From Convolutriloba macropyga (Eukaryota), in NCBI RefSeq assembly GCF_964194025.1, contig NC_134478.1, forward strand, positions 56,420,001 through 56,484,000: a stretch of DNA of 64,000 nucleotides, given 5' to 3'. Below the pieces are notes generated by a model. The model was not told the origin of the DNA, did not search any database, and saw only the letters and a program-made list of their open reading frames with translations. Shown in pieces: positions 1-64,000 of the stretch (its first letter is position 1; each line of letters begins with the position of its first letter). A program made the translations under genes and the position numbers.

Positions 1-1424
1 ATCTCTACTACATTTGGTAGACAATTAAGCCAACAATTGTCTTGAGCTTCTTGGGTTGGAAGAGGCTCCTTGTTTGACTTTGTTCTCATAGTATTGCCGT
101 TCCTGATTGTTATTTTATTTCAGCTAAGTAACCGTGATGCGAAGTTCTTTTTCTGTAGGTTCCAATTTTGCCAATTTAGTCTCGACAGGAATTTGAGAAT
201 GAATTCATAATTTTCAAAATCATAGATGTTTTTGTTTGATCGAATCAAAAGTGAGTTCACCGTGTCTGATTATAATAAAAAATATATCCCCACTGAAATA
301 AACCCAATGTTATCATTGAACTTCGGTCGCAATAATTTGTTTGGTTGTTTCATAACAGTTTCATGTCAAGTCCCACGGCTTGCTATGGCATGAAAAAATG
401 TGCAGCTCCTTAGCAGTCGAGTTGGGGTTTGTTTCCGGGGGGGGGGGGGGGGGGGTTCCGTAGGTTTTTTCAAAACCGAAGAGTTCACCTGTTGATTTCA
501 CAGACTGGTTCCTGGTCACTTGATCCGGTCTGAGTGGCTGCCAGGTAGCCATGGTCATCAGTGAAGGGTCCTACCAGACTCAGCTCAATACCACTCACTG
601 TTGCCGGATTTGAAGTTGTTTCTGTCGACTTAAATTGAACTACGCATACGAGTAATACATTTAATAAAAATGTTGTTAGTTTCATTTTTGGTTAGACGGT
701 TTAAAACGAGTTTATTTGCGTGGAGTTCTTTTTTTATAACTAAATTTTGCTTAAGTTATTAATGGTTAAAACATACCACCGTTGATTTTTGCCGTGCTTC
801 ACAATTTATGCGTACAGTTTATCAGAATATAAGCTGGTCGTAATTCAAGCTGCAACGCTAGTAAAGGTAGCTCTTAGAAATTTTGTTTTTAAAAATCGAA
901 TGTTGGTAAGACTTGTATCCGATTTTCTCTAGAGTTATGGTTTGTTAGTTGTGGCCAGGTTGTTGAATACAATGATTGCAATACAGAATTTATGAGGTGG
1001 GGAAAGTTGTGATGAAAATAGACCATAGTTTGCGTATTAATGCAAATGGGTTATCCTTGGTGGTGATGTTATTCATTTTTATTTTTAAATATGAAATATG
1101 TAAGAAATAATAACCGCATGGTTATTGTAACATGCTGGAAAATACTAATGTTACATAATATACATCGATATTCTCTTAAATTAGAAAAACATAAGGTTCG
1201 GCGTTCTTTAAAATTCTGTTCGCTTTCTAACGAGCCATTAATTGATCGAAATTTCTCAGCAGAAATGAATTTTTCCTACCCCACTTTTAGTGGGGGAGGG
1301 GTAACTAAATACTCAACTGGTTTTTTTTTTTGTTCAGACAATTTTGGCCGATCGATATAATCATCGTAGAGAGTTGTGAGTGGTATCATTAGAAAGCCCG
1401 TCCAGCGTAGAATATGGAATTAAA

Positions 1425-4352
1425 AGATTTTTTGATTTTCGGTTTTTATAGGGAGTTATCGAGGTTTAAAGTTTTGTGAATAGTAGACGATATTCCGTTG
1501 TTTTCTTTCACATTTTCCTTATTGTTGACCAAATTTTCGTTAATTTTTGCTAAAATATGTTGAAATTATTAACGGTAATGTTATTGATTTTATGTTAAGA
1601 TACAGGGGGTTTGCTGAATTGTTGTATAAGAGCTATTTGGCTAAATTGTGTGCTGAATTTTTCAACATTCAGACTTTTTCGTCTAAAATGGGACCTAATT
1701 TGCATTTTTAGCCCATTTTCTCAGAATTCGCTCAAAGTAGACAACTTAAAACTGCAGCCAAATTTGTAGTATATATAGAAAGAGAGGTAGTTGCATTCCG
1801 GCTGGCTTTAGGTGTCTTCGGAAATTATAATTCTGACAGATTTTTGCAAATTTAATCTCGATAATTAAACGAAATGCACTATTTAATTATTTATTTTTGA
1901 TATATTGAAAAGTTTTGTTTTAAAATTGACATATTTCGCGACCATTTGAACCATTAAATGTTTTCGTAGCAGCGCAGCAATATCAGGGCTGATATTGATC
2001 TCACCATGGATCCTTACGGTAAAAAAAATAATGGGGCGCGGTATTTTTAAAAATTATTTCCGCAGTTTTGTATGCAAATTTCTGACAAGAATTTCAAATC
2101 AGGGTTCTTTTTATGACAGATACTATTTACAAAAATTGAGGCCCAAGGACCATATTTTATGGTCTCAGAGTGAAGCTCGTGTTTTTTTTATGGCTCTGAC
2201 CAATTGCTTTCGTAAAATTTTGTTTGTGGATTTATTGTTTTGCATTCATTTTTTATATTTTTGTGTAGTCCAACGTCTTAGTCACCCCAATCAAAAATCC
2301 TATTGGCTTCATAGGAGGTATAGGTGAACCAGACACTGATTTCAGTTGTTATCAAATGTCTCTTATGACTTGGAATTCATTTGTTTTAAGAAAATGCCGG
2401 CGAATTTTTGACCCGTGCCACTATTTTCTCTTATTTCTCAGCTTCGGGCGTATTCTCCGTAAAAACAAGCAAAAAGCCATTTCCTGTTAGCTAGTAAAAT
2501 AATGTCTGCAACGGTTTTATGTTAAACTGATAATTTTTTGGTTTTGACACTACGAGCTTTCGATTTTTATTTTTGAGCATAATTGCAGATTTCATCTGTT
2601 CATTTTGTTTCGCTGTCGCATTACTACATTATTGACAGGTCCACTTGAAAGAAAGCTTAGTTAAGGAATTGAGCAGGGTTGAAAAGGGCGTATGTGAATA
2701 TAATAATTGTTTTTGTTTGTTGAATAACTTGCGCTTTTGGGCTGAGACAGTTCTCTCGCAAAATTTAGTGATTTTTTGATTTGGTGATTTTTGCGTATGT
2801 TTGTCTTTATTTTGGTTGTTGTTCTACATATACCTGATAATGATGGATACCAATTGCTTCACCAGGACGTTTAACAAACTATTTAAATGTTTCAGTATAT
2901 GGCTATTCTTTTTAATGGCTTTCAAATTAACTTTTTAAAAAATGTTTTTTTTTTCATTTGTTTCCTTCTTGCTTCGATTTTTGTTTCCATTTAACACACT
3001 TTTACTGATAAGAAGTCTCAGATATTTTTTCTGATTCGAACATTATTTTCTCGGTTGGTTATGTTTTGACTGATTGCTTGGACCTTTTAGTTTCATAAAA
3101 AATTTTCGAGATTTCTATCCTGTGTAAATTTTGGGATTCTTTCTGTTGTCATTCCTGTGAATTCCTTTCATAAGGAAAATCTCCTTTGATGACAACCAAA
3201 AGATGATTTACAGCTCTTGCAGATAACATCTTATAAATATAGTGCCTTGAACACTGGTGTCGTAAAATTGTTTGTGAATTTTCGGCTTCTGCCTTTTTGT
3301 TATTTCGTAGTCTGATGACTTAGTCTCATCAATGACAGGCCCAATTGGTTTTTTGAGGTGTTATATATTAATTGGTGTTTTTGTTGAAATTTTATGTTTG
3401 TTATGACTTTTGAAAAAATTTGGTTTTCAAAAACTTATTTGGATTTTTGAGCTTCGCCATTTTAAATTGTTCTTTGGTCGATTTGTAGCTTAGTCTCTGT
3501 AAAGACAGGCCACAATCCGTTTCTAGTGAGCTATAATTTAATTAAGAACGGTTTTAGTTTCAACCATTTGTTTCTCGGCTCTGTTACTACTGTTACTACG
3601 AAATTTCTTATGGTGGGATTTTTATATATTTACATTTTGAAGGACTTGTTTTCTTTTTAAATTATAACGTTATTGGTAGGTCCCACTGGCTTTGGAATAT
3701 TGCGCAATTCAACATTTTTATTGCTCTTAGTGACAAGTTTTTGGTTTGAACAACTTCACTGCCATTTTCGTGCTAAGTTTAATTTTGGCGGTATTTGTCC
3801 TTCTGTTTGTAGTCGTATGAGGTACCCTGGATAAAAACAGGTCTCAATTGCTTCCTATGGAGATATAAATGAAGTTTTCAGTGATTTCAGTTAACATCTA
3901 ATGATGATAATCAATCTTGAAATCAATTGTTTTCAAAAAGAGAAACGTATTTCTGAGCTTCGCACCTTTTGCTCTTTTTGTCGACCTGTTACCCAGTCGC
4001 AATGAGAACAGGTTCAATATTTTTTCTATTGAAGTATTGGTTAATTGTTTTGTTTAGGTTTTATCTGATGCAAGGTTGGTATTTTTCTTTATGATTTTTT
4101 AAAAATAGACATCGAGTTCTGGTCGTAATTAATGTTTTTTGTTTGATTTTTGTTATTGTCTTTTCCAGTAGTCCTATTAACAACAAGTTTTATCGGCCCT
4201 CTAGCGTGGCCTTATTGTATTCCATTAGTGGTTTATTGAACGATATGTAGGATTTTGAAAATTTTCTGTCGGTTCATCGTTTGATAGGCAAATAAGTCAA
4301 GAATGAGCGGGGTCGGATCATTATGTGCGTTAAGCACATCACCAAACCTCCT
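1425..4352 (+). repeat. Dispersed non-coding repeat, diverged direct copy of 52220-54335, with degenerate ~170-bp internal subrepeats
   Basis: Collinear blocks are shared with the 52-54 kb copy: TAGGGAGTTATCGAGGTTT (~1449 vs ~52239), TAGGAGGTATAG...TTTCAGTTGTTATC (~2312 vs ~52454), CTTAGTCTCAT...ACAGGCCCAATT (~3319 vs ~53444), AAGTCAAGAATG...GGTCGGA...ATGTGCG (~4294 vs ~54267). This copy has ~700 bp extra at ~1625-2310. Boundaries are approximate. Confidence 0.8.
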
Positions 4353-4380
4353 TGTTAAGTTCTAGGCGCTCTAACAACAT

Positions 4381-4400
4381 TACTATTCTTCTTATTTCAG
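4381..4400 (+). promoter_or_regulatory. Probable 3' splice acceptor upstream of the TECR coding exon
   Basis: Pyrimidine tract TTCTTCTTATTTCAG ends at 4400, 24 nt before ATG 4425 and in frame with it. Confidence 0.55.
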
Positions 4401-4424
4401 ACAAGGGTGTATAATCCGGTGCCA

Positions 4425-5333
4425 ATGATGGAGCTCGAAGTCCTATCTCAGCGATCGCAAAAGAAACTTGCGACTGTGAAAGTTGCTTCCGATTCCAATA
4501 TCGGACAAGTTAAACTAGCCATCGAAAAAGAGCTTCCAAAATTCTATCCAGATAGGCAAAGCCTGAAAGCGGAACCTCTAGGAAAAATGCTGAAGGATGA
4601 TATATCCGTGTCTAGTTTGCCAGAAAATAAGGTGTACTTTAAAGACCTCGGACCTCAGCTGGGTTGGAGCACCGTGTTTATTTGCGAGTATGCCGGACCC
4701 TTGTTTGTTTATTTGTTGTTCTACGCTCGACCATCAATCTTTTACGGTGCCGCGAATTTGAAAGGTGCCAAAACGCTTCCGGTTGTACACCTTGCAACCG
4801 CTTGTTGGTGTGGTCACTACGCGAAACGAATCTTGGAGACTATTTTTGTTCATCGATTCTCGCATGCCACGATGCCCATCAGGAATCTGTTCAAAAATTG
4901 TACATACTACTGGGGCTGTGCTGCATTTGTGAGTTACTTCATAAACCACCCCTTGTACCAGGGAACTTCATATGGTGACATGCAAGTTTATGCTGGTCTA
5001 GCAGGGTTCATCTTCAACGAATTGGGTAACTTGAGCATCCACGTCGCTCTTAGGAACTTGAGACCCGAAGGAAGCAAAGTCAGGAAGATCCCATTTCCTA
5101 CTGGAAACCCGTTCACGATTTTGTTCAACCTCGTCTCATGCCCGAACTACACTTATGAAGCTGGCATTTGGATCTGCTACTCAATTATGACCCAGAGTTT
5201 GCCGGCGGGTATATTCACCATGTTAGGCTTCTACCAGATGACAGTTTGGGCTTTGGGAAAGCATAGGAACTACAAGAGAGAGTTTCCCCAGTACCCAAGG
5301 GGACGCAAGGCTATCGTGCCTTTCGTGATATAA
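4425..5333 (+). CDS. TECR: Very-long-chain trans-2,3-enoyl-CoA reductase (steroid 5-alpha reductase family), intronless coding region
   Basis: N-terminal ubiquitin-like region followed by diagnostic TECR/Tsc13 motifs YFKDLGPQLGWSTVFICEYAGP, HYAKRILETIFVHRFSHATMP, NLFKNCTYYW, VSCPNYTYE, WALGKHRNY..EF..YPRGRKAIVPF. ATG ATG at 4425/4428; the track's start at 4407 is a GTG. Confidence 0.96.
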   Translation: MMELEVLSQRSQKKLATVKVASDSNIGQVKLAIEKELPKFYPDRQSLKAEPLGKMLKDDISVSSLPENKVYFKDLGPQLGWSTVFICEYAGPLFVYLLFYARPSIFYGAANLKGAKTLPVVHLATACWCGHYAKRILETIFVHRFSHATMPIRNLFKNCTYYWGCAAFVSYFINHPLYQGTSYGDMQVYAGLAGFIFNELGNLSIHVALRNLRPEGSKVRKIPFPTGNPFTILFNLVSCPNYTYEAGIWICYSIMTQSLPAGIFTMLGFYQMTVWALGKHRNYKREFPQYPRGRKAIVPFVI

Positions 5334-5442
5334 ATCCTGTATAATTCCAGAGATCTGATGGTTATAGCTATTGATTGATTGATAACAAGAAATGCTGATT
5401 TTGGATAATCGTAAAAAAGCTACTTATGTATGTAGTGAGACA

Positions 5443-5448
5443 AATAAA
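5443..5448 (+). terminator. Candidate polyadenylation signal of TECR
   Basis: AATAAA 110 nt downstream of the stop codon. Confidence 0.45.
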
Positions 5449-6339
5449 TTCACATAATTGTATGAAGAAAGATTCTGGATTGTTTCCAATTAACCCCTGC
5501 CCCCCCCCCCCCCCAACACCACCACATCCTCCAATGATTTGTGAAGTGAAATCTCTACAAAAATTACTCTAATCTCATCAATGCATCAAGGGTATATATA
5601 TTTTTCGGGTAGGCACCTGCAAATGGGGGGGGGGGGGTTCAGGGCTCGGGACCAGGGCTATAACTGGAAATATCCAGAGGAAAAGATGTGCGAGCTGGTC
5701 TTTCAGAAGTGTAATTTGAGTTACTATGAAAGCTTAGTGTATTGATGTAATTGCGGGCATTGAATGTCTTTCCATGAATATTTGATCATTACACCATCAC
5801 GTGAACAATTGAACATTTCATCCCAAATTTTAACGAAATCCTCTTTGGCGTCCTTTATTTGGTAAAAACGGAAACGAAAGTTGTAAAAAGTTGTCAATTT
5901 TTGAAGTGTGAAAGTTTGAAAGCGTCCCGAGCCTTGCCTATCAGATTCTGTTCAAAAAAGACTTCGACGGTGTATTGATTAATTGAAAAAAGAACATTTT
6001 TATGGATGTTGACTTCGAAAGTCTTTCTCCTAGTTGTGTGACCCATTTGAACCAATTAAATGTTTATTCTCTTCATTTTTTAATATGTAAAGATCCATTA
6101 CAAGCTGTATTTGGTATCCAATTTTTAGCGTGAAATCGGGTATTTTTAACGAACATGAAATTGCGGTGTATTTATTATCGTACAACTTTTAAATTGTCTT
6201 GAGTTATACAAAGCAATGATTCGGCATCGGCTGTTTTAAGGAAAACTGGTATCGCCGAGAGAAGCACTGTGCAACCGATAACTGTCGCCCAATTCTGAGA
6301 ATCTTGTAACTGGGTCACAAAATATTGATAATTGATCTG

Positions 6340-6366
6340 CTCTTCACTTTTCTGCTCCTTTTTCAG
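6340..6366 (+). promoter_or_regulatory. Probable 3' splice acceptor directly abutting the COMMD4 ATG
   Basis: Long pyrimidine tract CTCTTCACTTTTCTGCTCCTTTTTCAG followed immediately by ATG. Confidence 0.7.
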
Positions 6367-7002
6367 ATGAAGTTCAAGTTTTGCCGCGATCTCGATTGCC
6401 CAGATTGGGTTCTAGCCGAAATCAGCAACCTGTCAAAAGTATCATCAGTGAAGCTGAAGCTCATCTGCAACCAGGCTATCAAACTTCTGACCAACGATGT
6501 CTCTTTCGATTCTGAGAAAGTCGAGAAGCATCTAACAGATGCCAAACTTAACAGCGAAGATGATGTCAAAGGAATCCTGGCAGCTATTGTGTTTCTTCTC
6601 AAAGGTGCTATCTCAAATCAAGTTCCTAATGAAGATTTCGTCAGTGAAATGCAACAACTAGGTCTGCCAAAAGAGCATTCGGTAGTTTTGGGCAAAGCTC
6701 AACAATCTAACTCAGATTTAATCTCAAAAGTTCTGAAAGAAAATAGTTTTCGCGTGAACAGATTGCTAAGCTGCACCTCAAAGCCGAATTTCCATTTAGT
6801 AGAAACGACAGAACAGCATGAATGGGGAACAAAAATGATTAAATGCGAGACAGTTTTGGTGGAAATTTCGAGCTCTGCCGGATTTGAAAATGAGGATAAA
6901 TTTGCGTTCAATATTGACAAGGAAAAACTGAAACTATTGATTTATGAATTAAAAACTGCGCAGAATATTGCTAATAGATATGTTGAAATGAGCAGCGAGT
7001 AA
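6367..7002 (+). CDS. COMMD4: COMM domain-containing protein 4, intronless coding region (211 aa)
   Basis: N-terminus MKFKFCRDLDCPDWVLAEISNLSKVSSVKLKL matches the characteristic COMMD4 start (MRFRFCGDLDCPDWVLAEI..L.K.SSVKL.L). It also has EMQQLGLPKEH and a C-terminal COMM-like KLKLLIYELK.A. Confidence 0.93.
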   Translation: MKFKFCRDLDCPDWVLAEISNLSKVSSVKLKLICNQAIKLLTNDVSFDSEKVEKHLTDAKLNSEDDVKGILAAIVFLLKGAISNQVPNEDFVSEMQQLGLPKEHSVVLGKAQQSNSDLISKVLKENSFRVNRLLSCTSKPNFHLVETTEQHEWGTKMIKCETVLVEISSSAGFENEDKFAFNIDKEKLKLLIYELKTAQNIANRYVEMSSE

Positions 7003-8540
7003 ATAATTTCTTTTAATTAACTGGCGTGGAATTTAGTTTTCCATTTATATTTCATAGTTCTTCATAATTTATCTGTTCATTTATATATCGAGTATTAAAA
7101 TATTTTATCGAGTAACTTTTAAGAAAATCTGAGAATCTGATTTGACATTCATAATTCAAAACTGATCGACTAATTAGTTTTTTCATTGATTGATTTTTCA
7201 TGTGACGCTTTCGTCTTTTGGTCCCAAATACGGGATAAACATAGAGATCGGAGAACATTCATTTGCTGAGCAATTCTATTAGCGCGTTACTAGTCTCTAA
7301 GTTACAAATCACCGACGCTGATGATAAAAAATGTGAGAGGCAGTTTTTTGGGGGTTTAGATCGATTCGCCCGATAGGCAGTTATGTTTTGGTTTAGAAAT
7401 TCAGACATTTTTTGCAACTTCAGAGCTGTGGTGTGATAGTTGCATGCTCCAACATGGTGCGGGTGCAATGGTTTCGATTCTTATTCAGACTTTGAAGAGT
7501 CTCAATTAGAAGATGTATTCAACAAGTATCATAGTTGGGTTGTTGCAAAGCCCCAAAACATTTCCGCTCCTAAGAGATAGTTTCACAAAAATGCAGGTTA
7601 TCTAGAATCACGATTACCATTTTTAACACAAATACACCCAAAAAGTTGTCTGTCGGTCATAATAAGTTAAGGCTTTTTTCATTGGACTTAGACAGGGCTG
7701 TTTAATTTTTTTTTGAGATTAATCTTTTGCGTTTGATAAGCTGAACTAAGTAGCAAATTGTAAAATTTGAATTGATAAAGGTGACCTTACATCATAAGTT
7801 TGCAAACTGTGACATTTTAGTACAAAGCTCTTATGAATTTCGATGAGAAACAGATTTTGCTCGTCAAAAGACGTTAAAATTTGACAAACTGCATCAAATC
7901 CGTGTCTTAATTTTGAAACGGTATGCCGCTTTTTTTACCCGTATTTGTTTAACCCTCTATGATGTCACCCCCATTATCTTACCCCTCTATTTTAATCCTC
8001 AATATAATTGCTACTATTAACATTTCTTACTCAATAATTTTGCCTTGCCTCGCGGGTTATGGCTCAGCTGCCCGTGTAACTTGATATGCAGCTGTCAAAA
8101 CTGGTTCTGAGGGTTAGGATTACATTTTGAAAGTATTTTTGAAATAGCAGTCCAAACTTGGCGGGGAAAACTTACTATGTCTAGCCTATTTTCGCAATAT
8201 AAACGACAGCCGGAATCCGCGCGCTCAAGTTTCATATAGATATAACTCGGCTGTAGAACTCACTGTCATCAACTTGAATTCAATGGAGGTGGGGAGGAGT
8301 TAAATCTTAAATCTTAAATAATTTGGAACTTTTAATCCTGCGCTCATTAGATATCAGGATATTAGCATGCTGCTCAAAAATTTAAAACCAGTCACAAACG
8401 TGTAACTATTCGCAATCTGTTTCGAAAGGTGTTCTGTAATTGAATCTCATAAATTTCGAGCAGTTTTGTTAGCCGCACATATGATTGTGCAATCCATGAA
8501 TTTGAATAGCATAAAAGGTCAATGTTAAAAAGAAAAGCGT

Positions 8541-8597
8541 TTATTAATAGCCGCACAGCGATAGCTGGGCTATTATTGGCCTGCTCTTGGTTTTTTA
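8541..8597 (-). repeat. Solo copy of GA-tract element cassette L2, with no tract attached
   Basis: Reverse complement TAAAAAACCAAGAGCAGGCCAATAATAGCCCAGCTATCGCTGTGCGGCTATTAA closely matches 47520-47575. Confidence 0.75.
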
Positions 8598-8899
8598 CAC
8601 TTCAAAGAATTTGAATTGTATTAGGGCGCTGTGTTTTTTAAGGTGTTCACACATTTTTCAATTATTTTGATCTTTCAAAACGGGATAAACAGGTAAAGCC
8701 CAGCGGGCATTAAGTATCATTAGAGGCCCAAAGTGGACGTTGGTAGTCCTTCAAGTGTTTAGAGTGTAGCAGTTGCTGAGATGGCCTCAATTCAAGGTTA
8801 AAAGGTCATTTTTAGGAGTTTTTGTGCTCAAAATGGTGCAATTTTTCATGTTTTTTGTGTTTTTTTTGTTTTTTACGTTATTAGTCTTAGATTGAAGTT

Positions 8900-9850
8900 T
8901 TTAAAAGTTGAGGAAGGCCTTTTGTGAGACAGAAGTACTTGTTATGACTATTTTATGAGCTATATGTTATGGTACTACAAACACAAACACACAAAATGAT
9001 ACTAGTTTTTGCAATTTTTTTTCAAGTTTTTTGAAAATAATTGTCATTTTTTGCGTTTTTCCTGCTTTAGGGGACAGGGAATCTCCTTTAAGGTTTGATA
9101 ATAGGGCACTGTATAGTTTCTAGTAATAATGGAGTGATTTTCAACATTTTAATGTCTCGAATTTTAGCATTTTTTTTTTGATAAAATCTGCATTTTTTTA
9201 GAGGTTTCCTAAAGTTTTTGTCAATTTTGAAATTTTTCCATTCTCAAGTGACAGGAAACCTATTCCACGGTCTGAAAAAAGTTACTGCATAGTTGTTAGT
9301 TTCAATGGATTTGTTTTCAACAATTGAACCTTTCAAATTTTGAAAATTTTCTGATAAAAATTGCAAATTTTTTGAGTTTCTTTAAAACATTTGTCTTTTA
9401 TTCAGTTTTTTTGGCCTGAGTAGCCAGATAATCGCATACCGCGTTTGATAGTATGTTATTAAATAGTTGCTAGGGGGTAATTGGATGGTTTGCAACATTT
9501 AAATAGAACGAATTTCTGTTTTTTTGCTATTTGAAATTTTTTATAAAAATTATTGCCTATCGATCTTTGAACCAATTTTTTTAAGGCTTGGAATTGGCTT
9601 ACTGGATAGCCTCTAGAGACACTAGAATCATTTTTAAGAAATGATTCTTAAGATATTATTATCACGATTTTCAGCAACATTTCATTAAAATTTCAATTGA
9701 TATCATTTTTTTCATTTTTGAAAATTTTCGAGTTAATCGGTCTTCAAGGGCCGATGAATTTTTTCAGGCCTTGCAATTATAATACTGCACCCATTTCAGA
9801 AACAAAGTTTGGTTTTGAACATATTTTTGAAATAGGTATATTTAAAGGGA
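8900..9850. repeat. Highly degenerate ~175-bp tandem array
   Basis: A block of the form GTTTGATA...ACTG(T/C)ATAGTT..TAG...TGGA...TTTTCAACA recurs near 9090, 9265 and 9440, with weaker copies near 9580 and 9765. Confidence 0.5.
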
Positions 9851-10061
9851 TCAAATTTTGCCTTAGGGGTAAAAACTTCAAAGTTTTATCAATGATTATA
9901 TATTTGTTTAGTTTGTTTGATTGTTTGTTTCTCAGTTTTTTTTGAGATGATTTTGGTTGTGTTTTGGCTGGCATCGCTGAATTGATCTTCTGGTCAGATA
10001 GAGTAATTCCAAGTTTTTCATTCAATGCTCTGAATTGTATTTCAGGACTTGTCCTGCTATG

Positions 10062-10515
10062 TTTTTTTTTATTTCGTCGCGATTTTTGTTGAGACCATAT
10101 GACGTCACAATCACGTCAAATCTGCTTTTTGTTCATTCGTTCATGCAATTTCAACTGAAGTGCGTGTGTGACGTCATTTTTTGCTCTTAGTGGAGCGGGT
10201 TTTTTTGTTCATTCGCGTGATTAAATTTTTGGTCACACTTGACTTACCTCACTCTCAAAAATGACTTCCTCACTATTGATAAGAAATCAACGAGATAAGG
10301 TCAATTGGGTGTGTATCACTCTAAATGAAGGGTATTTGAGAGCAGCTAATAGAGGTAGCAGAAACTTATACAGATTTTTAATCAAAATATAACATATCGG
10401 CCTTCAATGAAAAGACGAATTTTTTGGTCTGTCTTTTTTACTGCTTTTTTTGAGACTGCAGATCTACAAAGCTATTGCGGCTATTTTCTGCCAATCTGCC
10501 AGCTAGCTGTTTTGA
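10062..10515 (-). repeat. Solo inverted copy of GA-tract element cassette R1, containing two TGACGTCA sites
   Basis: Reverse complement aligns over ~450 bp to 47064-47525 (e.g. GTGAGGAAGTCATTTTTGAGAGTG, GAACGAATGAACAAAAAGCAGATTTGA). TGACGTCA at 10100 and 10169. Confidence 0.85.
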
Positions 10516-12858
10516 ACTGTTCTACCTTTTGGTACTTTTATAATTTAAAGAATAAGATTAGTTGAAGCAACTCAATCTTGCTAAATGCTCTCTTATTTCA
10601 TATTTTTGTCAATTTTAAGACAGCACGTAACGAGAAATCAAAAAAATGCTGGAAAATTTTCATGTAATGATCTGAATAGAAACTATTCTATAAAAGTTTT
10701 TGTAGAACTCTCAAGCTCGTTTCTATCAAACGAAAATTAACCAACTTTGATGACAAACGGGTAAAAACAAACTTTGCGAGCAAACTGACGATAATAGAAA
10801 CCAGCCATTTGATTTTCTCTTTGGTTCCACGGGGTTCTGATTCCGTGGTTGTTGATGTCTCAAAACCTATTCCCCGGCTTGTAAGCAGCATTTATACATA
10901 AAGAATTTCTCTGATCAGTTGGTTTTTTTCGCAAATTATTCTTACGTCTAGTAATAGGATGCCGCCTCACGTTTCATTATTTTTTGATCCTGCTGTTAAG
11001 TGCTTTTTTTTGAAAAAAATTATATATTTTAAGCAATGTCGATTGTTAAACGTCCATGCAATTCGTAGTCGAATGTATTTCCCTTCAATATTTCTGAGGG
11101 AGGTACTATAAGTTATAAAATTTGCAAATATCAGGTGTTTTACCAATTTTATGAAATCGGTTGTCTAAAATTAGTTTATAGAAAGCAAACCTATAATAAT
11201 TCATTATCAGGAGTGCTCCTAAGTTTCTCCAAAAAACTCATTTTGAAGTTGGATGTCCTGAATTCATTTTGTTATGTTTGTTCAAACAATTCATAGAAAT
11301 TGATAAATATATCTTTGTGCGACACGCTTTTCGTCAGTCAAAACTTAGATTTGTCTAGTGATTGTAGAGAAAAAACATAACTTGTGAAAAATCTAACTTT
11401 TCAATAATTTGAAAATTGGGAGAACTTAAAAAGGTCTAAGGAAAAATTGTAAAAACAACGATAGACTAGGCCCAAATTTTGAAATTCTAATAATTTTGGA
11501 AGTGAATGAGTTTGTTCTCATATCAAGCTCACATTATGACAAAAAACTTTGCAAAAAGATCTATAATAATTTAAAAGGAAAAACTGTAGAGAAATGTTCT
11601 CTTAGTTGTTTTCTGTATAGATAGCAAATATTGGAAGCATCTTGTAGCTAACCAGAGCGTGAAATGACAAAAAGCGCATAACTTAACGGTTAGAATGTCA
11701 CGAGAAAAAAAAAGCAAAATTAAAACACTTTTTATAAAACAAACTTTGGAACTGCATCTCAACCTACTTCAATTTTCTGGATTGGAAAACCACCCTTGAA
11801 ATTGTTTGTCTGTTCAAGATTTCGTTTGAACTGCTTTTGAACTGCACTGAAAAGTTTTGACGAAAATTTTTTTCTGATAAGATTTTTGTGATAATTTTAT
11901 CAGGCTAAAAGGTATGGTTTTTCTTACTTATGTTTTTTTCTCAAAATAAACTGCTTCTAGTTGTTTTAGAAAATCGGAAGTCATCGCTTTGTTGAGAGCA
12001 AATAAATGTTTTGATAAATTTTTTGATAAGCTTGAGAGGTACATTGAAACATACTGTACTACACATTTTATTAGAAGTTCAATTTAGATTTTCAAGATAA
12101 TAAGCGTAATTTCCGAGGAGAAAGCTAATTTCCTCAATGTTTCGCCCATTATGTTCGTTTTTTCAAAAAATTTATACCACTCGTCTGCAACTGTTCCGCT
12201 ATTTTGCGATCAATTCTGCGCGCTTTTCTCTCCCACTACTCGCCGGGTCAGTGTCAAAGCTAAAAATTTTAAAAGCTCAAGAATTGCGTGAATGGTTTTA
12301 AGATTTAAAGTTTTATTGCTGAATGAGGTGAAAGTGGTAAAACTAAAATTTTTACCGGTAATTCTTTGTTAAAGAATCTTTTTCTGGTGAGTTTTTGAAA
12401 GATTCGCTGTTTTAAGCGGTGATTTTTATTTCACCGCGTTTATTTTTTAGCAGTGTAATGTTTATTTTCACTGCTTAAGTGGTGAAAATAAAAACTTCAC
12501 TGCTAGAATTCGGTAATTTTGCAAAAATTCGCGGCTTAAAAGTGCAAATCTTAAAAAATTTCAACGCATATGTTCTGGTAAAAGTTGGGTGAATCTAATT
12601 TAAATTCAAATGAGAAACAGGATGAGTAAGTTACATATGACAGAGTGGATAGACAGGTTGCTGGTATGCAGGAGCTCAGAGGTTCTAACCAGGGTACGGG
12701 AATGTGTTTTGTTAAGAAATCTGGTGAATGGGGTGAAAAAAAATTCACCGCTAAACCCCCAAATCTTACAAAAAGTCATGGCTTTCAACTCATTCATGGC
12801 TTAAAAGGTGGAGGCTTTGTGAAAAATATATCTTTTCACCGCTATTCACAGCAAATTA

Positions 12859-12960
12859 CACCATTTTTTCCAAAAAAACCGGTTTTCCGGTTTTTTTGGA
12901 AAAAATGGTGGAAACAAATTTTGTTTCCAAAACCGGTTTTCCGGTTTTTGGAAACAAAAT
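12859..12960. repeat. Tandem double hairpin with identical CCGG-TTTT-CCGG tips
   Basis: 12859-12910 is a perfect 24-bp stem with a TTTT loop. 12918-12960 is a 19-bp stem (one bulged T) with a TTTT loop. The linker GGAAACAAA-T-TTTGTTTCC is also self-complementary. Confidence 0.9.
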
Positions 12961-13089
12961 GTCAAAAATGTTACAAAAATGGTCTTCTGGGTCTCAGGTA
13001 ACATTAATGACCGATAGTCTAATTTTTGTTGATATTTGTGGTCTTGTGTGTTCTGAATAAACAATAATAATCAAGTTCGTATAATTCTC

Positions 13090-13260
13090 TCCTACTTACT
13101 GAACTCTTTTGTCGCAAACATCAATTCGTAGCTGTTTGTTGAACTCGATTCTTTATTAAACATTGACCAGGGATAATATGGAACGCCTGGTGTTACTGAG
13201 TAAGTAGTTCAGTCTCCGTTCTTAGTATCAATTTTGCAGATGATCTGAAAATTATGGCTG
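13090..13260 (+). pseudogene. Highly degenerate non-LTR retrotransposon RT fragment (overlaps exon 1 of gene A)
   Basis: LLNSF.RKHQFVAV (like SFL..R.Q.V), a CAGGGA (QG) remnant and TTT GCA GAT GAT CTG AAA ATT = FADDLKI occur in the expected order. Confidence 0.4.
13178..13199 (+). CDS. Secreted peptide gene A, exon 1 (MERLVLL + 1 nt)
   Basis: ATG at 13178 and a consensus donor GTAAGT at 13200. Phase 1 joins the acceptor at 13724 to give the signal-peptide-like MERLVLLTAIFVLLISVPIHES. Confidence 0.6.
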
Positions 13261-13724
13261 GAATGTCGGCTGATATCTATCAATGTGGCTGAACAATTTT
13301 TGAATACTTGATCCCCCCACCCCCTATGCACCTCCCTTCCGAAGACAATCTCGGCCTACAAACTTCTAGAGCAAATAAAAATTAGACATTTTGCGCTAAA
13401 TTATGTTTTGTATTTAACTGCGTCGAGTTTATTAAACGCTCGTACACTTTTTTGATGATAGTCAATAGAATAGACAGCTGACTGGGACCACAGCCAAGTG
13501 GGGGTGGGGGGGGGGGGGGGGTGGTGTTCTCGGCGTAAAATCTACAACGTTTTAAAAGATTCGATCGATCTCAAAAAAGAGCCTCCTTATGTTGAGATCC
13601 CTGTCGGTTTTCAAACGTGCTTAACCCAAATTTTGAGGTAGTAAAAAGGAGGTGACAAGTTCTGGAACCCTCCCCTTGAGGTTCTTATCAGTTGTCTATA
13701 CTTTGGTATATTTTATTATTTCAG

Positions 13725-13839
13725 CTGCCATTTTTGTTTTGCTGATATCGGTTCCAATTCACGAATCGACGAGTTTCTCTCTTGACTTTCTGACTCCAGA
13801 CACTGGGACTACTCAAGGACAATACTGTGCTCGCTTCAG
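13725..13839 (+). CDS. Secreted peptide gene A, exon 2 (AIFVLLISVPIHESTSFSLDFLTPDTGTTQGQYCARF)
   Basis: Acceptor TTATTATTTCAG and donor AG|GTAGGC (phase 2). Homologous to gene B exon 1 (SLDFLTPD..G..CARF vs SLDFVLPD..G..CFRY). Confidence 0.8.
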
Positions 13840-15959
13840 GTAGGCTTTTCACATATTATTACTTACTAAATACTTTTTAGGAGAGTATATATTAGAACTG
13901 TATGTATTGGAGTAAGTTTCGGAACTGTTCATGAGGAAAACACAATACACTGATTCGAATTTGAGTTAAAAAACTTATTTGGTAAATAATGATCGCCCAT
14001 TTATGCGTAATGCTGTCAATCTCAGGATGAAAATCAAGCGACCGGGTTAAGGCTTCACCCGTTTCCGGGAGTGAATAAAATTAACCCCTAAAGATCGCAA
14101 CTCATAACAAAAGAGACTCTTAGAATTTTTTCCAGCTTTTGTGAGATACGGTGGCGAGTAGTGTTGAACGTTAAAGCAGTTTTTGTTGTTAAAAGGGTCA
14201 TTGTATTTGTATATAAAGGAAATCAGAAAAAAACTTTGTCTTAATTTTTGCAAAAAAAAAAAACAAACAAAAAACTTTGATTTTGCTTTATTTTTATGTT
14301 TTCATCAAATCAAGAAGGTTGAACCTTAAATAGATTGCCACAATCACGGTGATAAAATTTCGAAATTCATTGAGTTTCGGTGACTTCTTCTCTTTTTTAA
14401 TCGGTGAGGCGGAAAAACTAGACAAAACATGGCCGAAAGAAGAATTGCAAAACGAATTATTTTCTTCAGTTTTTAGCCTACTTTATTTTCTTTCTTCGTT
14501 TTTATTGGTGGTTTTAGCGTAATACGGCTCAGGCATTTTTCAATTGAGAAAAATCAGAATTCCTGTAGTAAAACTGGGGCGGAATTATCCGGGATTAATT
14601 CACCTAGAAGATCAGCCCTAAAAAATGTTTTGGCCAAATAAAGTTTTTTTTCAGTTAATTGATAACGAAGCATCATTCTAACAAAATGCTCGGCAAAAAC
14701 AGCAATTATGTTAGCATGATTCGAAATGTATATTGCAGTGAGGGAACCATTTGAAAGTTTCCTCTGACATTTTTCTCATTCAAGGCCAAGAAAGTGTAAC
14801 GGAAAGTGACAACAAAAAACTACCAAACGAGAACTGAGTACCACAAAAAATTGTATAAAAAGGCCGATGAGGACTAAAGTAATTGTGACAAACTTCTTTC
14901 GAAAGCAGATAACAAAGTTTTGGATCCTATCCAATGGCATAGCTGGCAGATTACCAAAAAACAACTTTGATAATTTTGTACGCTGTAGCCACAAAATTTC
15001 AGTAAAGTAGATAAGACGTGAGAAATTGTAATAATCGTCAATTAGAGTGAGATACCTTTATTCGAACTTGACTCTGCAATTTTAATCAATCTCAACTTTT
15101 CAGAGTGAGCAAAGGTTGTTGCAGAAAGTTTTGTTTACTCGTATGAACAAAATAATAACTCAAAAATTATCCACTAGCGCCACACACAACTCAGTCCAGA
15201 AGTTTTAAACATAGCCGTCTAACGTCAAGCGAATTGCTCTCAAATAACTGGCGAACGGGCTTTGTCAGAAGCTAGCTAAAACACAGGAGGCCTGCATACA
15301 CTTCAACGGGGGATCAAGAGGGTTAAGGGCGGAGTGGAAGTGGTGTGAATGTTGGGGAGAACTGCTCAGCACTTTAATGCCATCTGAGCTGTACCGTTTT
15401 TTTTGTTTTTAGACAAAAGATTAAAGGAAAAGTTTTTAGTACCAAAAAGTGCAGAAAAAAGACCAGCAGGAGTAATATCGCTGCAAAGAACTTCGTTTGA
15501 GGGCAATTAAATATTCAGTCAATACGTGAATGAATTAACGAACAGAAGTACATGAAGAAAGCGTGAGAGTTAAGCGGTGAATCAATATATTAATTCAACG
15601 TCGACAGAGAGCCCCCCACTGATTACCATGTTTAAGCGCCTATCTCAACATGTTTTAACGGCCCTTAAACATAGTTTTCTGAGAAAACGACTGACAACAG
15701 TCAGGTTTGAAACTTGGTCTAGGGTTGGGGAGCGGAAGCGCCATGAGTTGAGCTAAGGAGCAGGTGAGGTGCGTAGTTTATCGATATTTTTGTCCACTAA
15801 CGTCGCACCCGTTTCTCCGATTTCCTTCTTTTTCACGCTCCGTGCTCCTTGCCTTTCCTCTTACTATCTATTTGTCAATAGCTGTCTAAATATTAAACTT
15901 ATTTCGAATACTAATACCGCCATGTTTAAGCATCTAATTTTTGCATGTTTTAAGGCCTC

Positions 15960-16630
15960 TTAAACATGCAAAATAGCGTTTTTATGCATTTTGAAAACGT
16001 TTAATGACACAAAAATCGCCATTGCCAAAATAGTCACTGACCGAAAAGCTGTCATTGCCAAAGAGTCAATGACCAAAAAGATACCTATGTCACAAAGGTC
16101 ATTGATTGAGTACCAGCGGATGCAAAAATAGGTCATTGACCGGAAAGCTGCCTATGACCGAAAAGCTTCCTGTGCCAAAAGGGTCCACAACCGAAAAACA
16201 GCGGATGCCAAAATAGGTCAATGTTTGAAAGTTTGTCTATAAGAAACAAGTCGACCACGGAAAAATTTATTAGATGAAAATAGTTTTCGAATGACATGTG
16301 TTGATGTATCACGGATATTGACAAAATAGAGATTCTCTAAGTAATGTCCAATTGACGATTTGAAATCGAAGATTGAAGTTTGGCTAGATTGTAATAGGGC
16401 GGGGACAACCTTTTGCGTGCCGTTTTTAAATTCTCAATATGGTTTGTTGCGATTCTTTTAATCGGAATATTTTTTGGCAACTTTTTTGCGTGACCAATTT
16501 TTTAATCGATCTTTTCCTTCATTTTTGCTTTTTTTGCTGGATCTCAGTCTCATGCAGATTTTAAAGAACAGAAGTGTTTTCAACTAAATCATCTGTTGCA
16601 AATTGTTTTTTTTAGATCAAATGCTGAATT
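15960..16630 (-). repeat. GA-tract element cassettes R3 (short GGTCA(A/T)TGAC subrepeats) and R2, inverted copies
   Basis: 15960-16380 is the reverse complement of 43640-44070. 16440-16630 is the reverse complement of ~48085-48270. Confidence 0.75.
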
Positions 16631-16675
16631 GGTTTGACAATTAGTTCTTTTTTTGGCGTTTTACACTCGAAGTGT

Positions 16676-18530
16676 GGTCGTTTCTCTTTTTTTTCTATAT
16701 TTTTGCTCTTTCTATCTTTTTCTCTTTCTTTATTTTCCCTCTTTATTTTTTTGCCCTTTTCACTGCTTTTCCCTCCCGCTTTTCTCTTTCTGTTCTGTCT
16801 GTCTTTTCTGACTCAACTCTCTTGCTTTTGTCTTTCCTTTCTGGTTTTTCTTTCCTCTGGTTCCCTCTTTCTCTTTCTTTTGTTCCTCTCTTCTGAGTTT
16901 CTTCTCCTTCTTTTTTTCCTTTTCTTTCTTTTTTCTCTTTCGTTCCTCTCTTTCGTTTCTCTTATTCGTTCCTCTTTTTTCTTTCTCTTTACTTCTGAAT
17001 TTCTTTTCTCTAGCTTTTCTCTTTATTTTCTCCTCTTTGTTCCTACTTTTTTTCTCTAATTCGTTTTACTGTTCTGTTTCACTTCTTATCTCTTGTTCGT
17101 TTCTCTCTTTTCTGTTTTTCTCATCTTTTTCTGTTTGTTTTACCTTCTCCCCTTCTGTTCTCTTTCTATACTTTCTTTTCTCTTCTTTTTCGTTTCTTTT
17201 GCTATTCTTTCTTTTCTGTATCCCGGTCCGCCCTTTCTTTTCTCTCTTTTTCTCTCTCTTTCTTTTCTCTTTCTTTTTCGTTCTTCTGCCTTTTTTTCAT
17301 TCTTTTTTCGTTGTTTCTGTCCTCTCTTCCGTTTATCTTTAGTTTCTCCTTCTTTTGGCTTTGTTTTTTTTCTCTGTTCTTTTCCTCTTTACTGCCTGTC
17401 TTTTCTCTTTTGCTTTTCTCTCTTTCTTTTCTCTCTTGCTTTCCTCTCTTTTTTCGGTCTTTTGTTTCTGTCTTTTCTCCTTCTTCTGTGTCTTTCTCTC
17501 TCTCTTCTTTCTTTCTCTCTTTCGCCTGCTCTCGCTCTCTCTTTCTCTTTCTTCTCTTCTTATTTCTTTTCGTGCGTCTCTATTTCCTTTCTTCTTTTCT
17601 GGATTTGTTTTCTCTTTCTTTAGCATTTTTTGTTTATTTTTCGTTTCTTCGTCTTTTTTTCTTTCTCTATTTTTCTGTTTTGCTTTTCTCACTTTCTTTT
17701 TTTGTCCTTTTCCGGTCTTTTTCTCTCTTTTTTCCCCTTGGTTTTCTCTTTTCTGTTTTTTCTTTTGTCTTTTTTTCGGTCTTTCTTCTCTCTTTCTATT
17801 TTTTCTCTTTCTTCTGCCTTTTCTCTCCTTCTTCCTATTTTCTCGTTTCTCTCTTGGTTTTCTGTCTCTGTATGTCATGTCTCTTACTTTTGTTCTTTCT
17901 CTTTCATTCTTTTCAAATGTTTCTGCCCTTCTTTTTCTGGTTTTTTCTCTTTCGGTCTTTTCCTTCTTTTCTTTCCTTTCGTTTCTGTTTTTTCTCTCTT
18001 TTCTGTATTTTTTCTCTCCGTTTCTGACTCGCCTTTTTGTCTTTCGTTTCTGTCTTCCTTTTCTCTCTTTTTTCCTCTTTCGTTTTTTAAATCATTTTTC
18101 TCTTACTTTTTTCTTGACTTTATCTCTTGATTTTCTTTTTCTTTTCTGTTTTTCTTTCCCCTGCTGATTTTTCATTCCTCTGCTGATTTTTTTTCCAGTC
18201 ATTCGTTTCATTCTTCCTTTTCCCCCCTCTTTTCGCTCTTTCTTTTTTTTTGTTTTTTTATCCTTCATTCTTTCATCTCGTGTTTTTCCCTTTCTCTAGC
18301 TTTTCCGTTCGAATCTATCTTTTCTGTCTATCTTTTTTTTTCTTTTTTGTCTCCATATCTCTTTTTTTATCAATTCTTTGTCTCTGTCTTTCTTTATCTT
18401 TCTTTGTTTTCTCCCTTTCTTTTCTCTTCCATTATCTCTTTTTTCTCCTTTCTGTTCTTCTGTCTTTGTCTCTTTCTTCTTCCTTTTGTCTCTTTCGTCT
18501 CCCGCTCTTTGCTTTTCTTTTTCTCGTTTT
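16676..18530 (-). repeat. Polypyrimidine (+)/polypurine (-) low-complexity tract, ~1.85 kb
   Basis: Almost entirely C/T on the + strand, with recurrent words TTTTCTCT, TTCTGTCT, TTTCGTTT, TCTTGCTTT. Confidence 0.95.
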
Positions 18531-19087
18531 TAATAGTCGCGTCAGCAATTCCAGGCGGCTATTATTGGGCTCCTAATTTTTTTATTTCGTCTAAAAGATT
18601 TTTGTTTCAACTTACCCTGACTTCTTGGAATTGACTTTTTCAAAGACTTCTGTGACTTCAACTGCTTTGCAGTTAAAATTTTTGTTCGTGGTGTCGTTTC
18701 TGCTTTTAGGTCAATTGCGTGACTCATCTCACAAAAAATTGACTTCTGAACCCAATTATGGAACTTTAAATTTTATGAACATTTACTAATTAAAGGTCAA
18801 TAGTGTGCATCTAAGTAGAGCCAAACTTATATGCCCTAATTCCTGAGAAATGGAGTCTTGAGTTTTGATATCGAATATTAATTTTGAAAAAGCTCCATAG
18901 AGGCTTTTTCCTTGTAGAGCAATTGTGTCTGATAAAAAAGACAGTCCGAATCTAACCCAAAAAGTCTAGTGGTCTATGGAAAAGCTGGTGGTGGATCTGC
19001 CGATCTTGCTTCTTTAGTTTTTTCAATTCAAGGTAGGCCACTAGCGTCTATTGCCGCTATTTGCCGGCAATCTGCCGGCTATGTTTG

Positions 19088-19412
19088 TTTTTCTCATCCT
19101 CTTCTGTCCGTCTGTTTTTTCCTTCTCGATTTCTTTTCTTTTTCATTGCTCTTTTCTCTTTCGGTTCTCTGTCCTTTTTTCTGTTTTCTGTCTTTCTGTC
19201 CTTTTCTCTCTGGCTTTACTGTTTTTTTTGTTCCTTTCTTTCGTCTTTTGTTTGTTTGTTTTTGTCTGTTTTTTCTGTTTTCATATCTTGTTTTCTCTCT
19301 TTCTCTTCTGTGTTTCTTTTCTCCTTTTTTTCTTTTCTCTGTCCTTCCTGTTGTTATCCTGCCGTTCTGTACGGTCTTTATTCTGTCTTCTCTCATTTCT
19401 ACTTTTTTCTCG
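19088..19412 (-). repeat. Polypyrimidine (+) tract, ~0.33 kb
   Basis: Same vocabulary as above. Bounded by GGCAATCTGCCGGCTATGTTTG (cassette R1 end) and by cassette L. Confidence 0.85.
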
Positions 19413-19414
19413 CT

Positions 19415-19745
19415 TACGCATGTTCAAGCTCCTCATCTTCGAATGTTTTAACGCTCCTTAAACATGAAGCGTAACGTTTTACGTGCGGTACGCTATGCCA
19501 CTATGTAGAAGTTCGTTATCTGTACATGTCTGAGTGCCCCTTAAATATGCAACATAGCAAAGCCAAAAAGTTGTTGAACAAAAAATTGCTTGTACTTGGG
19601 GGTAATGTACTAAACCAACCACCTCCGTAACGTAATACCTATGACTATTGAACGAGAGGCATGGGTTTCAGCCCGGGTTGGTACAAATAAAATCTTAGTT
19701 TTTTTTTTAATGAATTTCCTATGATGCTTTTGCGGGCCTGCTAGT
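19415..19745 (-). repeat. GA-tract element cassette L, inverted copy
   Basis: Reverse complement of 36878-37225 and 44320-44630 (e.g. ACTAGCAGGCCCGCAAAA, ATAGGTATTACGTT, TGTACAGATAAC, CATGTTTAAGGAGCG). Confidence 0.85.
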
Positions 19746-19769
19746 TTATGTACAGTTTGCACACTTTTT

Positions 19770-20070
19770 TTCAAAGCGGTAAATTTATATAATTTCACAG
19801 ACAATTTCAGCGGTGAAATTATGTAATTTCACCGCTACCAGGCGATAAAGTTTTTTTTTCACCGCATTCACCGCCTGATTTATGTAATTTCACCGTATTC
19901 ACCAATAATCTTACATAATTTTGCGTTGAATGGCGGTGACACCTCGACCCGAGCACGGGTCGAGGAAAAATTGGAAAAATATGTAAGATAAGCGGTGAAA
20001 AGTTGTTTTTTTTTTCACCGCAAATTTCGTACATATTTTTGCGGTGAAATTATGTAATAGTTCGGTAATT
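19770..20070. repeat. GCGGTGAA/TTCACCGC-rich repeat with a perfect internal hairpin
   Basis: Many copies of the motif in both orientations, with hairpin CCTCGACCCG-AGCA-CGGGTCGAGG at 19942-19965. The same motif family occurs at ~12350-12750 and 33701-35290. Confidence 0.65.
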
Positions 20071-20138
20071 TAGAAACAACCTGGGAAACAAAAAAAGGTG
20101 TTCATTTGTTCATAATGTTGATTTGATATGGTCTTCAG

Positions 20139-20292
20139 CCGCCAGTTCTGTCTGTTGCGCTTCTATTCCCGTCAGAATTTTTCGGAGCGTCAACAGCACT
20201 GGACAGACGTGATGGACATCCAGTCACTTGCCAAAATGGTCTACAGTTGGTTCAACTGGTATTCCTTCAAACCATGGGACATCAACGGCTAG
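20139..20292 (+). CDS. Secreted peptide gene A, exon 3, terminal (RQFCLLRFYSRQNFSERQQHWTDVMDIQSLAKMVYSWFNWYSFKPWDING*)
   Basis: Acceptor TCTTCAG at 20138; phase 2 matches exon 2 (AG+C=Ser). FCLLRFYS and NWYSF are identical to gene B but encoded by different synonymous codons. Stop TAG at 20290-20292, ATTAAA at 20328. Confidence 0.82.
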
Positions 20293-22195
20293 TGTACCCC
20301 TCTCTGCCCAAATTTAACCCTCGACTTATTAAATAGACTACATCAAAAATCTAGTAGATGGGGTGGGGTTGGGGGGTCAATACTGACTATAATACGCGCT
20401 TATGCACTCTATTTGAGGTCGAGATTAATTTTTATCATGGGTCCACGATGGTAATCTCATGACAATTTTCGGCTGATTATGGTCTTTTCTTGAGTCGAGG
20501 CACATAGGCCTGTATGTTTGTTCAGTTTTCATGTGTAACCTTCAATCAGCATCACTACTGATTCAGGACATTTTCAGAGTAACATCAATGTTCAGTACTG
20601 ACGATTCAGGAACATTTAAGAATAATTTACTTTAGCAAAGAATCTCAATCAGGTGTTCACTGAGTCTCTCTCTAAACCAGAGGAAAATTCAAAAGGAATT
20701 TCTGAATTAACTCTGAATAAAAAATCAGTAATTGTTAAGTGACTCTGCTTGAAATCACTGAGAACTTCTGGCGTTTTTCGAGAACCGCGAAGTGGTTCGA
20801 GATATTAAGTCAGAATTTCGAAGAGACTTCTGCAGAGTCACGTAACCATGCTTAAAACACGAATCGCGCACGTTTTAAAATGAAGAAAGTCAACGAAATT
20901 CAACTTCTGGCTAAGTAGCAACTTCTGGCATTTTGACTTCTGGCACTGCTGACTTTCGGCATTTTAAAATGCGCACGTGAGTGTTTTAAGGAGAATTTAC
21001 GCTGTTAAGCACGTTCGCGCAGAACAAAGAATTTGACGAAAATGGTTCTTCTTATTTTTTCCCTGTGTTCCGTTCTATCCAAATCCTTACTTGTTCAAGT
21101 TTCAGTTCCGTTTATTCCCACCAAATTTGCAAATAGTCAATTGCTTCCCGGATTTCCCGAATTAGCCACCCAGTGCTTTTCAGTACTTAACCAGTGTAAA
21201 TCCCGGACTGTTTTTAAAGTACTTTTTACTGGTCTATTTAATGATCATGTCAAAATTTAGATGGGTCAGTCTAATTTTCAGAGTTAATTTTTTACTAAGA
21301 TTATATCGTAATCATAATATACATACAATTGGTTTTCACTATTACTACCCTGGTTGAGTTGAGAAGGTTGGAGGGGGGGGGGGGGTGAAGTTCATCAGCT
21401 TTGTTTATCAAAATAGCAGAGTTAAATTTGCTTTACCAACTGAAGAATAAAGACCCAGGTTGAGGGTTGACGTCAAAGACGGAAAGTCGATATATCGAGG
21501 CCCAAATGAACGCACAAAGGGTGGGGGGCATGCGTTCCAACTTATATAGTCTGGATACACAGAAGATTGCACAAAAGTGGACATAAACGACAACAGGGCC
21601 GTCTGGAAAAACACTTTTTTCCGTCTGGGAAGGTTCGGTCATAGACTCTTTCCGTCTGGAACCTCCAACTGGGGAACGGCAGAGCAGAAAGAGGACTAGC
21701 TCATAGTTTTTGCTCCTCGGCGCACACTAGAAAAATTTAAGGAAACAAAAGATTAACTAAACAGTGACCTGGCTTATTATTTTTAGTTATATATGGACTG
21801 AAATTTTGGGAAATTACAAAGTCTGAATGAAAAGTGCTGAAAGAACTACATTTTAACTCAAAATCATCTAATATATGAGTAAATGATAAAGCAAGAAATG
21901 TTTCTAGTTATTGCAGAAATGAAATGACTGCGTTATAATTTCGTTTTGGTAACCTTTATGTATACTTTGGAACTGGCTTCCGAAAATTTGTTGAAAACTT
22001 AACAAAATAGAGTTAAATTTAAAGAAGAGTGAAGAGATAAGTTTACTATCGTTTTTTTGTCTTGGCATGCTGCTGAAGAAGTTTGTTTAAAACTGACTGG
22101 TTCAGTACTAATTTTCAACGATATACTTGTTTTGTGATGTTTCGCTATTGAAATACACTACTGGGTGATTCCGGGTTTTTGTAAATGAATTTTTT

Positions 22196-23470
22196 GTGAA
22201 GATAAATTCCACTGTAAGTGATAGTTTTAGCCTGACACCTGGAATATCTCAAGGGAGCGTAATTATTCTCTTTCTCTTTCTCATAAACGTCAGCCATTTG
22301 CCTCAAATTAAAGCCCAGTTCTCACAGTTCGCTGACAATTTAGCCCTCTACTATAGGTCACAATCCCCCAAAATAATTCAAAAACATCTTCAATCATCAC
22401 TGAATAGTCTAATTGATTGCTGTGACTCACTAAAATTCAAAATAAACCCAGATAAAACTCCTCAAAGAAAGAATCTTCTCTTGAATTCAATTTAAAAGGA
22501 GTATCCATTAAAAGGACCCAATCGATAAATTTTTTAGGTATAATTTTCACTCCACACCTCAAAAGGAATAACCATTGCATAGATTTAATACTAAGAGCGA
22601 CAAGCATGCTTTTTTTTACTCTGGAAATTGAGTAACCTAAACGTTAACGAAGAAAGTCTAATTTGGTTTACAAAGCATGAGTCCGACCCCTTTTTCTGTA
22701 CTCAAACGCTTGCTGGCTGGATCAATCACAGGGCCTGGTCAATAAAATACAAAACGTGCAAAACAGGGCTCTATGAATTTGCCTTGGAAAAACAAGATGG
22801 TACTAGTTTCAAAAACTCGGTGATTCCGGGTTTTTGTAAACACATTTTTTGTGACGATAAATTCCACTGTCTGTGATAGGGTCAGCCTGACACCTGGAAT
22901 ACCTCAAGGGAGCGTAATTATTCTCACTCTCTTTCTCATATACGTCAGCCATTTGCCTCAAATTAAAGCCCAGTTCTCACAGTTCGCTGACAACTTTGCC
23001 CTCTACTATAGGTCACAATCCCCCAAAATAGTTCAAAAACATCTTCAATCATCACTGAACAGTGTAATTGATTGGTGTGACTCACTAAAATTCAAAATAA
23101 ACCCAGATAAAACTCCTCAAAGAAAGAATCTTCTCTTGAATTCAATTTAAAAGGAGTATCCATTAAAAGGACCCAATCGATAAATTTTTTAGGTATAATT
23201 TTCACTCCACACCTCAAAAGGAATAACCATTGCATAGATTTAATACTAAGAGCGACAAGCATGCTTTTTTTACTCTGGAAATTGAGTAACCTAAACGTTA
23301 ACGAAGAAAGTCTAATTTGGTTTACAAAGCATGGGTCCGACCCCTTTTTCTGTACTCAAACGCTTGCTGGCTGGATCAATCACAGGGCCTGGTCAATAAA
23401 ATACAAAACGTGCAAAACAGGACTCTATGAATTTGCCTTGGAAAAACAAGATGGTACTAGTTTCAAAAAC
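22196..23470 (+). pseudogene. Two tandem degenerate non-LTR (LINE) reverse-transcriptase C-terminal fragments
   Basis: GIPQGSVI..LFLIYVSHLPQ....SQFADNFALY corresponds to RT motifs GVPQGS..P.LF..Y..D.P and (Y/F)ADD, with the catalytic DD changed to DN. A KFLGIIF-like motif follows. Stops and frameshifts are present. Confidence 0.85.
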
Positions 23471-23945
23471 TCTACGAAGAGGCAAACATAAAGTCAGTCG
23501 AGGAAATGCAGATTAAGTTAGTCAACTAGTATTTTCAAAGGTCAATAAAACGCAACATACTGTCTGTAACGGAGTTGATATACAAGAAACGAAAGTGCCC
23601 GCTCAACGCTTGCAAAAGCACTCTTCACTATCTCCATTACTAAAAATTCTAGCCGCATGCAGCATAGACTAGTGGCTAAAACGACTGCTTAATGTACTGA
23701 TCAACCAAACAAAATGAGGATCAATCCCATATCAATTCCGGAAAATCAAAATCAAAGAACACAGTCCTGGAAACAACAGAAATGGGCTCAACGACAAAAG
23801 AAAAGAGAGAACTTAGAACACAAAAAGGAAAACTAAGGAAGAACAGGAAAAAAGAGTCCAACACCAGCAGCTTTATGCTTATTTCATTGAGGCGTTCCCT
23901 CCATCCAATAGATTTCCAACAACTTTATAACGTAAAGGAGGAAAG

Positions 23946-24040
23946 TGCCGCAGTGGTCAACACACGCGTGGAAGAATTAACTGAAGAACGAACTTTTTCC
24001 CCCAACTGCGGTTCGAGTCCAGCTGAAATACATTTCAGCT
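23946..24040 (+). mobile_element. tRNA-derived SINE-like head (Pol III A/B boxes)
   Basis: A-box-like TGCCGCAGTGG at 23946, B box GGTTCGAGTCC at 24010-24020, then hairpin AGCTGAAAT-AC-ATTTCAGCT. No convincing cloverleaf. Confidence 0.5.
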
Positions 24041-25308
24041 TTCTTTATTTTTTTCTGCTATACTACAAGAAATACAATATGAAAAGCAATAGAACACTCA
24101 GACATGTTAAGAGTATTCGGCCAGCCGCTCACCTAGTCAATTGGGAGTCAAATACAGCTGATTCTTTGTCATCTTCCATAATAAAGTCCATATTATTCTG
24201 TTGTTTTCATCTGTCCATCCAGCCACTTCCCTAGTCAATTTGGGGCTGAACAGATTACAGCTGTCATCAATATCTCTACGCGTAATTATTGTCCAACAGT
24301 TGCGCCTTCTTTCGATGCCTTTCATTTCTAATTTCTTTGTGATTATTTTACTCCTCACTCCACTGATTTAAAAAAACATCTCTTAGATTTAAAAAAACAT
24401 CTCTTAGATTTAAAAAGAAGAAACGAAAACCTTCACTATTGTGCTGCGCGTGGTTTAGTTTCACTGGTTTAATGGTTTAGGTTAGCGTAGCATTTTTTTA
24501 AAACAATTTCTTATTTTTGTCAATTTTTTAATGCTTTTTCTAGTCAGAAACAACGCTTTTCTTTTATTTGTCTCGCTCCTTTTATTCTAAACTTAACAGT
24601 CCTTTTTTTCTCTCCTCAATTTGATTTCTACATTGTTGCAGGGTTATTTGAAAACATTGCACGTGATCTAAGCCCCAGCTTTAATTCATCAAATGGAAAG
24701 TTATTTTATTTTATTGAAAAGCTGAATTTATGTAGCAGCGTACATGTCAATTAGCGCGGGTCAATTAGCGCTAAGAGAACATCAGAATTGGGCGCTTCGG
24801 TTCGAAACCGTTCAAATAAGTTTGTCGATCTCCGTTTTAATTTCGCGACGATTTGGACTTTGAAAGATCGAAGCATTAAAACGAAAAACTGCAGCTACAG
24901 AAGTCAACTTAGTGCAGTGAACAATTACCTAGAAGAACCAGAACATCATCACCAGCCGCTTCGAGGCCCACCCACACCCATCGACCTTTTTATTTCATTG
25001 AATTCAAGTTTATTTTATTGTTTTAGTTATCATACTTACCGGAAGAAATTGTAACACCCCCTTTCACACAATCTCCACGAGGCTAGCCAAGGAACCGTGC
25101 CATTACCATTTGAATACGTCAAGTTCAGCAGCAGAAGTCCTTCATGGTACTTGAAGTGGTTGAGTGCATCTGAGGCAGAGGAAGTTGTTTTTACAGTTAC
25201 AGAGAACATTCAGTCTGTACTAGAACTACTCAAATTCATTTTTAAAAAAAAAACTCCAACTCTTGCTACTGTATATAAATTCTTTTACGTCTGGTTGTAC
25301 ATAAATTG

Positions 25309-25324
25309 TATATATATACATATA

Positions 25325-25377
<53 letters not shown>
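25309..25377. repeat. (TA)n microsatellite at the unit 1/unit 2 junction
   Basis: Seen directly. Confidence 0.95.
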
Positions 25378-25380
<3 letters not shown>

Positions 25381-26397
25381 CCACCCAGTGCTTTTCAGTA
25401 CTTAACCAGTGTAAATCCTGGACTGTTTTTAAAGTACTTTTTTCACTGGTCTTTTTAATGATTGTCAAAATTTAGACGGGTCAGTCTAATTTTCAGAGTT
25501 AATTTTTTTATTAAGATTATATCGTAATCATAATATACATACAATTGGTTTTCACTATTACTACCCTGGTTGAGTTGAGAAGGTTGGGGGAGAGTAAGTT
25601 CATCAGCTTTGTTTATCAAAATAGCAGAGTTATTTTTGCGTTACCAACTGAAGAACAAAGACCCAGTTTGAGGGTTGACGTCACAGACGGAATGTCGATA
25701 TATCGAGACCCAAATGAAAGCGCAAAGGGGGGGGGGCGCATGCGTTCCAACTTATATAGTCTTGATACACAGAAGTTTGCACAAAAGTGGACATGAACGA
25801 CAACAGGGCCGTCTGGAAATACACTTTCCGTCTGGGAAGGTTCGGTCATAGACACTTTCCGTCTCGAACCTCCGGCATGGGAACGGCAGAGCAGATAGAC
25901 AACTAGCTCATAGCTTTTGCTCCACGGCGCACACTAGAAAAATTTAAGGAAACAAAAGATTAACTAGACAGTGATCTGGCTTATTTTTAGTTATATATGG
26001 ACTGAAATTTTGGGAAGTTACAAAGTCTGAATGAAAAGTGCTGAAAGAACTACATTTTATTTCAAAATCATCTAATAAACGAGTAAATGATCAAGCGAGA
26101 AATGTTTCGAGTTATTGCAGAAATGAAATGACTGCGTTATTATTTCGTTTTGGTAACCTTTATGTATACTTTGGAACTGGCTTCCGAAAATGTGTTGAAA
26201 ACTTAACAAAAAAGAGTCAATTTTAAAGAAGAGTGAAGAGCTAAGTTTATCGTTTTTTTGTCTTGGCATGTTGCTGAAGAAGTATGTTTAAAACTTACTG
26301 GTTCAGTACTGATTTTCAACGATATACTGGTTTTGTGATGTTTCGCTACTGAAATACACTACTTGGTGATTCCGGGTTTTTGTAAACACATTTTTTG

Positions 26398-27010
26398 TGA
26401 CGATAAATTCCACTGTCTGTGATAGGGTCAGCCTGACACCTGGAATACCTCAAGGGAGCGTAAATATTCTCATTCCTTTTCTCATATACGTCAGCCATTT
26501 GCCTCAAACAAAAGCCCAGTTCTCACAGTTCGCTGACAACTTAGGTCTCAATCCCCCAAAATAATTCAGAAACATCTTCAATCATCACTGAACAGTCTAA
26601 TTGATTGGTTTGACTGACGAAAAATCAAAATAAAACCAGTTAAAACTCCTCAAAGAAAGAATCTTCTCTTGAACTCAATTTAAAAGGAGTATCCATTAAA
26701 ATGACCCAACCGATAAGTTTTTTAGTTATCATTTTCACTCCACATCTCAAAGGGAATGACCATTGCATAGATTTAATACTAAGAGCGAACAGCATGCTTT
26801 GTTTTATTCTGGAAGTTGATTAACCTAAACGTTAACGAAGAAAGTCTAATTTGGTTTACAAAGCGTGGGTCCGACCCCTTTTTCTGTACTCAAACGCTTG
26901 CTGGCTGGATCAATCACAGGCCCTAGTCAAAAAATACAAAACGTGCAAAACCGGGCTCTATGAATTTGCCTTGGAAAAACAAGATGGTACCAGTTTCAAA
27001 AACTCCACGA
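26398..27010 (+). pseudogene. Degenerate LINE RT fragment (unit 2 copy)
   Basis: Homologous to 22851-23470 (GIPQGS, QFADN), with an additional small deletion. Confidence 0.8.
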
Positions 27011-27481
27011 AGAGGCAAACATAAAGCCAGTCGAGAAAATGCAGATTAAATTGGTCAACTAGTATTTTCAAAGGTCAATAAAACGCAACATACTGTCTGT
27101 AACAGAGCTGATAAATAAGACAAAAGTGCCCGCTCAACGCTTGCAAAAGCACTTTTAACTATTTCCATTACTAAAAATTCTAGCCGCATGCAGCATAGAC
27201 TAGTGGCTATAATGACTGCTTAATGTAGTGATCAACCAAACAAAATGAGGATCAATCCCTTATCAATTCTGGAAAATCAATATCAAAGAACACAGTCCCG
27301 GAAACAACAGAAATGGGCTCAACGACAAAAGAAAAGAGAGAACTTAGAACATAAAAATGAAAACTAAGGAAGAACAAGAAAAATGAGTCCAACACCAGAA
27401 GCTTTATGCGTATTTCATTGAGGTGTTCCATCCATCCAATAGATCTCCAACAGCTTTATAACGTCTTGAAAAGGAGGAATT

Positions 27482-27577
27482 TGCCGCAGTAGTCAACACA
27501 AGCGTGGAAGAATTAACGGAAGAACAAACTTTTTCCTCCGAATGTGGTTCGAGTCCAGCTGAAATACCTTTCAGCTT
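27482..27577 (+). mobile_element. tRNA-derived SINE-like head (unit 2 copy)
   Basis: Homologue of 23946-24040; B box GGTTCGAGTCC retained. Confidence 0.45.
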
Positions 27578-28824
27578 TCCTTATTTTTTTCTGCTATACT
27601 ACAAGAAATACAATATGAAAAGCAACAGAACAACCCAACCAGACATGTTAATAGTATTGGGCCAGCCGCTCACCTAGTCAATTTGGAGCCAAATACAGCT
27701 CATTCTTTGTCATCTTCCATAATAATGTCCATATTATTCTGTTGTTTTCATCTGTCCATCCAGCCGCTTCACTAATCAATTTGGGGCTGAACAGATTACA
27801 GCTGTCATCAATATCTATACGCGTAATTATTGTCCAACAGTTGCGCCTTCTTTCGATGCCTTTCATTTCTACTTTCTTTGTGATTATTTTACTTCTCACT
27901 CCACTGATTTAAAAAAACATCTCTTAGATTTAAAAAACATCTCTTAAATTTAAAAAAAGAAACGAAAACATTAACTATTGTGCTGCGCTTGGTTTAGTTT
28001 CGCCGGTTTATTGGTTTAGGTTAGCGTAGCACTTTTTCAAAATATTTTTTTTATTTTTGTCAATTTCTTAATGCTTTTTCTAGTCAGAAACAACGCTTTT
28101 CTTTTATTTGTCTCGCTCCTTTTATTCTAAACTTAACAGTCCTTTTTTTCTCTCCTCAATTTGATTTCTACATTGAAGCAGGATTATTGGAAAACATTGC
28201 ACGTAATCTAAGCCCCAGCTTTAATTCATCAAATGGAAAGTTATTTTATTTTAATGAAAAGCTGAATTTATGTAGCAGCGTGCATGGCAATTAGCGCGGT
28301 TCTCTAAGAGAACATCAGAATTGGGCGCTTCGGTTCGAAACCGTTTAAATGAGTTTGTCGATCTCCGTTTTAAATTCGCAACGATTTGGACTTTGAAAGA
28401 TCGAAGCATTAAAATGAAAAACTGCAGCTACAGAAGTCAACTTAGTGCAATGAACTATTACCTAGAAGAACCAGAACATCATCACGAGCGGCTTCGAGCC
28501 CCACCCACACCCATCGAACTTTTTATTTCATTGAATTCAAGTTTATTTTATTGTTTTAATTATCATACTTACCGGAAGAAATTGTAACACCCCCTTTCAC
28601 ACAATCTCCACGAGGCTAGCCAAGGAACCGTGCCATTACCATTTGAATACGTCAAGTTCAGCCAGCAGAAGTCCTCCATGGTAATTGAAATGGTTGAGTG
28701 CATCTGAGGCAGAGGAAGTTTTTTTTACAGTTAGAGAGAACATTCAGTATGTACTAGAAATACTAAATTCATTTTTTAAATAATAAGCTCCAATTCTTCC
28801 TACTGTGTATATAACTTCTTTTAC

Positions 28825-28953
28825 NNNNNNNNNNNNNNNNNNNNNNNNNNNNNNNNNNNNNNNNNNNNNNNNNNNNNNNNNNNNNNNNNNNNNNNNNNNN
28901 NNNNNNNNNNNNNNNNNNNNNNNNNNNNNNNNNNNNNNNNNNNNNNNNNNNNN
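28825..28953. other. Assembly gap
   Basis: Run of N. Confidence 1.
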
Positions 28954-30886
28954 GTACTTAACCAGTGTAAATTCCGGACTGTTTTTAAAGTACTTTTTAC
29001 TGGTCTATTTAATGATTATGTCAAAAATTAGACGGGTCAGTCTAATTTTCTGAGTTAATTTTTTTACTAAGATTTTATCGTAATCATAATATACATGCAA
29101 TTGGTTTTGACTTTTACTACCCTGGTTGAGTTGAGAAGGTTGGGGGGGGGAGTAAGTTCATCAGCTTTGTTTACCAAAATAGCAGAGTTAAATTTGCTTT
29201 ACCAACTGAAGAATAAAGACCCAGGTTGAGGGTTGACGTCACAGACAGAAAGTCGATATATCGAGACCCAAATGAACGCACAAAGGGTGGGGGGCATGCG
29301 TTCAAACTTATATAGTCTGGATACACAGAAGATTGCACAAAAGTGGACATGAATGACAACAGGGCCGTCTGGAAATACACTTTCCGTCTGGGAAGGTTCG
29401 GTCATAGACTCTTTCCGTCTCGAACCTCCAGCATGGGAACGGCAGTGCAGAAAGAGGACTAGCTCATAGTTTTTGCTCCTCGGCGCACACTAGAAAAATT
29501 TAAGGAAACAAAAGATTAACTAAACAGTGACCTGGCTTATTATTTTTAGTTATATATGGACTGAAATTTTGGGAAATTACAAAGTCTGAATGAAAAGTGC
29601 TGAAAGAACTATATTTTAACTCAAAATCATCTAATATATGAGTAAATGATAATGCAAGAAATGTTTCTAGTTATTGCAGAAATGAAATGACTGCGTTATA
29701 ATTTCGTTTTGGTAACCTTTATGTATACTTTGGAACTGGCTTCCGAAAATGTGTTGAAAAACTTAACAAAATAGAGTTAAATTTAAAGAAGAGTGAAGAG
29801 CTAAGTTTACTATCGTTTTTTTGTCTTGGCATGCTGCTGAAGAAGTTTGTTTAAAACTGACTGGTTCAGTACTAATTTTCAACGATATACTTGTTTTGTG
29901 ATGTTTCGCCATTGAAATACACTACTTGGTGATTCCGGGTTTTTGTAAATGAATTTTTTGTGAAGATAAATTCCACTGTAAGTGATAGTTTTAGCCTGAC
30001 ACCTGGAATATCTCAAGGGAGCGTAATTATTCTCTTTCTCTTTCTCATATACGTCAGCCATTTGCCTCAAATAAAAGCCCAGTTCTCACAGTTCGCTGAC
30101 AACTTAGCCCTCTACTATAGGTCACAATCCCCCAAAATAATTCAAAAACATCTTCAATCATCACTGAACAGTCTAATTGATTGGTGTGACTCACTAAAAA
30201 TCAAAATAAACACAGATAAAACTCCTCAAAGAAAGAATCTTCTCATGAACGCAATTTAAAACATTGCACGTGATCTAAGCCCCAGCTTTTTTTCATCAAA
30301 TGGAAATTTATTTTATTTTAATGAAAAGCTGAATTTATGTAGCAGCGTACATGACAATTAGCGCGGTTCGCTAAGAGAACATCAGAATTGGGCGCTTCGG
30401 TTCAAAACCGTTCAAATGAGTTTGTCGATCTCCGTTTTAAATTGGATTTGGACTTTGAAAGATCAAAGCATTAAAACGAAAAACTGCAGCTACAGAAGTC
30501 AACATAGTGCAGTGAACTATTACCTAGATGATCCAGAACATCATCACGAGCGGGTTCGAGCCCCACCCACACCCATCGAATTTTTTTTTTATTGAATTCA
30601 AGTTTATTTTATTGTTTTAATTATCATACTTACCGGAAGAAATTGTAACACCCCCTTTCATAAAATCTCCACGAGGCCAGCCAAGGAACTGTGCCATTAC
30701 CATTTGAAATACGTCAATTTCAGCAGCAGAAGTCCTTCATGGTACTTGAAGTGGTTAAGTGCCTCTGAGGCAGAGGAAGTTTTTTTTACAGTTACAGAGA
30801 ACGTTCAGTCTGTACTAGAACTACTCAAATTCATTTTTTAAAAAATAAACTCCAACTCTTCCTACTGTGTATATAAAATCTTTTAC
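28954..30886 (+). repeat. Tandem duplication unit 3, with an internal ~1.5-kb deletion
   Basis: Collinear with units 1 and 2, with an RT fragment at 29960-30259. Jumps at ~30260 (CAATTTAAAA|CATTGCACG) to sequence equivalent to ~24651/28191. Confidence 0.92.
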
Positions 30887-31245
30887 NNNNNNNNNNNNNN
30901 NNNNNNNNNNNNNNNNNNNNNNNNNNNNNNNNNNNNNNNNNNNNNNNNNNNNNNNNNNNNNNNNNNNNNNNNNNNNNNNNNNNNNNNNNNNNNNNNNNNN
31001 NNNNNNNNNNNNNNNNNNNNNNNNNNNNNNNNNNNNNNNNNNNNNNNNNNNNNNNNNNNNNNNNNNNNNNNNNNNNNNNNNNNNNNNNNNNNNNNNNNNN
31101 NNNNNNNNNNNNNNNNNNNNNNNNNNNNNNNNNNNNNNNNNNNNNNNNNNNNNNNNNNNNNNNNNNNNNNNNNNNNNNNNNNNNNNNNNNNNNNNNNNNN
31201 NNNNNNNNNNNNNNNNNNNNNNNNNNNNNNNNNNNNNNNNNNNNN
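30887..31245. other. Assembly gap
   Basis: Run of N. Confidence 1.
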
Positions 31246-31479
31246 CTGGTTAAGAGTTATGTACTTTGAGTTCTCTACTATGAATCAAATATTTGGTTCC
31301 CCAGTAAAGTTAGACTACAGCGTATGGAGAGAGATGAAAGAAGATGTGTTAAGTGGATCTGTTGACAATGGAATCTCTCCGATTAAGACTATTTCTTAAG
31401 TCTGATTAACCAAGGTCTATTGACCATTGGGTACAAGCTAATCCACGCAGATCTCCTTCTTTTGGACAAAATACTCGTG

Positions 31480-31780
31480 GGACAGACTTTTCTGAATCCT
31501 GGGAGATCAAATCACACGACTTCAATACAAGGTCCAGTGGCAAAGTCTTGATGTCTGCTAGAGAAATGAGACAGCGGTGCGAATAAATTTTTTGTTCTTG
31601 TAGTTAAATATAACAATGCGTTTTCATTCATCTACACTTTTTCCTGGTATACGCCTCTGATAAATCCCAAAACATTCCTAAGAGAAATGACAAAATTCAT
31701 TGAGGTGGAAGCGATGTCCAAATTCAGATACTGCTGCTATCCTTCCAGTTGGGATCCGTTAGAAAACCTTAATCAAAATT
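31480..31780 (-). pseudogene. Possible very old LINE ORF2 3' remnant
   Basis: Minus-strand fragments DPNWKD, VLGFIR and TLPLDLVL...DL resemble post-RT LINE motifs; heavily disrupted. Confidence 0.3.
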
Positions 31781-31844
31781 GAACCTCCCCTAAGTGGGGC
31801 AAAGCCAAGATGGTGGAAAACATGTTTCGTTTGAATTCATTTTA

Positions 31845-31854
31845 ATTATTATTA

Positions 31855-31910
<56 letters not shown>

Positions 31911-31969
31911 TTTATTAATATTAATTTCATTATTTTCATTATTTTTATTACTATTAATTTTAATATTAA

Positions 31970-32012
<43 letters not shown>

Positions 32013-32022
32013 AACTATTATT
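31845..32022. repeat. (ATT)n microsatellite, interrupted
   Basis: Seen directly. Confidence 0.95.
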
Positions 32023-33700
32023 AAAATACACTATTTGGATTGTTTTCAACCAAAAAATCATCCAATCCCAGAAACACAGAGTATTCAGAAATTGATATCC
32101 AGTGTAAATAATTGTATATCTTTATGCTACTAGTTGTTAAAGATCGGCTGCTGCTTACAAAAATATTCTCTTCACGGCTCAATTTTTTTGTCGCAGAGCA
32201 CTGGCCTTTAGTTTTGAGTTGGATTTTTGGACTTTGATCAGTCCTTATAGTTTGTCTGATGGTGGTTTGAGCTAACTTTCTTAAGACTATTTCACCAAAG
32301 AGGTTAACGGGCAGAAAATTTTTTTGAGGTCGCTCCAGAAAATAGGTATGAACCCGACCGAATTTTTGGTACAGGCCAAAGCGAAATGGGCATGTGCCAC
32401 ACAAATAGACCGAAGAACGGTTATGGGCCCGACCGAAAAAACCGACCGACGATTGGTTACGGGCCAGACCAAAGACCGGATATGAGACAGACCGAATCGA
32501 CTCAATTCAATTTTGGACCAGACCGAACAGATCCAATTCAGCTTTGGGACGGACGGAGCGGCGTGATCAAAAGTTTGTCCACACTGTCAGCTCGGTCGCG
32601 CCGGACCCCTTTGTCCAGGACCCAGGTCCGTCTTGTCCATTCGTGTCTTGGGTCGACGACTTTGTCCTGTGCGTGCAGATAGTGTTCAGGAATACATCCA
32701 CCGTTCAGGTATATTTTCCTGAAATTTAATGTAAATCTACCGACTCGTTTTTTTTCAGACATCATGATAGCGACGGCAATTTGCGTAGATTTCCAAATCG
32801 TTTGTTGGAAATTGCTGTTTTGGGGAAACTGAAATGAGCGGAAAGCTCACTGAATTCTCGTACGATTTTCGAGGACCAATGACGGCACATGAGACTAAGA
32901 AATTGTACCATTAACGAGCCCAAAAACGATGACGTGGTCAAATGATTAGGTGAAAAAACAATCAGATATGCAGCACTCATCACTATGTGTTCACTTTATA
33001 TAAAGTAGCAGCAGAACTTTTGCTTAAAATGCATGGAAACCTTCTTTCTTTCAGCATGTTGCAATTGCTCTCAAACAATTATATTAGTCAGGTGGTCTTT
33101 TTTAATGCCGTTTTTGCTTGATCGATTTTTTGTGTGACGCTTTCAACTTTTTGACCTCAAAAACGGGATCAACTGGTAAAAACTGGATTGCATTTAGTGG
33201 CTGAGCAGTTCTCTTAGAGCCTTACACCATGCTAGTTTCTTTTGAACGAAATCTTAAAAGTAGGCTCTTAATCTTAGAAGTTTGATCTCCCCTCCTTACT
33301 CCACTCATCACCCTTTAATTATAGCCCCAGCTGGCTACTGCCAAAGCCAACCACTCACCGGTCCTATGAAACAAATTCGCCCAACGTTGGTCGGTTATGT
33401 TTTAAAATTTTGTTCGACTGAAAAAATCAAATTGAACCAAAATGGTATATTGAAAAGAAGAATATCTGAATGAACAATTGCATGAAGATCACGTCAAGAA
33501 ATTAATTTTATGCTTTAAACTAACTTTAAAATAATTTTTTCCTGCTAATTAGGGGCTTAATATGCTTAATATTACGGCTTTTTTTTGAACCATTTTCACC
33601 TTTTGTGATTTATTTTGTATGTCGAACATCAATTTCCCCAAAGAGAGGTTTGATAATGACACAGAGAAGTGAAAAAATTGAGATTTTATGTAGTTTACAA

Positions 33701-35290
33701 CTACCCGGGTTGAGATTTTGTCGAAAAATATATTGTAAAAATTGCGATGATTAGCAGTGAAAAAAGTATATTTTTCAGCGCAAAGCGCCCTCATCTTTAA
33801 TCGATGAATGTAGTGAAAGCGGTGAATTTTTGTAGGTTTTGCGGCTTATAGCGTTGATTTGTTGTTAGATATTATGTTTTTATCGGTGAAATTTTTATTT
33901 CCACCGCATTCAACGGAAATCCTCAACAGTACCTCAAAAAAGAAACTGCTCTTCACGGATTCGAAACCGTCAACTCCTGCATGTCAACAACTGTTTATTC
34001 CACTGCTCCATCTGTCACTTATTTCTATTATTTCTCTTTTCAGTTTAAATCAGATTCAATAAACGTTAGAGAAAACAAATGCCTGGAGTTTTGTAAAATT
34101 TGCGGTATTTAGAGGTGAGGCTTTTATATTTTCACCACCTAAGCGTTGAGAAAAAACTAACCGTTACCAACAGAAAGTGGTGAAAATAGAAATTTTGATC
34201 TCTATAAACCGCAAATCTGACAACTAACCTAAAATAATATATCGTATTTCTTTACGGTAAATTGACGTAAGATATTCGGTTTTTAGGGTTAATTTGTTTT
34301 CCTCGCCACTTTCAACGATGAAAATATAACTTTTTTCTACAGATATTTCAACATAAAGCTCTCGTTGTATTAGATTTTCCTTAAATAGGTGTCTCTCACG
34401 ATGGGTTTGAATTGACTTGAATAACTCCTTGTTCAAAATAAAATCCACTTTTTTTGAAAAAAGTTATATGCGTATATGCAACTAAAACCAATGAAAATAT
34501 GGATTTTTTGTAGAGAAACTGTATCAAAAGTTCTTGTTGTTTTAGACTTCCCAAAAAATAACGGATCTCTGACTATGAGTTTAAATTTGTTTTAGTTTTC
34601 ATCCCATTTGACGCAGAAGCTGTAACGAAGAACATTTTCTTCAACTATATACGTTGTTTTACTTTAATTTTTTTAAGTTAAAAATATTGCATCTGCCTGC
34701 TGGTTGCTACAAAACTATTAAATAAAAATCTGAAAATGGCAAGTTAAGAGTAGTAAAAAGAAGTAATAAATAGAAAATCGTTTTTTTAAAAAAAGAACGA
34801 CCTTTGCTTCCAATACTGCAGCGACTGCAATTCAGTGATTTTTGCTGTAAAAGCGGTGAAATTTTTTATTGCTTTCAACGCTTTCACTTCAAATCTTACA
34901 TAAGTTCATTAAAAATTTGAGTCGTCATAAAATTTTGCTAACTTAGTGGTGAAACTATTTACGGTTTGTGGTTTTTAGCGGGGAATGTTTTTCACCGCTC
35001 TCAACGCATTCACTGGTATTGTTACATCTTTTTTGCAAAATTTTCTGTGGTGGACATTTGGTAAATTTAGCGGTGAATTTTTGTACGATTTGCGATTGTT
35101 AGCGGTGTAATGTGTTTTTCACAACTCTCAACGCAATTAAATCTATTCTTACATCTTTCTTTGTAATATTTTTTGCGGTGGAGATGTAAACTTAGGGTAA
35201 ATTTTCGTAAGATTTGCAATTATTAGCGGCGAATTCTTTTTTTTTCAACATTTTTTGCTATTTTTTGCGTTGACATCTCGACCCGGGTAG
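33701..35290. mobile_element. Putative non-autonomous DNA element with 16-bp inverted termini and GCGGTGAA subrepeats
   Basis: CTACCCGGGTTGAGAT (33701-33716) and ATCTCGACCCGGGTAG (35275-35290) are inverted with 1 mismatch. Dense (A)GCGGTGAA motifs occur at 33750-34330 and 34850-35270. No TSD found. Confidence 0.4.
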
Positions 35291-35666
35291 TAAAAATATA
35301 TCAAATTGACGCGTGGGAAAATTTCAACTTTTTTTACCTAGAAAATTGTGCTCAATATTGCTTCGAAGAAGTGCTTCAAATTGTTGGTGGTTGGATGAGG
35401 GAAAAGTTGCTGATGAGGGCAAAAGTTTTCCTTTCACATCAAAAATGTTTTTTTTTAAATAAAAATTGGGATTTATGTTGGGAAGATGTGTGCTACGCAG
35501 ACATACACCACTCGTCTTGGTGCTATAATTACTAAATGGTCAAATAGTAATAACTAAAAGACTTAAAATCAATAAGAAGACCCGGGATGACAAAAAGTTG
35601 TAATCATAAAACTTTCATATTATGGACCATTGACTTCATAATTCAAAAAAGTTTTTGGAAATTGGC

Positions 35667-35782
35667 ATGACTACAACTTTGCCATAAATGGAAGTTTTAT
35701 GACTACAAATTTCTCATAAATGGAAGTTCTATGACTACAACTTCTCCATAATATGACGTTCTATGGCTACTAATTATCCATA
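35667..35782 (+). repeat. 32-bp minisatellite, ~3.6 copies
   Basis: ATGACTACAA...CATAAATGGAAGTT units start at 35667, 35699, 35731 and 35763. Confidence 0.85.
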
Positions 35783-36642
35783 ACAGAAACGAGGCATTTA
35801 AAGGGTCTTGGTTTTTTCGTGAGTCCTCATGAGCTTCTTAAACTACAAGGGAAAACAGACTGTTTTTCTTGCAGAATAAGCAAAAATAGAGGCTCTTTTT
35901 TTCCAAGACATATATATAGCTAAAATCTAAAATCCCGGATAGGCCAGGAATATTATAGCACATCATAGAAGAAAGAAACAAAGCACAATTAAAATACAGC
36001 ACAATGGGAGAAGGTGCCTTTAAGGGCACAAAGGGATGGACATTTAACAAAAAATCGAGTTTTTTTTTTTAAAAAAAAACATTTTAACCCCCAAAATTTA
36101 AACGAAGACGCCAAAAAAGAAAAAATTGGTGCCTCACAATCCTTATGGATAGAAGGCACTCCCAAAACAGTTTGCGTAACAGTTCTGTGACGTCGAGACT
36201 TTGGAACTGAAATCTACCCAGGATAATTTGGAGCATCGTATGATTAGATTAGTCATTTATGACAACATAATTGGAGTACCCGAATTGGTCGCTTCTGCAA
36301 TTATACACAAACTCTAAAAGTAATAAACGAAAAAGATACCCAATTTTTGTCTAACTTCCAGTCGACGATTATTAATAAACGGTTAACCTGAAAAAGGAGG
36401 AGTACTTAACAAATATATGACTTGACAGCCGACAAAGGACGACGCAAGAACAACAAACAGATCATTTTTTTGGGGGGGGGGGAGGAGGATAAGATTGAAG
36501 CAGTGAAGCAGGCTAGTATCAGCAAAAACAGTGTCTTTGAAGGCCTCATGAAAAAAGTCATTCAAATATCGGATGCAGCATAACCCTGTCGGAGATCACA
36601 ATGAAACCAGCCTGAAAAACAGTCGCAGCTCCTTTTTCATTT

Positions 36643-36768
36643 GGGTCTTTCCCATTATAGCCCCCCGCCTAGTGGTCAGATACCCTATAGCCCCCCCCCC
36701 CCCCAATAATGGTAAATATACTCTAATGGGGGCTATATTTTCATGGGGGGATTTAATGGGAAAGACCC
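36643..36768. mobile_element. 126-bp MITE with 24-bp TIRs and an 8-bp target-site duplication
   Basis: TIRs GGGTCTTTCCCATTAtagCCCCCC ... GGGGGGattTAATGGGAAAGACCC (first 15 bp perfect). TTTCATTT lies on both sides (36635-36642 and 36769-36776). Confidence 0.85.
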
Positions 36769-36877
36769 TTTCATTTTATATATCATAATTTATTTGCTGC
36801 AATGGAAGTTCAGCCGATTTAACTCCAATGTGAAGTTTTTGTTACTTTTTTAAAGCACTGATGGCGTTAAAATGATA

Positions 36878-37225
36878 CTAGCAGGCCCGCAAAAACATCA
36901 GAGGAAAATCATTTAAAAGAAAAGATAGGTTAAAAAATCAGATTTCTTTGCACCACCTGGGGCTGGAACCTATGCCCCTCGTTCAAAAGCAATAGGTATT
37001 ACGTTTCGTCACCGATGTGTTTGGTTTGAGTATATTACCCTATGTGCCAACAATTTTTTTGTCCAACCACGTTTTCTGCTTTACAATTTTGCATATTTAA
37101 GGAGCGCTCAGACTTTGTACAGATAACGATATTCTACATGGTGGCATAGTGTAACTCATTTTCTACGTTAGGCTGCATGTTTAAGGAGCGTTTATAACAT
37201 GCGATGATACGGAGCTTAAACATGC
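36878..37225 (+). repeat. GA-tract element cassette L
   Basis: Homologous to 44320-44630 and to the reverse complement of 19415-19745. Directly precedes the purine tract. Confidence 0.85.
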
Positions 37226-40200
37226 AAAAGAGAAAATAAAGAAAGGAAAGAGAAAAGACAGAGGAAAGAGAGAAAACGAACGCAGAAAAAGAGAACAGGA
37301 AGAGATGAACAAAAAAGAGAAACGGAGAGAAAACAGAAAAAAAACAGAACAGAAGAGAAAAGACAGAGAAACGAAACACAAAAAAGACAAATGAAAGTGG
37401 GAAAAGCGAAAAGGAAACGAAAAAAAAAAGAAAATCAAGACAAAGGCAAAAAAGAGTGAATGAGTAAAGAAAAAGAGAAAAGAAATCGAGAAACAGAAGA
37501 CAGAAATGAAAAAAAAAGCAATAAAAAAGAGAAAAGCAACAGAGAAAAAAGAGAAAAGGAGAGAAGACAGAAAAAAAGAAATGCAGAAAAAAAGAGCAGG
37601 AAAAGAGAGAAGAAATAGAAAAACAAAAGAGAAAAGACACAGATAAGCAGAAAAGAAAAGAAGAAAAAGGCAAAGAAAAGAAGAGAGAAGAAAGAGAAAG
37701 TAGAGAAAAAAGACAGGAAAAACAGAGAAGAAACCAAACAGAAAAAGAGAAAGAAACAAAAGATAGAAGAAAAAGGAAGGCAAAAGAAAAAGAAGAGAAA
37801 AGAGAGAGAAAATAAGAAACAACAGAAAAAGAAAAGCAGAAAAGAAGAACAGAAAAATAAGAGGAGAGAAAAAGAAGGAGACAAGAGAGACGAAAACGAC
37901 AGAGAACAAAGAGAAAAGCAAGACAGAAAACAGAGGGAGAGAAGAAAGAGAAGAAAGGCAGAAAAAAAGAAACGCAAAAGAAAACAAAAATAGAAAGGAA
38001 AAAGAAAAGAACAAAAACCTAAAGAAAAAACGAAAGAGAGGAACTAATGAGAGAAGAAGGAGAAAGAGAGGCAAAAAGAACAGAAGAGAAAAAGAGAAAA
38101 GAACGAAATAATGAAAAAAAAGAAACAAAAAAGAGAAATGCAGAAAAAAGAATAGAAAAAAAGGAAACGAAGGATAAAGAAGAAAGAGAAAAGAAAGAAA
38201 AGGCAGCAGAAACTCAGAACAGAAGGAGAAAAGCAAGAGAAGGAAAAAACGCAAAAGGAAAGCGAAAAGAACAAAAAACTGAAGAAAAAAACGAAAGAAC
38301 AAAAGAGAAGGATTAGAAAGAAAGGAAAAAAATTGAAAAATAGCAAAGAAAAAAAAAAGAAACTAAAGAGAGAAGAAAGGCAGCAGAAAGAAGAACAGAA
38401 AAGAACAGAAAGGAATGAGAAAAAGAGAAAAGAAAGCCAAAAGAAAGAAAGATGCAATACAGAAGAGAGACAGAAAAGAAAGCGAAAGTAACGAGAGAGA
38501 GGAGACAAAAAAGACACAAAAAACAGAAAAAAGAGAAGAGACAAACTGAAAAAATACAAAGAAGATAAGAAGAGAAAACAACGCGAGAAAAGCAAATCCA
38601 AAAAGAAGGAGAAAAGAAAAAGAAGAGAAAAGCGAGATACAAATGGAGAGAAAAAAGACAAAAGAAAGAGAAAAAGAAACAAAACAGAGAAACAAGAGCG
38701 AAACGAAAAATAGAGAACGAAGAGAAAAGCAAGAAGGTTAAAAAGCAGAGGAAAGGAAGGAAAAAAAGAAAAACATGAAGGAGAGCGAGAAAAAAGAAGG
38801 AGATACAAGAAAGGCAGAAGAGAAAAAAGAGAACAAAAAAAGAAAGAAAGAAAAGAAAAAAAAGAAAGAGAGAAGAGAGGAAAGAGAGAAAAGCTAGCAA
38901 AATGGCAGAGAAGAAAGACAGAAAATAAAGAGAAAAAGAAATGATAAAGAGACAGAAATGAAAGATAGACAAAAAAGAGGAGAAAAGAAAGAAAGACAGA
39001 AGAAACTCAGAAGAGAAAGTGAAAAGCAAGAGAAAGAAGAAACGGAAAGGAAAGCGAACAGAACAAAAATCTGAAAAAAACGGAAGAACAAAAGAGAAGG
39101 ATTAGAAAGAAAGGCGACAAAAAAGATTAGAAAAAGAAAAACAAAGAAGCTAAAGAGAGAAGAAAGGCAGCAGAAAGGAGAACAGAAAAGAAAAAAGAAA
39201 CGAAAGAGAAAGAGAAAAGAAGAGAAAATAAACAGATCAAGAGAAAGACACACAGGAAAGAAAAAAGAAAGCAAAAAATCAAAAGGCAGAAGAAAAGCAG
39301 AAAAAAGGAGAACAGAAAGGAGAGCGACAAAAAAAGGAGACAAAAGAAAGGCAGAAGAGAAAAAAATCAAAAAAGAGACAAAAGACAGAAAAGAAAGAAA
39401 AGCAAAAGAGAAAAGAAAGGAAAGATAGAAAACCAAGAGAGAAAGGCACAGAGAAAAGAGAGAAAAGAAAGAGAAAAAGAAACGATACAGAGAAAAGAGA
39501 AAGAAACGAAAGATTGATAAAGAAGAAAGAAAAGGCAGAAGAAACTCAGAACAGAGAGAAAAGCAAAAGAAAGAAAAAACGAAAGCGAAAGCCAAAAGAA
39601 AGAAAGATGCACTCAAGAAGAGAGACAGAAAAGAAAGCGAAAGGAACGAGAACAGAAAGCGAAAGGAGAGAGAGAGAGAGAGAGGAGAGAAAAAAGACAG
39701 AAAAGAGAGAAGACAGAAACTTGAAAAAACACAAAGAAGATATGGAGAGAAAACGCGAGAAAAGCAAATCAGAAAAGAAAAGAAAAAGAAGAGAAAAGCA
39801 AGATACCAATGGAGAAAAAAAGACAAAAGAAAGAGAAAAAGAAACAATACAGAGAACAGAGAACGAAACGAACGATAGAGAGCGAAGAGGAAAGCAAGAA
39901 AGTCAAAAAGTAGAAGAAAGGCAGAAAAAAGAGAAAAACAGAAAGGAGAGCGAGAAAAAAGGAGATAAAAGAAAGGCAGAAGAGAACAAAAAGGAGAGAA
40001 AGAAAGAAGGCAGAAAAGAAAGAAAAGCAAGAGAAAAACTAGAGAGAAAGGGAGAGAAAAAAGACAGAAAATAAAGTGAAAAAGAAACGATACAGAGAAA
40101 AGAGACAGAAAGGAAAGAGAAAGAGGAGAAAAGAAAGAAAAGACAGAAGAAACTCAGAATAGAAAGAGAAAAGCAAGAGAAAGAAAAAAACGGAAAGGAA

Positions 40201-43200
40201 AGCGAAAAGAACAAAAAACTGAAGAAAAAACGGAATAGAAGTACACAATAGAGAAGGATTTGAAATAAAGGCAAAAAAATGAATAGAAGAAACAAAAAAC
40301 AAAACAAACGGGAGAAGAAAAGCAGAAAGAAGAACAGAAAAGAAGAAAGAAACAAAAGAGAGAAGAAAAGAAGAGAAAAGAAAGAGATCAAGAGAAAGAC
40401 AGAAAGGAAAGAGATCAAGAGAAAGACAGAAAGGAAAGAGAAAAGAAAGCGACAAGAAAGAAAGAAGCGAAAGAGAATACAGAGAAAGAGAGAGGAAAGA
40501 AAAAAGACAAAAAAAAACAAAAAAAGAGAAGACAGAAACCTAAAAAAATACAAAGAAGGTAGAAAAAACAAAGTCAGAAAAGCAAATCAGAAAAGGAGAA
40601 AAGAAAACAAAGAGAAAAGCAGGATACAAATGGTGAGAAAAAAGACAGAAAAGAAAGAAAAAACAATACAGAAAAGAGAACAAAACGAAAGAGAAAGAAG
40701 AGAAAAGCAAGAAAACAGAAAGCAGAAAGGCAGAAAAAAGGAGAAAAACAGAAAGAGATAAAAGAAAGGCAGAAGAATACAACAACGAAAACAGAAAAAG
40801 ACACAAAAGACAGAAAGAAAGAAAAGGCAGAAAAGAAGGACAGGAAAAAAAGAAAGCAACAGAAAGACAGAAAAGAAAGAAAGAAGCAAGAGAAGAGAGA
40901 GAAAAATGAGAAGGAATGAGAAACTGAAGCGAGAAACGAGAGAGAGAGAGAAAAGCACGACGGAAAAGCAAGAGGTATACAAAAGAGAGAAACGAAAGAT
41001 GAGAAAAGACAGAGAGTAGAAAACGGAAAAAAAGAATAGAAATAGGAAAGAAAGAAAAAAAGAGAGAAAAGAAAGACAGAAAAGCGAGAGATAAACGAAA
41101 GAGAGAAAAGATAGAAGACAAAGGACAGACAGAGGAAAACAGGAAAAAAAGATTAGGAGAAAAAAAGAAAAAGAATAGAGAAAAGAAAGACAACAGAGAA
41201 CAAAGCAACAAAGGAAGGGAAAAAAGAAACGAGAAACTGAAGAGCAGCTAAGGAGGAACGGAAGAGAAAAAAGAATGAGAAAAAGAAAGATAGATAAAAA
41301 GAACAGAAAAGAAAGAAAGAAATATAGAAAAGAAAAAGACAAAAAAAATAGAAGACAGAAAAGAAATACAGAGAAAAGAAATAAAAAATAAAGAGAAAGG
41401 GGGAGAGAAAAGACTTAAAGAGAGAAAACAGATACAGAAAAAAGAAAAACAGAAAGAGAAAAGATATACAGAAAAATACAAAAGAAAGAGAAAAGCGAAA
41501 GAGAAAAAGCTGAAAAACGGAGAGAAAATAGAAAGAGAAAAGAAAGACAGAAAAGAAAGAGACAATAGAATTAAAAAAAAGACAGATAAAAGAGAGAAAA
41601 GACAGAAACGAAAGAAAGAAAAGACAGACAAATCAAAAGACAGAAGAGAAACAAAAAACAGAGAAAATAAAGAGAGAAAAAACGGTAGAGAAGAAAAACA
41701 GAAAAAAAAGAGACGAAAGACAGAAAAGAAAGAGAAAAAGCAAGAGAGAAAAGAAAGAGAGAAAAGCAGGAGAGAAAAGAAAGAAACGAAAGAAAAGACG
41801 GGCAGAAAAGAAGGACAGAAAAAAAGAGGAAAGAGAATAAAGAAAGCCAGGAAAGGCAGACAGTAAAAAAAAGAGAAACGAGAGAAAAGCGAGAGATAAA
41901 CGAAAGAGAAGAAAGAAAGAAGAGAAGACACAGACAGAAGAAAACAGAGAACGAACCACTAGAAAAGAAAAGCAAAAGAGAAAACAGAGAGGAAAAAGAT
42001 ACGAGAAACCAAAGAGAAGCGGAAGAGGAACAAAGAGAAAAAAGAATGAGAAAAAGAAAAACAAAGAAACAGACAAAAGAAAGAGAAAAAACAGAGAAAG
42101 GAAAGAAAGAAAAGAAAAATGAAAATACAGAAAAGAAAAAGAAAGAAAATAAAGAAAGAAAGAAAGAAATAAAGAGAGAAAAGGAAAAAAACGAAAGAGA
42201 AAATAAAGGCAGAAAAGAAGAACAGAAAAAAAGAGGAGTAAGAAAAAAAAGACAAACAAAAGACAAAAGAGACAGACAGGAAATACAGAAAAGAGAGAGA
42301 AAAGCAAGAGATAAACGAAAGAGAGAAAAGAAAGAAGAGAACAGACAGACAGAAGAAAAGAGAAAAAGCAAATAGAAAGAGAAAAACAAACAGAAGGGAG
42401 AAAAGAAAGACGGAAACGAAAGTCAGAAAAGAAAGCGAGAAAAGAAAGACGGAAGAGAAAAAACAAAAGGAGGGAAAAAAGACAAAAAAGACAGACAGGA
42501 AAAACAGAAAAGAGAAAGAAAAGCAAGAGAGAAAAGCAAGAGATAATCGAAAGAAGAGAATAGACAGACAGACGAAAACAAAAAACGAATTGAAAGAAGA
42601 AAGAAACAGAAGGGAGAAAAAGACAGAAAAGAAAGAGAAAAGCAAGAGAGAAAAAAAAGACAGAGACAAAACAGAGGAAGGAACGACTGAAAAGAACGAC
42701 AGAAAAGCAAAAGAGAAATACTAAGGAAAAAAGACACGAGAAACTAAAGAGAAGCGGAAAAGGAACAAGAAAAACGAATCAGAAAATGAAAGACAGATAA
42801 AAAGAACAGAAAACCAAGAGAGATAGAGAGAAAAAAGAAAGATAGAAAAGAAAAAGACAAAAGAGAGAAAATACAGAAAAGAAAGAAAGGAAAGCCAAAG
42901 AGAGGGGTGAAAAGAAAAAGTGAAAAATGAAATACAGAAAGAAAAAAACGAGAGAGAAAAGCAAGAGAAGAAAGACAGAAAAAAGCTACAGAAAAAAGCA
43001 CGACAGAAAAGAAAAGCAAAAAAGAAAAACAGAAAGGAAAAAAGACAAGAACAACTAAAGAGAAGACAATAGAGAGACAGACGAAAAGAACAAAAAATCG
43101 AATAGAGAAAGAAAAGAAAGAAACAAGAGATGAAAAGACAGAAACGAAAAACAGAAAAAGGAGAGAAAAGCATTAGAGACAAAAAAGACAGAAAAAAAGA

Positions 43201-43525
43201 GAAAAGAACGAGACAACTGAGAAAAGAACGACTGAAAAAAAAGATAAAAGAAAAAGAGAAGAAGAGAAAAGAAAAGAATACGAAAAACTAAAGACAAGCG
43301 GAAGAGGAACAAAGAGAAAAAGAATGAGAAAAAGGAAGACAGATAAAAAGAACAGAAAACAAAAAGAGAGAAATACAAAAAAGACAGAAAAGGAATACAG
43401 AAAAGAAAGAGGAAAACGAAAGAGGGTTGAGAAAATTGAGCGAAAGAGAAAAGAAATACTGAAAGAAAAAGAACAACGAAAGAGAGAAAAGATACAGAAA
43501 AAAGACACAAGAAAGAGAAAAGAAA
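37226..43525 (+). repeat. Polypurine low-complexity tract, ~6.3 kb, with higher-order internal duplications
   Basis: Mostly A/G, sparse C, rare T. Recurrent words GAGAAAAGCAAGAGA, AGACAGAAAA, AAGGCAGAA, AAACGAAA, ATACAGAA. Confidence 0.95.
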
Positions 43526-43639
43526 TTTCAACAATCTGTTGAGAATTTAAAAACGCTACACAAAATCTTGACCGTATTGCATTTCCATCTAAGTGATTCA
43601 ATTTTCTTTATAATTTTTTCATCATTTAAATGGACAATT

Positions 43640-44070
43640 TTTCATCTTCGATTTCATTTCGGACTTTTGCTTAAAGAATATTTATTCTGTCAATATCTGT
43701 GATGCATCTCACATGTCATTCAAGGACTGTTTTCGTGTGACACATTTTTCTGCGATTTAAAAAATTTTTGTACGCAGGTTTTCAGTCATTAACCTATTTT
43801 TGCATCCACGGCTAATAATTCATTGACCTTTACGTCATAAGTAGCTTTTAAGTCATTCACCTATTTTTGCATCCACAATTTTTCGGTCGTTGACCTTTTT
43901 GGCATAGGCAGCTTTTCGGACATTGGCAACTTTTCGGTCAATGACCTATTTTTGCATCCACGGCTGATCAGTGATTGACCTTTACGGCTTAGGTAGCCTT
44001 TCGGTCAAAGAATATTCTGGCAATGGCAAGTTTTTGGTCATTGACTCTTTTTAAAATGCATGCAAAACAA
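43640..44070 (+). repeat. GA-tract element cassette R3 (GGTCA(A/T)TGACC...TTTTTGCATCC subrepeats)
   Basis: Inverse of 15960-16380. Related subrepeats also occur at ~48600-48790. Confidence 0.75.
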
Positions 44071-44135
44071 TATGCCGCATGGTGTTCAGTGGCTCTGTCA
44101 TCGTTGAATTAATAGATGCTTAAGAGCAAGGCAAT

Positions 44136-44199
44136 TAGCCTAGTGGTTTGCGAACGTTTTCATACCCTGATCGAACTCAACAGACCCTGGTTCGAGTCC
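44136..44199 (+). promoter_or_regulatory. Pol III type-2 promoter (tRNA/SINE-like A and B boxes)
   Basis: A box TAGCCTAGTGG (44136-44146) and B box GGTTCGAGTCC (44189-44199) both fit consensus, 42 nt apart. Confidence 0.6.
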
Positions 44200-44319
44200 A
44201 CCTCGCAGCGCTCAAAATGCATGCAAAACGGTAGGCTGCATGTTTAAGGGGCTTTAAAACATGTGAAGATTAGGAGCTTAAACGTGGTGACATAGCACTC
44301 GAGTTAGAATTAATATATA

Positions 44320-44630
44320 GACTAACAGGCCCGCAAAAGCATAACAAGATATTTAAAAGAATAGAAGTTTTAAAATTGATTTTTTTCTCGTACCACTTTG
44401 GGCTGGAACATATGCCACTCGTTCAACAGTCATAGGTATTACGTTACGTTACCGATGTGTTGGATTTAGTATATTACCCCCAAGTACCAGAAATTTTGTG
44501 TTCAATTTTTTTGGCTCTGATAATTTGCATATTTAACGAGCGCTAAAACTTGTACAGATAGCGAACTTCTACATGGTGGCTTAGCGTAACTCATTGAAAA
44601 CATACGTTAGGCTGCATGTGTGAGGAGCGT
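44320..44630 (+). repeat. GA-tract element cassette L, second + strand copy
   Basis: Homologous to 36878-37225. Confidence 0.85.
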
Positions 44631-47063
44631 AAAAAGAGATATGGAAGGACAAAACAGACAAAAAAAGAGGAATGTGAAAGAGGAGCATAAAAGAATGTGA
44701 AAAGAAATAAACGAAAAAATGAAAAGAGACAGAGGACAAAAGAGAAAAAAAGACTGAAAAGAAAGAGAGAAAAGCAAGATCAAAAAGGAGAGAAAAAAGA
44801 CAGAAAAATAAGACAAAATAGAGAGAAAAGAGAAAAAAGAGAAAAGACATAAAAGACAAATGAAAGGAGAAAAGAAAAACAAACGGAAAAAAAGAAAAGC
44901 AAGAGAAAAAAGAGAGACAGTGAAGAAAAAGACAATGGACAGAAAAGCGAGAGAAAAGAAAGAAAAATGAAGGACAGAAAAGAATGAGACAAAAGAGAAG
45001 TAAAAAAGAAAAGATAAAAGCAAGAGAAAAGTAAGAGACAAAAACAAGAGATGAAAGATAGAAGTAAAAAAGGCAGAAAAGAGAGAGAAGAGAAAAAGGG
45101 AAAAGAGAGAAACAAATGAGAACAGAAAGGAAGAGAAAAGAACAAGAGAAAGGTAAAAGAAAGATAGAAAACACAGAATTGAGAAACAGGAAAGAAAAAA
45201 AAGCAAGAGAAAAAGGAAAGAGAAAAGCAAGAGAGAAAAGAAAGACAGAGCAAAGCGAGAGAAACAGAGAAACAGTAGAGAAAAAAATGGACAGAAAAGG
45301 AAGAGAGAAAAGAAAGAAGCGAAAGAGAAAAAAGGAAACAAAAAACAAAAGACAAAAGAGAAAAAAGCAAAAAAGAAAAGAGAAAAGCTAGAGAGAAAAG
45401 GAGAGAAAAAGACACCAAAAGACAAAATAGAGAGAAAAGACGAAAAAGAGAAGACATAAACGACAAATGAAAGAGAAAAGAAAAACAAACGAAAAAAAAA
45501 GAAAAGCAAGAGAAAAAAGTAAAGAAAAAAGATGGACAGAAAAGGGAAAAGAGAGAGAAATGAAAGACAGAAAAAAAGACAAAATAGAGAAATAAAAAAA
45601 GAGAAAAACAAGAGAGAATTAAGAGAGAAAAGCAGGAGAAAAAGAGAGAGAAACAAGAGATGAAAGATAAAAGTGGCAGAAAAGAAAGAGGCAGAAAAGA
45701 AAGAGAAGAGAAAAAAGAAACAAATGAGAAAAGAAAGGAAGAGAAAAGAACAAGAGAAAGAGGTAAAATAAAGATAGAAAACACACAGAATTGAGAAACA
45801 GGTAAGAGAGAAAAGCAAGAGAAAAACGAAAGAGAAAAGCAAGAGAGAAAAGAAAGTCAGAAAATACAGAGCAAAGCGAGAGAAACAGAGAAAAAGTAGA
45901 GAAAAAAGGATGGACAGAAAAGGAAGAGAGAAAAGAAAGAGAAGCAAAAGAGAGAAAAGAAAGAGAAACGAAAGACAGAAAAGAAAAGAGACAAAAGAAA
46001 TGAAAAGCAAGAGAAAAGAGAAAAGACGAAAAAGCAAGAGAAACGGCAAAAAAGACAGAGAAAAGCTAGAGAAAAACAAAGGAAAAAGGAAAGAACAAGA
46101 AAAGGGAGGCAGGAGATAAAAGAGAGGCAGGAAGGAGAGAAAACGAATGCGAAAAAAGGCAGGAAAAAACCAAAAAAAAAAGAAAATAGAAAAGCAATAG
46201 AGGAAAGACAAAAACGAAATACAGAGAAGGTAAGAGAAAAAAAAGACAGAAGACAAAGAAAGGCAAGTCAGACCAAAAAGAACAGAAGAGAAGGAGAGAG
46301 ACAGAACAGAAAAAGACAAGAAACAAAAAGAGGCAGAAAAGACAAAGAGAGAAATTAGACAAAAGAAAGACAGAAACAAAAGACAGAGAAGAAAGAGAAA
46401 AGGAAGACCAAAATGACGGAAAAGCAAGCGAGAAATAAAGAGAGAAGCTAAGGAGAAACAAAAGAGAAAAAGGAGGAGAAAAATGAATGGCAGAAAAACA
46501 GAACAGAAAAAAAACAAGAAAAGCAGAAGAGCAAATCGAAAGGCAGAAAATAAAAAGAGAAAGAAAGTAAGCGAAAACGTAAAGAGTAAAAAGAGGAAAA
46601 GAACAGAAAAAAAGAGACTAAAGAGCAAAAAGAGAAGAGAACAACAAAAGAGAAAGAGACAACGAATGAGGCAGAAAAAAAGAACAGAAAGAGGAAACAA
46701 GAATAGCGGAAAAGAAAGAGCAAAGTAAGAGAGAAAAGGAAAACAGAACGGAAACAGCAAAGGACGACAAACTAAGGAGAAATGAAAGCGGAACGAAAGA
46801 AAAAAGATAAAAAGACTCAGAAAAAGAACGGCAGAAAAAAACAAGAGAAAAGGAAAGACATGTAAAATACAAAAAAAAACAAAACAGAAAAGAGGCAGAA
46901 CAGACGAACAGCAAAATTGAAAGAAATAAAAGAGAAACGAAAAGCAGAAAAGAGAGAAAAACAGGAAGACGAAAATTGGAAAGGATATGAAAGAGAGAAG
47001 AGCAAGAGAAAAAAGGAAAAGCGAGAGAAAATACAGAAAAGAAAGAAAAGCAAGACAAAAAAA
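44631..47063 (+). repeat. Polypurine tract, ~2.4 kb
   Basis: Same vocabulary as the 6.3-kb tract, with an internal ~610-bp duplication (~44800-45330 vs ~45420-45940). Confidence 0.95.
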
Positions 47064-47576
47064 TTCAAACATAGCTGGCAGATTGCCAGAGAATAGCCGC
47101 AATAGCTTCGTAGACCTGCAGTCTAAAAAAAAGTTAAAAGAACAGACCAAAAAAATTCGTCTTTTCATTCAAGGCTGATATGTTATATTTTGATAAAAAA
47201 TCTTTATAAGTTTTTGCTGCCTCTATAAGCTGCTCTCAAATAACCTTCATTTAGAGTGACACACACCCATTTGACCTTATCTCTTTGAATTAAAGTAAAT
47301 AGAAGTTAATTCAAAGTGAGGAAGTCATTTTTGAGAGTGGGATAGGTCAAGTGTGACCAAAACTTTAATCACAGCGACTGAACGAAAAAACTCGCTTCGC
47401 TAAGATCGAAAAATGACGTCACGCACGCATTTCAGTTGAAATTATATGAACGAATGAACAAAAAGCAGATTTGAAGGGGTTGTGACGTCATATGGAAGTA
47501 AAAAAATCCTTACAACGAAATAAAAAACCAAGAGAAGGCTAAAATAGCCCCAGCTATCTCTGTGCGGCTATTAAAA
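47064..47576 (+). repeat. GA-tract element cassettes R1+L2 (spacer between two tracts), with two TGACGTCA sites
   Basis: Begins TCAAACATAGCTGGCAGATTGCC. Inverse of 10062-10515, 19040-19087, 8541-8597 and 18527-18585. TGACGTCA at 47414 and 47483. Confidence 0.85.
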
Positions 47577-48075
47577 AGAAAAGAACAGGAAAATAAAGAC
47601 AGTAACGAAAGAGAAAAAAGAAATGAGCAAAAAGAAAGGCAGAAGAAAAGAACAGAAAAGAAAAAGACAGACGAAAGAGAAGAAAGACAGGAAAGAAATA
47701 CAGAAAGGAAGGAGAGAAAAGCAAGAGAGAAAAGGAGAAAGAGGGGCAAACTAAAGACAGAAACGAAAGAGAGGAACAAATATTTCAAAATTGATATAAA
47801 AGAAAGGCAAAAAAAAGACCGGAAAAAAGACAAAGAAAGAAAGACAGGAAAGAAATACAGAACAGAAAGAGAAAAGGCCGAGAAAAAAACAGAAAGGAGA
47901 GAAGAAACGAAATAAAACGAAGACAGAAAAAAATCATATTAAAGAGAAGCGAACAGAAAGCGAAACGCAAAAAGAGAAAAAATACAGAAGGGACAGAGAA
48001 AGGGAATAAACGAAAAAGCAAAACGAAAGAAAAGAGAGAAAAGCTCTTCCTTCGAGAGTACGAAAGAAAAATAGA
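47577..48075 (+). repeat. Polypurine tract, ~0.5 kb
   Basis: Same vocabulary; followed by cassette R2 (~48085-48270). Confidence 0.9.
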
Positions 48076-49293
48076 ATCAATTCTTTTCGCAGGCTAACTC
48101 TTCATTTGATCTAGAAAAAACCTGGCAACAAATGATGCAGTTAATTAAACTTCAGTTTAAAAACTTTCATGAGACAAAGATCAAGCAAAACCGAAAACAA
48201 ATGAAGATTGTTCAACAATATCATATCGTTCACACAGCAAATCGTTCTGATTAAAGCATCGCAACAATTTGTGTTCAGGAGAAGTTAAAGACTCTAAAGA
48301 AACTTAACGCCCGGTGGGTGCAACCTGTTTATCCCGTTTTTAAAGACAAAGTCAAATGGGCCAAAAAGAATCGGATGAAAAAGAATCGGAAGAAAAATCG
48401 CACGAAAAAGACCAACAGGACTAATATAATTGCTACAAACTTCGTTTGAGAGCATTTAAATAGAGTAGTTTAACCTCATATGCTGGCAACCAGCATATTG
48501 TCAATGGAATAACAAGAAATCATTGAAAGGCCAAAAATAGCAAAACCCTCTTTTTGGATCTATTTCTAATTGACATTTTTCGGTAAATAACTTCATAACT
48601 TCTTGCATCCCTGTTTTTTTTTGCGGCGCGTAAACCTTTTTGCAGCTGGATTATCGGTCATTGACTCTTTTTGCATTTAGGTTAATGACTTTTTGCATTT
48701 AGGTCAATGACTCTTTTGCAGTCTGCGCTTTTTCGGACATTGACCTTTTACGAGAGCAATTTTTTGGTCATTGACCTCTCACAATCTGCCCTCTTAACCA
48801 TGCTGCTCAACAGCTCTTAAACATGCTCTTCGATAGCTCTTAAACACGCTCTTCAGAGGCCTCTTAAACGTGCATTTTCGCCTTTCGTTAAACACGGTGC
48901 CTTATAAACTGTCATGCATTTAATATATAGGATAAGTGAGCAAGATGATAGCATCTTTTTTCATCTACGACCATCAAAAGTAGTTCAATCAAAATGATAT
49001 TGCTTACAGTTTGTTCAATTTGGTTTTATATTAGTTTTATTTCACAAAAAAACTGAAGTCCATTTGTTTACAATTAAATATCAGGTTTAAACCTTGCGTT
49101 TGTTTATCCGGTAAACAATTACAAACAAATTTTATAATAATTGGTTTCTGTCATTTTGTCCGAGAACTTTGACTCGTTCAATATTAGATTAAATTGATGA
49201 TGATGGCCTAATATTTTTCATCCACCGGCTTGAAGTAAACTTAAAATAGGCAAAATATTTTTTACCGATTGTTGTTTATGTTACCATTGAAAA

Positions 49294-49427
49294 ATGAAAG
49301 ACTTCTTTTTTGTGAAGATTGCTCTTTTTATTGCGTTCTACACTTCTATCACATTTGGTTTTACATCACTTGATTTCGTCCTACCAGATCTGGAAATTAA
49401 AATTGGGCGCGACTGCTTTCGTTACAG
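49294..49427 (+). CDS. Secreted peptide gene B, exon 1 (MKDFFFVKIALFIAFYTSITFGFTSLDFVLPDLEIKIGRDCFRY + AG)
   Basis: ATG at 49294, hydrophobic signal peptide, SLDFxxPD and C-x-R-(Y/F) shared with gene A. Donor CAG|GTTAAA, phase 2, at the same codon as the gene A intron. Confidence 0.82.
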
Positions 49428-49653
49428 GTTAAAACCTAGCTAAAACAGAGTTTGAACTTAAAGGGCGCAAAGTCGAGGTGTCACCAGTAAAAGTTGTTAA
49501 ACAATGTAAGATTTCCGGTCAGTCCGGCGAGTGATTGCAAAAAGTATTGTGAGTGTGGTGAAATTTCAAATTAAAAAAAGAATCAGTGAGGAAAAGGCAG
49601 TGTAACTTTAATGTACAAAATGTAAAGTAATGTTAATAATTGAAATCATTTCC

Positions 49654-49827
49654 TTCTTTTTTTTTGCGAACCGAATGTCCTTCCAAGAAATCTGACTGTG
49701 TATTACATTTCTTGGGTCCCCCGACAACTCCTTCAATGTTATTCTTTGGAAGGAATTGTCGAGGGACTCAAGAAATGTAATACATGGCCAGATTTCTTGG
49801 AAGGACATTCGATTCGCAAAAAAAGAA
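49654..49827. repeat. ~175-bp foldback hairpin (~80-bp arms, ~14-nt loop)
   Basis: TTTTTTGCGAACCGAATGTCCTTCCAAGAAATCTG...CTCCTTC pairs with GAAGGAATTG...CAGATTTCTTGGAAGGACATTCGATTCGCAAAAAA. The arm differences I found are transitions. Confidence 0.9.
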
Positions 49828-50309
49828 CAAAACGGTTTTCATACAAATAAAACAAATAACGCTTTTTGAGTAAAAAACAACTTTTTGCGTAACGTATAGT
49901 TTACATGAGCTCTTATGACAAAAAATTAGCAAGTTTCAGTCTATTTCTTGTTTGTGAAGAAGCTGGTTTCAAAGATAATAGAAATTCATTTGTATAATAA
50001 GCAGCTCTGTTGTTCAGCAAATTTGTTTTCGGTATGATTAAATATTACAAAATCACATCTATAGAACTGTCATATTTTTTTCTGCTATTTCTGCCGAAGC
50101 ATATTTTTTCAGCCGAGTTGAGTTATGATAGAGAGGGAAATTTTTATTTTAGTCTTAGTTGGCAGAATTACTGCTGGGTATTGCCGATAATTCAATAAAA
50201 AACGAACTATAAATATTTTTCATCTTGTTAGGAACACAGTTTCGTAAACTATAAAAAGTCTTCATTTTAACTGGTGAATTGGTTTAATTGAAATGCTTAC
50301 AAGAAATTG

Positions 50310-50960
50310 ATGATGCTGATTCCAAGAACTTCTTGTTTTTATCAATCTTTTTGTTATGCAATAGAATCAAAGTTTGCTCGGCATATTGAATTAACTGTCA
50401 GTTTGAATGAATGAAATTATTTATATCATTAACGTATAAATTGAAGAACAGGTGACCCATTTTAGTTCCCTGCGGATCACCTCTATCCGATTTTATACAA
50501 TCGGAAAAAATAATTTTTTCAATGAAATTTTTGGTATCAATGAGAGAAATGGCCGCCAATATGTCTAGATTTTTCTTCAAAACTATGAATTATTTCCCCG
50601 AGTAAAACAATGTGATCAATTGAATCAAAATCATTTGAGAGATCTAAGAAAGCTGCAACAACATTTTCTTTTACATTCAGAAAATTTGGCTAACAATCTT
50701 GTTGCATACAATTAATCATTTATATGGTCACCTCAGAGCATTTTAAAATTTTTTTGATTGAGAACGTGCACATGCTATTGAAGTTGGCCGGTACCTAATT
50801 AAATCTTCAGCTGAGTTTCCTAAATGCGTGAAAGGCTTAGTAATTTATGCGCTTATGGGAATTTTAGTGTTTTTATGATAGTATTGAAAAGAAAGCATAA
50901 TGGTAGATAAAGGATCCCAGTGTTTATTTGGATTTAAATTAAGAAATTTTTGTTTCACAC
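50310..50960 (-). pseudogene. Degenerate LINE (CR1/L2-like) reverse-transcriptase fragment
   Basis: Minus-strand motifs in the correct order: LNPNK, VAAFLDLSNDFDSIDH (FLDLSKAFD.IDH), GDPQGTKMGHLFFNLYVNDI (GVPQG..LGPL.FNLYVND), LIQYAEQT (QYADDT), VLGISI. Confidence 0.8.
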
Positions 50961-51221
50961 TCATCAAATTTATTCCTTTATTCCTTTCTGAAGCAAAAAG
51001 ATTTCCAGAAAAACCATAAAAGTTTTTGACTATGTTGATTTTGCTGAATAAATTATCACTTGAGAATAACTTTTCCAACGCGCGAACGGAGAGAAATAAA
51101 ACTTCAAGAAAGTTCAGTTGGAGAGCCTTTCATTGATATTATTATTCCCACTCTCCTTAACATACGGGTCTACAATTGTTTGTTCATAAAAAATTCCGGC
51201 TTCAGTTCTAGATTTATTGTG

Positions 51222-54200
51222 TCCAACAAGCAACGTAGACAATATAATTACTTCAATGAGTTGCCATGTCTTAATGTTCCACAGTCAATTGTTTAAAACT
51301 TTAAATCTCCGCAACGAAAAACCTTTTCCAAAAAAATAAATGTGAACTTAATTTTCAATATTTAATATGAAGTTGAAGTTTTTAGATATCCTATCTTGTA
51401 TCATTAGTAAAGTAGTTCTTAAAAATGAAAGGCATTTTTGTCAAATTAGTACATTTTTTGTAAATGGACGTCAATTTGCATGTTTTCAGCATGTGAAAAC
51501 TTTTGCTTGCTTCAAGTATGAGAATAGAACAAGCTTTGTAAAAAATTTTTTCATAAAGGTGTTGAGATATGTATTTGTTAAATAATTTCGTAATTTTATA
51601 TATAGTTCTGTGGGTCGTGGAAGGTGTGCGCGGCGATAATGGGAAAAAGGCAAACTAGCGAACAAAAAAATTTTTTTTTGAGAGGTGAGCGAAAAGAGCC
51701 AAAGGAGGACAGCACCTCAACAAAAATCATTGGCCGCTTTTTAAGGAATCAAATGAGGCAACAATTCAAAGTGAACATGCATTACACCGAGTGCAAAAAA
51801 AAACAATTTTTTCGGGCCTTTGTGTATAAACTTACAAAAACTCATTTTTACGGTTCTAATCAATTATTAAATATGAACAATTGAAATTTGCCGTTATTGT
51901 ATCTTTTTTCTCTTTAATTGAGGTCGATTCTTAAGCTGTATACTGAGTAATGGTTTTAATTCTATTCAAATAATAGTTTCACACTATAACAAAACGTTAA
52001 TCACTTAGTTGGCGGTTCGTTCGAACTAAAAAAAGGCAATTTTTATTTAAAAAATTAAGAACTGTTCTTGTTCGGCTATTCTTTTGAATACGTAGAAGTC
52101 AGACATAAATTGGCCCAAATTTTTTTTTTTTCATGTTTTTTAATCAAAATTCTGTCAATGAATGTTTACAACTTAATTCGGAAATCGTTGATTTTATGTG
52201 AAATGGTGGTTATTCTATTTTTTCAATTTTCGTTTTTGTAGGGAGTTATCGAGGTTTGAAGCTCTGTGAATATTAGATGTATTTCAGACATTTTGATTCA
52301 CTTTTTTGTATTTTTGACATTATTTTTGTCAATATTGGAAAAGTTTGTTAAAATTGTTCATTGTAGTGTTATTAATTTTATCTCTAAAGATAGGGATGAA
52401 TTGCTGAATTGTTCGATCCGAGTTATTTTTTAGGAGGTATCTCAGTTATTTTTTAGGAGGTATAGATGATCTCTGACACTTCTTTCAGTTGTTATCTAAT
52501 GTCTGTTATGAATTTCAATATATTTGTTTCAAGAAAAAATCGGTTGATTATTGAAATTTGCCGTTATTTTATCTTTTTTCTCTCAACTTCGGGCACAATC
52601 TCAGTAAAAACAGGCAGATTCCAAATTTGCGTGGGCTCTATATAAATGTCAGTAATGGTTTCATGTTCAACTAATGGTCTCGTTGTTTTGATACGCCTTT
52701 TCAATTATTTCTAACTTTTGGGTGAATTTTGTTTCCTTATCAAATTATCGAATTATTGACAAGTCCAATTTAAGCAAAGCATAACAGGACAGACGCCTTC
52801 AATGTTGGAAAAACGCGTAGCTGAATAATTAATTGTTTTTGTTATATAGTTTATACTTTTTGGTCTGAGACACAGTTTTCTCGCAAAATTTTTAGGAATT
52901 TTTTGTTTTTGCATATGTATTTCTTTCATTGTGTTGTTATTCGCCATATGCTTAAAGAGGATAGGTGTCAATTGCATCTAATGGACGTAAAACTCAACCT
53001 AATTAAAGATTAAAGATTTCAGTTCACAGATGTTTGTTTTATTGACATTAAACTTGAAAAAAATTTATTTCATTAGTATAATTTTTGCTTTCATTTTGGT
53101 AACCATGTAACTCAATCCCACAAATAAGTATTCTTAATTACTTTTTTGATTCAAATTTTTATTTCTGCGCTTGGTTTTACGTTGCGGCTGATTGTTTCGA
53201 CCATAAATTTCAAATTATTTTCGAGATTTAAACTTTAAATTTTCTGGGTTTCTCTTTGTTTTCATGTCTACGTAATCCTTTTTATAAGGAACACTCTTTG
53301 ATGTTAAAATGATGAAAAACTGACAATTTACAGTTCTTGCAGGTAACATTTTATTTTTATAGTGCCATGAAGAGTGTGATCTCGTAAAATTGTTTGAAGT
53401 TTTGGCTTCTTTATATATTTCTTGTTATTTTGTGGAGTCGTGACTTAGTCTCATTATTAACAGGCCCAATTAGCTTCCAGAGGTATTGCAACCTAATCTA
53501 TCGCTGTTTGTCGAAATTTTAACGCTCTTTTGACTTTTGAAAATTGTTGGTTTTTCGTCATTTTTTAAAATTATTTGTCAGTCGATTTGTAGCTCACTCT
53601 CTGTAAATACAGTTCACAACCCGTTTCCACCGAGCTATAATTTAATCTCTAATACCGTTTTAGCTTCCAACAATTGTTTCGCGGATTTTTTTTACTATTG
53701 TTACTACAAGATTTGATTAGATATTCGAGATTTTTTATATTTGTACATTTTATGTTATTTTTGTTTTCTATTTAATTTATAACAATAATCGTAGGTCCCA
53801 TCGGTTTTGACGTTTTTCGCAGTTGATCCTTCGATAATGAAATTTCTCAATTGCTTCCTATAAAGATATAAATGATTTTTTAAGGGATTTTTTGAAATTG
53901 TTTCCTTTCAAAAATAGAAACGTATTTTTGATTGTCGCACGTCTTTGCTCTTTTTTGTCGACCTATTAACCAGTCGCATTGTTGACAGGTCCCATATTTT
54001 TTAATTATGTATAGGTTAATATGTTTTTTTAGGTTTCATCGGATGCGCGTTTGATTTTTTTTATGATTTTCTTTAATGTAGAAATCGAGTTTTGGTCGTA
54101 AATAGTGTTTGTTGTTCGATGTTTATTATTGTCCTCTCTACTAGTCCTTTTATCGATAACGTTCATCGGTTCTCTAGGGTGGCATAATTGCAATCCATTG

Positions 54201-56416
54201 GTGATTTATGAAACAATATGTATGTTTTTGAAAGTTTTCTATCTCTTCGTCATTTGGTAGCCAATTAAGTCAAGAATGCGGATGAGTGTGGTCGGAACAC
54301 AATGTGCGCACGCACATTAACGAGCCTCCTTATTTTATTTCTTGACAAAACTCGGTAACTGTGTTTAATTGAGGTCGATTCTTCAGCTGTATACTGAGCA
54401 ATGGTTAATAATTTTGTTCCGATAATAGTTTCACATTAAAACCAAACGTTAAGCACTTAGTTGGCAGTTCATATGATTTAAAATATGTAACTTTTTTTTA
54501 AAAAAAATCAGCATTGTTCATGTTTGGCTGTTCATTTTAATACGCAAAAGTCAGACATAAATTGGCTAAATTTTTGTTTTCATGTATTTTATTAAAATTT
54601 TATCCCAACGAATGTTTGTAACTTGTTCGGAACTCGTTGAGTTTTTGTGAAATGGTAGTTATTCTACATCTGGAGGCTTTTCAAAGAATTATTTGTCTAC
54701 ATATGTTGTCTGATTTTATTTCCGGAAAATATTTTTTTCGTTCTTCTTTTCCACTCTATTTGCAAGCAGCCTGCACCTTTTAGATTATGTTTCGCATCTG
54801 TTTATTTTTCCACAGATCTGTGCAGTGCCAGTTTCTAAATTGCCAAATTTTTTTCTATACAAATCCGCATTTCCGAACCTGTAATTTTCATTTTAAACAA
54901 GGTGACTTTGCTAAGTATAGGATACGTATCCTTTACTTAGCAAAGTCACCTTGTTTAAAATGAAAATTACAGGTTCCGAAATGCGGAACTGTATAAAAGA
55001 AAATGTGGCAATTTAGAATCTGGCAGTGCACAGATTTATGGCTAAATGTTATAAGGCCAATAAGCCCGGAAATTCGAGGTTCTTTTGTTATCATGCAGAT
55101 TCTATAGTAATTGATATCTGGAGCGGCGTTTAGTTTTATCGATGCATGTTATCGCTAAAACTAACGTCGCTCCAGAGAGCTCTTGATGTATTAACTGTAT
55201 ATAGACGCTGCATGAAATTAAAACAGATGCGAAACATAATTTAAAAAGTGCAGGCCTCTTGCAATTTGAGTGTAAAAGAAGAACGAAATAATTTTATTTT
55301 CCGGAACAAAATCAGACAACATATGGAGACAAATAATTCTTTGAAAAGCCTCCAAAAATAGAATAACTACCATTTCACATAAACTCAACGAGTTTTTAAT
55401 TAAGTAAACATTCATTGACAGAAATTTGATTAAAAAACATGAAAACAAAAGTTGGGGCAATTTATGTCTGACTTCTACGTATTCAAAAAAATAGCCGTAC
55501 ATCAACAATTCTTATTTTTTTTAAAAAAATTACCTATTTTAATGCAAATGAACTGCCAACTAAGTGATTGACGTTTTGTCATAGTGTGAAACTAGTATTT
55601 GAAAAGAAATATCAACCATTGCTCAGTACACAGCTTAAGAATCAACCTCAATTAAAAACATTTACCGAGTTTTGTCACGAAATAAAACGATGCTTTACAA
55701 TGCAATTGAAAACTTGTAAGAATCCTACAATTATAGTTATTTTCTATTAAAGTCAACTGTTCATATTTAATGGTTGATTAGAAATATAAAAATGACTTGA
55801 ATTTTTGTAAGTTTGTACACAAAAGCCCGAAAAAAAATGTTTTTCTGCACTCGGTGTAATGAATGTTCACTTTGAATTGTTGCCTCAATTGATTCCTCAA
55901 AAAGCGGTCAATGATGTTTGTTGAGGTGTTGTCCCCCTTTGGCTCATTTCGCTCACCTCTCAAAAAATAAATTTTTGTTCGTTAGTTTGCCATTTTCCCG
56001 TTATAGCCGCCCACCCCTAACACGGCCCACGAAACTATATATAAATTTACGAAATTATTTGGTAAATACATATATCAATACCTTTTTGAATTTTTTTATA
56101 AAGCTTGTTCTATTCTCATACTTGAAGCAGGCGAAAGTTTTAACATGCTGAAAACATGCAAACTGACGTCTATTTACAAAAAATGTACTAATTTGACAAA
56201 ATTGCCTTTTATTTTTAAGAACTAATGATACTAATGATGCAAGATAGGAGATCTAAAAACTTCAACTTCATATTAAATATTGAAAATTAAGTTCACATTT
56301 ATTTTTTTGGAAAAGGTTTTTCGTTGCACAGATTTAAAGTTTTAAACAATTGACTGTGGAACATTAAGACATGGCAACACATTGAAGTAATTATATTGTC
56401 TATGTTGCTTGTTGGA
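51222..56416. mobile_element. ~5.2-kb nested foldback/palindromic element inside the gene B intron
   Basis: Outer arms 51222-~51885 and ~55752-56416 are inverted copies. Inner arms ~54335-54925 and 54926-~55690 are inverted about a spacer-less centre GGATAC|GTATCC (54925/54926). 51915-52220 is a direct copy of 54365-54665. Confidence 0.88.
52220..54335 (+). repeat. Diverged copy of the 1425-4352 repeat inside the left arm of the palindrome
   Basis: Collinear blocks as listed for 1425-4352; absent from the right arm. Confidence 0.8.
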
Positions 56417-57197
56417 ATTTGGCTGGATCTAAAACAACTGTCCTAGAATTTGGGCTGGAACTAAAACATACGTCCTGGATGTGGCTGGACAATTAAATAT
56501 TTCATGGAATTACGCTTGCGACCATTATAGTGACTTGTTTTCAATTTTCTGCAAAATTACGGACATTAAGCGTAACTGGTTAAGCATTGGGTAAGATTGG
56601 AGAAGGTGACGAAATCGAACCCAGATGTTGTGGGAACTTTTTAGGTTTGCCTCATTTTTGCATATGAAAAGAATTTGGCTGGACTTATGGAAAGACTTCG
56701 CCTCGAATTTATTTAGTGTCCTCGCCCGTGCAATTTAATTCCAAATTAAGTATCAAAATTTATCGCCCAACCTGAGTTAATAGGTCTTTTCATAAGTTCC
56801 AGGTCTCGACTAGGGACGTGACTCTGCTTGAAATCACCGAGAACTTCTATCCAAAGCGGCGTAGAATTTTGAGATGTTACGCCAGATGTTAACCCAGGAT
56901 TTCACAGCAAAACTTGAGTTAGGCTACCCCCCACGGTGCCGAGGTTTAACCCTTAATCCACGTCTAATTAGATGGGATTAGTATGCGATGCCCATTCCGC
57001 CCGTATAAAATGGATAAAAGAGTGAAAGAGTGCAATAATAAATATACGCTTGTATCTTCACTTTTTTTCCCGTTATGTTTTGGGCGAAATCTTTTGCCCT
57101 GGCAAAATTTTTGGGTAAAATCCTAAATAGCAATACAGTCTATGAAAATTGAAAAATCCAAAATTACTAAATATTGATTCTTTGAGTTTTTTTGCAG

Positions 57198-57348
57198 TGG
57201 AAATTTCTGTCTTCTTCGATTCTATTCGGAGGCAATGGTTTCAATGAGACCCAGCCCTAACACCTCCGACATCAGAGTGATGGAAAAGATTGCACGTGAC
57301 ACCCACAAAATGATCAACTGGTACAGCTTCAATTCTTATCAAGGTTAG
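57198..57348 (+). CDS. Secreted peptide gene B, exon 2, terminal (GNFCLLRFYSEAMVSMRPSPNTSDIRVMEKIARDTHKMINWYSFNSYQG*)
   Basis: Strong acceptor TTTTTTTGCAG at 57197; phase 2 (AG+T=Ser). Homologous to gene A exon 3. Stop TAG at 57346-57348, AATAAA at 57454. Confidence 0.82.
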
Positions 57349-59220
57349 ACAGTTAACTGGGCACCTCAATCTAGTTCAAAGTGAGCTGAACGAAAAGATA
57401 TTGCCCAAAAAAAATTCCGACGAAACCCAACATAAATTTTTGATTTAAACCCAAATAAATTCAAAATTTTCCACCGTAAATCATACAAAAAATCGCGTAT
57501 TTTACCCCATTTCTCGTGAAAAACCCAAAAGCCCCTTCACTCGGTAAATTGTGTAAAGTTCAATGATTTTCTCGGAAATAACTATAGCATTTTTTTAAGT
57601 GAAGCACTCGATAAATCACGTGCCAAGCGCACTATTTTTTGCATTTTTGATTAAAAAATTAGTGTGAAAACCACAAAGATTTTTGCATGAAAAAAAGCGA
57701 TAAGTGAACCATTTTTGGAATAAAATTTGGCCTGGACACTGGAGTGTTTTAGAGCTTATTATCAGTTATATTTGTGTTCTTGTTCCCTTTATGGCCAAAT
57801 AAAGCTAAAAACATGAAAGTTTTTTTTCTATCGATTCGTTTGTGTTTAAGCTCTTATTCTGACCGCGAGAACGTACGTTTGCTTCAATTTCGACAGTATG
57901 TCCGACAGCCGTTCAGAAAAATTGCATATTTTGACCCAATTTTTTAATGCTAAAACGGACACACGATAAATAAATAATTTTCAACGATTCGTCAAAACCG
58001 ATTGGCACGATTTAACTTGTGGTCCTAGCCATACAATTTTTTGAGTAAATCAAACAATAAATCAGGCTAAAACGCAATTTTTGCGTGTTTTTGTAATATT
58101 TTTGTTTGGAAAATTACACCATTTTTGTTTTAATACGCACGATTTTCAGACAAATCATTAAAAACAGAACTTGCTTGTATTTGACCTAATTTGGCGATTA
58201 TTGGATCAGAAATCATGCATAAATAACAATAAGGTCAAAAACAGACTCACTTTTCAGGAGATACACTTTCGATAGTGTGTCTTTAATCACCGCAATCTGA
58301 TAGTTTCGTTTGAAGAAGAACTTGGGCACAAACTCTTGAAATTTTGGCCACAAAACAAAAAGGGTGTCTCAGAAAGCGTCATTTATACCCAAAAACTCAT
58401 AAAGATTGCTCAAAACTGCTTTCATTTAGGTTTAATTTAGCTGGCCTATTTTACTCAACTTTTTTAAGTTTTTGAGTGAAAATACTGGTTCCAAGCACTG
58501 CGTTACAGAAAATGTGTGGAAACGATCATTCTGTGGATCGAGGCATTTTTGGCACTTTACTCTCTCACAAAAAGTGCGCAATGTTTGCATACATTTTCCA
58601 TAAAAATTACGATGAGCTTCTGTTTCAGATTTTTTTTGCTTCTTTGTCTCCTTCGGCGCAGAGGTGAATTGGTTTCATCTTAATTGTTTTTCAAGACTAA
58701 AAAGAAAATTTTATACAAACAATATGAAACCAGAGAAAGTCTTTTTCCACAGGTTCTTTGGAACTGTCAAACTATCAACTTTTAATTCTCGACAAATTGT
58801 AACACTCAGGAGGCCAAATTATCTCAACTTAAACCGAAAGACTTAAATCGAGATGTTCCCAATGACCTTGGGAACTCAAGAAAAGCATGACATTTGCTGA
58901 TGATTAAAACTACCGCCAAAAACCTGAGAGTTACTCTTTCCCAAAAACATCTGACAAGAAGTCGCAACCAAATATGAGCAACCAAAGGTCTAGAATATAT
59001 GTTTCAGTACATAAATTGGAGACCTACCTCAGTGATTAAGAAACATAGTCTACCTTCTGAAACGGAATATTTTTAAAACAAAGAGGGTGACATCACCCCC
59101 CCCCCCCCAAGGACAAAGAGACAAAGAAACCGTACCAAGTGTCCGAATTCAATGGGTTGTTAGACCAATACTGATCACGACGAAGACAATCAGCAGCAAA
59201 AAAAGCCCCCCAAGACGATT

Positions 59221-59365
59221 TTTTTTGGTCTCAGACGTCACCAAAGACGAGGAGATTTTCTTCAAGGGTTCCAGATGTCACCCGACCAAGAAGGCCTGAC
59301 TTTTTTTTGGTTGCAGACGTCACCAAGAGATGATCGCCCGAGGTTCCAGACGTCACCTCAGAAGT
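59221..59365 (+). repeat. Four ~40-bp-spaced copies of GGT(C/T)(T/C/G)CAGA(C/T)GTCACC
   Basis: Copies near 59227, 59267, 59309 and 59342. A related cluster lies at 61527-61675. Confidence 0.7.
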
Positions 59366-59619
59366 CCCTTCCCCGGTTAGACGTATCAAAAAAAAACTTG
59401 AATTTTTTTGCGACAAAAATCTCAAAAACATGAAAATTGTCCCCCAGCGAGCTTTTGTCGATGCTTTATGAAAGAAATAGCCATGAGAAACCACATGTCA
59501 GCAATTAGCAGCAAAAAAAACACATAGATTGTACGAAAAAAAACGATATAGCCTTTTTTGGATCAGAAAAATTCAAAAACATTTTTCTGAATTTGTCGCA
59601 AAAAATCTACATAACAGTA

Positions 59620-61260
59620 AAATTAGTAGTCGAATAGAACACCTCAGTTGGGCCCTAAATTGACTTTTTTAAAGTCTAGTTGTTTATGTAAAATTTTTGC
59701 ACAAAAAACGAAAAAGTCGCTAAAGTGCTTTTTTGAGGGTCAAAAATCAAAAAACGTTATCCCAACATTTTAATGGAAAATTTTTAATAAATCCAAGAAA
59801 ACCTATTGATTGGGCCCCCTCAGTTTGCTATAATACAAGTTTTAAAGTTAGTTTATGGACTTTGCTTTTTAGCAAAGAGACAACGAGAATTTGGCAAAAA
59901 TTGCTTCTTTGACTTTAAAAATTCAAAAAACGTTTTCTTGACGTTATGATATAAACTATTAGTAGATCCAAGGAAACATATTGATTGCGCCCCCTCAGTT
60001 CGTTATAATACAAGTTTTAAAGTTAGTTTTTGGACTTTGCTTTTTAGCAAAGAGACAACGAGAATTTGGCAAAAATTGAATCTTTGACTTTAAAAATTCA
60101 AAAAACGTTTTCTTGACGTTATGATATAAACTATTAGTAGATCCAAGAAAACCTATTGATTGGCCCCCTCAGTTTGTTATTATACCAGTTTTAAAGTTAG
60201 TTTATGGGTTTTGCACTTTAACAAAGAGCCAACTAGAATTTGGCAAAAATTGCATTTTTGACTTTAAAAATTCAAAAAACGTTTTCTTTACGTTATGATA
60301 TAAACAATTAGTAGGTTCAAAAAACCTATTGATTGGGCCCCCTCAATTTGTTATTATACCAGTTTTAAAGTTAGTTTATGGGTTTTGCGCTTTAACAAAG
60401 AGGCAACTAGAATTTGGCAAAAATTGCATCTTCGACTTTAAAAATTCAAAACATGTTTTCTTTAAGTTATGATATAAACAATTAGTAGGTTCAAGAAAAC
60501 CTATTGATTGGGCCCCCTCAGTTTGTTGTTATACCGGTTTTAAAGTTAGTTTATGGGTTTTGCACTTTAACAAAGAGGCAACTAGAATTTGGCAAAAATT
60601 GCATCTTTGACTTTAAAAATTCAAAAAACGTTTTCTTTACGTTATGATATAAACAATTAGTAGGTTCAAGAAAACCTATTGATTGGGCCCCCTCAGTTTG
60701 TTATTATACCAGTTTTAAAGTTAGTTTATGGGTTTTGCACTTTAACAAAGAGGCAACTAGAATTTGGCAAAAATTGCATCTTTGACTTTAAAAATTCAAA
60801 AAACGTTTTCTTTACGTTATGATATAAACAATTAGTAGAACCAATAAGACCTACTGATTGGGCTCCCTCAGTCTGCTATAATACAAGTTTCAAACTTAGT
60901 TTATCCATTTTGCATTTCAATAAAGAGGCAACATAAAATTGGCAAATTTGCTTCTTAGACTCAAAAAACTCAAAAAAAAAACTTTTCTTGACGTTTTGAT
61001 AGATACAATTAGTAGATCTAAGAAAACCTTTTCATTGAACCCCCTCAGTTTGTTATAATACAAGCTTCAAAATTATCATTTCGATTTTACTTTTAGAAAA
61101 GAGGCAACATAAAATTGGCAAAATTGCTTCCTTCACTCAAAAGAAAAAAATTAAAAACGTTTTCCGAAAGTTTTGGTTAAAACATTTATTAGTCCCAGAA
61201 AACCTGTTGATCGCACCCCCTCAGTTTATTTCAAAGCAAGCTGATAAATAAATTTTGTCA
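59620..61260 (+). repeat. 175-bp tandem satellite, ~9 units
   Basis: ACCTATTGATT-type anchors at 59801, 59976, 60151, 60324, 60499, 60674, 60849, 61026 and 61202. Central units are near-identical and edge units are diverged. Confidence 0.95.
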
Positions 61261-61526
61261 CTTTTGCAAAACTTTATTCTTAAGAAAACCAGACAATCAC
61301 ATTTTTGCTTTCAATTTGTGCATACTACTAGCCGCGCGCTTAGTTAATGGGGTAGTATGCACTGAAAACAACTTCAAAAAAAACAAAAAAGAGAAAAAAT
61401 TAAGAACATTTTTCTCATTAGATCAAAAGCAAGAAAATCAAAAGCTCGAAATATTTCCGCACTTAAATTTGCTGACACAAATACTTCCTTGAGGATAACT
61501 CAAACGTCTCTTCCTGTTTTGTCCGC

Positions 61527-61675
61527 GGTCTCAGAAGTTGCCGAAAGAAGTCCCTTTGCCCCTCTTTTTGGTCTCAGTAGTCACCAGATAGAAGGAGAGA
61601 GTATTTTTGGTGTCAGTAGTTACCATAGTAGATGATCTTCAAAACTTAGTGTCAGCAGTCACAAGGGCGGAAGAA
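61527..61675 (+). repeat. Four ~40-bp-spaced copies of a GGT(C/G)TCAG(A/T/C)AGT(C/T)AC-like motif
   Basis: Copies near 61527, 61570, 61609 and 61648; related to 59221-59365. Confidence 0.6.
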
Positions 61676-62276
61676 ATTCTCAAAGTAAAGATTTCAAAAG
61701 TTTTGAAAAGAAAACAAAAAGCAAGCAGTTCAATTTAAGAGGAAAGAATTTCAAACGAGCCCCAGTACAAGTCGAGTTGTCTTGTATGCTTGTCTGTAGC
61801 TCACGTTGCCTATTCGCACCGCAATAAAAAAAAACTTTTAAACATTTTCAACACAGGTACTAAGCAGTAGCAGCGTCTAAGCATTTTTTTGTTCCTTTTT
61901 CAAAAAAAACGTTTTGTACTTGTAAAAGATTGTAACAACAAAACTATTCAAGAGCCATACACTTATTATACTCATAAGGAAAGCTTAATTTCCCCAAGTT
62001 TTAGCAATTATTTGGTCGTGTTTATTGAAATAACGAAACAAGCGCGCGCACACGTTTATTTTTCTTTTTTTTTTGATAAAACAAGCTAGATTTAGCACAA
62101 AAAAAACAATAGGATTCTATTTTTCAGAAAAGTTGCGTCGTATTTTTAACAACAAAAACTGGGGCTGATTAGCCTCACAGTGTCATAATTATTGTTTTTC
62201 GATTTTGAAATTTGCGTCGCTCCGGTTTCGAAGCCGTTTTTTACCTGTTAGTACGAAAAAGACCAACAAGAGCAAG

Positions 62277-64000
62277 ATGACAAAGAAGAACAGTCAAAGT
62301 TGTCAGTGCGCCTTAAACAAATTCAAAATTGCAGAGCTGAGTTTGAAAAGCAAGCTGGACCTCTTACAATCTGCCATTGATCAGCGAAAGAGTTTCAGAT
62401 CACTCACCCTGCTCATCAATAAAGCAAAATCAAATGTTGAGGAGCTGAAAACAACACTTGATGCCGTGTTGAAAGAAAGTCCGAACTCCAGCAGTACTTC
62501 ATCTGTCATGGAACGATATTCAAACCTTCTGTCACGGCTAGAGAAATTTGAACACGAAATTGACAGTTTAGATGACGATGGACTACTCAGCCAATCTTCA
62601 ACTAGGATACGGGATGATGTCAGTTTAACAACTCATACGACTGCCAGATATCCAACCTCACGGAGATGCTCACCATCAATGAACGAGATTCCAGAAGCAA
62701 GCAACCCAGAACGTTCATCATTCTCCAACAAAACACCACCTCTCCCACCGAGACCGGAGAAACCATCCCTGTTTTTGTCTGAATGCCACAGGACCAAACC
62801 AATGTTGTCAAAGTTTTTAAATGGCAACAACGAGAATCCCCCTACTATTGCAATGAGTCCAACAAGTTTATTCAGACCAATTAACATCGATAACACAGTT
62901 GATTCCAAAACAGAAGTAAAACACTCGGATAAAAATTTTGCGAAACCTGAGACGACCGTCACAAAAACTCCCGATCGTTTTGCTCTCAGTGATACAACGT
63001 TGTCTGCTGTTGATAATTTTACAGTCAACCAGCAGCAGGTTAAAGCAGACAATGATTCAATCCAGGCACTCAGTTTTGTAAGCACGCAAAATAACTTTCA
63101 AAACCGTTTTCCTCAGGAAAACCTTAATAATCAATTACAGTCAAAAAATATGTTATCTGAATTTTCTCGAGATATCGCCGAGGAACGGTTTCAGACGCAA
63201 ACGTTTGAACCAAAGAGCATGGGTTGTTCCCAATTCCAAGGAACACATAATCCCCGTTTGATGAATCCCAGTTCTGTCAAATATTACAGTCAAGAAAAAG
63301 CACAGAATCTAAATTTTGATCCGCAACAGACAAAACAACCAATTGAAGTGAGTAACACAATGACATATTTTAATCAGTTCTCCGAAAATTTCTGCCAAAA
63401 CGCAAACAATTCTCAAACATCTAACATGTTTTCTTTACCACTGCATAATAGACAGGAATCGAAAAACACAGAGAATAAAAATTTACCTGGAAACTTCACT
63501 CAATTCCAGCCACAGTCACAAGTCAATACCGTAGGCATTGAGCCTGTCAACCCATTCGGTGTTCAACAAACCGCTTGTTCAAAAACAATAACTGAAAGTG
63601 TTCCAATTGCTCCTTCAATCTCAACGTTTCCCCCGCAAGCACTGCCTTCAGTAGAGCAAAATCCCCAGCCACATTTACCACATTCACATCAATTTTCCAG
63701 CGTATTGAATCCAATATCAAATGAAAGGTTCAAAAACCCTTCATTTGAAATCAATTATTTACCGTGGACCTCAAACACAGATCCATATTGCCAGAATTCA
63801 ACAAGTAAACACTCAATAAAGTTACCACCTCTTACAATTCAAAACTTTAATGGCAACCCATTGAAGTACCACGAATGGATAAATAACTTTTTTTGCCTCG
63901 TACATAACAACACCAGTATCACCGACACACATCGTATCACCTATTTGCAAAATGCAGTTACTGGCAAAGCAAAAGATGTAATCCAAGCTTATTCCTGTGA
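62277..64000 (+). CDS. BEL/Pao LTR-retrotransposon Gag(-Pol) ORF, 5' part, running off the window end
   Basis: ATG at 62277 (MTKKNSQSCQCALNKFKIAELSLKSKLDLL...). An N-terminal helical region and a long S/N/Q/P-rich linker precede KLPPLTIQNFNGNPLKYHEWINNFFCLVHNNTSITDTHRITYLQNAVTGKAKDVI at 63819-64000, in the same frame, which matches the DUF1759 Gag signature of BEL/Pao elements. It is absent from the ORF track, consistent with no stop before the window end. Confidence 0.85.
   Translation, partial: MTKKNSQSCQCALNKFKIAELSLKSKLDLLQSAIDQRKSFRSLTLLINKAKSNVEELKTTLDAVLKESPNSSSTSSVMERYSNLLSRLEKFEHEIDSLDDDGLLSQSSTRIRDDVSLTTHTTARYPTSRRCSPSMNEIPEASNPERSSFSNKTPPLPPRPEKPSLFLSECHRTKPMLSKFLNGNNENPPTIAMSPTSLFRPINIDNTVDSKTEVKHSDKNFAKPETTVTKTPDRFALSDTTLSAVDNFTVNQQQVKADNDSIQALSFVSTQNNFQNRFPQENLNNQLQSKNMLSEFSRDIAEERFQTQTFEPKSMGCSQFQGTHNPRLMNPSSVKYYSQEKAQNLNFDPQQTKQPIEVSNTMTYFNQFSENFCQNANNSQTSNMFSLPLHNRQESKNTENKNLPGNFTQFQPQSQVNTVGIEPVNPFGVQQTACSKTITESVPIAPSISTFPPQALPSVEQNPQPHLPHSHQFSSVLNPISNERFKNPSFEINYLPWTSNTDPYCQNSTSKHSIKLPPLTIQNFNGNPLKYHEWINNFFCLVHNNTSITDTHRITYLQNAVTGKAKDVIQAYSC

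Follow-up and report, generated by a model that had tools for sequence, protein, structure and literature searches.

A high-copy family of probable non-autonomous Helitrons carries kilobase-scale purine/pyrimidine tracts in Convolutriloba macropyga

The window analysed here, a stretch of 64,000 nucleotides from the genome of Convolutriloba macropyga (assembly GCF_964194025.1, contig NC_134478.1, positions 56,420,001 to 56,484,000), contains three related elements, A, B and C (Table 1), each composed of a ~0.33-kb conserved arm, a purine-strand tract (0.3-6.3 kb) and a ~0.8-0.9-kb conserved arm. Blocks with at least 85% purine lie at 37201-43400, 44801-47000 and 47601-48000, with pyrimidine mirror blocks at 16801-18400 and 19201-19400. 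The tract lengths given in a preliminary description of this DNA (6.3 kb; 2.4 + 0.45 kb; 0.33 + 1.83 kb) were recovered, all as they stand in one assembly. The limits of 15960-48270 drawn in that description were too narrow, as the elements reach 48932 and 15885; the stretch between them (19745-36877) lies outside the elements. Two N gaps (28825-28953 and 30887-31245) are each located at a unit junction of an unrelated ~3.5-4-kb tandem repeat (21161-30886), the intact junction of which has a (TA)n run at 25309-25377; the nearest cassette or tract is over 5 kb away, so the result is unaffected by these gaps.

Table 1. Features of elements A, B and C and of related cassettes, in window coordinates.
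Feature	Position	Strand	Remarks
Element A	36878-44321	-	probable complete non-autonomous Helitron, 7.4 kb
Element B	44322-48932	-	divergent subfamily, 4.6 kb, head-to-tail with A
Element C	15885-19744	+	subfamily as for B, orientation opposite to B
3' arm of A (cassette L)	36878-37215	-	CTAG end, then host T (A at 36877 on + strand)
Tract of A	37216-43525	purine strand +	6.3 kb
5' arm of A (R3 and beyond)	43526-44321	-	terminus ...TATATAGA
B tract 1	44641-47064	+	2.4 kb
MITE-like cassette in B (R1 + L2)	47065-47585	+	inverted-repeat ends, ~520 bp
B tract 2	47586-48042	+	0.45 kb
5' arm of B (R2 and beyond)	48043-48932	-	terminus ...TAATATATAGGA, then T
5' arm of C	15885-16690	+	
C tract, 5'-arm side	16691-18524		1.83 kb, mirror pyrimidine on + strand
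MITE-like cassette in C	18525-19085		
C tract, 3'-arm side	19086-19419		0.33 kb
3' arm of C	19420-19744	+	CTAG end, then T
Free-standing MITE-like cassette	10065-10512	-	85% identity to 47067-47527 (R1), inverted; no adjoining tract
Partial end of MITE-like cassette family	8541-8597		

The division of these elements into cassettes L, R1, L2, R2 and R3, as first proposed, was correct in its L and R1 homologies (for L, 36877 = 44321 = 19745 on the minus strand) but not in its units. R1 and L2 are not separate cassettes but the two ends of one insertion-like cassette, called MITE-like here, and R2 and R3 are only the tract-proximal parts of the longer arms. The 5' arm of A contains 33-, 67- and 85-bp tandem repeats, a hairpin module and, on the + strand, a tRNA-like piece with a box A and a box B, in which ARAGORN found no tRNA gene and for which, as for the arms, Rfam returned nothing at gathering score or at E<=1. 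The 3' arm of A has a strong hairpin with a 12-bp stem (CATGTTTAAG..CTTAAACATG) that adjoins the tract, ~215-270 nt upstream of the 3' end. Between the subfamilies the arms are only ~70% alike.

Across the genome, arm L gave at least 778 first-look matches (40 were scored, at 89-100% identity), the last 241 bp of the 5' arm of A at least 1166 and the R2-type arm at least 142; from these first-look counts the family may be put, as a rough estimate, at about a thousand copies. In 30 loci the L edge is sharp and the flanks are unrelated. The tract edges are sharp too, being placed at the same base in 30/30 copies on the L side and in nine of ten on the other. At 30/30 loci L is followed on its 3' side by the tract, always with the same polarity, and in nine of ten copies the 5' arm of A is conserved beyond it. 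The earlier picture of a mobile repeat family, with conserved ends around length-variable purine/pyrimidine tracts that have sharp edges and a fixed polarity, is thus borne out. Twenty paired coordinates of L and the 5' end give element lengths of 5.1-11.9 kb, and the tract makes up ~85% of each copy of what is a protein-less element. The MITE-like cassette has 4367 first-look matches; of the 40 best, 16 have an R2-type arm in the same orientation 316-1205 bp downstream of them. The cassette is inherited as part of subfamily B.

Read on the pyrimidine strand, the elements have the ends 5'-TC...CTAG-3'; on the minus strand element A runs 5'-TCTATATATT...GCGGGCCTGCTAG-3'. The 3' terminus, tested as CTRR, is CTAG in 29 of 30 copies and in element C, and TTAG in B, which is fused to A. 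Seen from the + strand, an A is followed directly by CTAGCAGGCCCGC in 29/30 copies, with unrelated, A/T-ended flanks upstream. At the 5' terminus the minus strand starts with TCTATATATT in A and in 10 of 11 other copies, with TCC in B and with TCTAAATATT in C, where a G rather than an A precedes the TC. The same end on the + strand, ...TATATAGA and then T, is found in 10/11 copies, after which the sequences diverge. All 30 copies have the flanking T, and 10/11 the flanking A. Two empty sites, both from copies outside the window (the C7 copy and the one at C4:27370791) and with a boundary ambiguous by 1 nt, were provided by uninterrupted paralogues of a host repeat: insertion took place between AAGCAAAAA and TTTTGCAT without duplication or loss of a base, and neither site shows a target duplication. 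For the A and B pair in the window no empty site was recovered, the upstream flank matching only a small unrelated repeat that stops ~100 bp short of the junction and the downstream flank being unique.

A 5' TC, a 3' CTRR, insertion between A and T, the absence of target duplication and a 3' palindrome are the features that define canonical Helitrons (Thomas et al. 2014, PMC4067079). Given the TC/CTAG ends and the precise, duplication-free insertion between A and T, the cassettes are very probably the 3' arm (L) and the 5' arm (R2/R3) of high-copy non-autonomous Helitrons of canonical type, in which the tract is duplicated as part of the element and afterwards remodelled in place. The statement that no named family has this design is therefore superseded. 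The elements also resemble canonical non-autonomous Helitrons in their lack of coding capacity, their high copy number and the occurrence of head-to-tail composites (PMC4067079), and differ from them in having no clear 16-20-nt 3' palindrome: there is only an imperfect, invariant, GC-rich 10-nt palindrome, GCGGGCCTGC, which lies 4 nt from the end (~11 bp in canonical elements), and the 3' end folds no better than shuffled sequences (z = -0.7 and +1.0).

As a rolling-circle DNA transposon for which terminal signals suffice, such an element would presumably depend for its movement on a RepHel protein supplied in trans from another genomic locus, each transposition copying everything from 5'-TC to CTAG-3', the kilobase-scale pyrimidine-strand tract included. 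The profile of the Helitron Rep domain (PF14214) has 90 matches above cut-off in the genome; in a search among these for an autonomous RepHel partner, ten 3.3-kb Rep loci shared nothing with either arm and had no tract. A and B were copied jointly to contig C2, the similarity starting at 36874 and stopping at 48933. The two very probably moved as one 12-kb head-to-tail composite, perhaps by read-through of the 3' end of B, which is altered from CTAG to TTAG at 44322-44325. The C2 copy has tract duplications of ~1.9 kb and ~1.1 kb, one of them with a second MITE copy.

The tracts are nearly uniform in base composition (A.62-.65, G.24-.26, C.075-.106, T.03-.05 on the purine strand; in A, A.64, G.245, C.078, T.035), and that of A is cryptically simple rather than periodic. 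They share a vocabulary of short words, as had been noticed, with 8-mer spectra at a cosine of 0.86-0.96 between tracts versus 0.72-0.80 for Markov-1 surrogates. In the young pair formed by the window and the C2 copy, identity is 98% where aligned and substitutions amount to 1.9% for the tract, compared with 1.5-2.3% for the arms; in a trio of copies (L035, L036 and L039) the tracts are 96.3-96.6% identical and 97-98% collinear. Because young copies are collinear at 96-98% identity, the tract must have been copied with the element and not made anew, which leaves the earlier suggestion of iterative templated addition unsupported. A hypermutable or de novo tract had seemed indicated by BLAST (82% identity in the young pair, ~71% in others), but this was an artefact of gap penalties, global alignment with cheap gap extension giving the 1.9% above.

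What distinguishes the tract from the arms is its indels, at 12.6 versus 5.2 events per kb (~2.4-fold, p=0.0016), including tract indels of 279 and 356 bp in the young pair. In older copies the tracts are scrambled: distant copies have 199-585 unique 18-mers in common, against 76 in the null, and only about half of these are collinear. Alignment across all copies is possible for ~130 bp at the start of the tract and ~150 bp at its end. After insertion, then, the length and order of the tract would change by small slippage-type indels, by indels of hundreds of base pairs and by kilobase-scale tandem duplications, with the arms staying conserved; in subfamily B and element C the MITE-like cassette separates two segments whose lengths vary independently. 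The slippage-type indels and unequal-exchange-type duplications fit the growth by slippage or unequal exchange that had been proposed, and these patterns in aligned copies suggest that the tract grows in place by one or both processes, not by addition at each insertion.

It is also possible, though improbable, that selection maintains the tract. The beneficiary might be the element, for which a single-strand spacer or helicase track free of self-structure would ensure that nothing but the terminal hairpin signals is folded during rolling-circle copying, or the host, in which the tract could be active in replication, R-loops or chromatin at about a thousand sites. Such selection would account for the constancy of composition and word usage between subfamilies with arms ~70% alike, and each of the tract's two single strands is indeed essentially unstructured (-0.003 to -0.03 kcal/mol/nt, versus -0.19 to -0.26 in control stretches). 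However, an equilibrium of mutation and slippage would also give constant composition, and inheritance alone explains the fixed polarity that might otherwise speak for selection. Tract length varies at least 10-fold, and no filter against pyrimidines is visible, 50 of 103 mismatches in young copies exchanging a purine for a pyrimidine. The earlier proposal of triplex or R-loop structures is weakened as well: purine runs in the 6.3-kb tract of A average 8.9 nt, with nine of at least 30 nt and the longest of 59 nt, and G makes up only 25%. Runs broken at intervals of about 9 nt offer only modest potential for classical triplexes.

The closest architectural likeness is to the non-autonomous Helentrons Cg_HINE of the Pacific oyster and DINE-1/HINE, which are built as left flank, array and right flank, with a fixed array orientation and an array length that varies by copy; some have two consecutive arrays, and short microsatellites belong to the structure (PMC7492417, PMC4067079). 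This design, shared by the 30 loci here, together with the weakness of the canonical 3' palindrome, would suit a non-autonomous Helentron copied as a rolling circle by a Helentron-type protein, a reading that we consider very unlikely. Cg_HINE and DINE-1 have subterminal inverted repeats and T-rich or TT targets, whereas in A no exact match in inverted orientation reaches 7 nt between the first 60 and the last 120 nt, the empty sites are A-T rather than T-T, and the ends are TC and CTAG. Their arrays are, moreover, of satellite-like monomers of ~140-180 bp or of short microsatellites, unlike the multi-kilobase non-periodic tracts described here.

The appearance of a head followed by an A-rich tail, along with the tRNA-like A and B boxes, might suggest a SINE-like retroposon in which L is the body and each round of retrotransposition adds an enormous A/G-rich 3' tail. 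That reading is contradicted by the lack of target duplication at the two empty sites and has almost nothing left to recommend it: the supposed tail is followed by a conserved, sharply ending arm of 0.8 kb, the tract is collinear between copies, and the tRNA-like piece, unrecognised by ARAGORN and Rfam, is in the other arm. Low-complexity sequence is hard to assemble and the purine strand has few stop codons, but that the tracts are assembly artefacts or K/E/R-rich coding sequence is just as hard to credit, as no N gaps lie in or beside them, independent loci have collinear tracts at 96-98% identity, and indel lengths rule out coding (only 15 of 70 indels are multiples of three).

Against known Helitrons, then, these canonical-type elements are unusual in the kind and size of their array, ~85% of the element being a single pyrimidine tract, 4-11 kb long, that is strand-asymmetric and cryptically simple. 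Lepidopteran Helitron-like elements are reportedly linked to (GAAA)n microsatellites and, by the title of a 2010 report from Coates and colleagues, are said to disrupt or flank short microsatellites; the link to purine-rich repeats is common to both cases, and the tract here is internal cargo of kilobase size. Intron 21 of human PKD1 contains a 2.5-kb polypurine/polypyrimidine H-DNA tract. Tracts of that type are likewise strand-asymmetric at the kilobase scale; those described here are interrupted about every 9 nt and dispersed in ~1000 transposon copies. Within open-access text we found no paper on Helitrons with kilobase-scale purine/pyrimidine cargo, in acoels or elsewhere.

What had appeared to be a new modular element thus becomes classifiable, most probably as a family of non-autonomous Helitrons of canonical type, and the direct comparison of young with old copies indicates how such elements carry, pass on and remodel a huge low-complexity cargo. 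On a rough reckoning from first-look counts, ~1000 copies of ~5-12 kb would seed several megabases of strand-asymmetric purine/pyrimidine sequence in the 1.18-Gb genome. This is of relevance to assembly, repeat annotation and intron size, and offers a natural system in which to measure the instability of cryptically simple DNA.

Within the window (G000:C11:56420001-56484000, from an animal assembly of 1.18 Gb), blocks of at least 85 per cent purine occupy ~37.2-43.4, 44.8-47.0 and 47.6-48.0 kb and are mirrored by pyrimidine blocks at 16.8-18.4 and 19.2-19.4 kb. Self-comparison of the window bore out the cassette homologies proposed in a preliminary description: cassette L occurs at 36877, 44321 and, inverted, 19745; R1 at 47067-47527 matches 10065-10512 in inverted orientation (85 per cent identity); and R3-like sequence at 43644-44322 pairs with 15884-16373, again inverted. 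These cassettes represent both ends of a single transposon family, with L as its 3' arm, R3 and R2 as the tract-proximal parts of its 5' arm, and the purine/pyrimidine tract between the arms. Three elements (A, B and C) lie in the window. A and B abut head-to-tail, the 3' signal of B reading TTAG in place of CTAG and the next T being the first base of A's TC. A-family elements are 5.1-11.9 kb long (twenty coordinate pairs of L and 5' end), and tract makes up about 85 per cent of the element.

Elements and copies of the MITE-like cassette in the window, with elements read on the pyrimidine strand
Feature	Position	Strand	Remarks
Element A	36878-44321	(-)	
A, 3' arm	36878-37215		
A, tract	37216-43525		
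A, 5' arm	43526-44321		
Element B	44322-48932	(-)	subfamily divergent from A
Element C	15885-19744	(+)	subfamily as for B
MITE-like cassette	47065-47585		in B
MITE-like cassette	18525-19085		in C, diverged
MITE-like cassette	10065-10512		free copy
MITE-like cassette	8541-8597 (partial end)		

L (36877-37215) has at least 778 genome matches at first look, identity being 89-100 per cent among the 40 matches scored. The fixed polarity of the tract noted earlier held in 30 of 30 fetched loci, where the purine tract follows L directly in one polarity and the junction falls at the identical base. The upstream edge of L is sharp, with A immediately before CTAGCAGGCCCGC in 29 of 30 copies and unrelated flanks beyond. 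In nine of ten complete copies the tract is succeeded by the ~0.8-kb arm of which R3 is the proximal part; the last 241 bp of this 5' arm have at least 1166 genome matches at first look, and 10 of 11 copies show the terminus ...TTAATATATAGA with T next to it and divergent flanks beyond. On the pyrimidine strand the element reads 5'-TCTATATATT ... GCGGGCCTGCTAG-3', with host A before and host T after, and the terminal sequences of the family are 5' TCTATATATTAATTC... and 3' ...GCGGGCCTGCTAG. Two copies lie within host repeats whose uninterrupted paralogues, among the fetched loci, served as empty sites (with a 1-nt ambiguity at the boundary). The empty site of the copy at C4:27370791 is AAGCAAAAA/TTTTGCAT, and in the filled site the element stands exactly between these halves with 0 bases duplicated or lost; the comparison for a copy on contig C7 agrees.

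Canonical Helitrons are defined by 5' TC and 3' CTRR termini and by insertion, free of any target duplication, at a site between A and T (PMC4067079). All four features are found here, and because the ends, the insertion site and the unduplicated target match the published definition, the element is of an already known kind, a Helitron-type transposon. The preliminary description was right to propose a mobile family with tracts expandable by slippage or exchange, and its suggestion of an unknown kind of element gives way to the Helitron ends. In place of the usual 16-20-nt 3' palindrome there is only the 10-nt GCGGGCCTGC, which is invariant, imperfect and folds no better than shuffled sequence, and no Helentron-type subterminal inverted repeats were found in the element. 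The genome holds 90 matches to the Helitron Rep domain above cut-off; the ten Rep loci compared with the family arms showed no similarity to them, and no autonomous RepHel partner emerged from these ten.

Tandem repeats of 33, 67 and 85 bp (GGTCAATGACC-TATTTTTGCATCC type) lie within the 5' arms at 43770-44060, 48630-48780 and 16020-16220, their copy number varying among genomic copies. The 5' arm of A also holds a tRNA-like piece (44080-44160, +), kept in other copies, with a box A (TAGCCTAGTGG) and a box B (GGTTCGAGTCC), both perfect and about 57 nt apart; it is antisense to the Helitron, is missing from subfamily B/C and was recognized by neither ARAGORN nor Rfam. The ~100 bp of the 3' arm next to the tract (37120-37215) are a copy, now diverged, of the hairpin module close to the 5' terminus (44210-44320; CATGTTTAAGG...CTTAAACATG), also seen at 19419-19486. 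This suggests that the element may derive from a short Helitron or a head-to-tail pair, the junction of which the tract came to occupy. Short family members stand in tandem at G000:C12:9641874-9646434 (loci L019 and L020), with an L arm each ~1.4-2.8 kb, and at C13:12535027-12542217 the MITE-like cassette and R2 arm recur with a period of ~3.1 kb; both are possibly Helitron-to-satellite transitions.

In subfamily B/C, R1 and L2 are the ends of one ~520-bp MITE-like cassette with inverted-repeat termini (CATAGCTGGCAGATTGCC... / ...GCGGCTATT), whose family has at least 4367 genome matches at first look and includes free copies. The cassette is not a private insertion, given that in 16 of the best 40 genomic matches an R2-type arm of the same orientation lies 316-1205 bp downstream of it and that its diverged member in C has the same relative place and orientation as in B. 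The order previously given for this subfamily (arm, tract 1, cassette, tract 2, arm) stands, as does the variable length of both tracts, tract 1 measuring 0.33 kb in C, 2.4 kb in B and about 4 kb at C4:858xxxx, and tract 2 0.32-1.83 kb.

Two conserved flanks round an internal array of fixed orientation have been published for the non-autonomous Helentrons DINE-1/HINE (PMC4067079), and the same flank-array-flank layout for the oyster Cg_HINE elements (PMC7492417). The present family shares with both a variable array length, a fixed orientation and the occasional presence of two arrays. However, DINE-1/HINE and Cg_HINE insert at T-rich targets and carry subterminal inverted repeats, and their arrays are satellite-like or short microsatellites, whereas the present family has canonical-Helitron-like ends and, as its array, a 4-11-kb non-periodic purine/pyrimidine tract. 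No description of Helitrons with such a tract was found in open-access text, to which the search was limited.

Several other repeats occupy the window. About three units of ~3.5-4 kb, 91-96 per cent identical, are arranged in tandem at 21161-30886, with a (TA)n run (25309-25377) at the intact unit junction, a third unit without an internal ~2.1 kb, and a single ORF of at least 110 aa (23782-24234). The N runs at 28825-28953 and 30887-31245 both fall at unit ends of this repeat; since it is separate and the runs are more than 5 kb from every cassette or tract, the assembly gaps have no bearing on the cassette and tract finding. Just upstream of A, a ~130-bp repeat (36640-36770; at least 1795 genome matches at first look, 84-90 per cent identity) has short inverted self-matches which suggest that it may be another MITE. 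Elsewhere there are a satellite-like 175/349-bp tandem array (59722-61242, about 7 copies, ~87-90 per cent identity), a large inverted duplication at 51222-56416 (51222-51884 against 56416-55753 at 90 per cent, plus nested arms), and a copy of 52217-54334 at 1427-4356 (67-78 per cent).

Base composition is near-uniform over all tracts examined (A.62-.65, G.24-.26, C.075-.106, T.03-.05). Correlations of 8-mer spectra reach 0.93-0.96 within family A and 0.86 for A against the long tracts of B and C, compared with 0.72-0.80 for Markov-1 surrogates of long tracts; for two short tracts they are 0.55-0.67, against 0.42-0.49. TRF returned weak 9-13-nt periods only (about 56-62 per cent matches) and local duplications of 30-220 bp (62-84 per cent matches), and together these comparisons uphold the earlier view of a shared vocabulary with no simple period. 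Unbroken purine runs in the 6.3-kb tract are short (mean 8.9 nt, nine of at least 30 nt, longest 59 nt), so its classical H-DNA potential is modest; G content is only 25 per cent. Owing to base composition, each single strand has essentially no secondary structure (-0.003 to -0.03 kcal/mol/nt vs -0.19 to -0.26 in control stretches), from which one could speculate, with little expectation of being right, that the tract is functional rather than passive cargo. Purine-pyrimidine exchanges account for 50 of the 103 mismatches between young copies, and no filter against pyrimidines is visible among them.

Contig C2 bears a paralogue of the A+B composite, and because similarity runs from 36874 to 48933 with unrelated flanks, the 12-kb pair moved as a unit. 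The arms of the two copies differ by 1.5-2.3 per cent. For tract A, BLAST gave just 82 per cent identity, whereas in a global alignment substitutions amount to 1.9 per cent, the level of the arms. The same comparison of tract A contains 70 indel events, 68 of 1-18 bp and two of 279 and 356 bp, at 12.6/kb vs 5.2/kb for arm sequence (p = 0.0016); no more than 15 of the 70 lengths are divisible by three, which rules out a coding tract. Tract B of the C2 copy has internal duplications of ~1.9 kb and ~1.1 kb, one with a second MITE-like cassette. In a young group of three loci (L035, L036 and L039; L arms 98.5-98.8 per cent identical) the tracts are 96.3-96.6 per cent identical and 97-98 per cent collinear, and differ in length by about 300 bp. 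Older copies (L arms 93-96 per cent identical) give tract alignment scores 1.3-1.8 times a block-shuffled null and have 199-585 unique 18-mers in common vs 76 in the null, about half of them collinear, and in all copies the tract can still be aligned over ~130 bp at its start and ~150 bp at its end. The tract is templated cargo, copied faithfully at transposition and not synthesised afresh at each insertion, and its interior is remodelled in place after insertion through indels of slippage size and through duplications and deletions on a larger scale.
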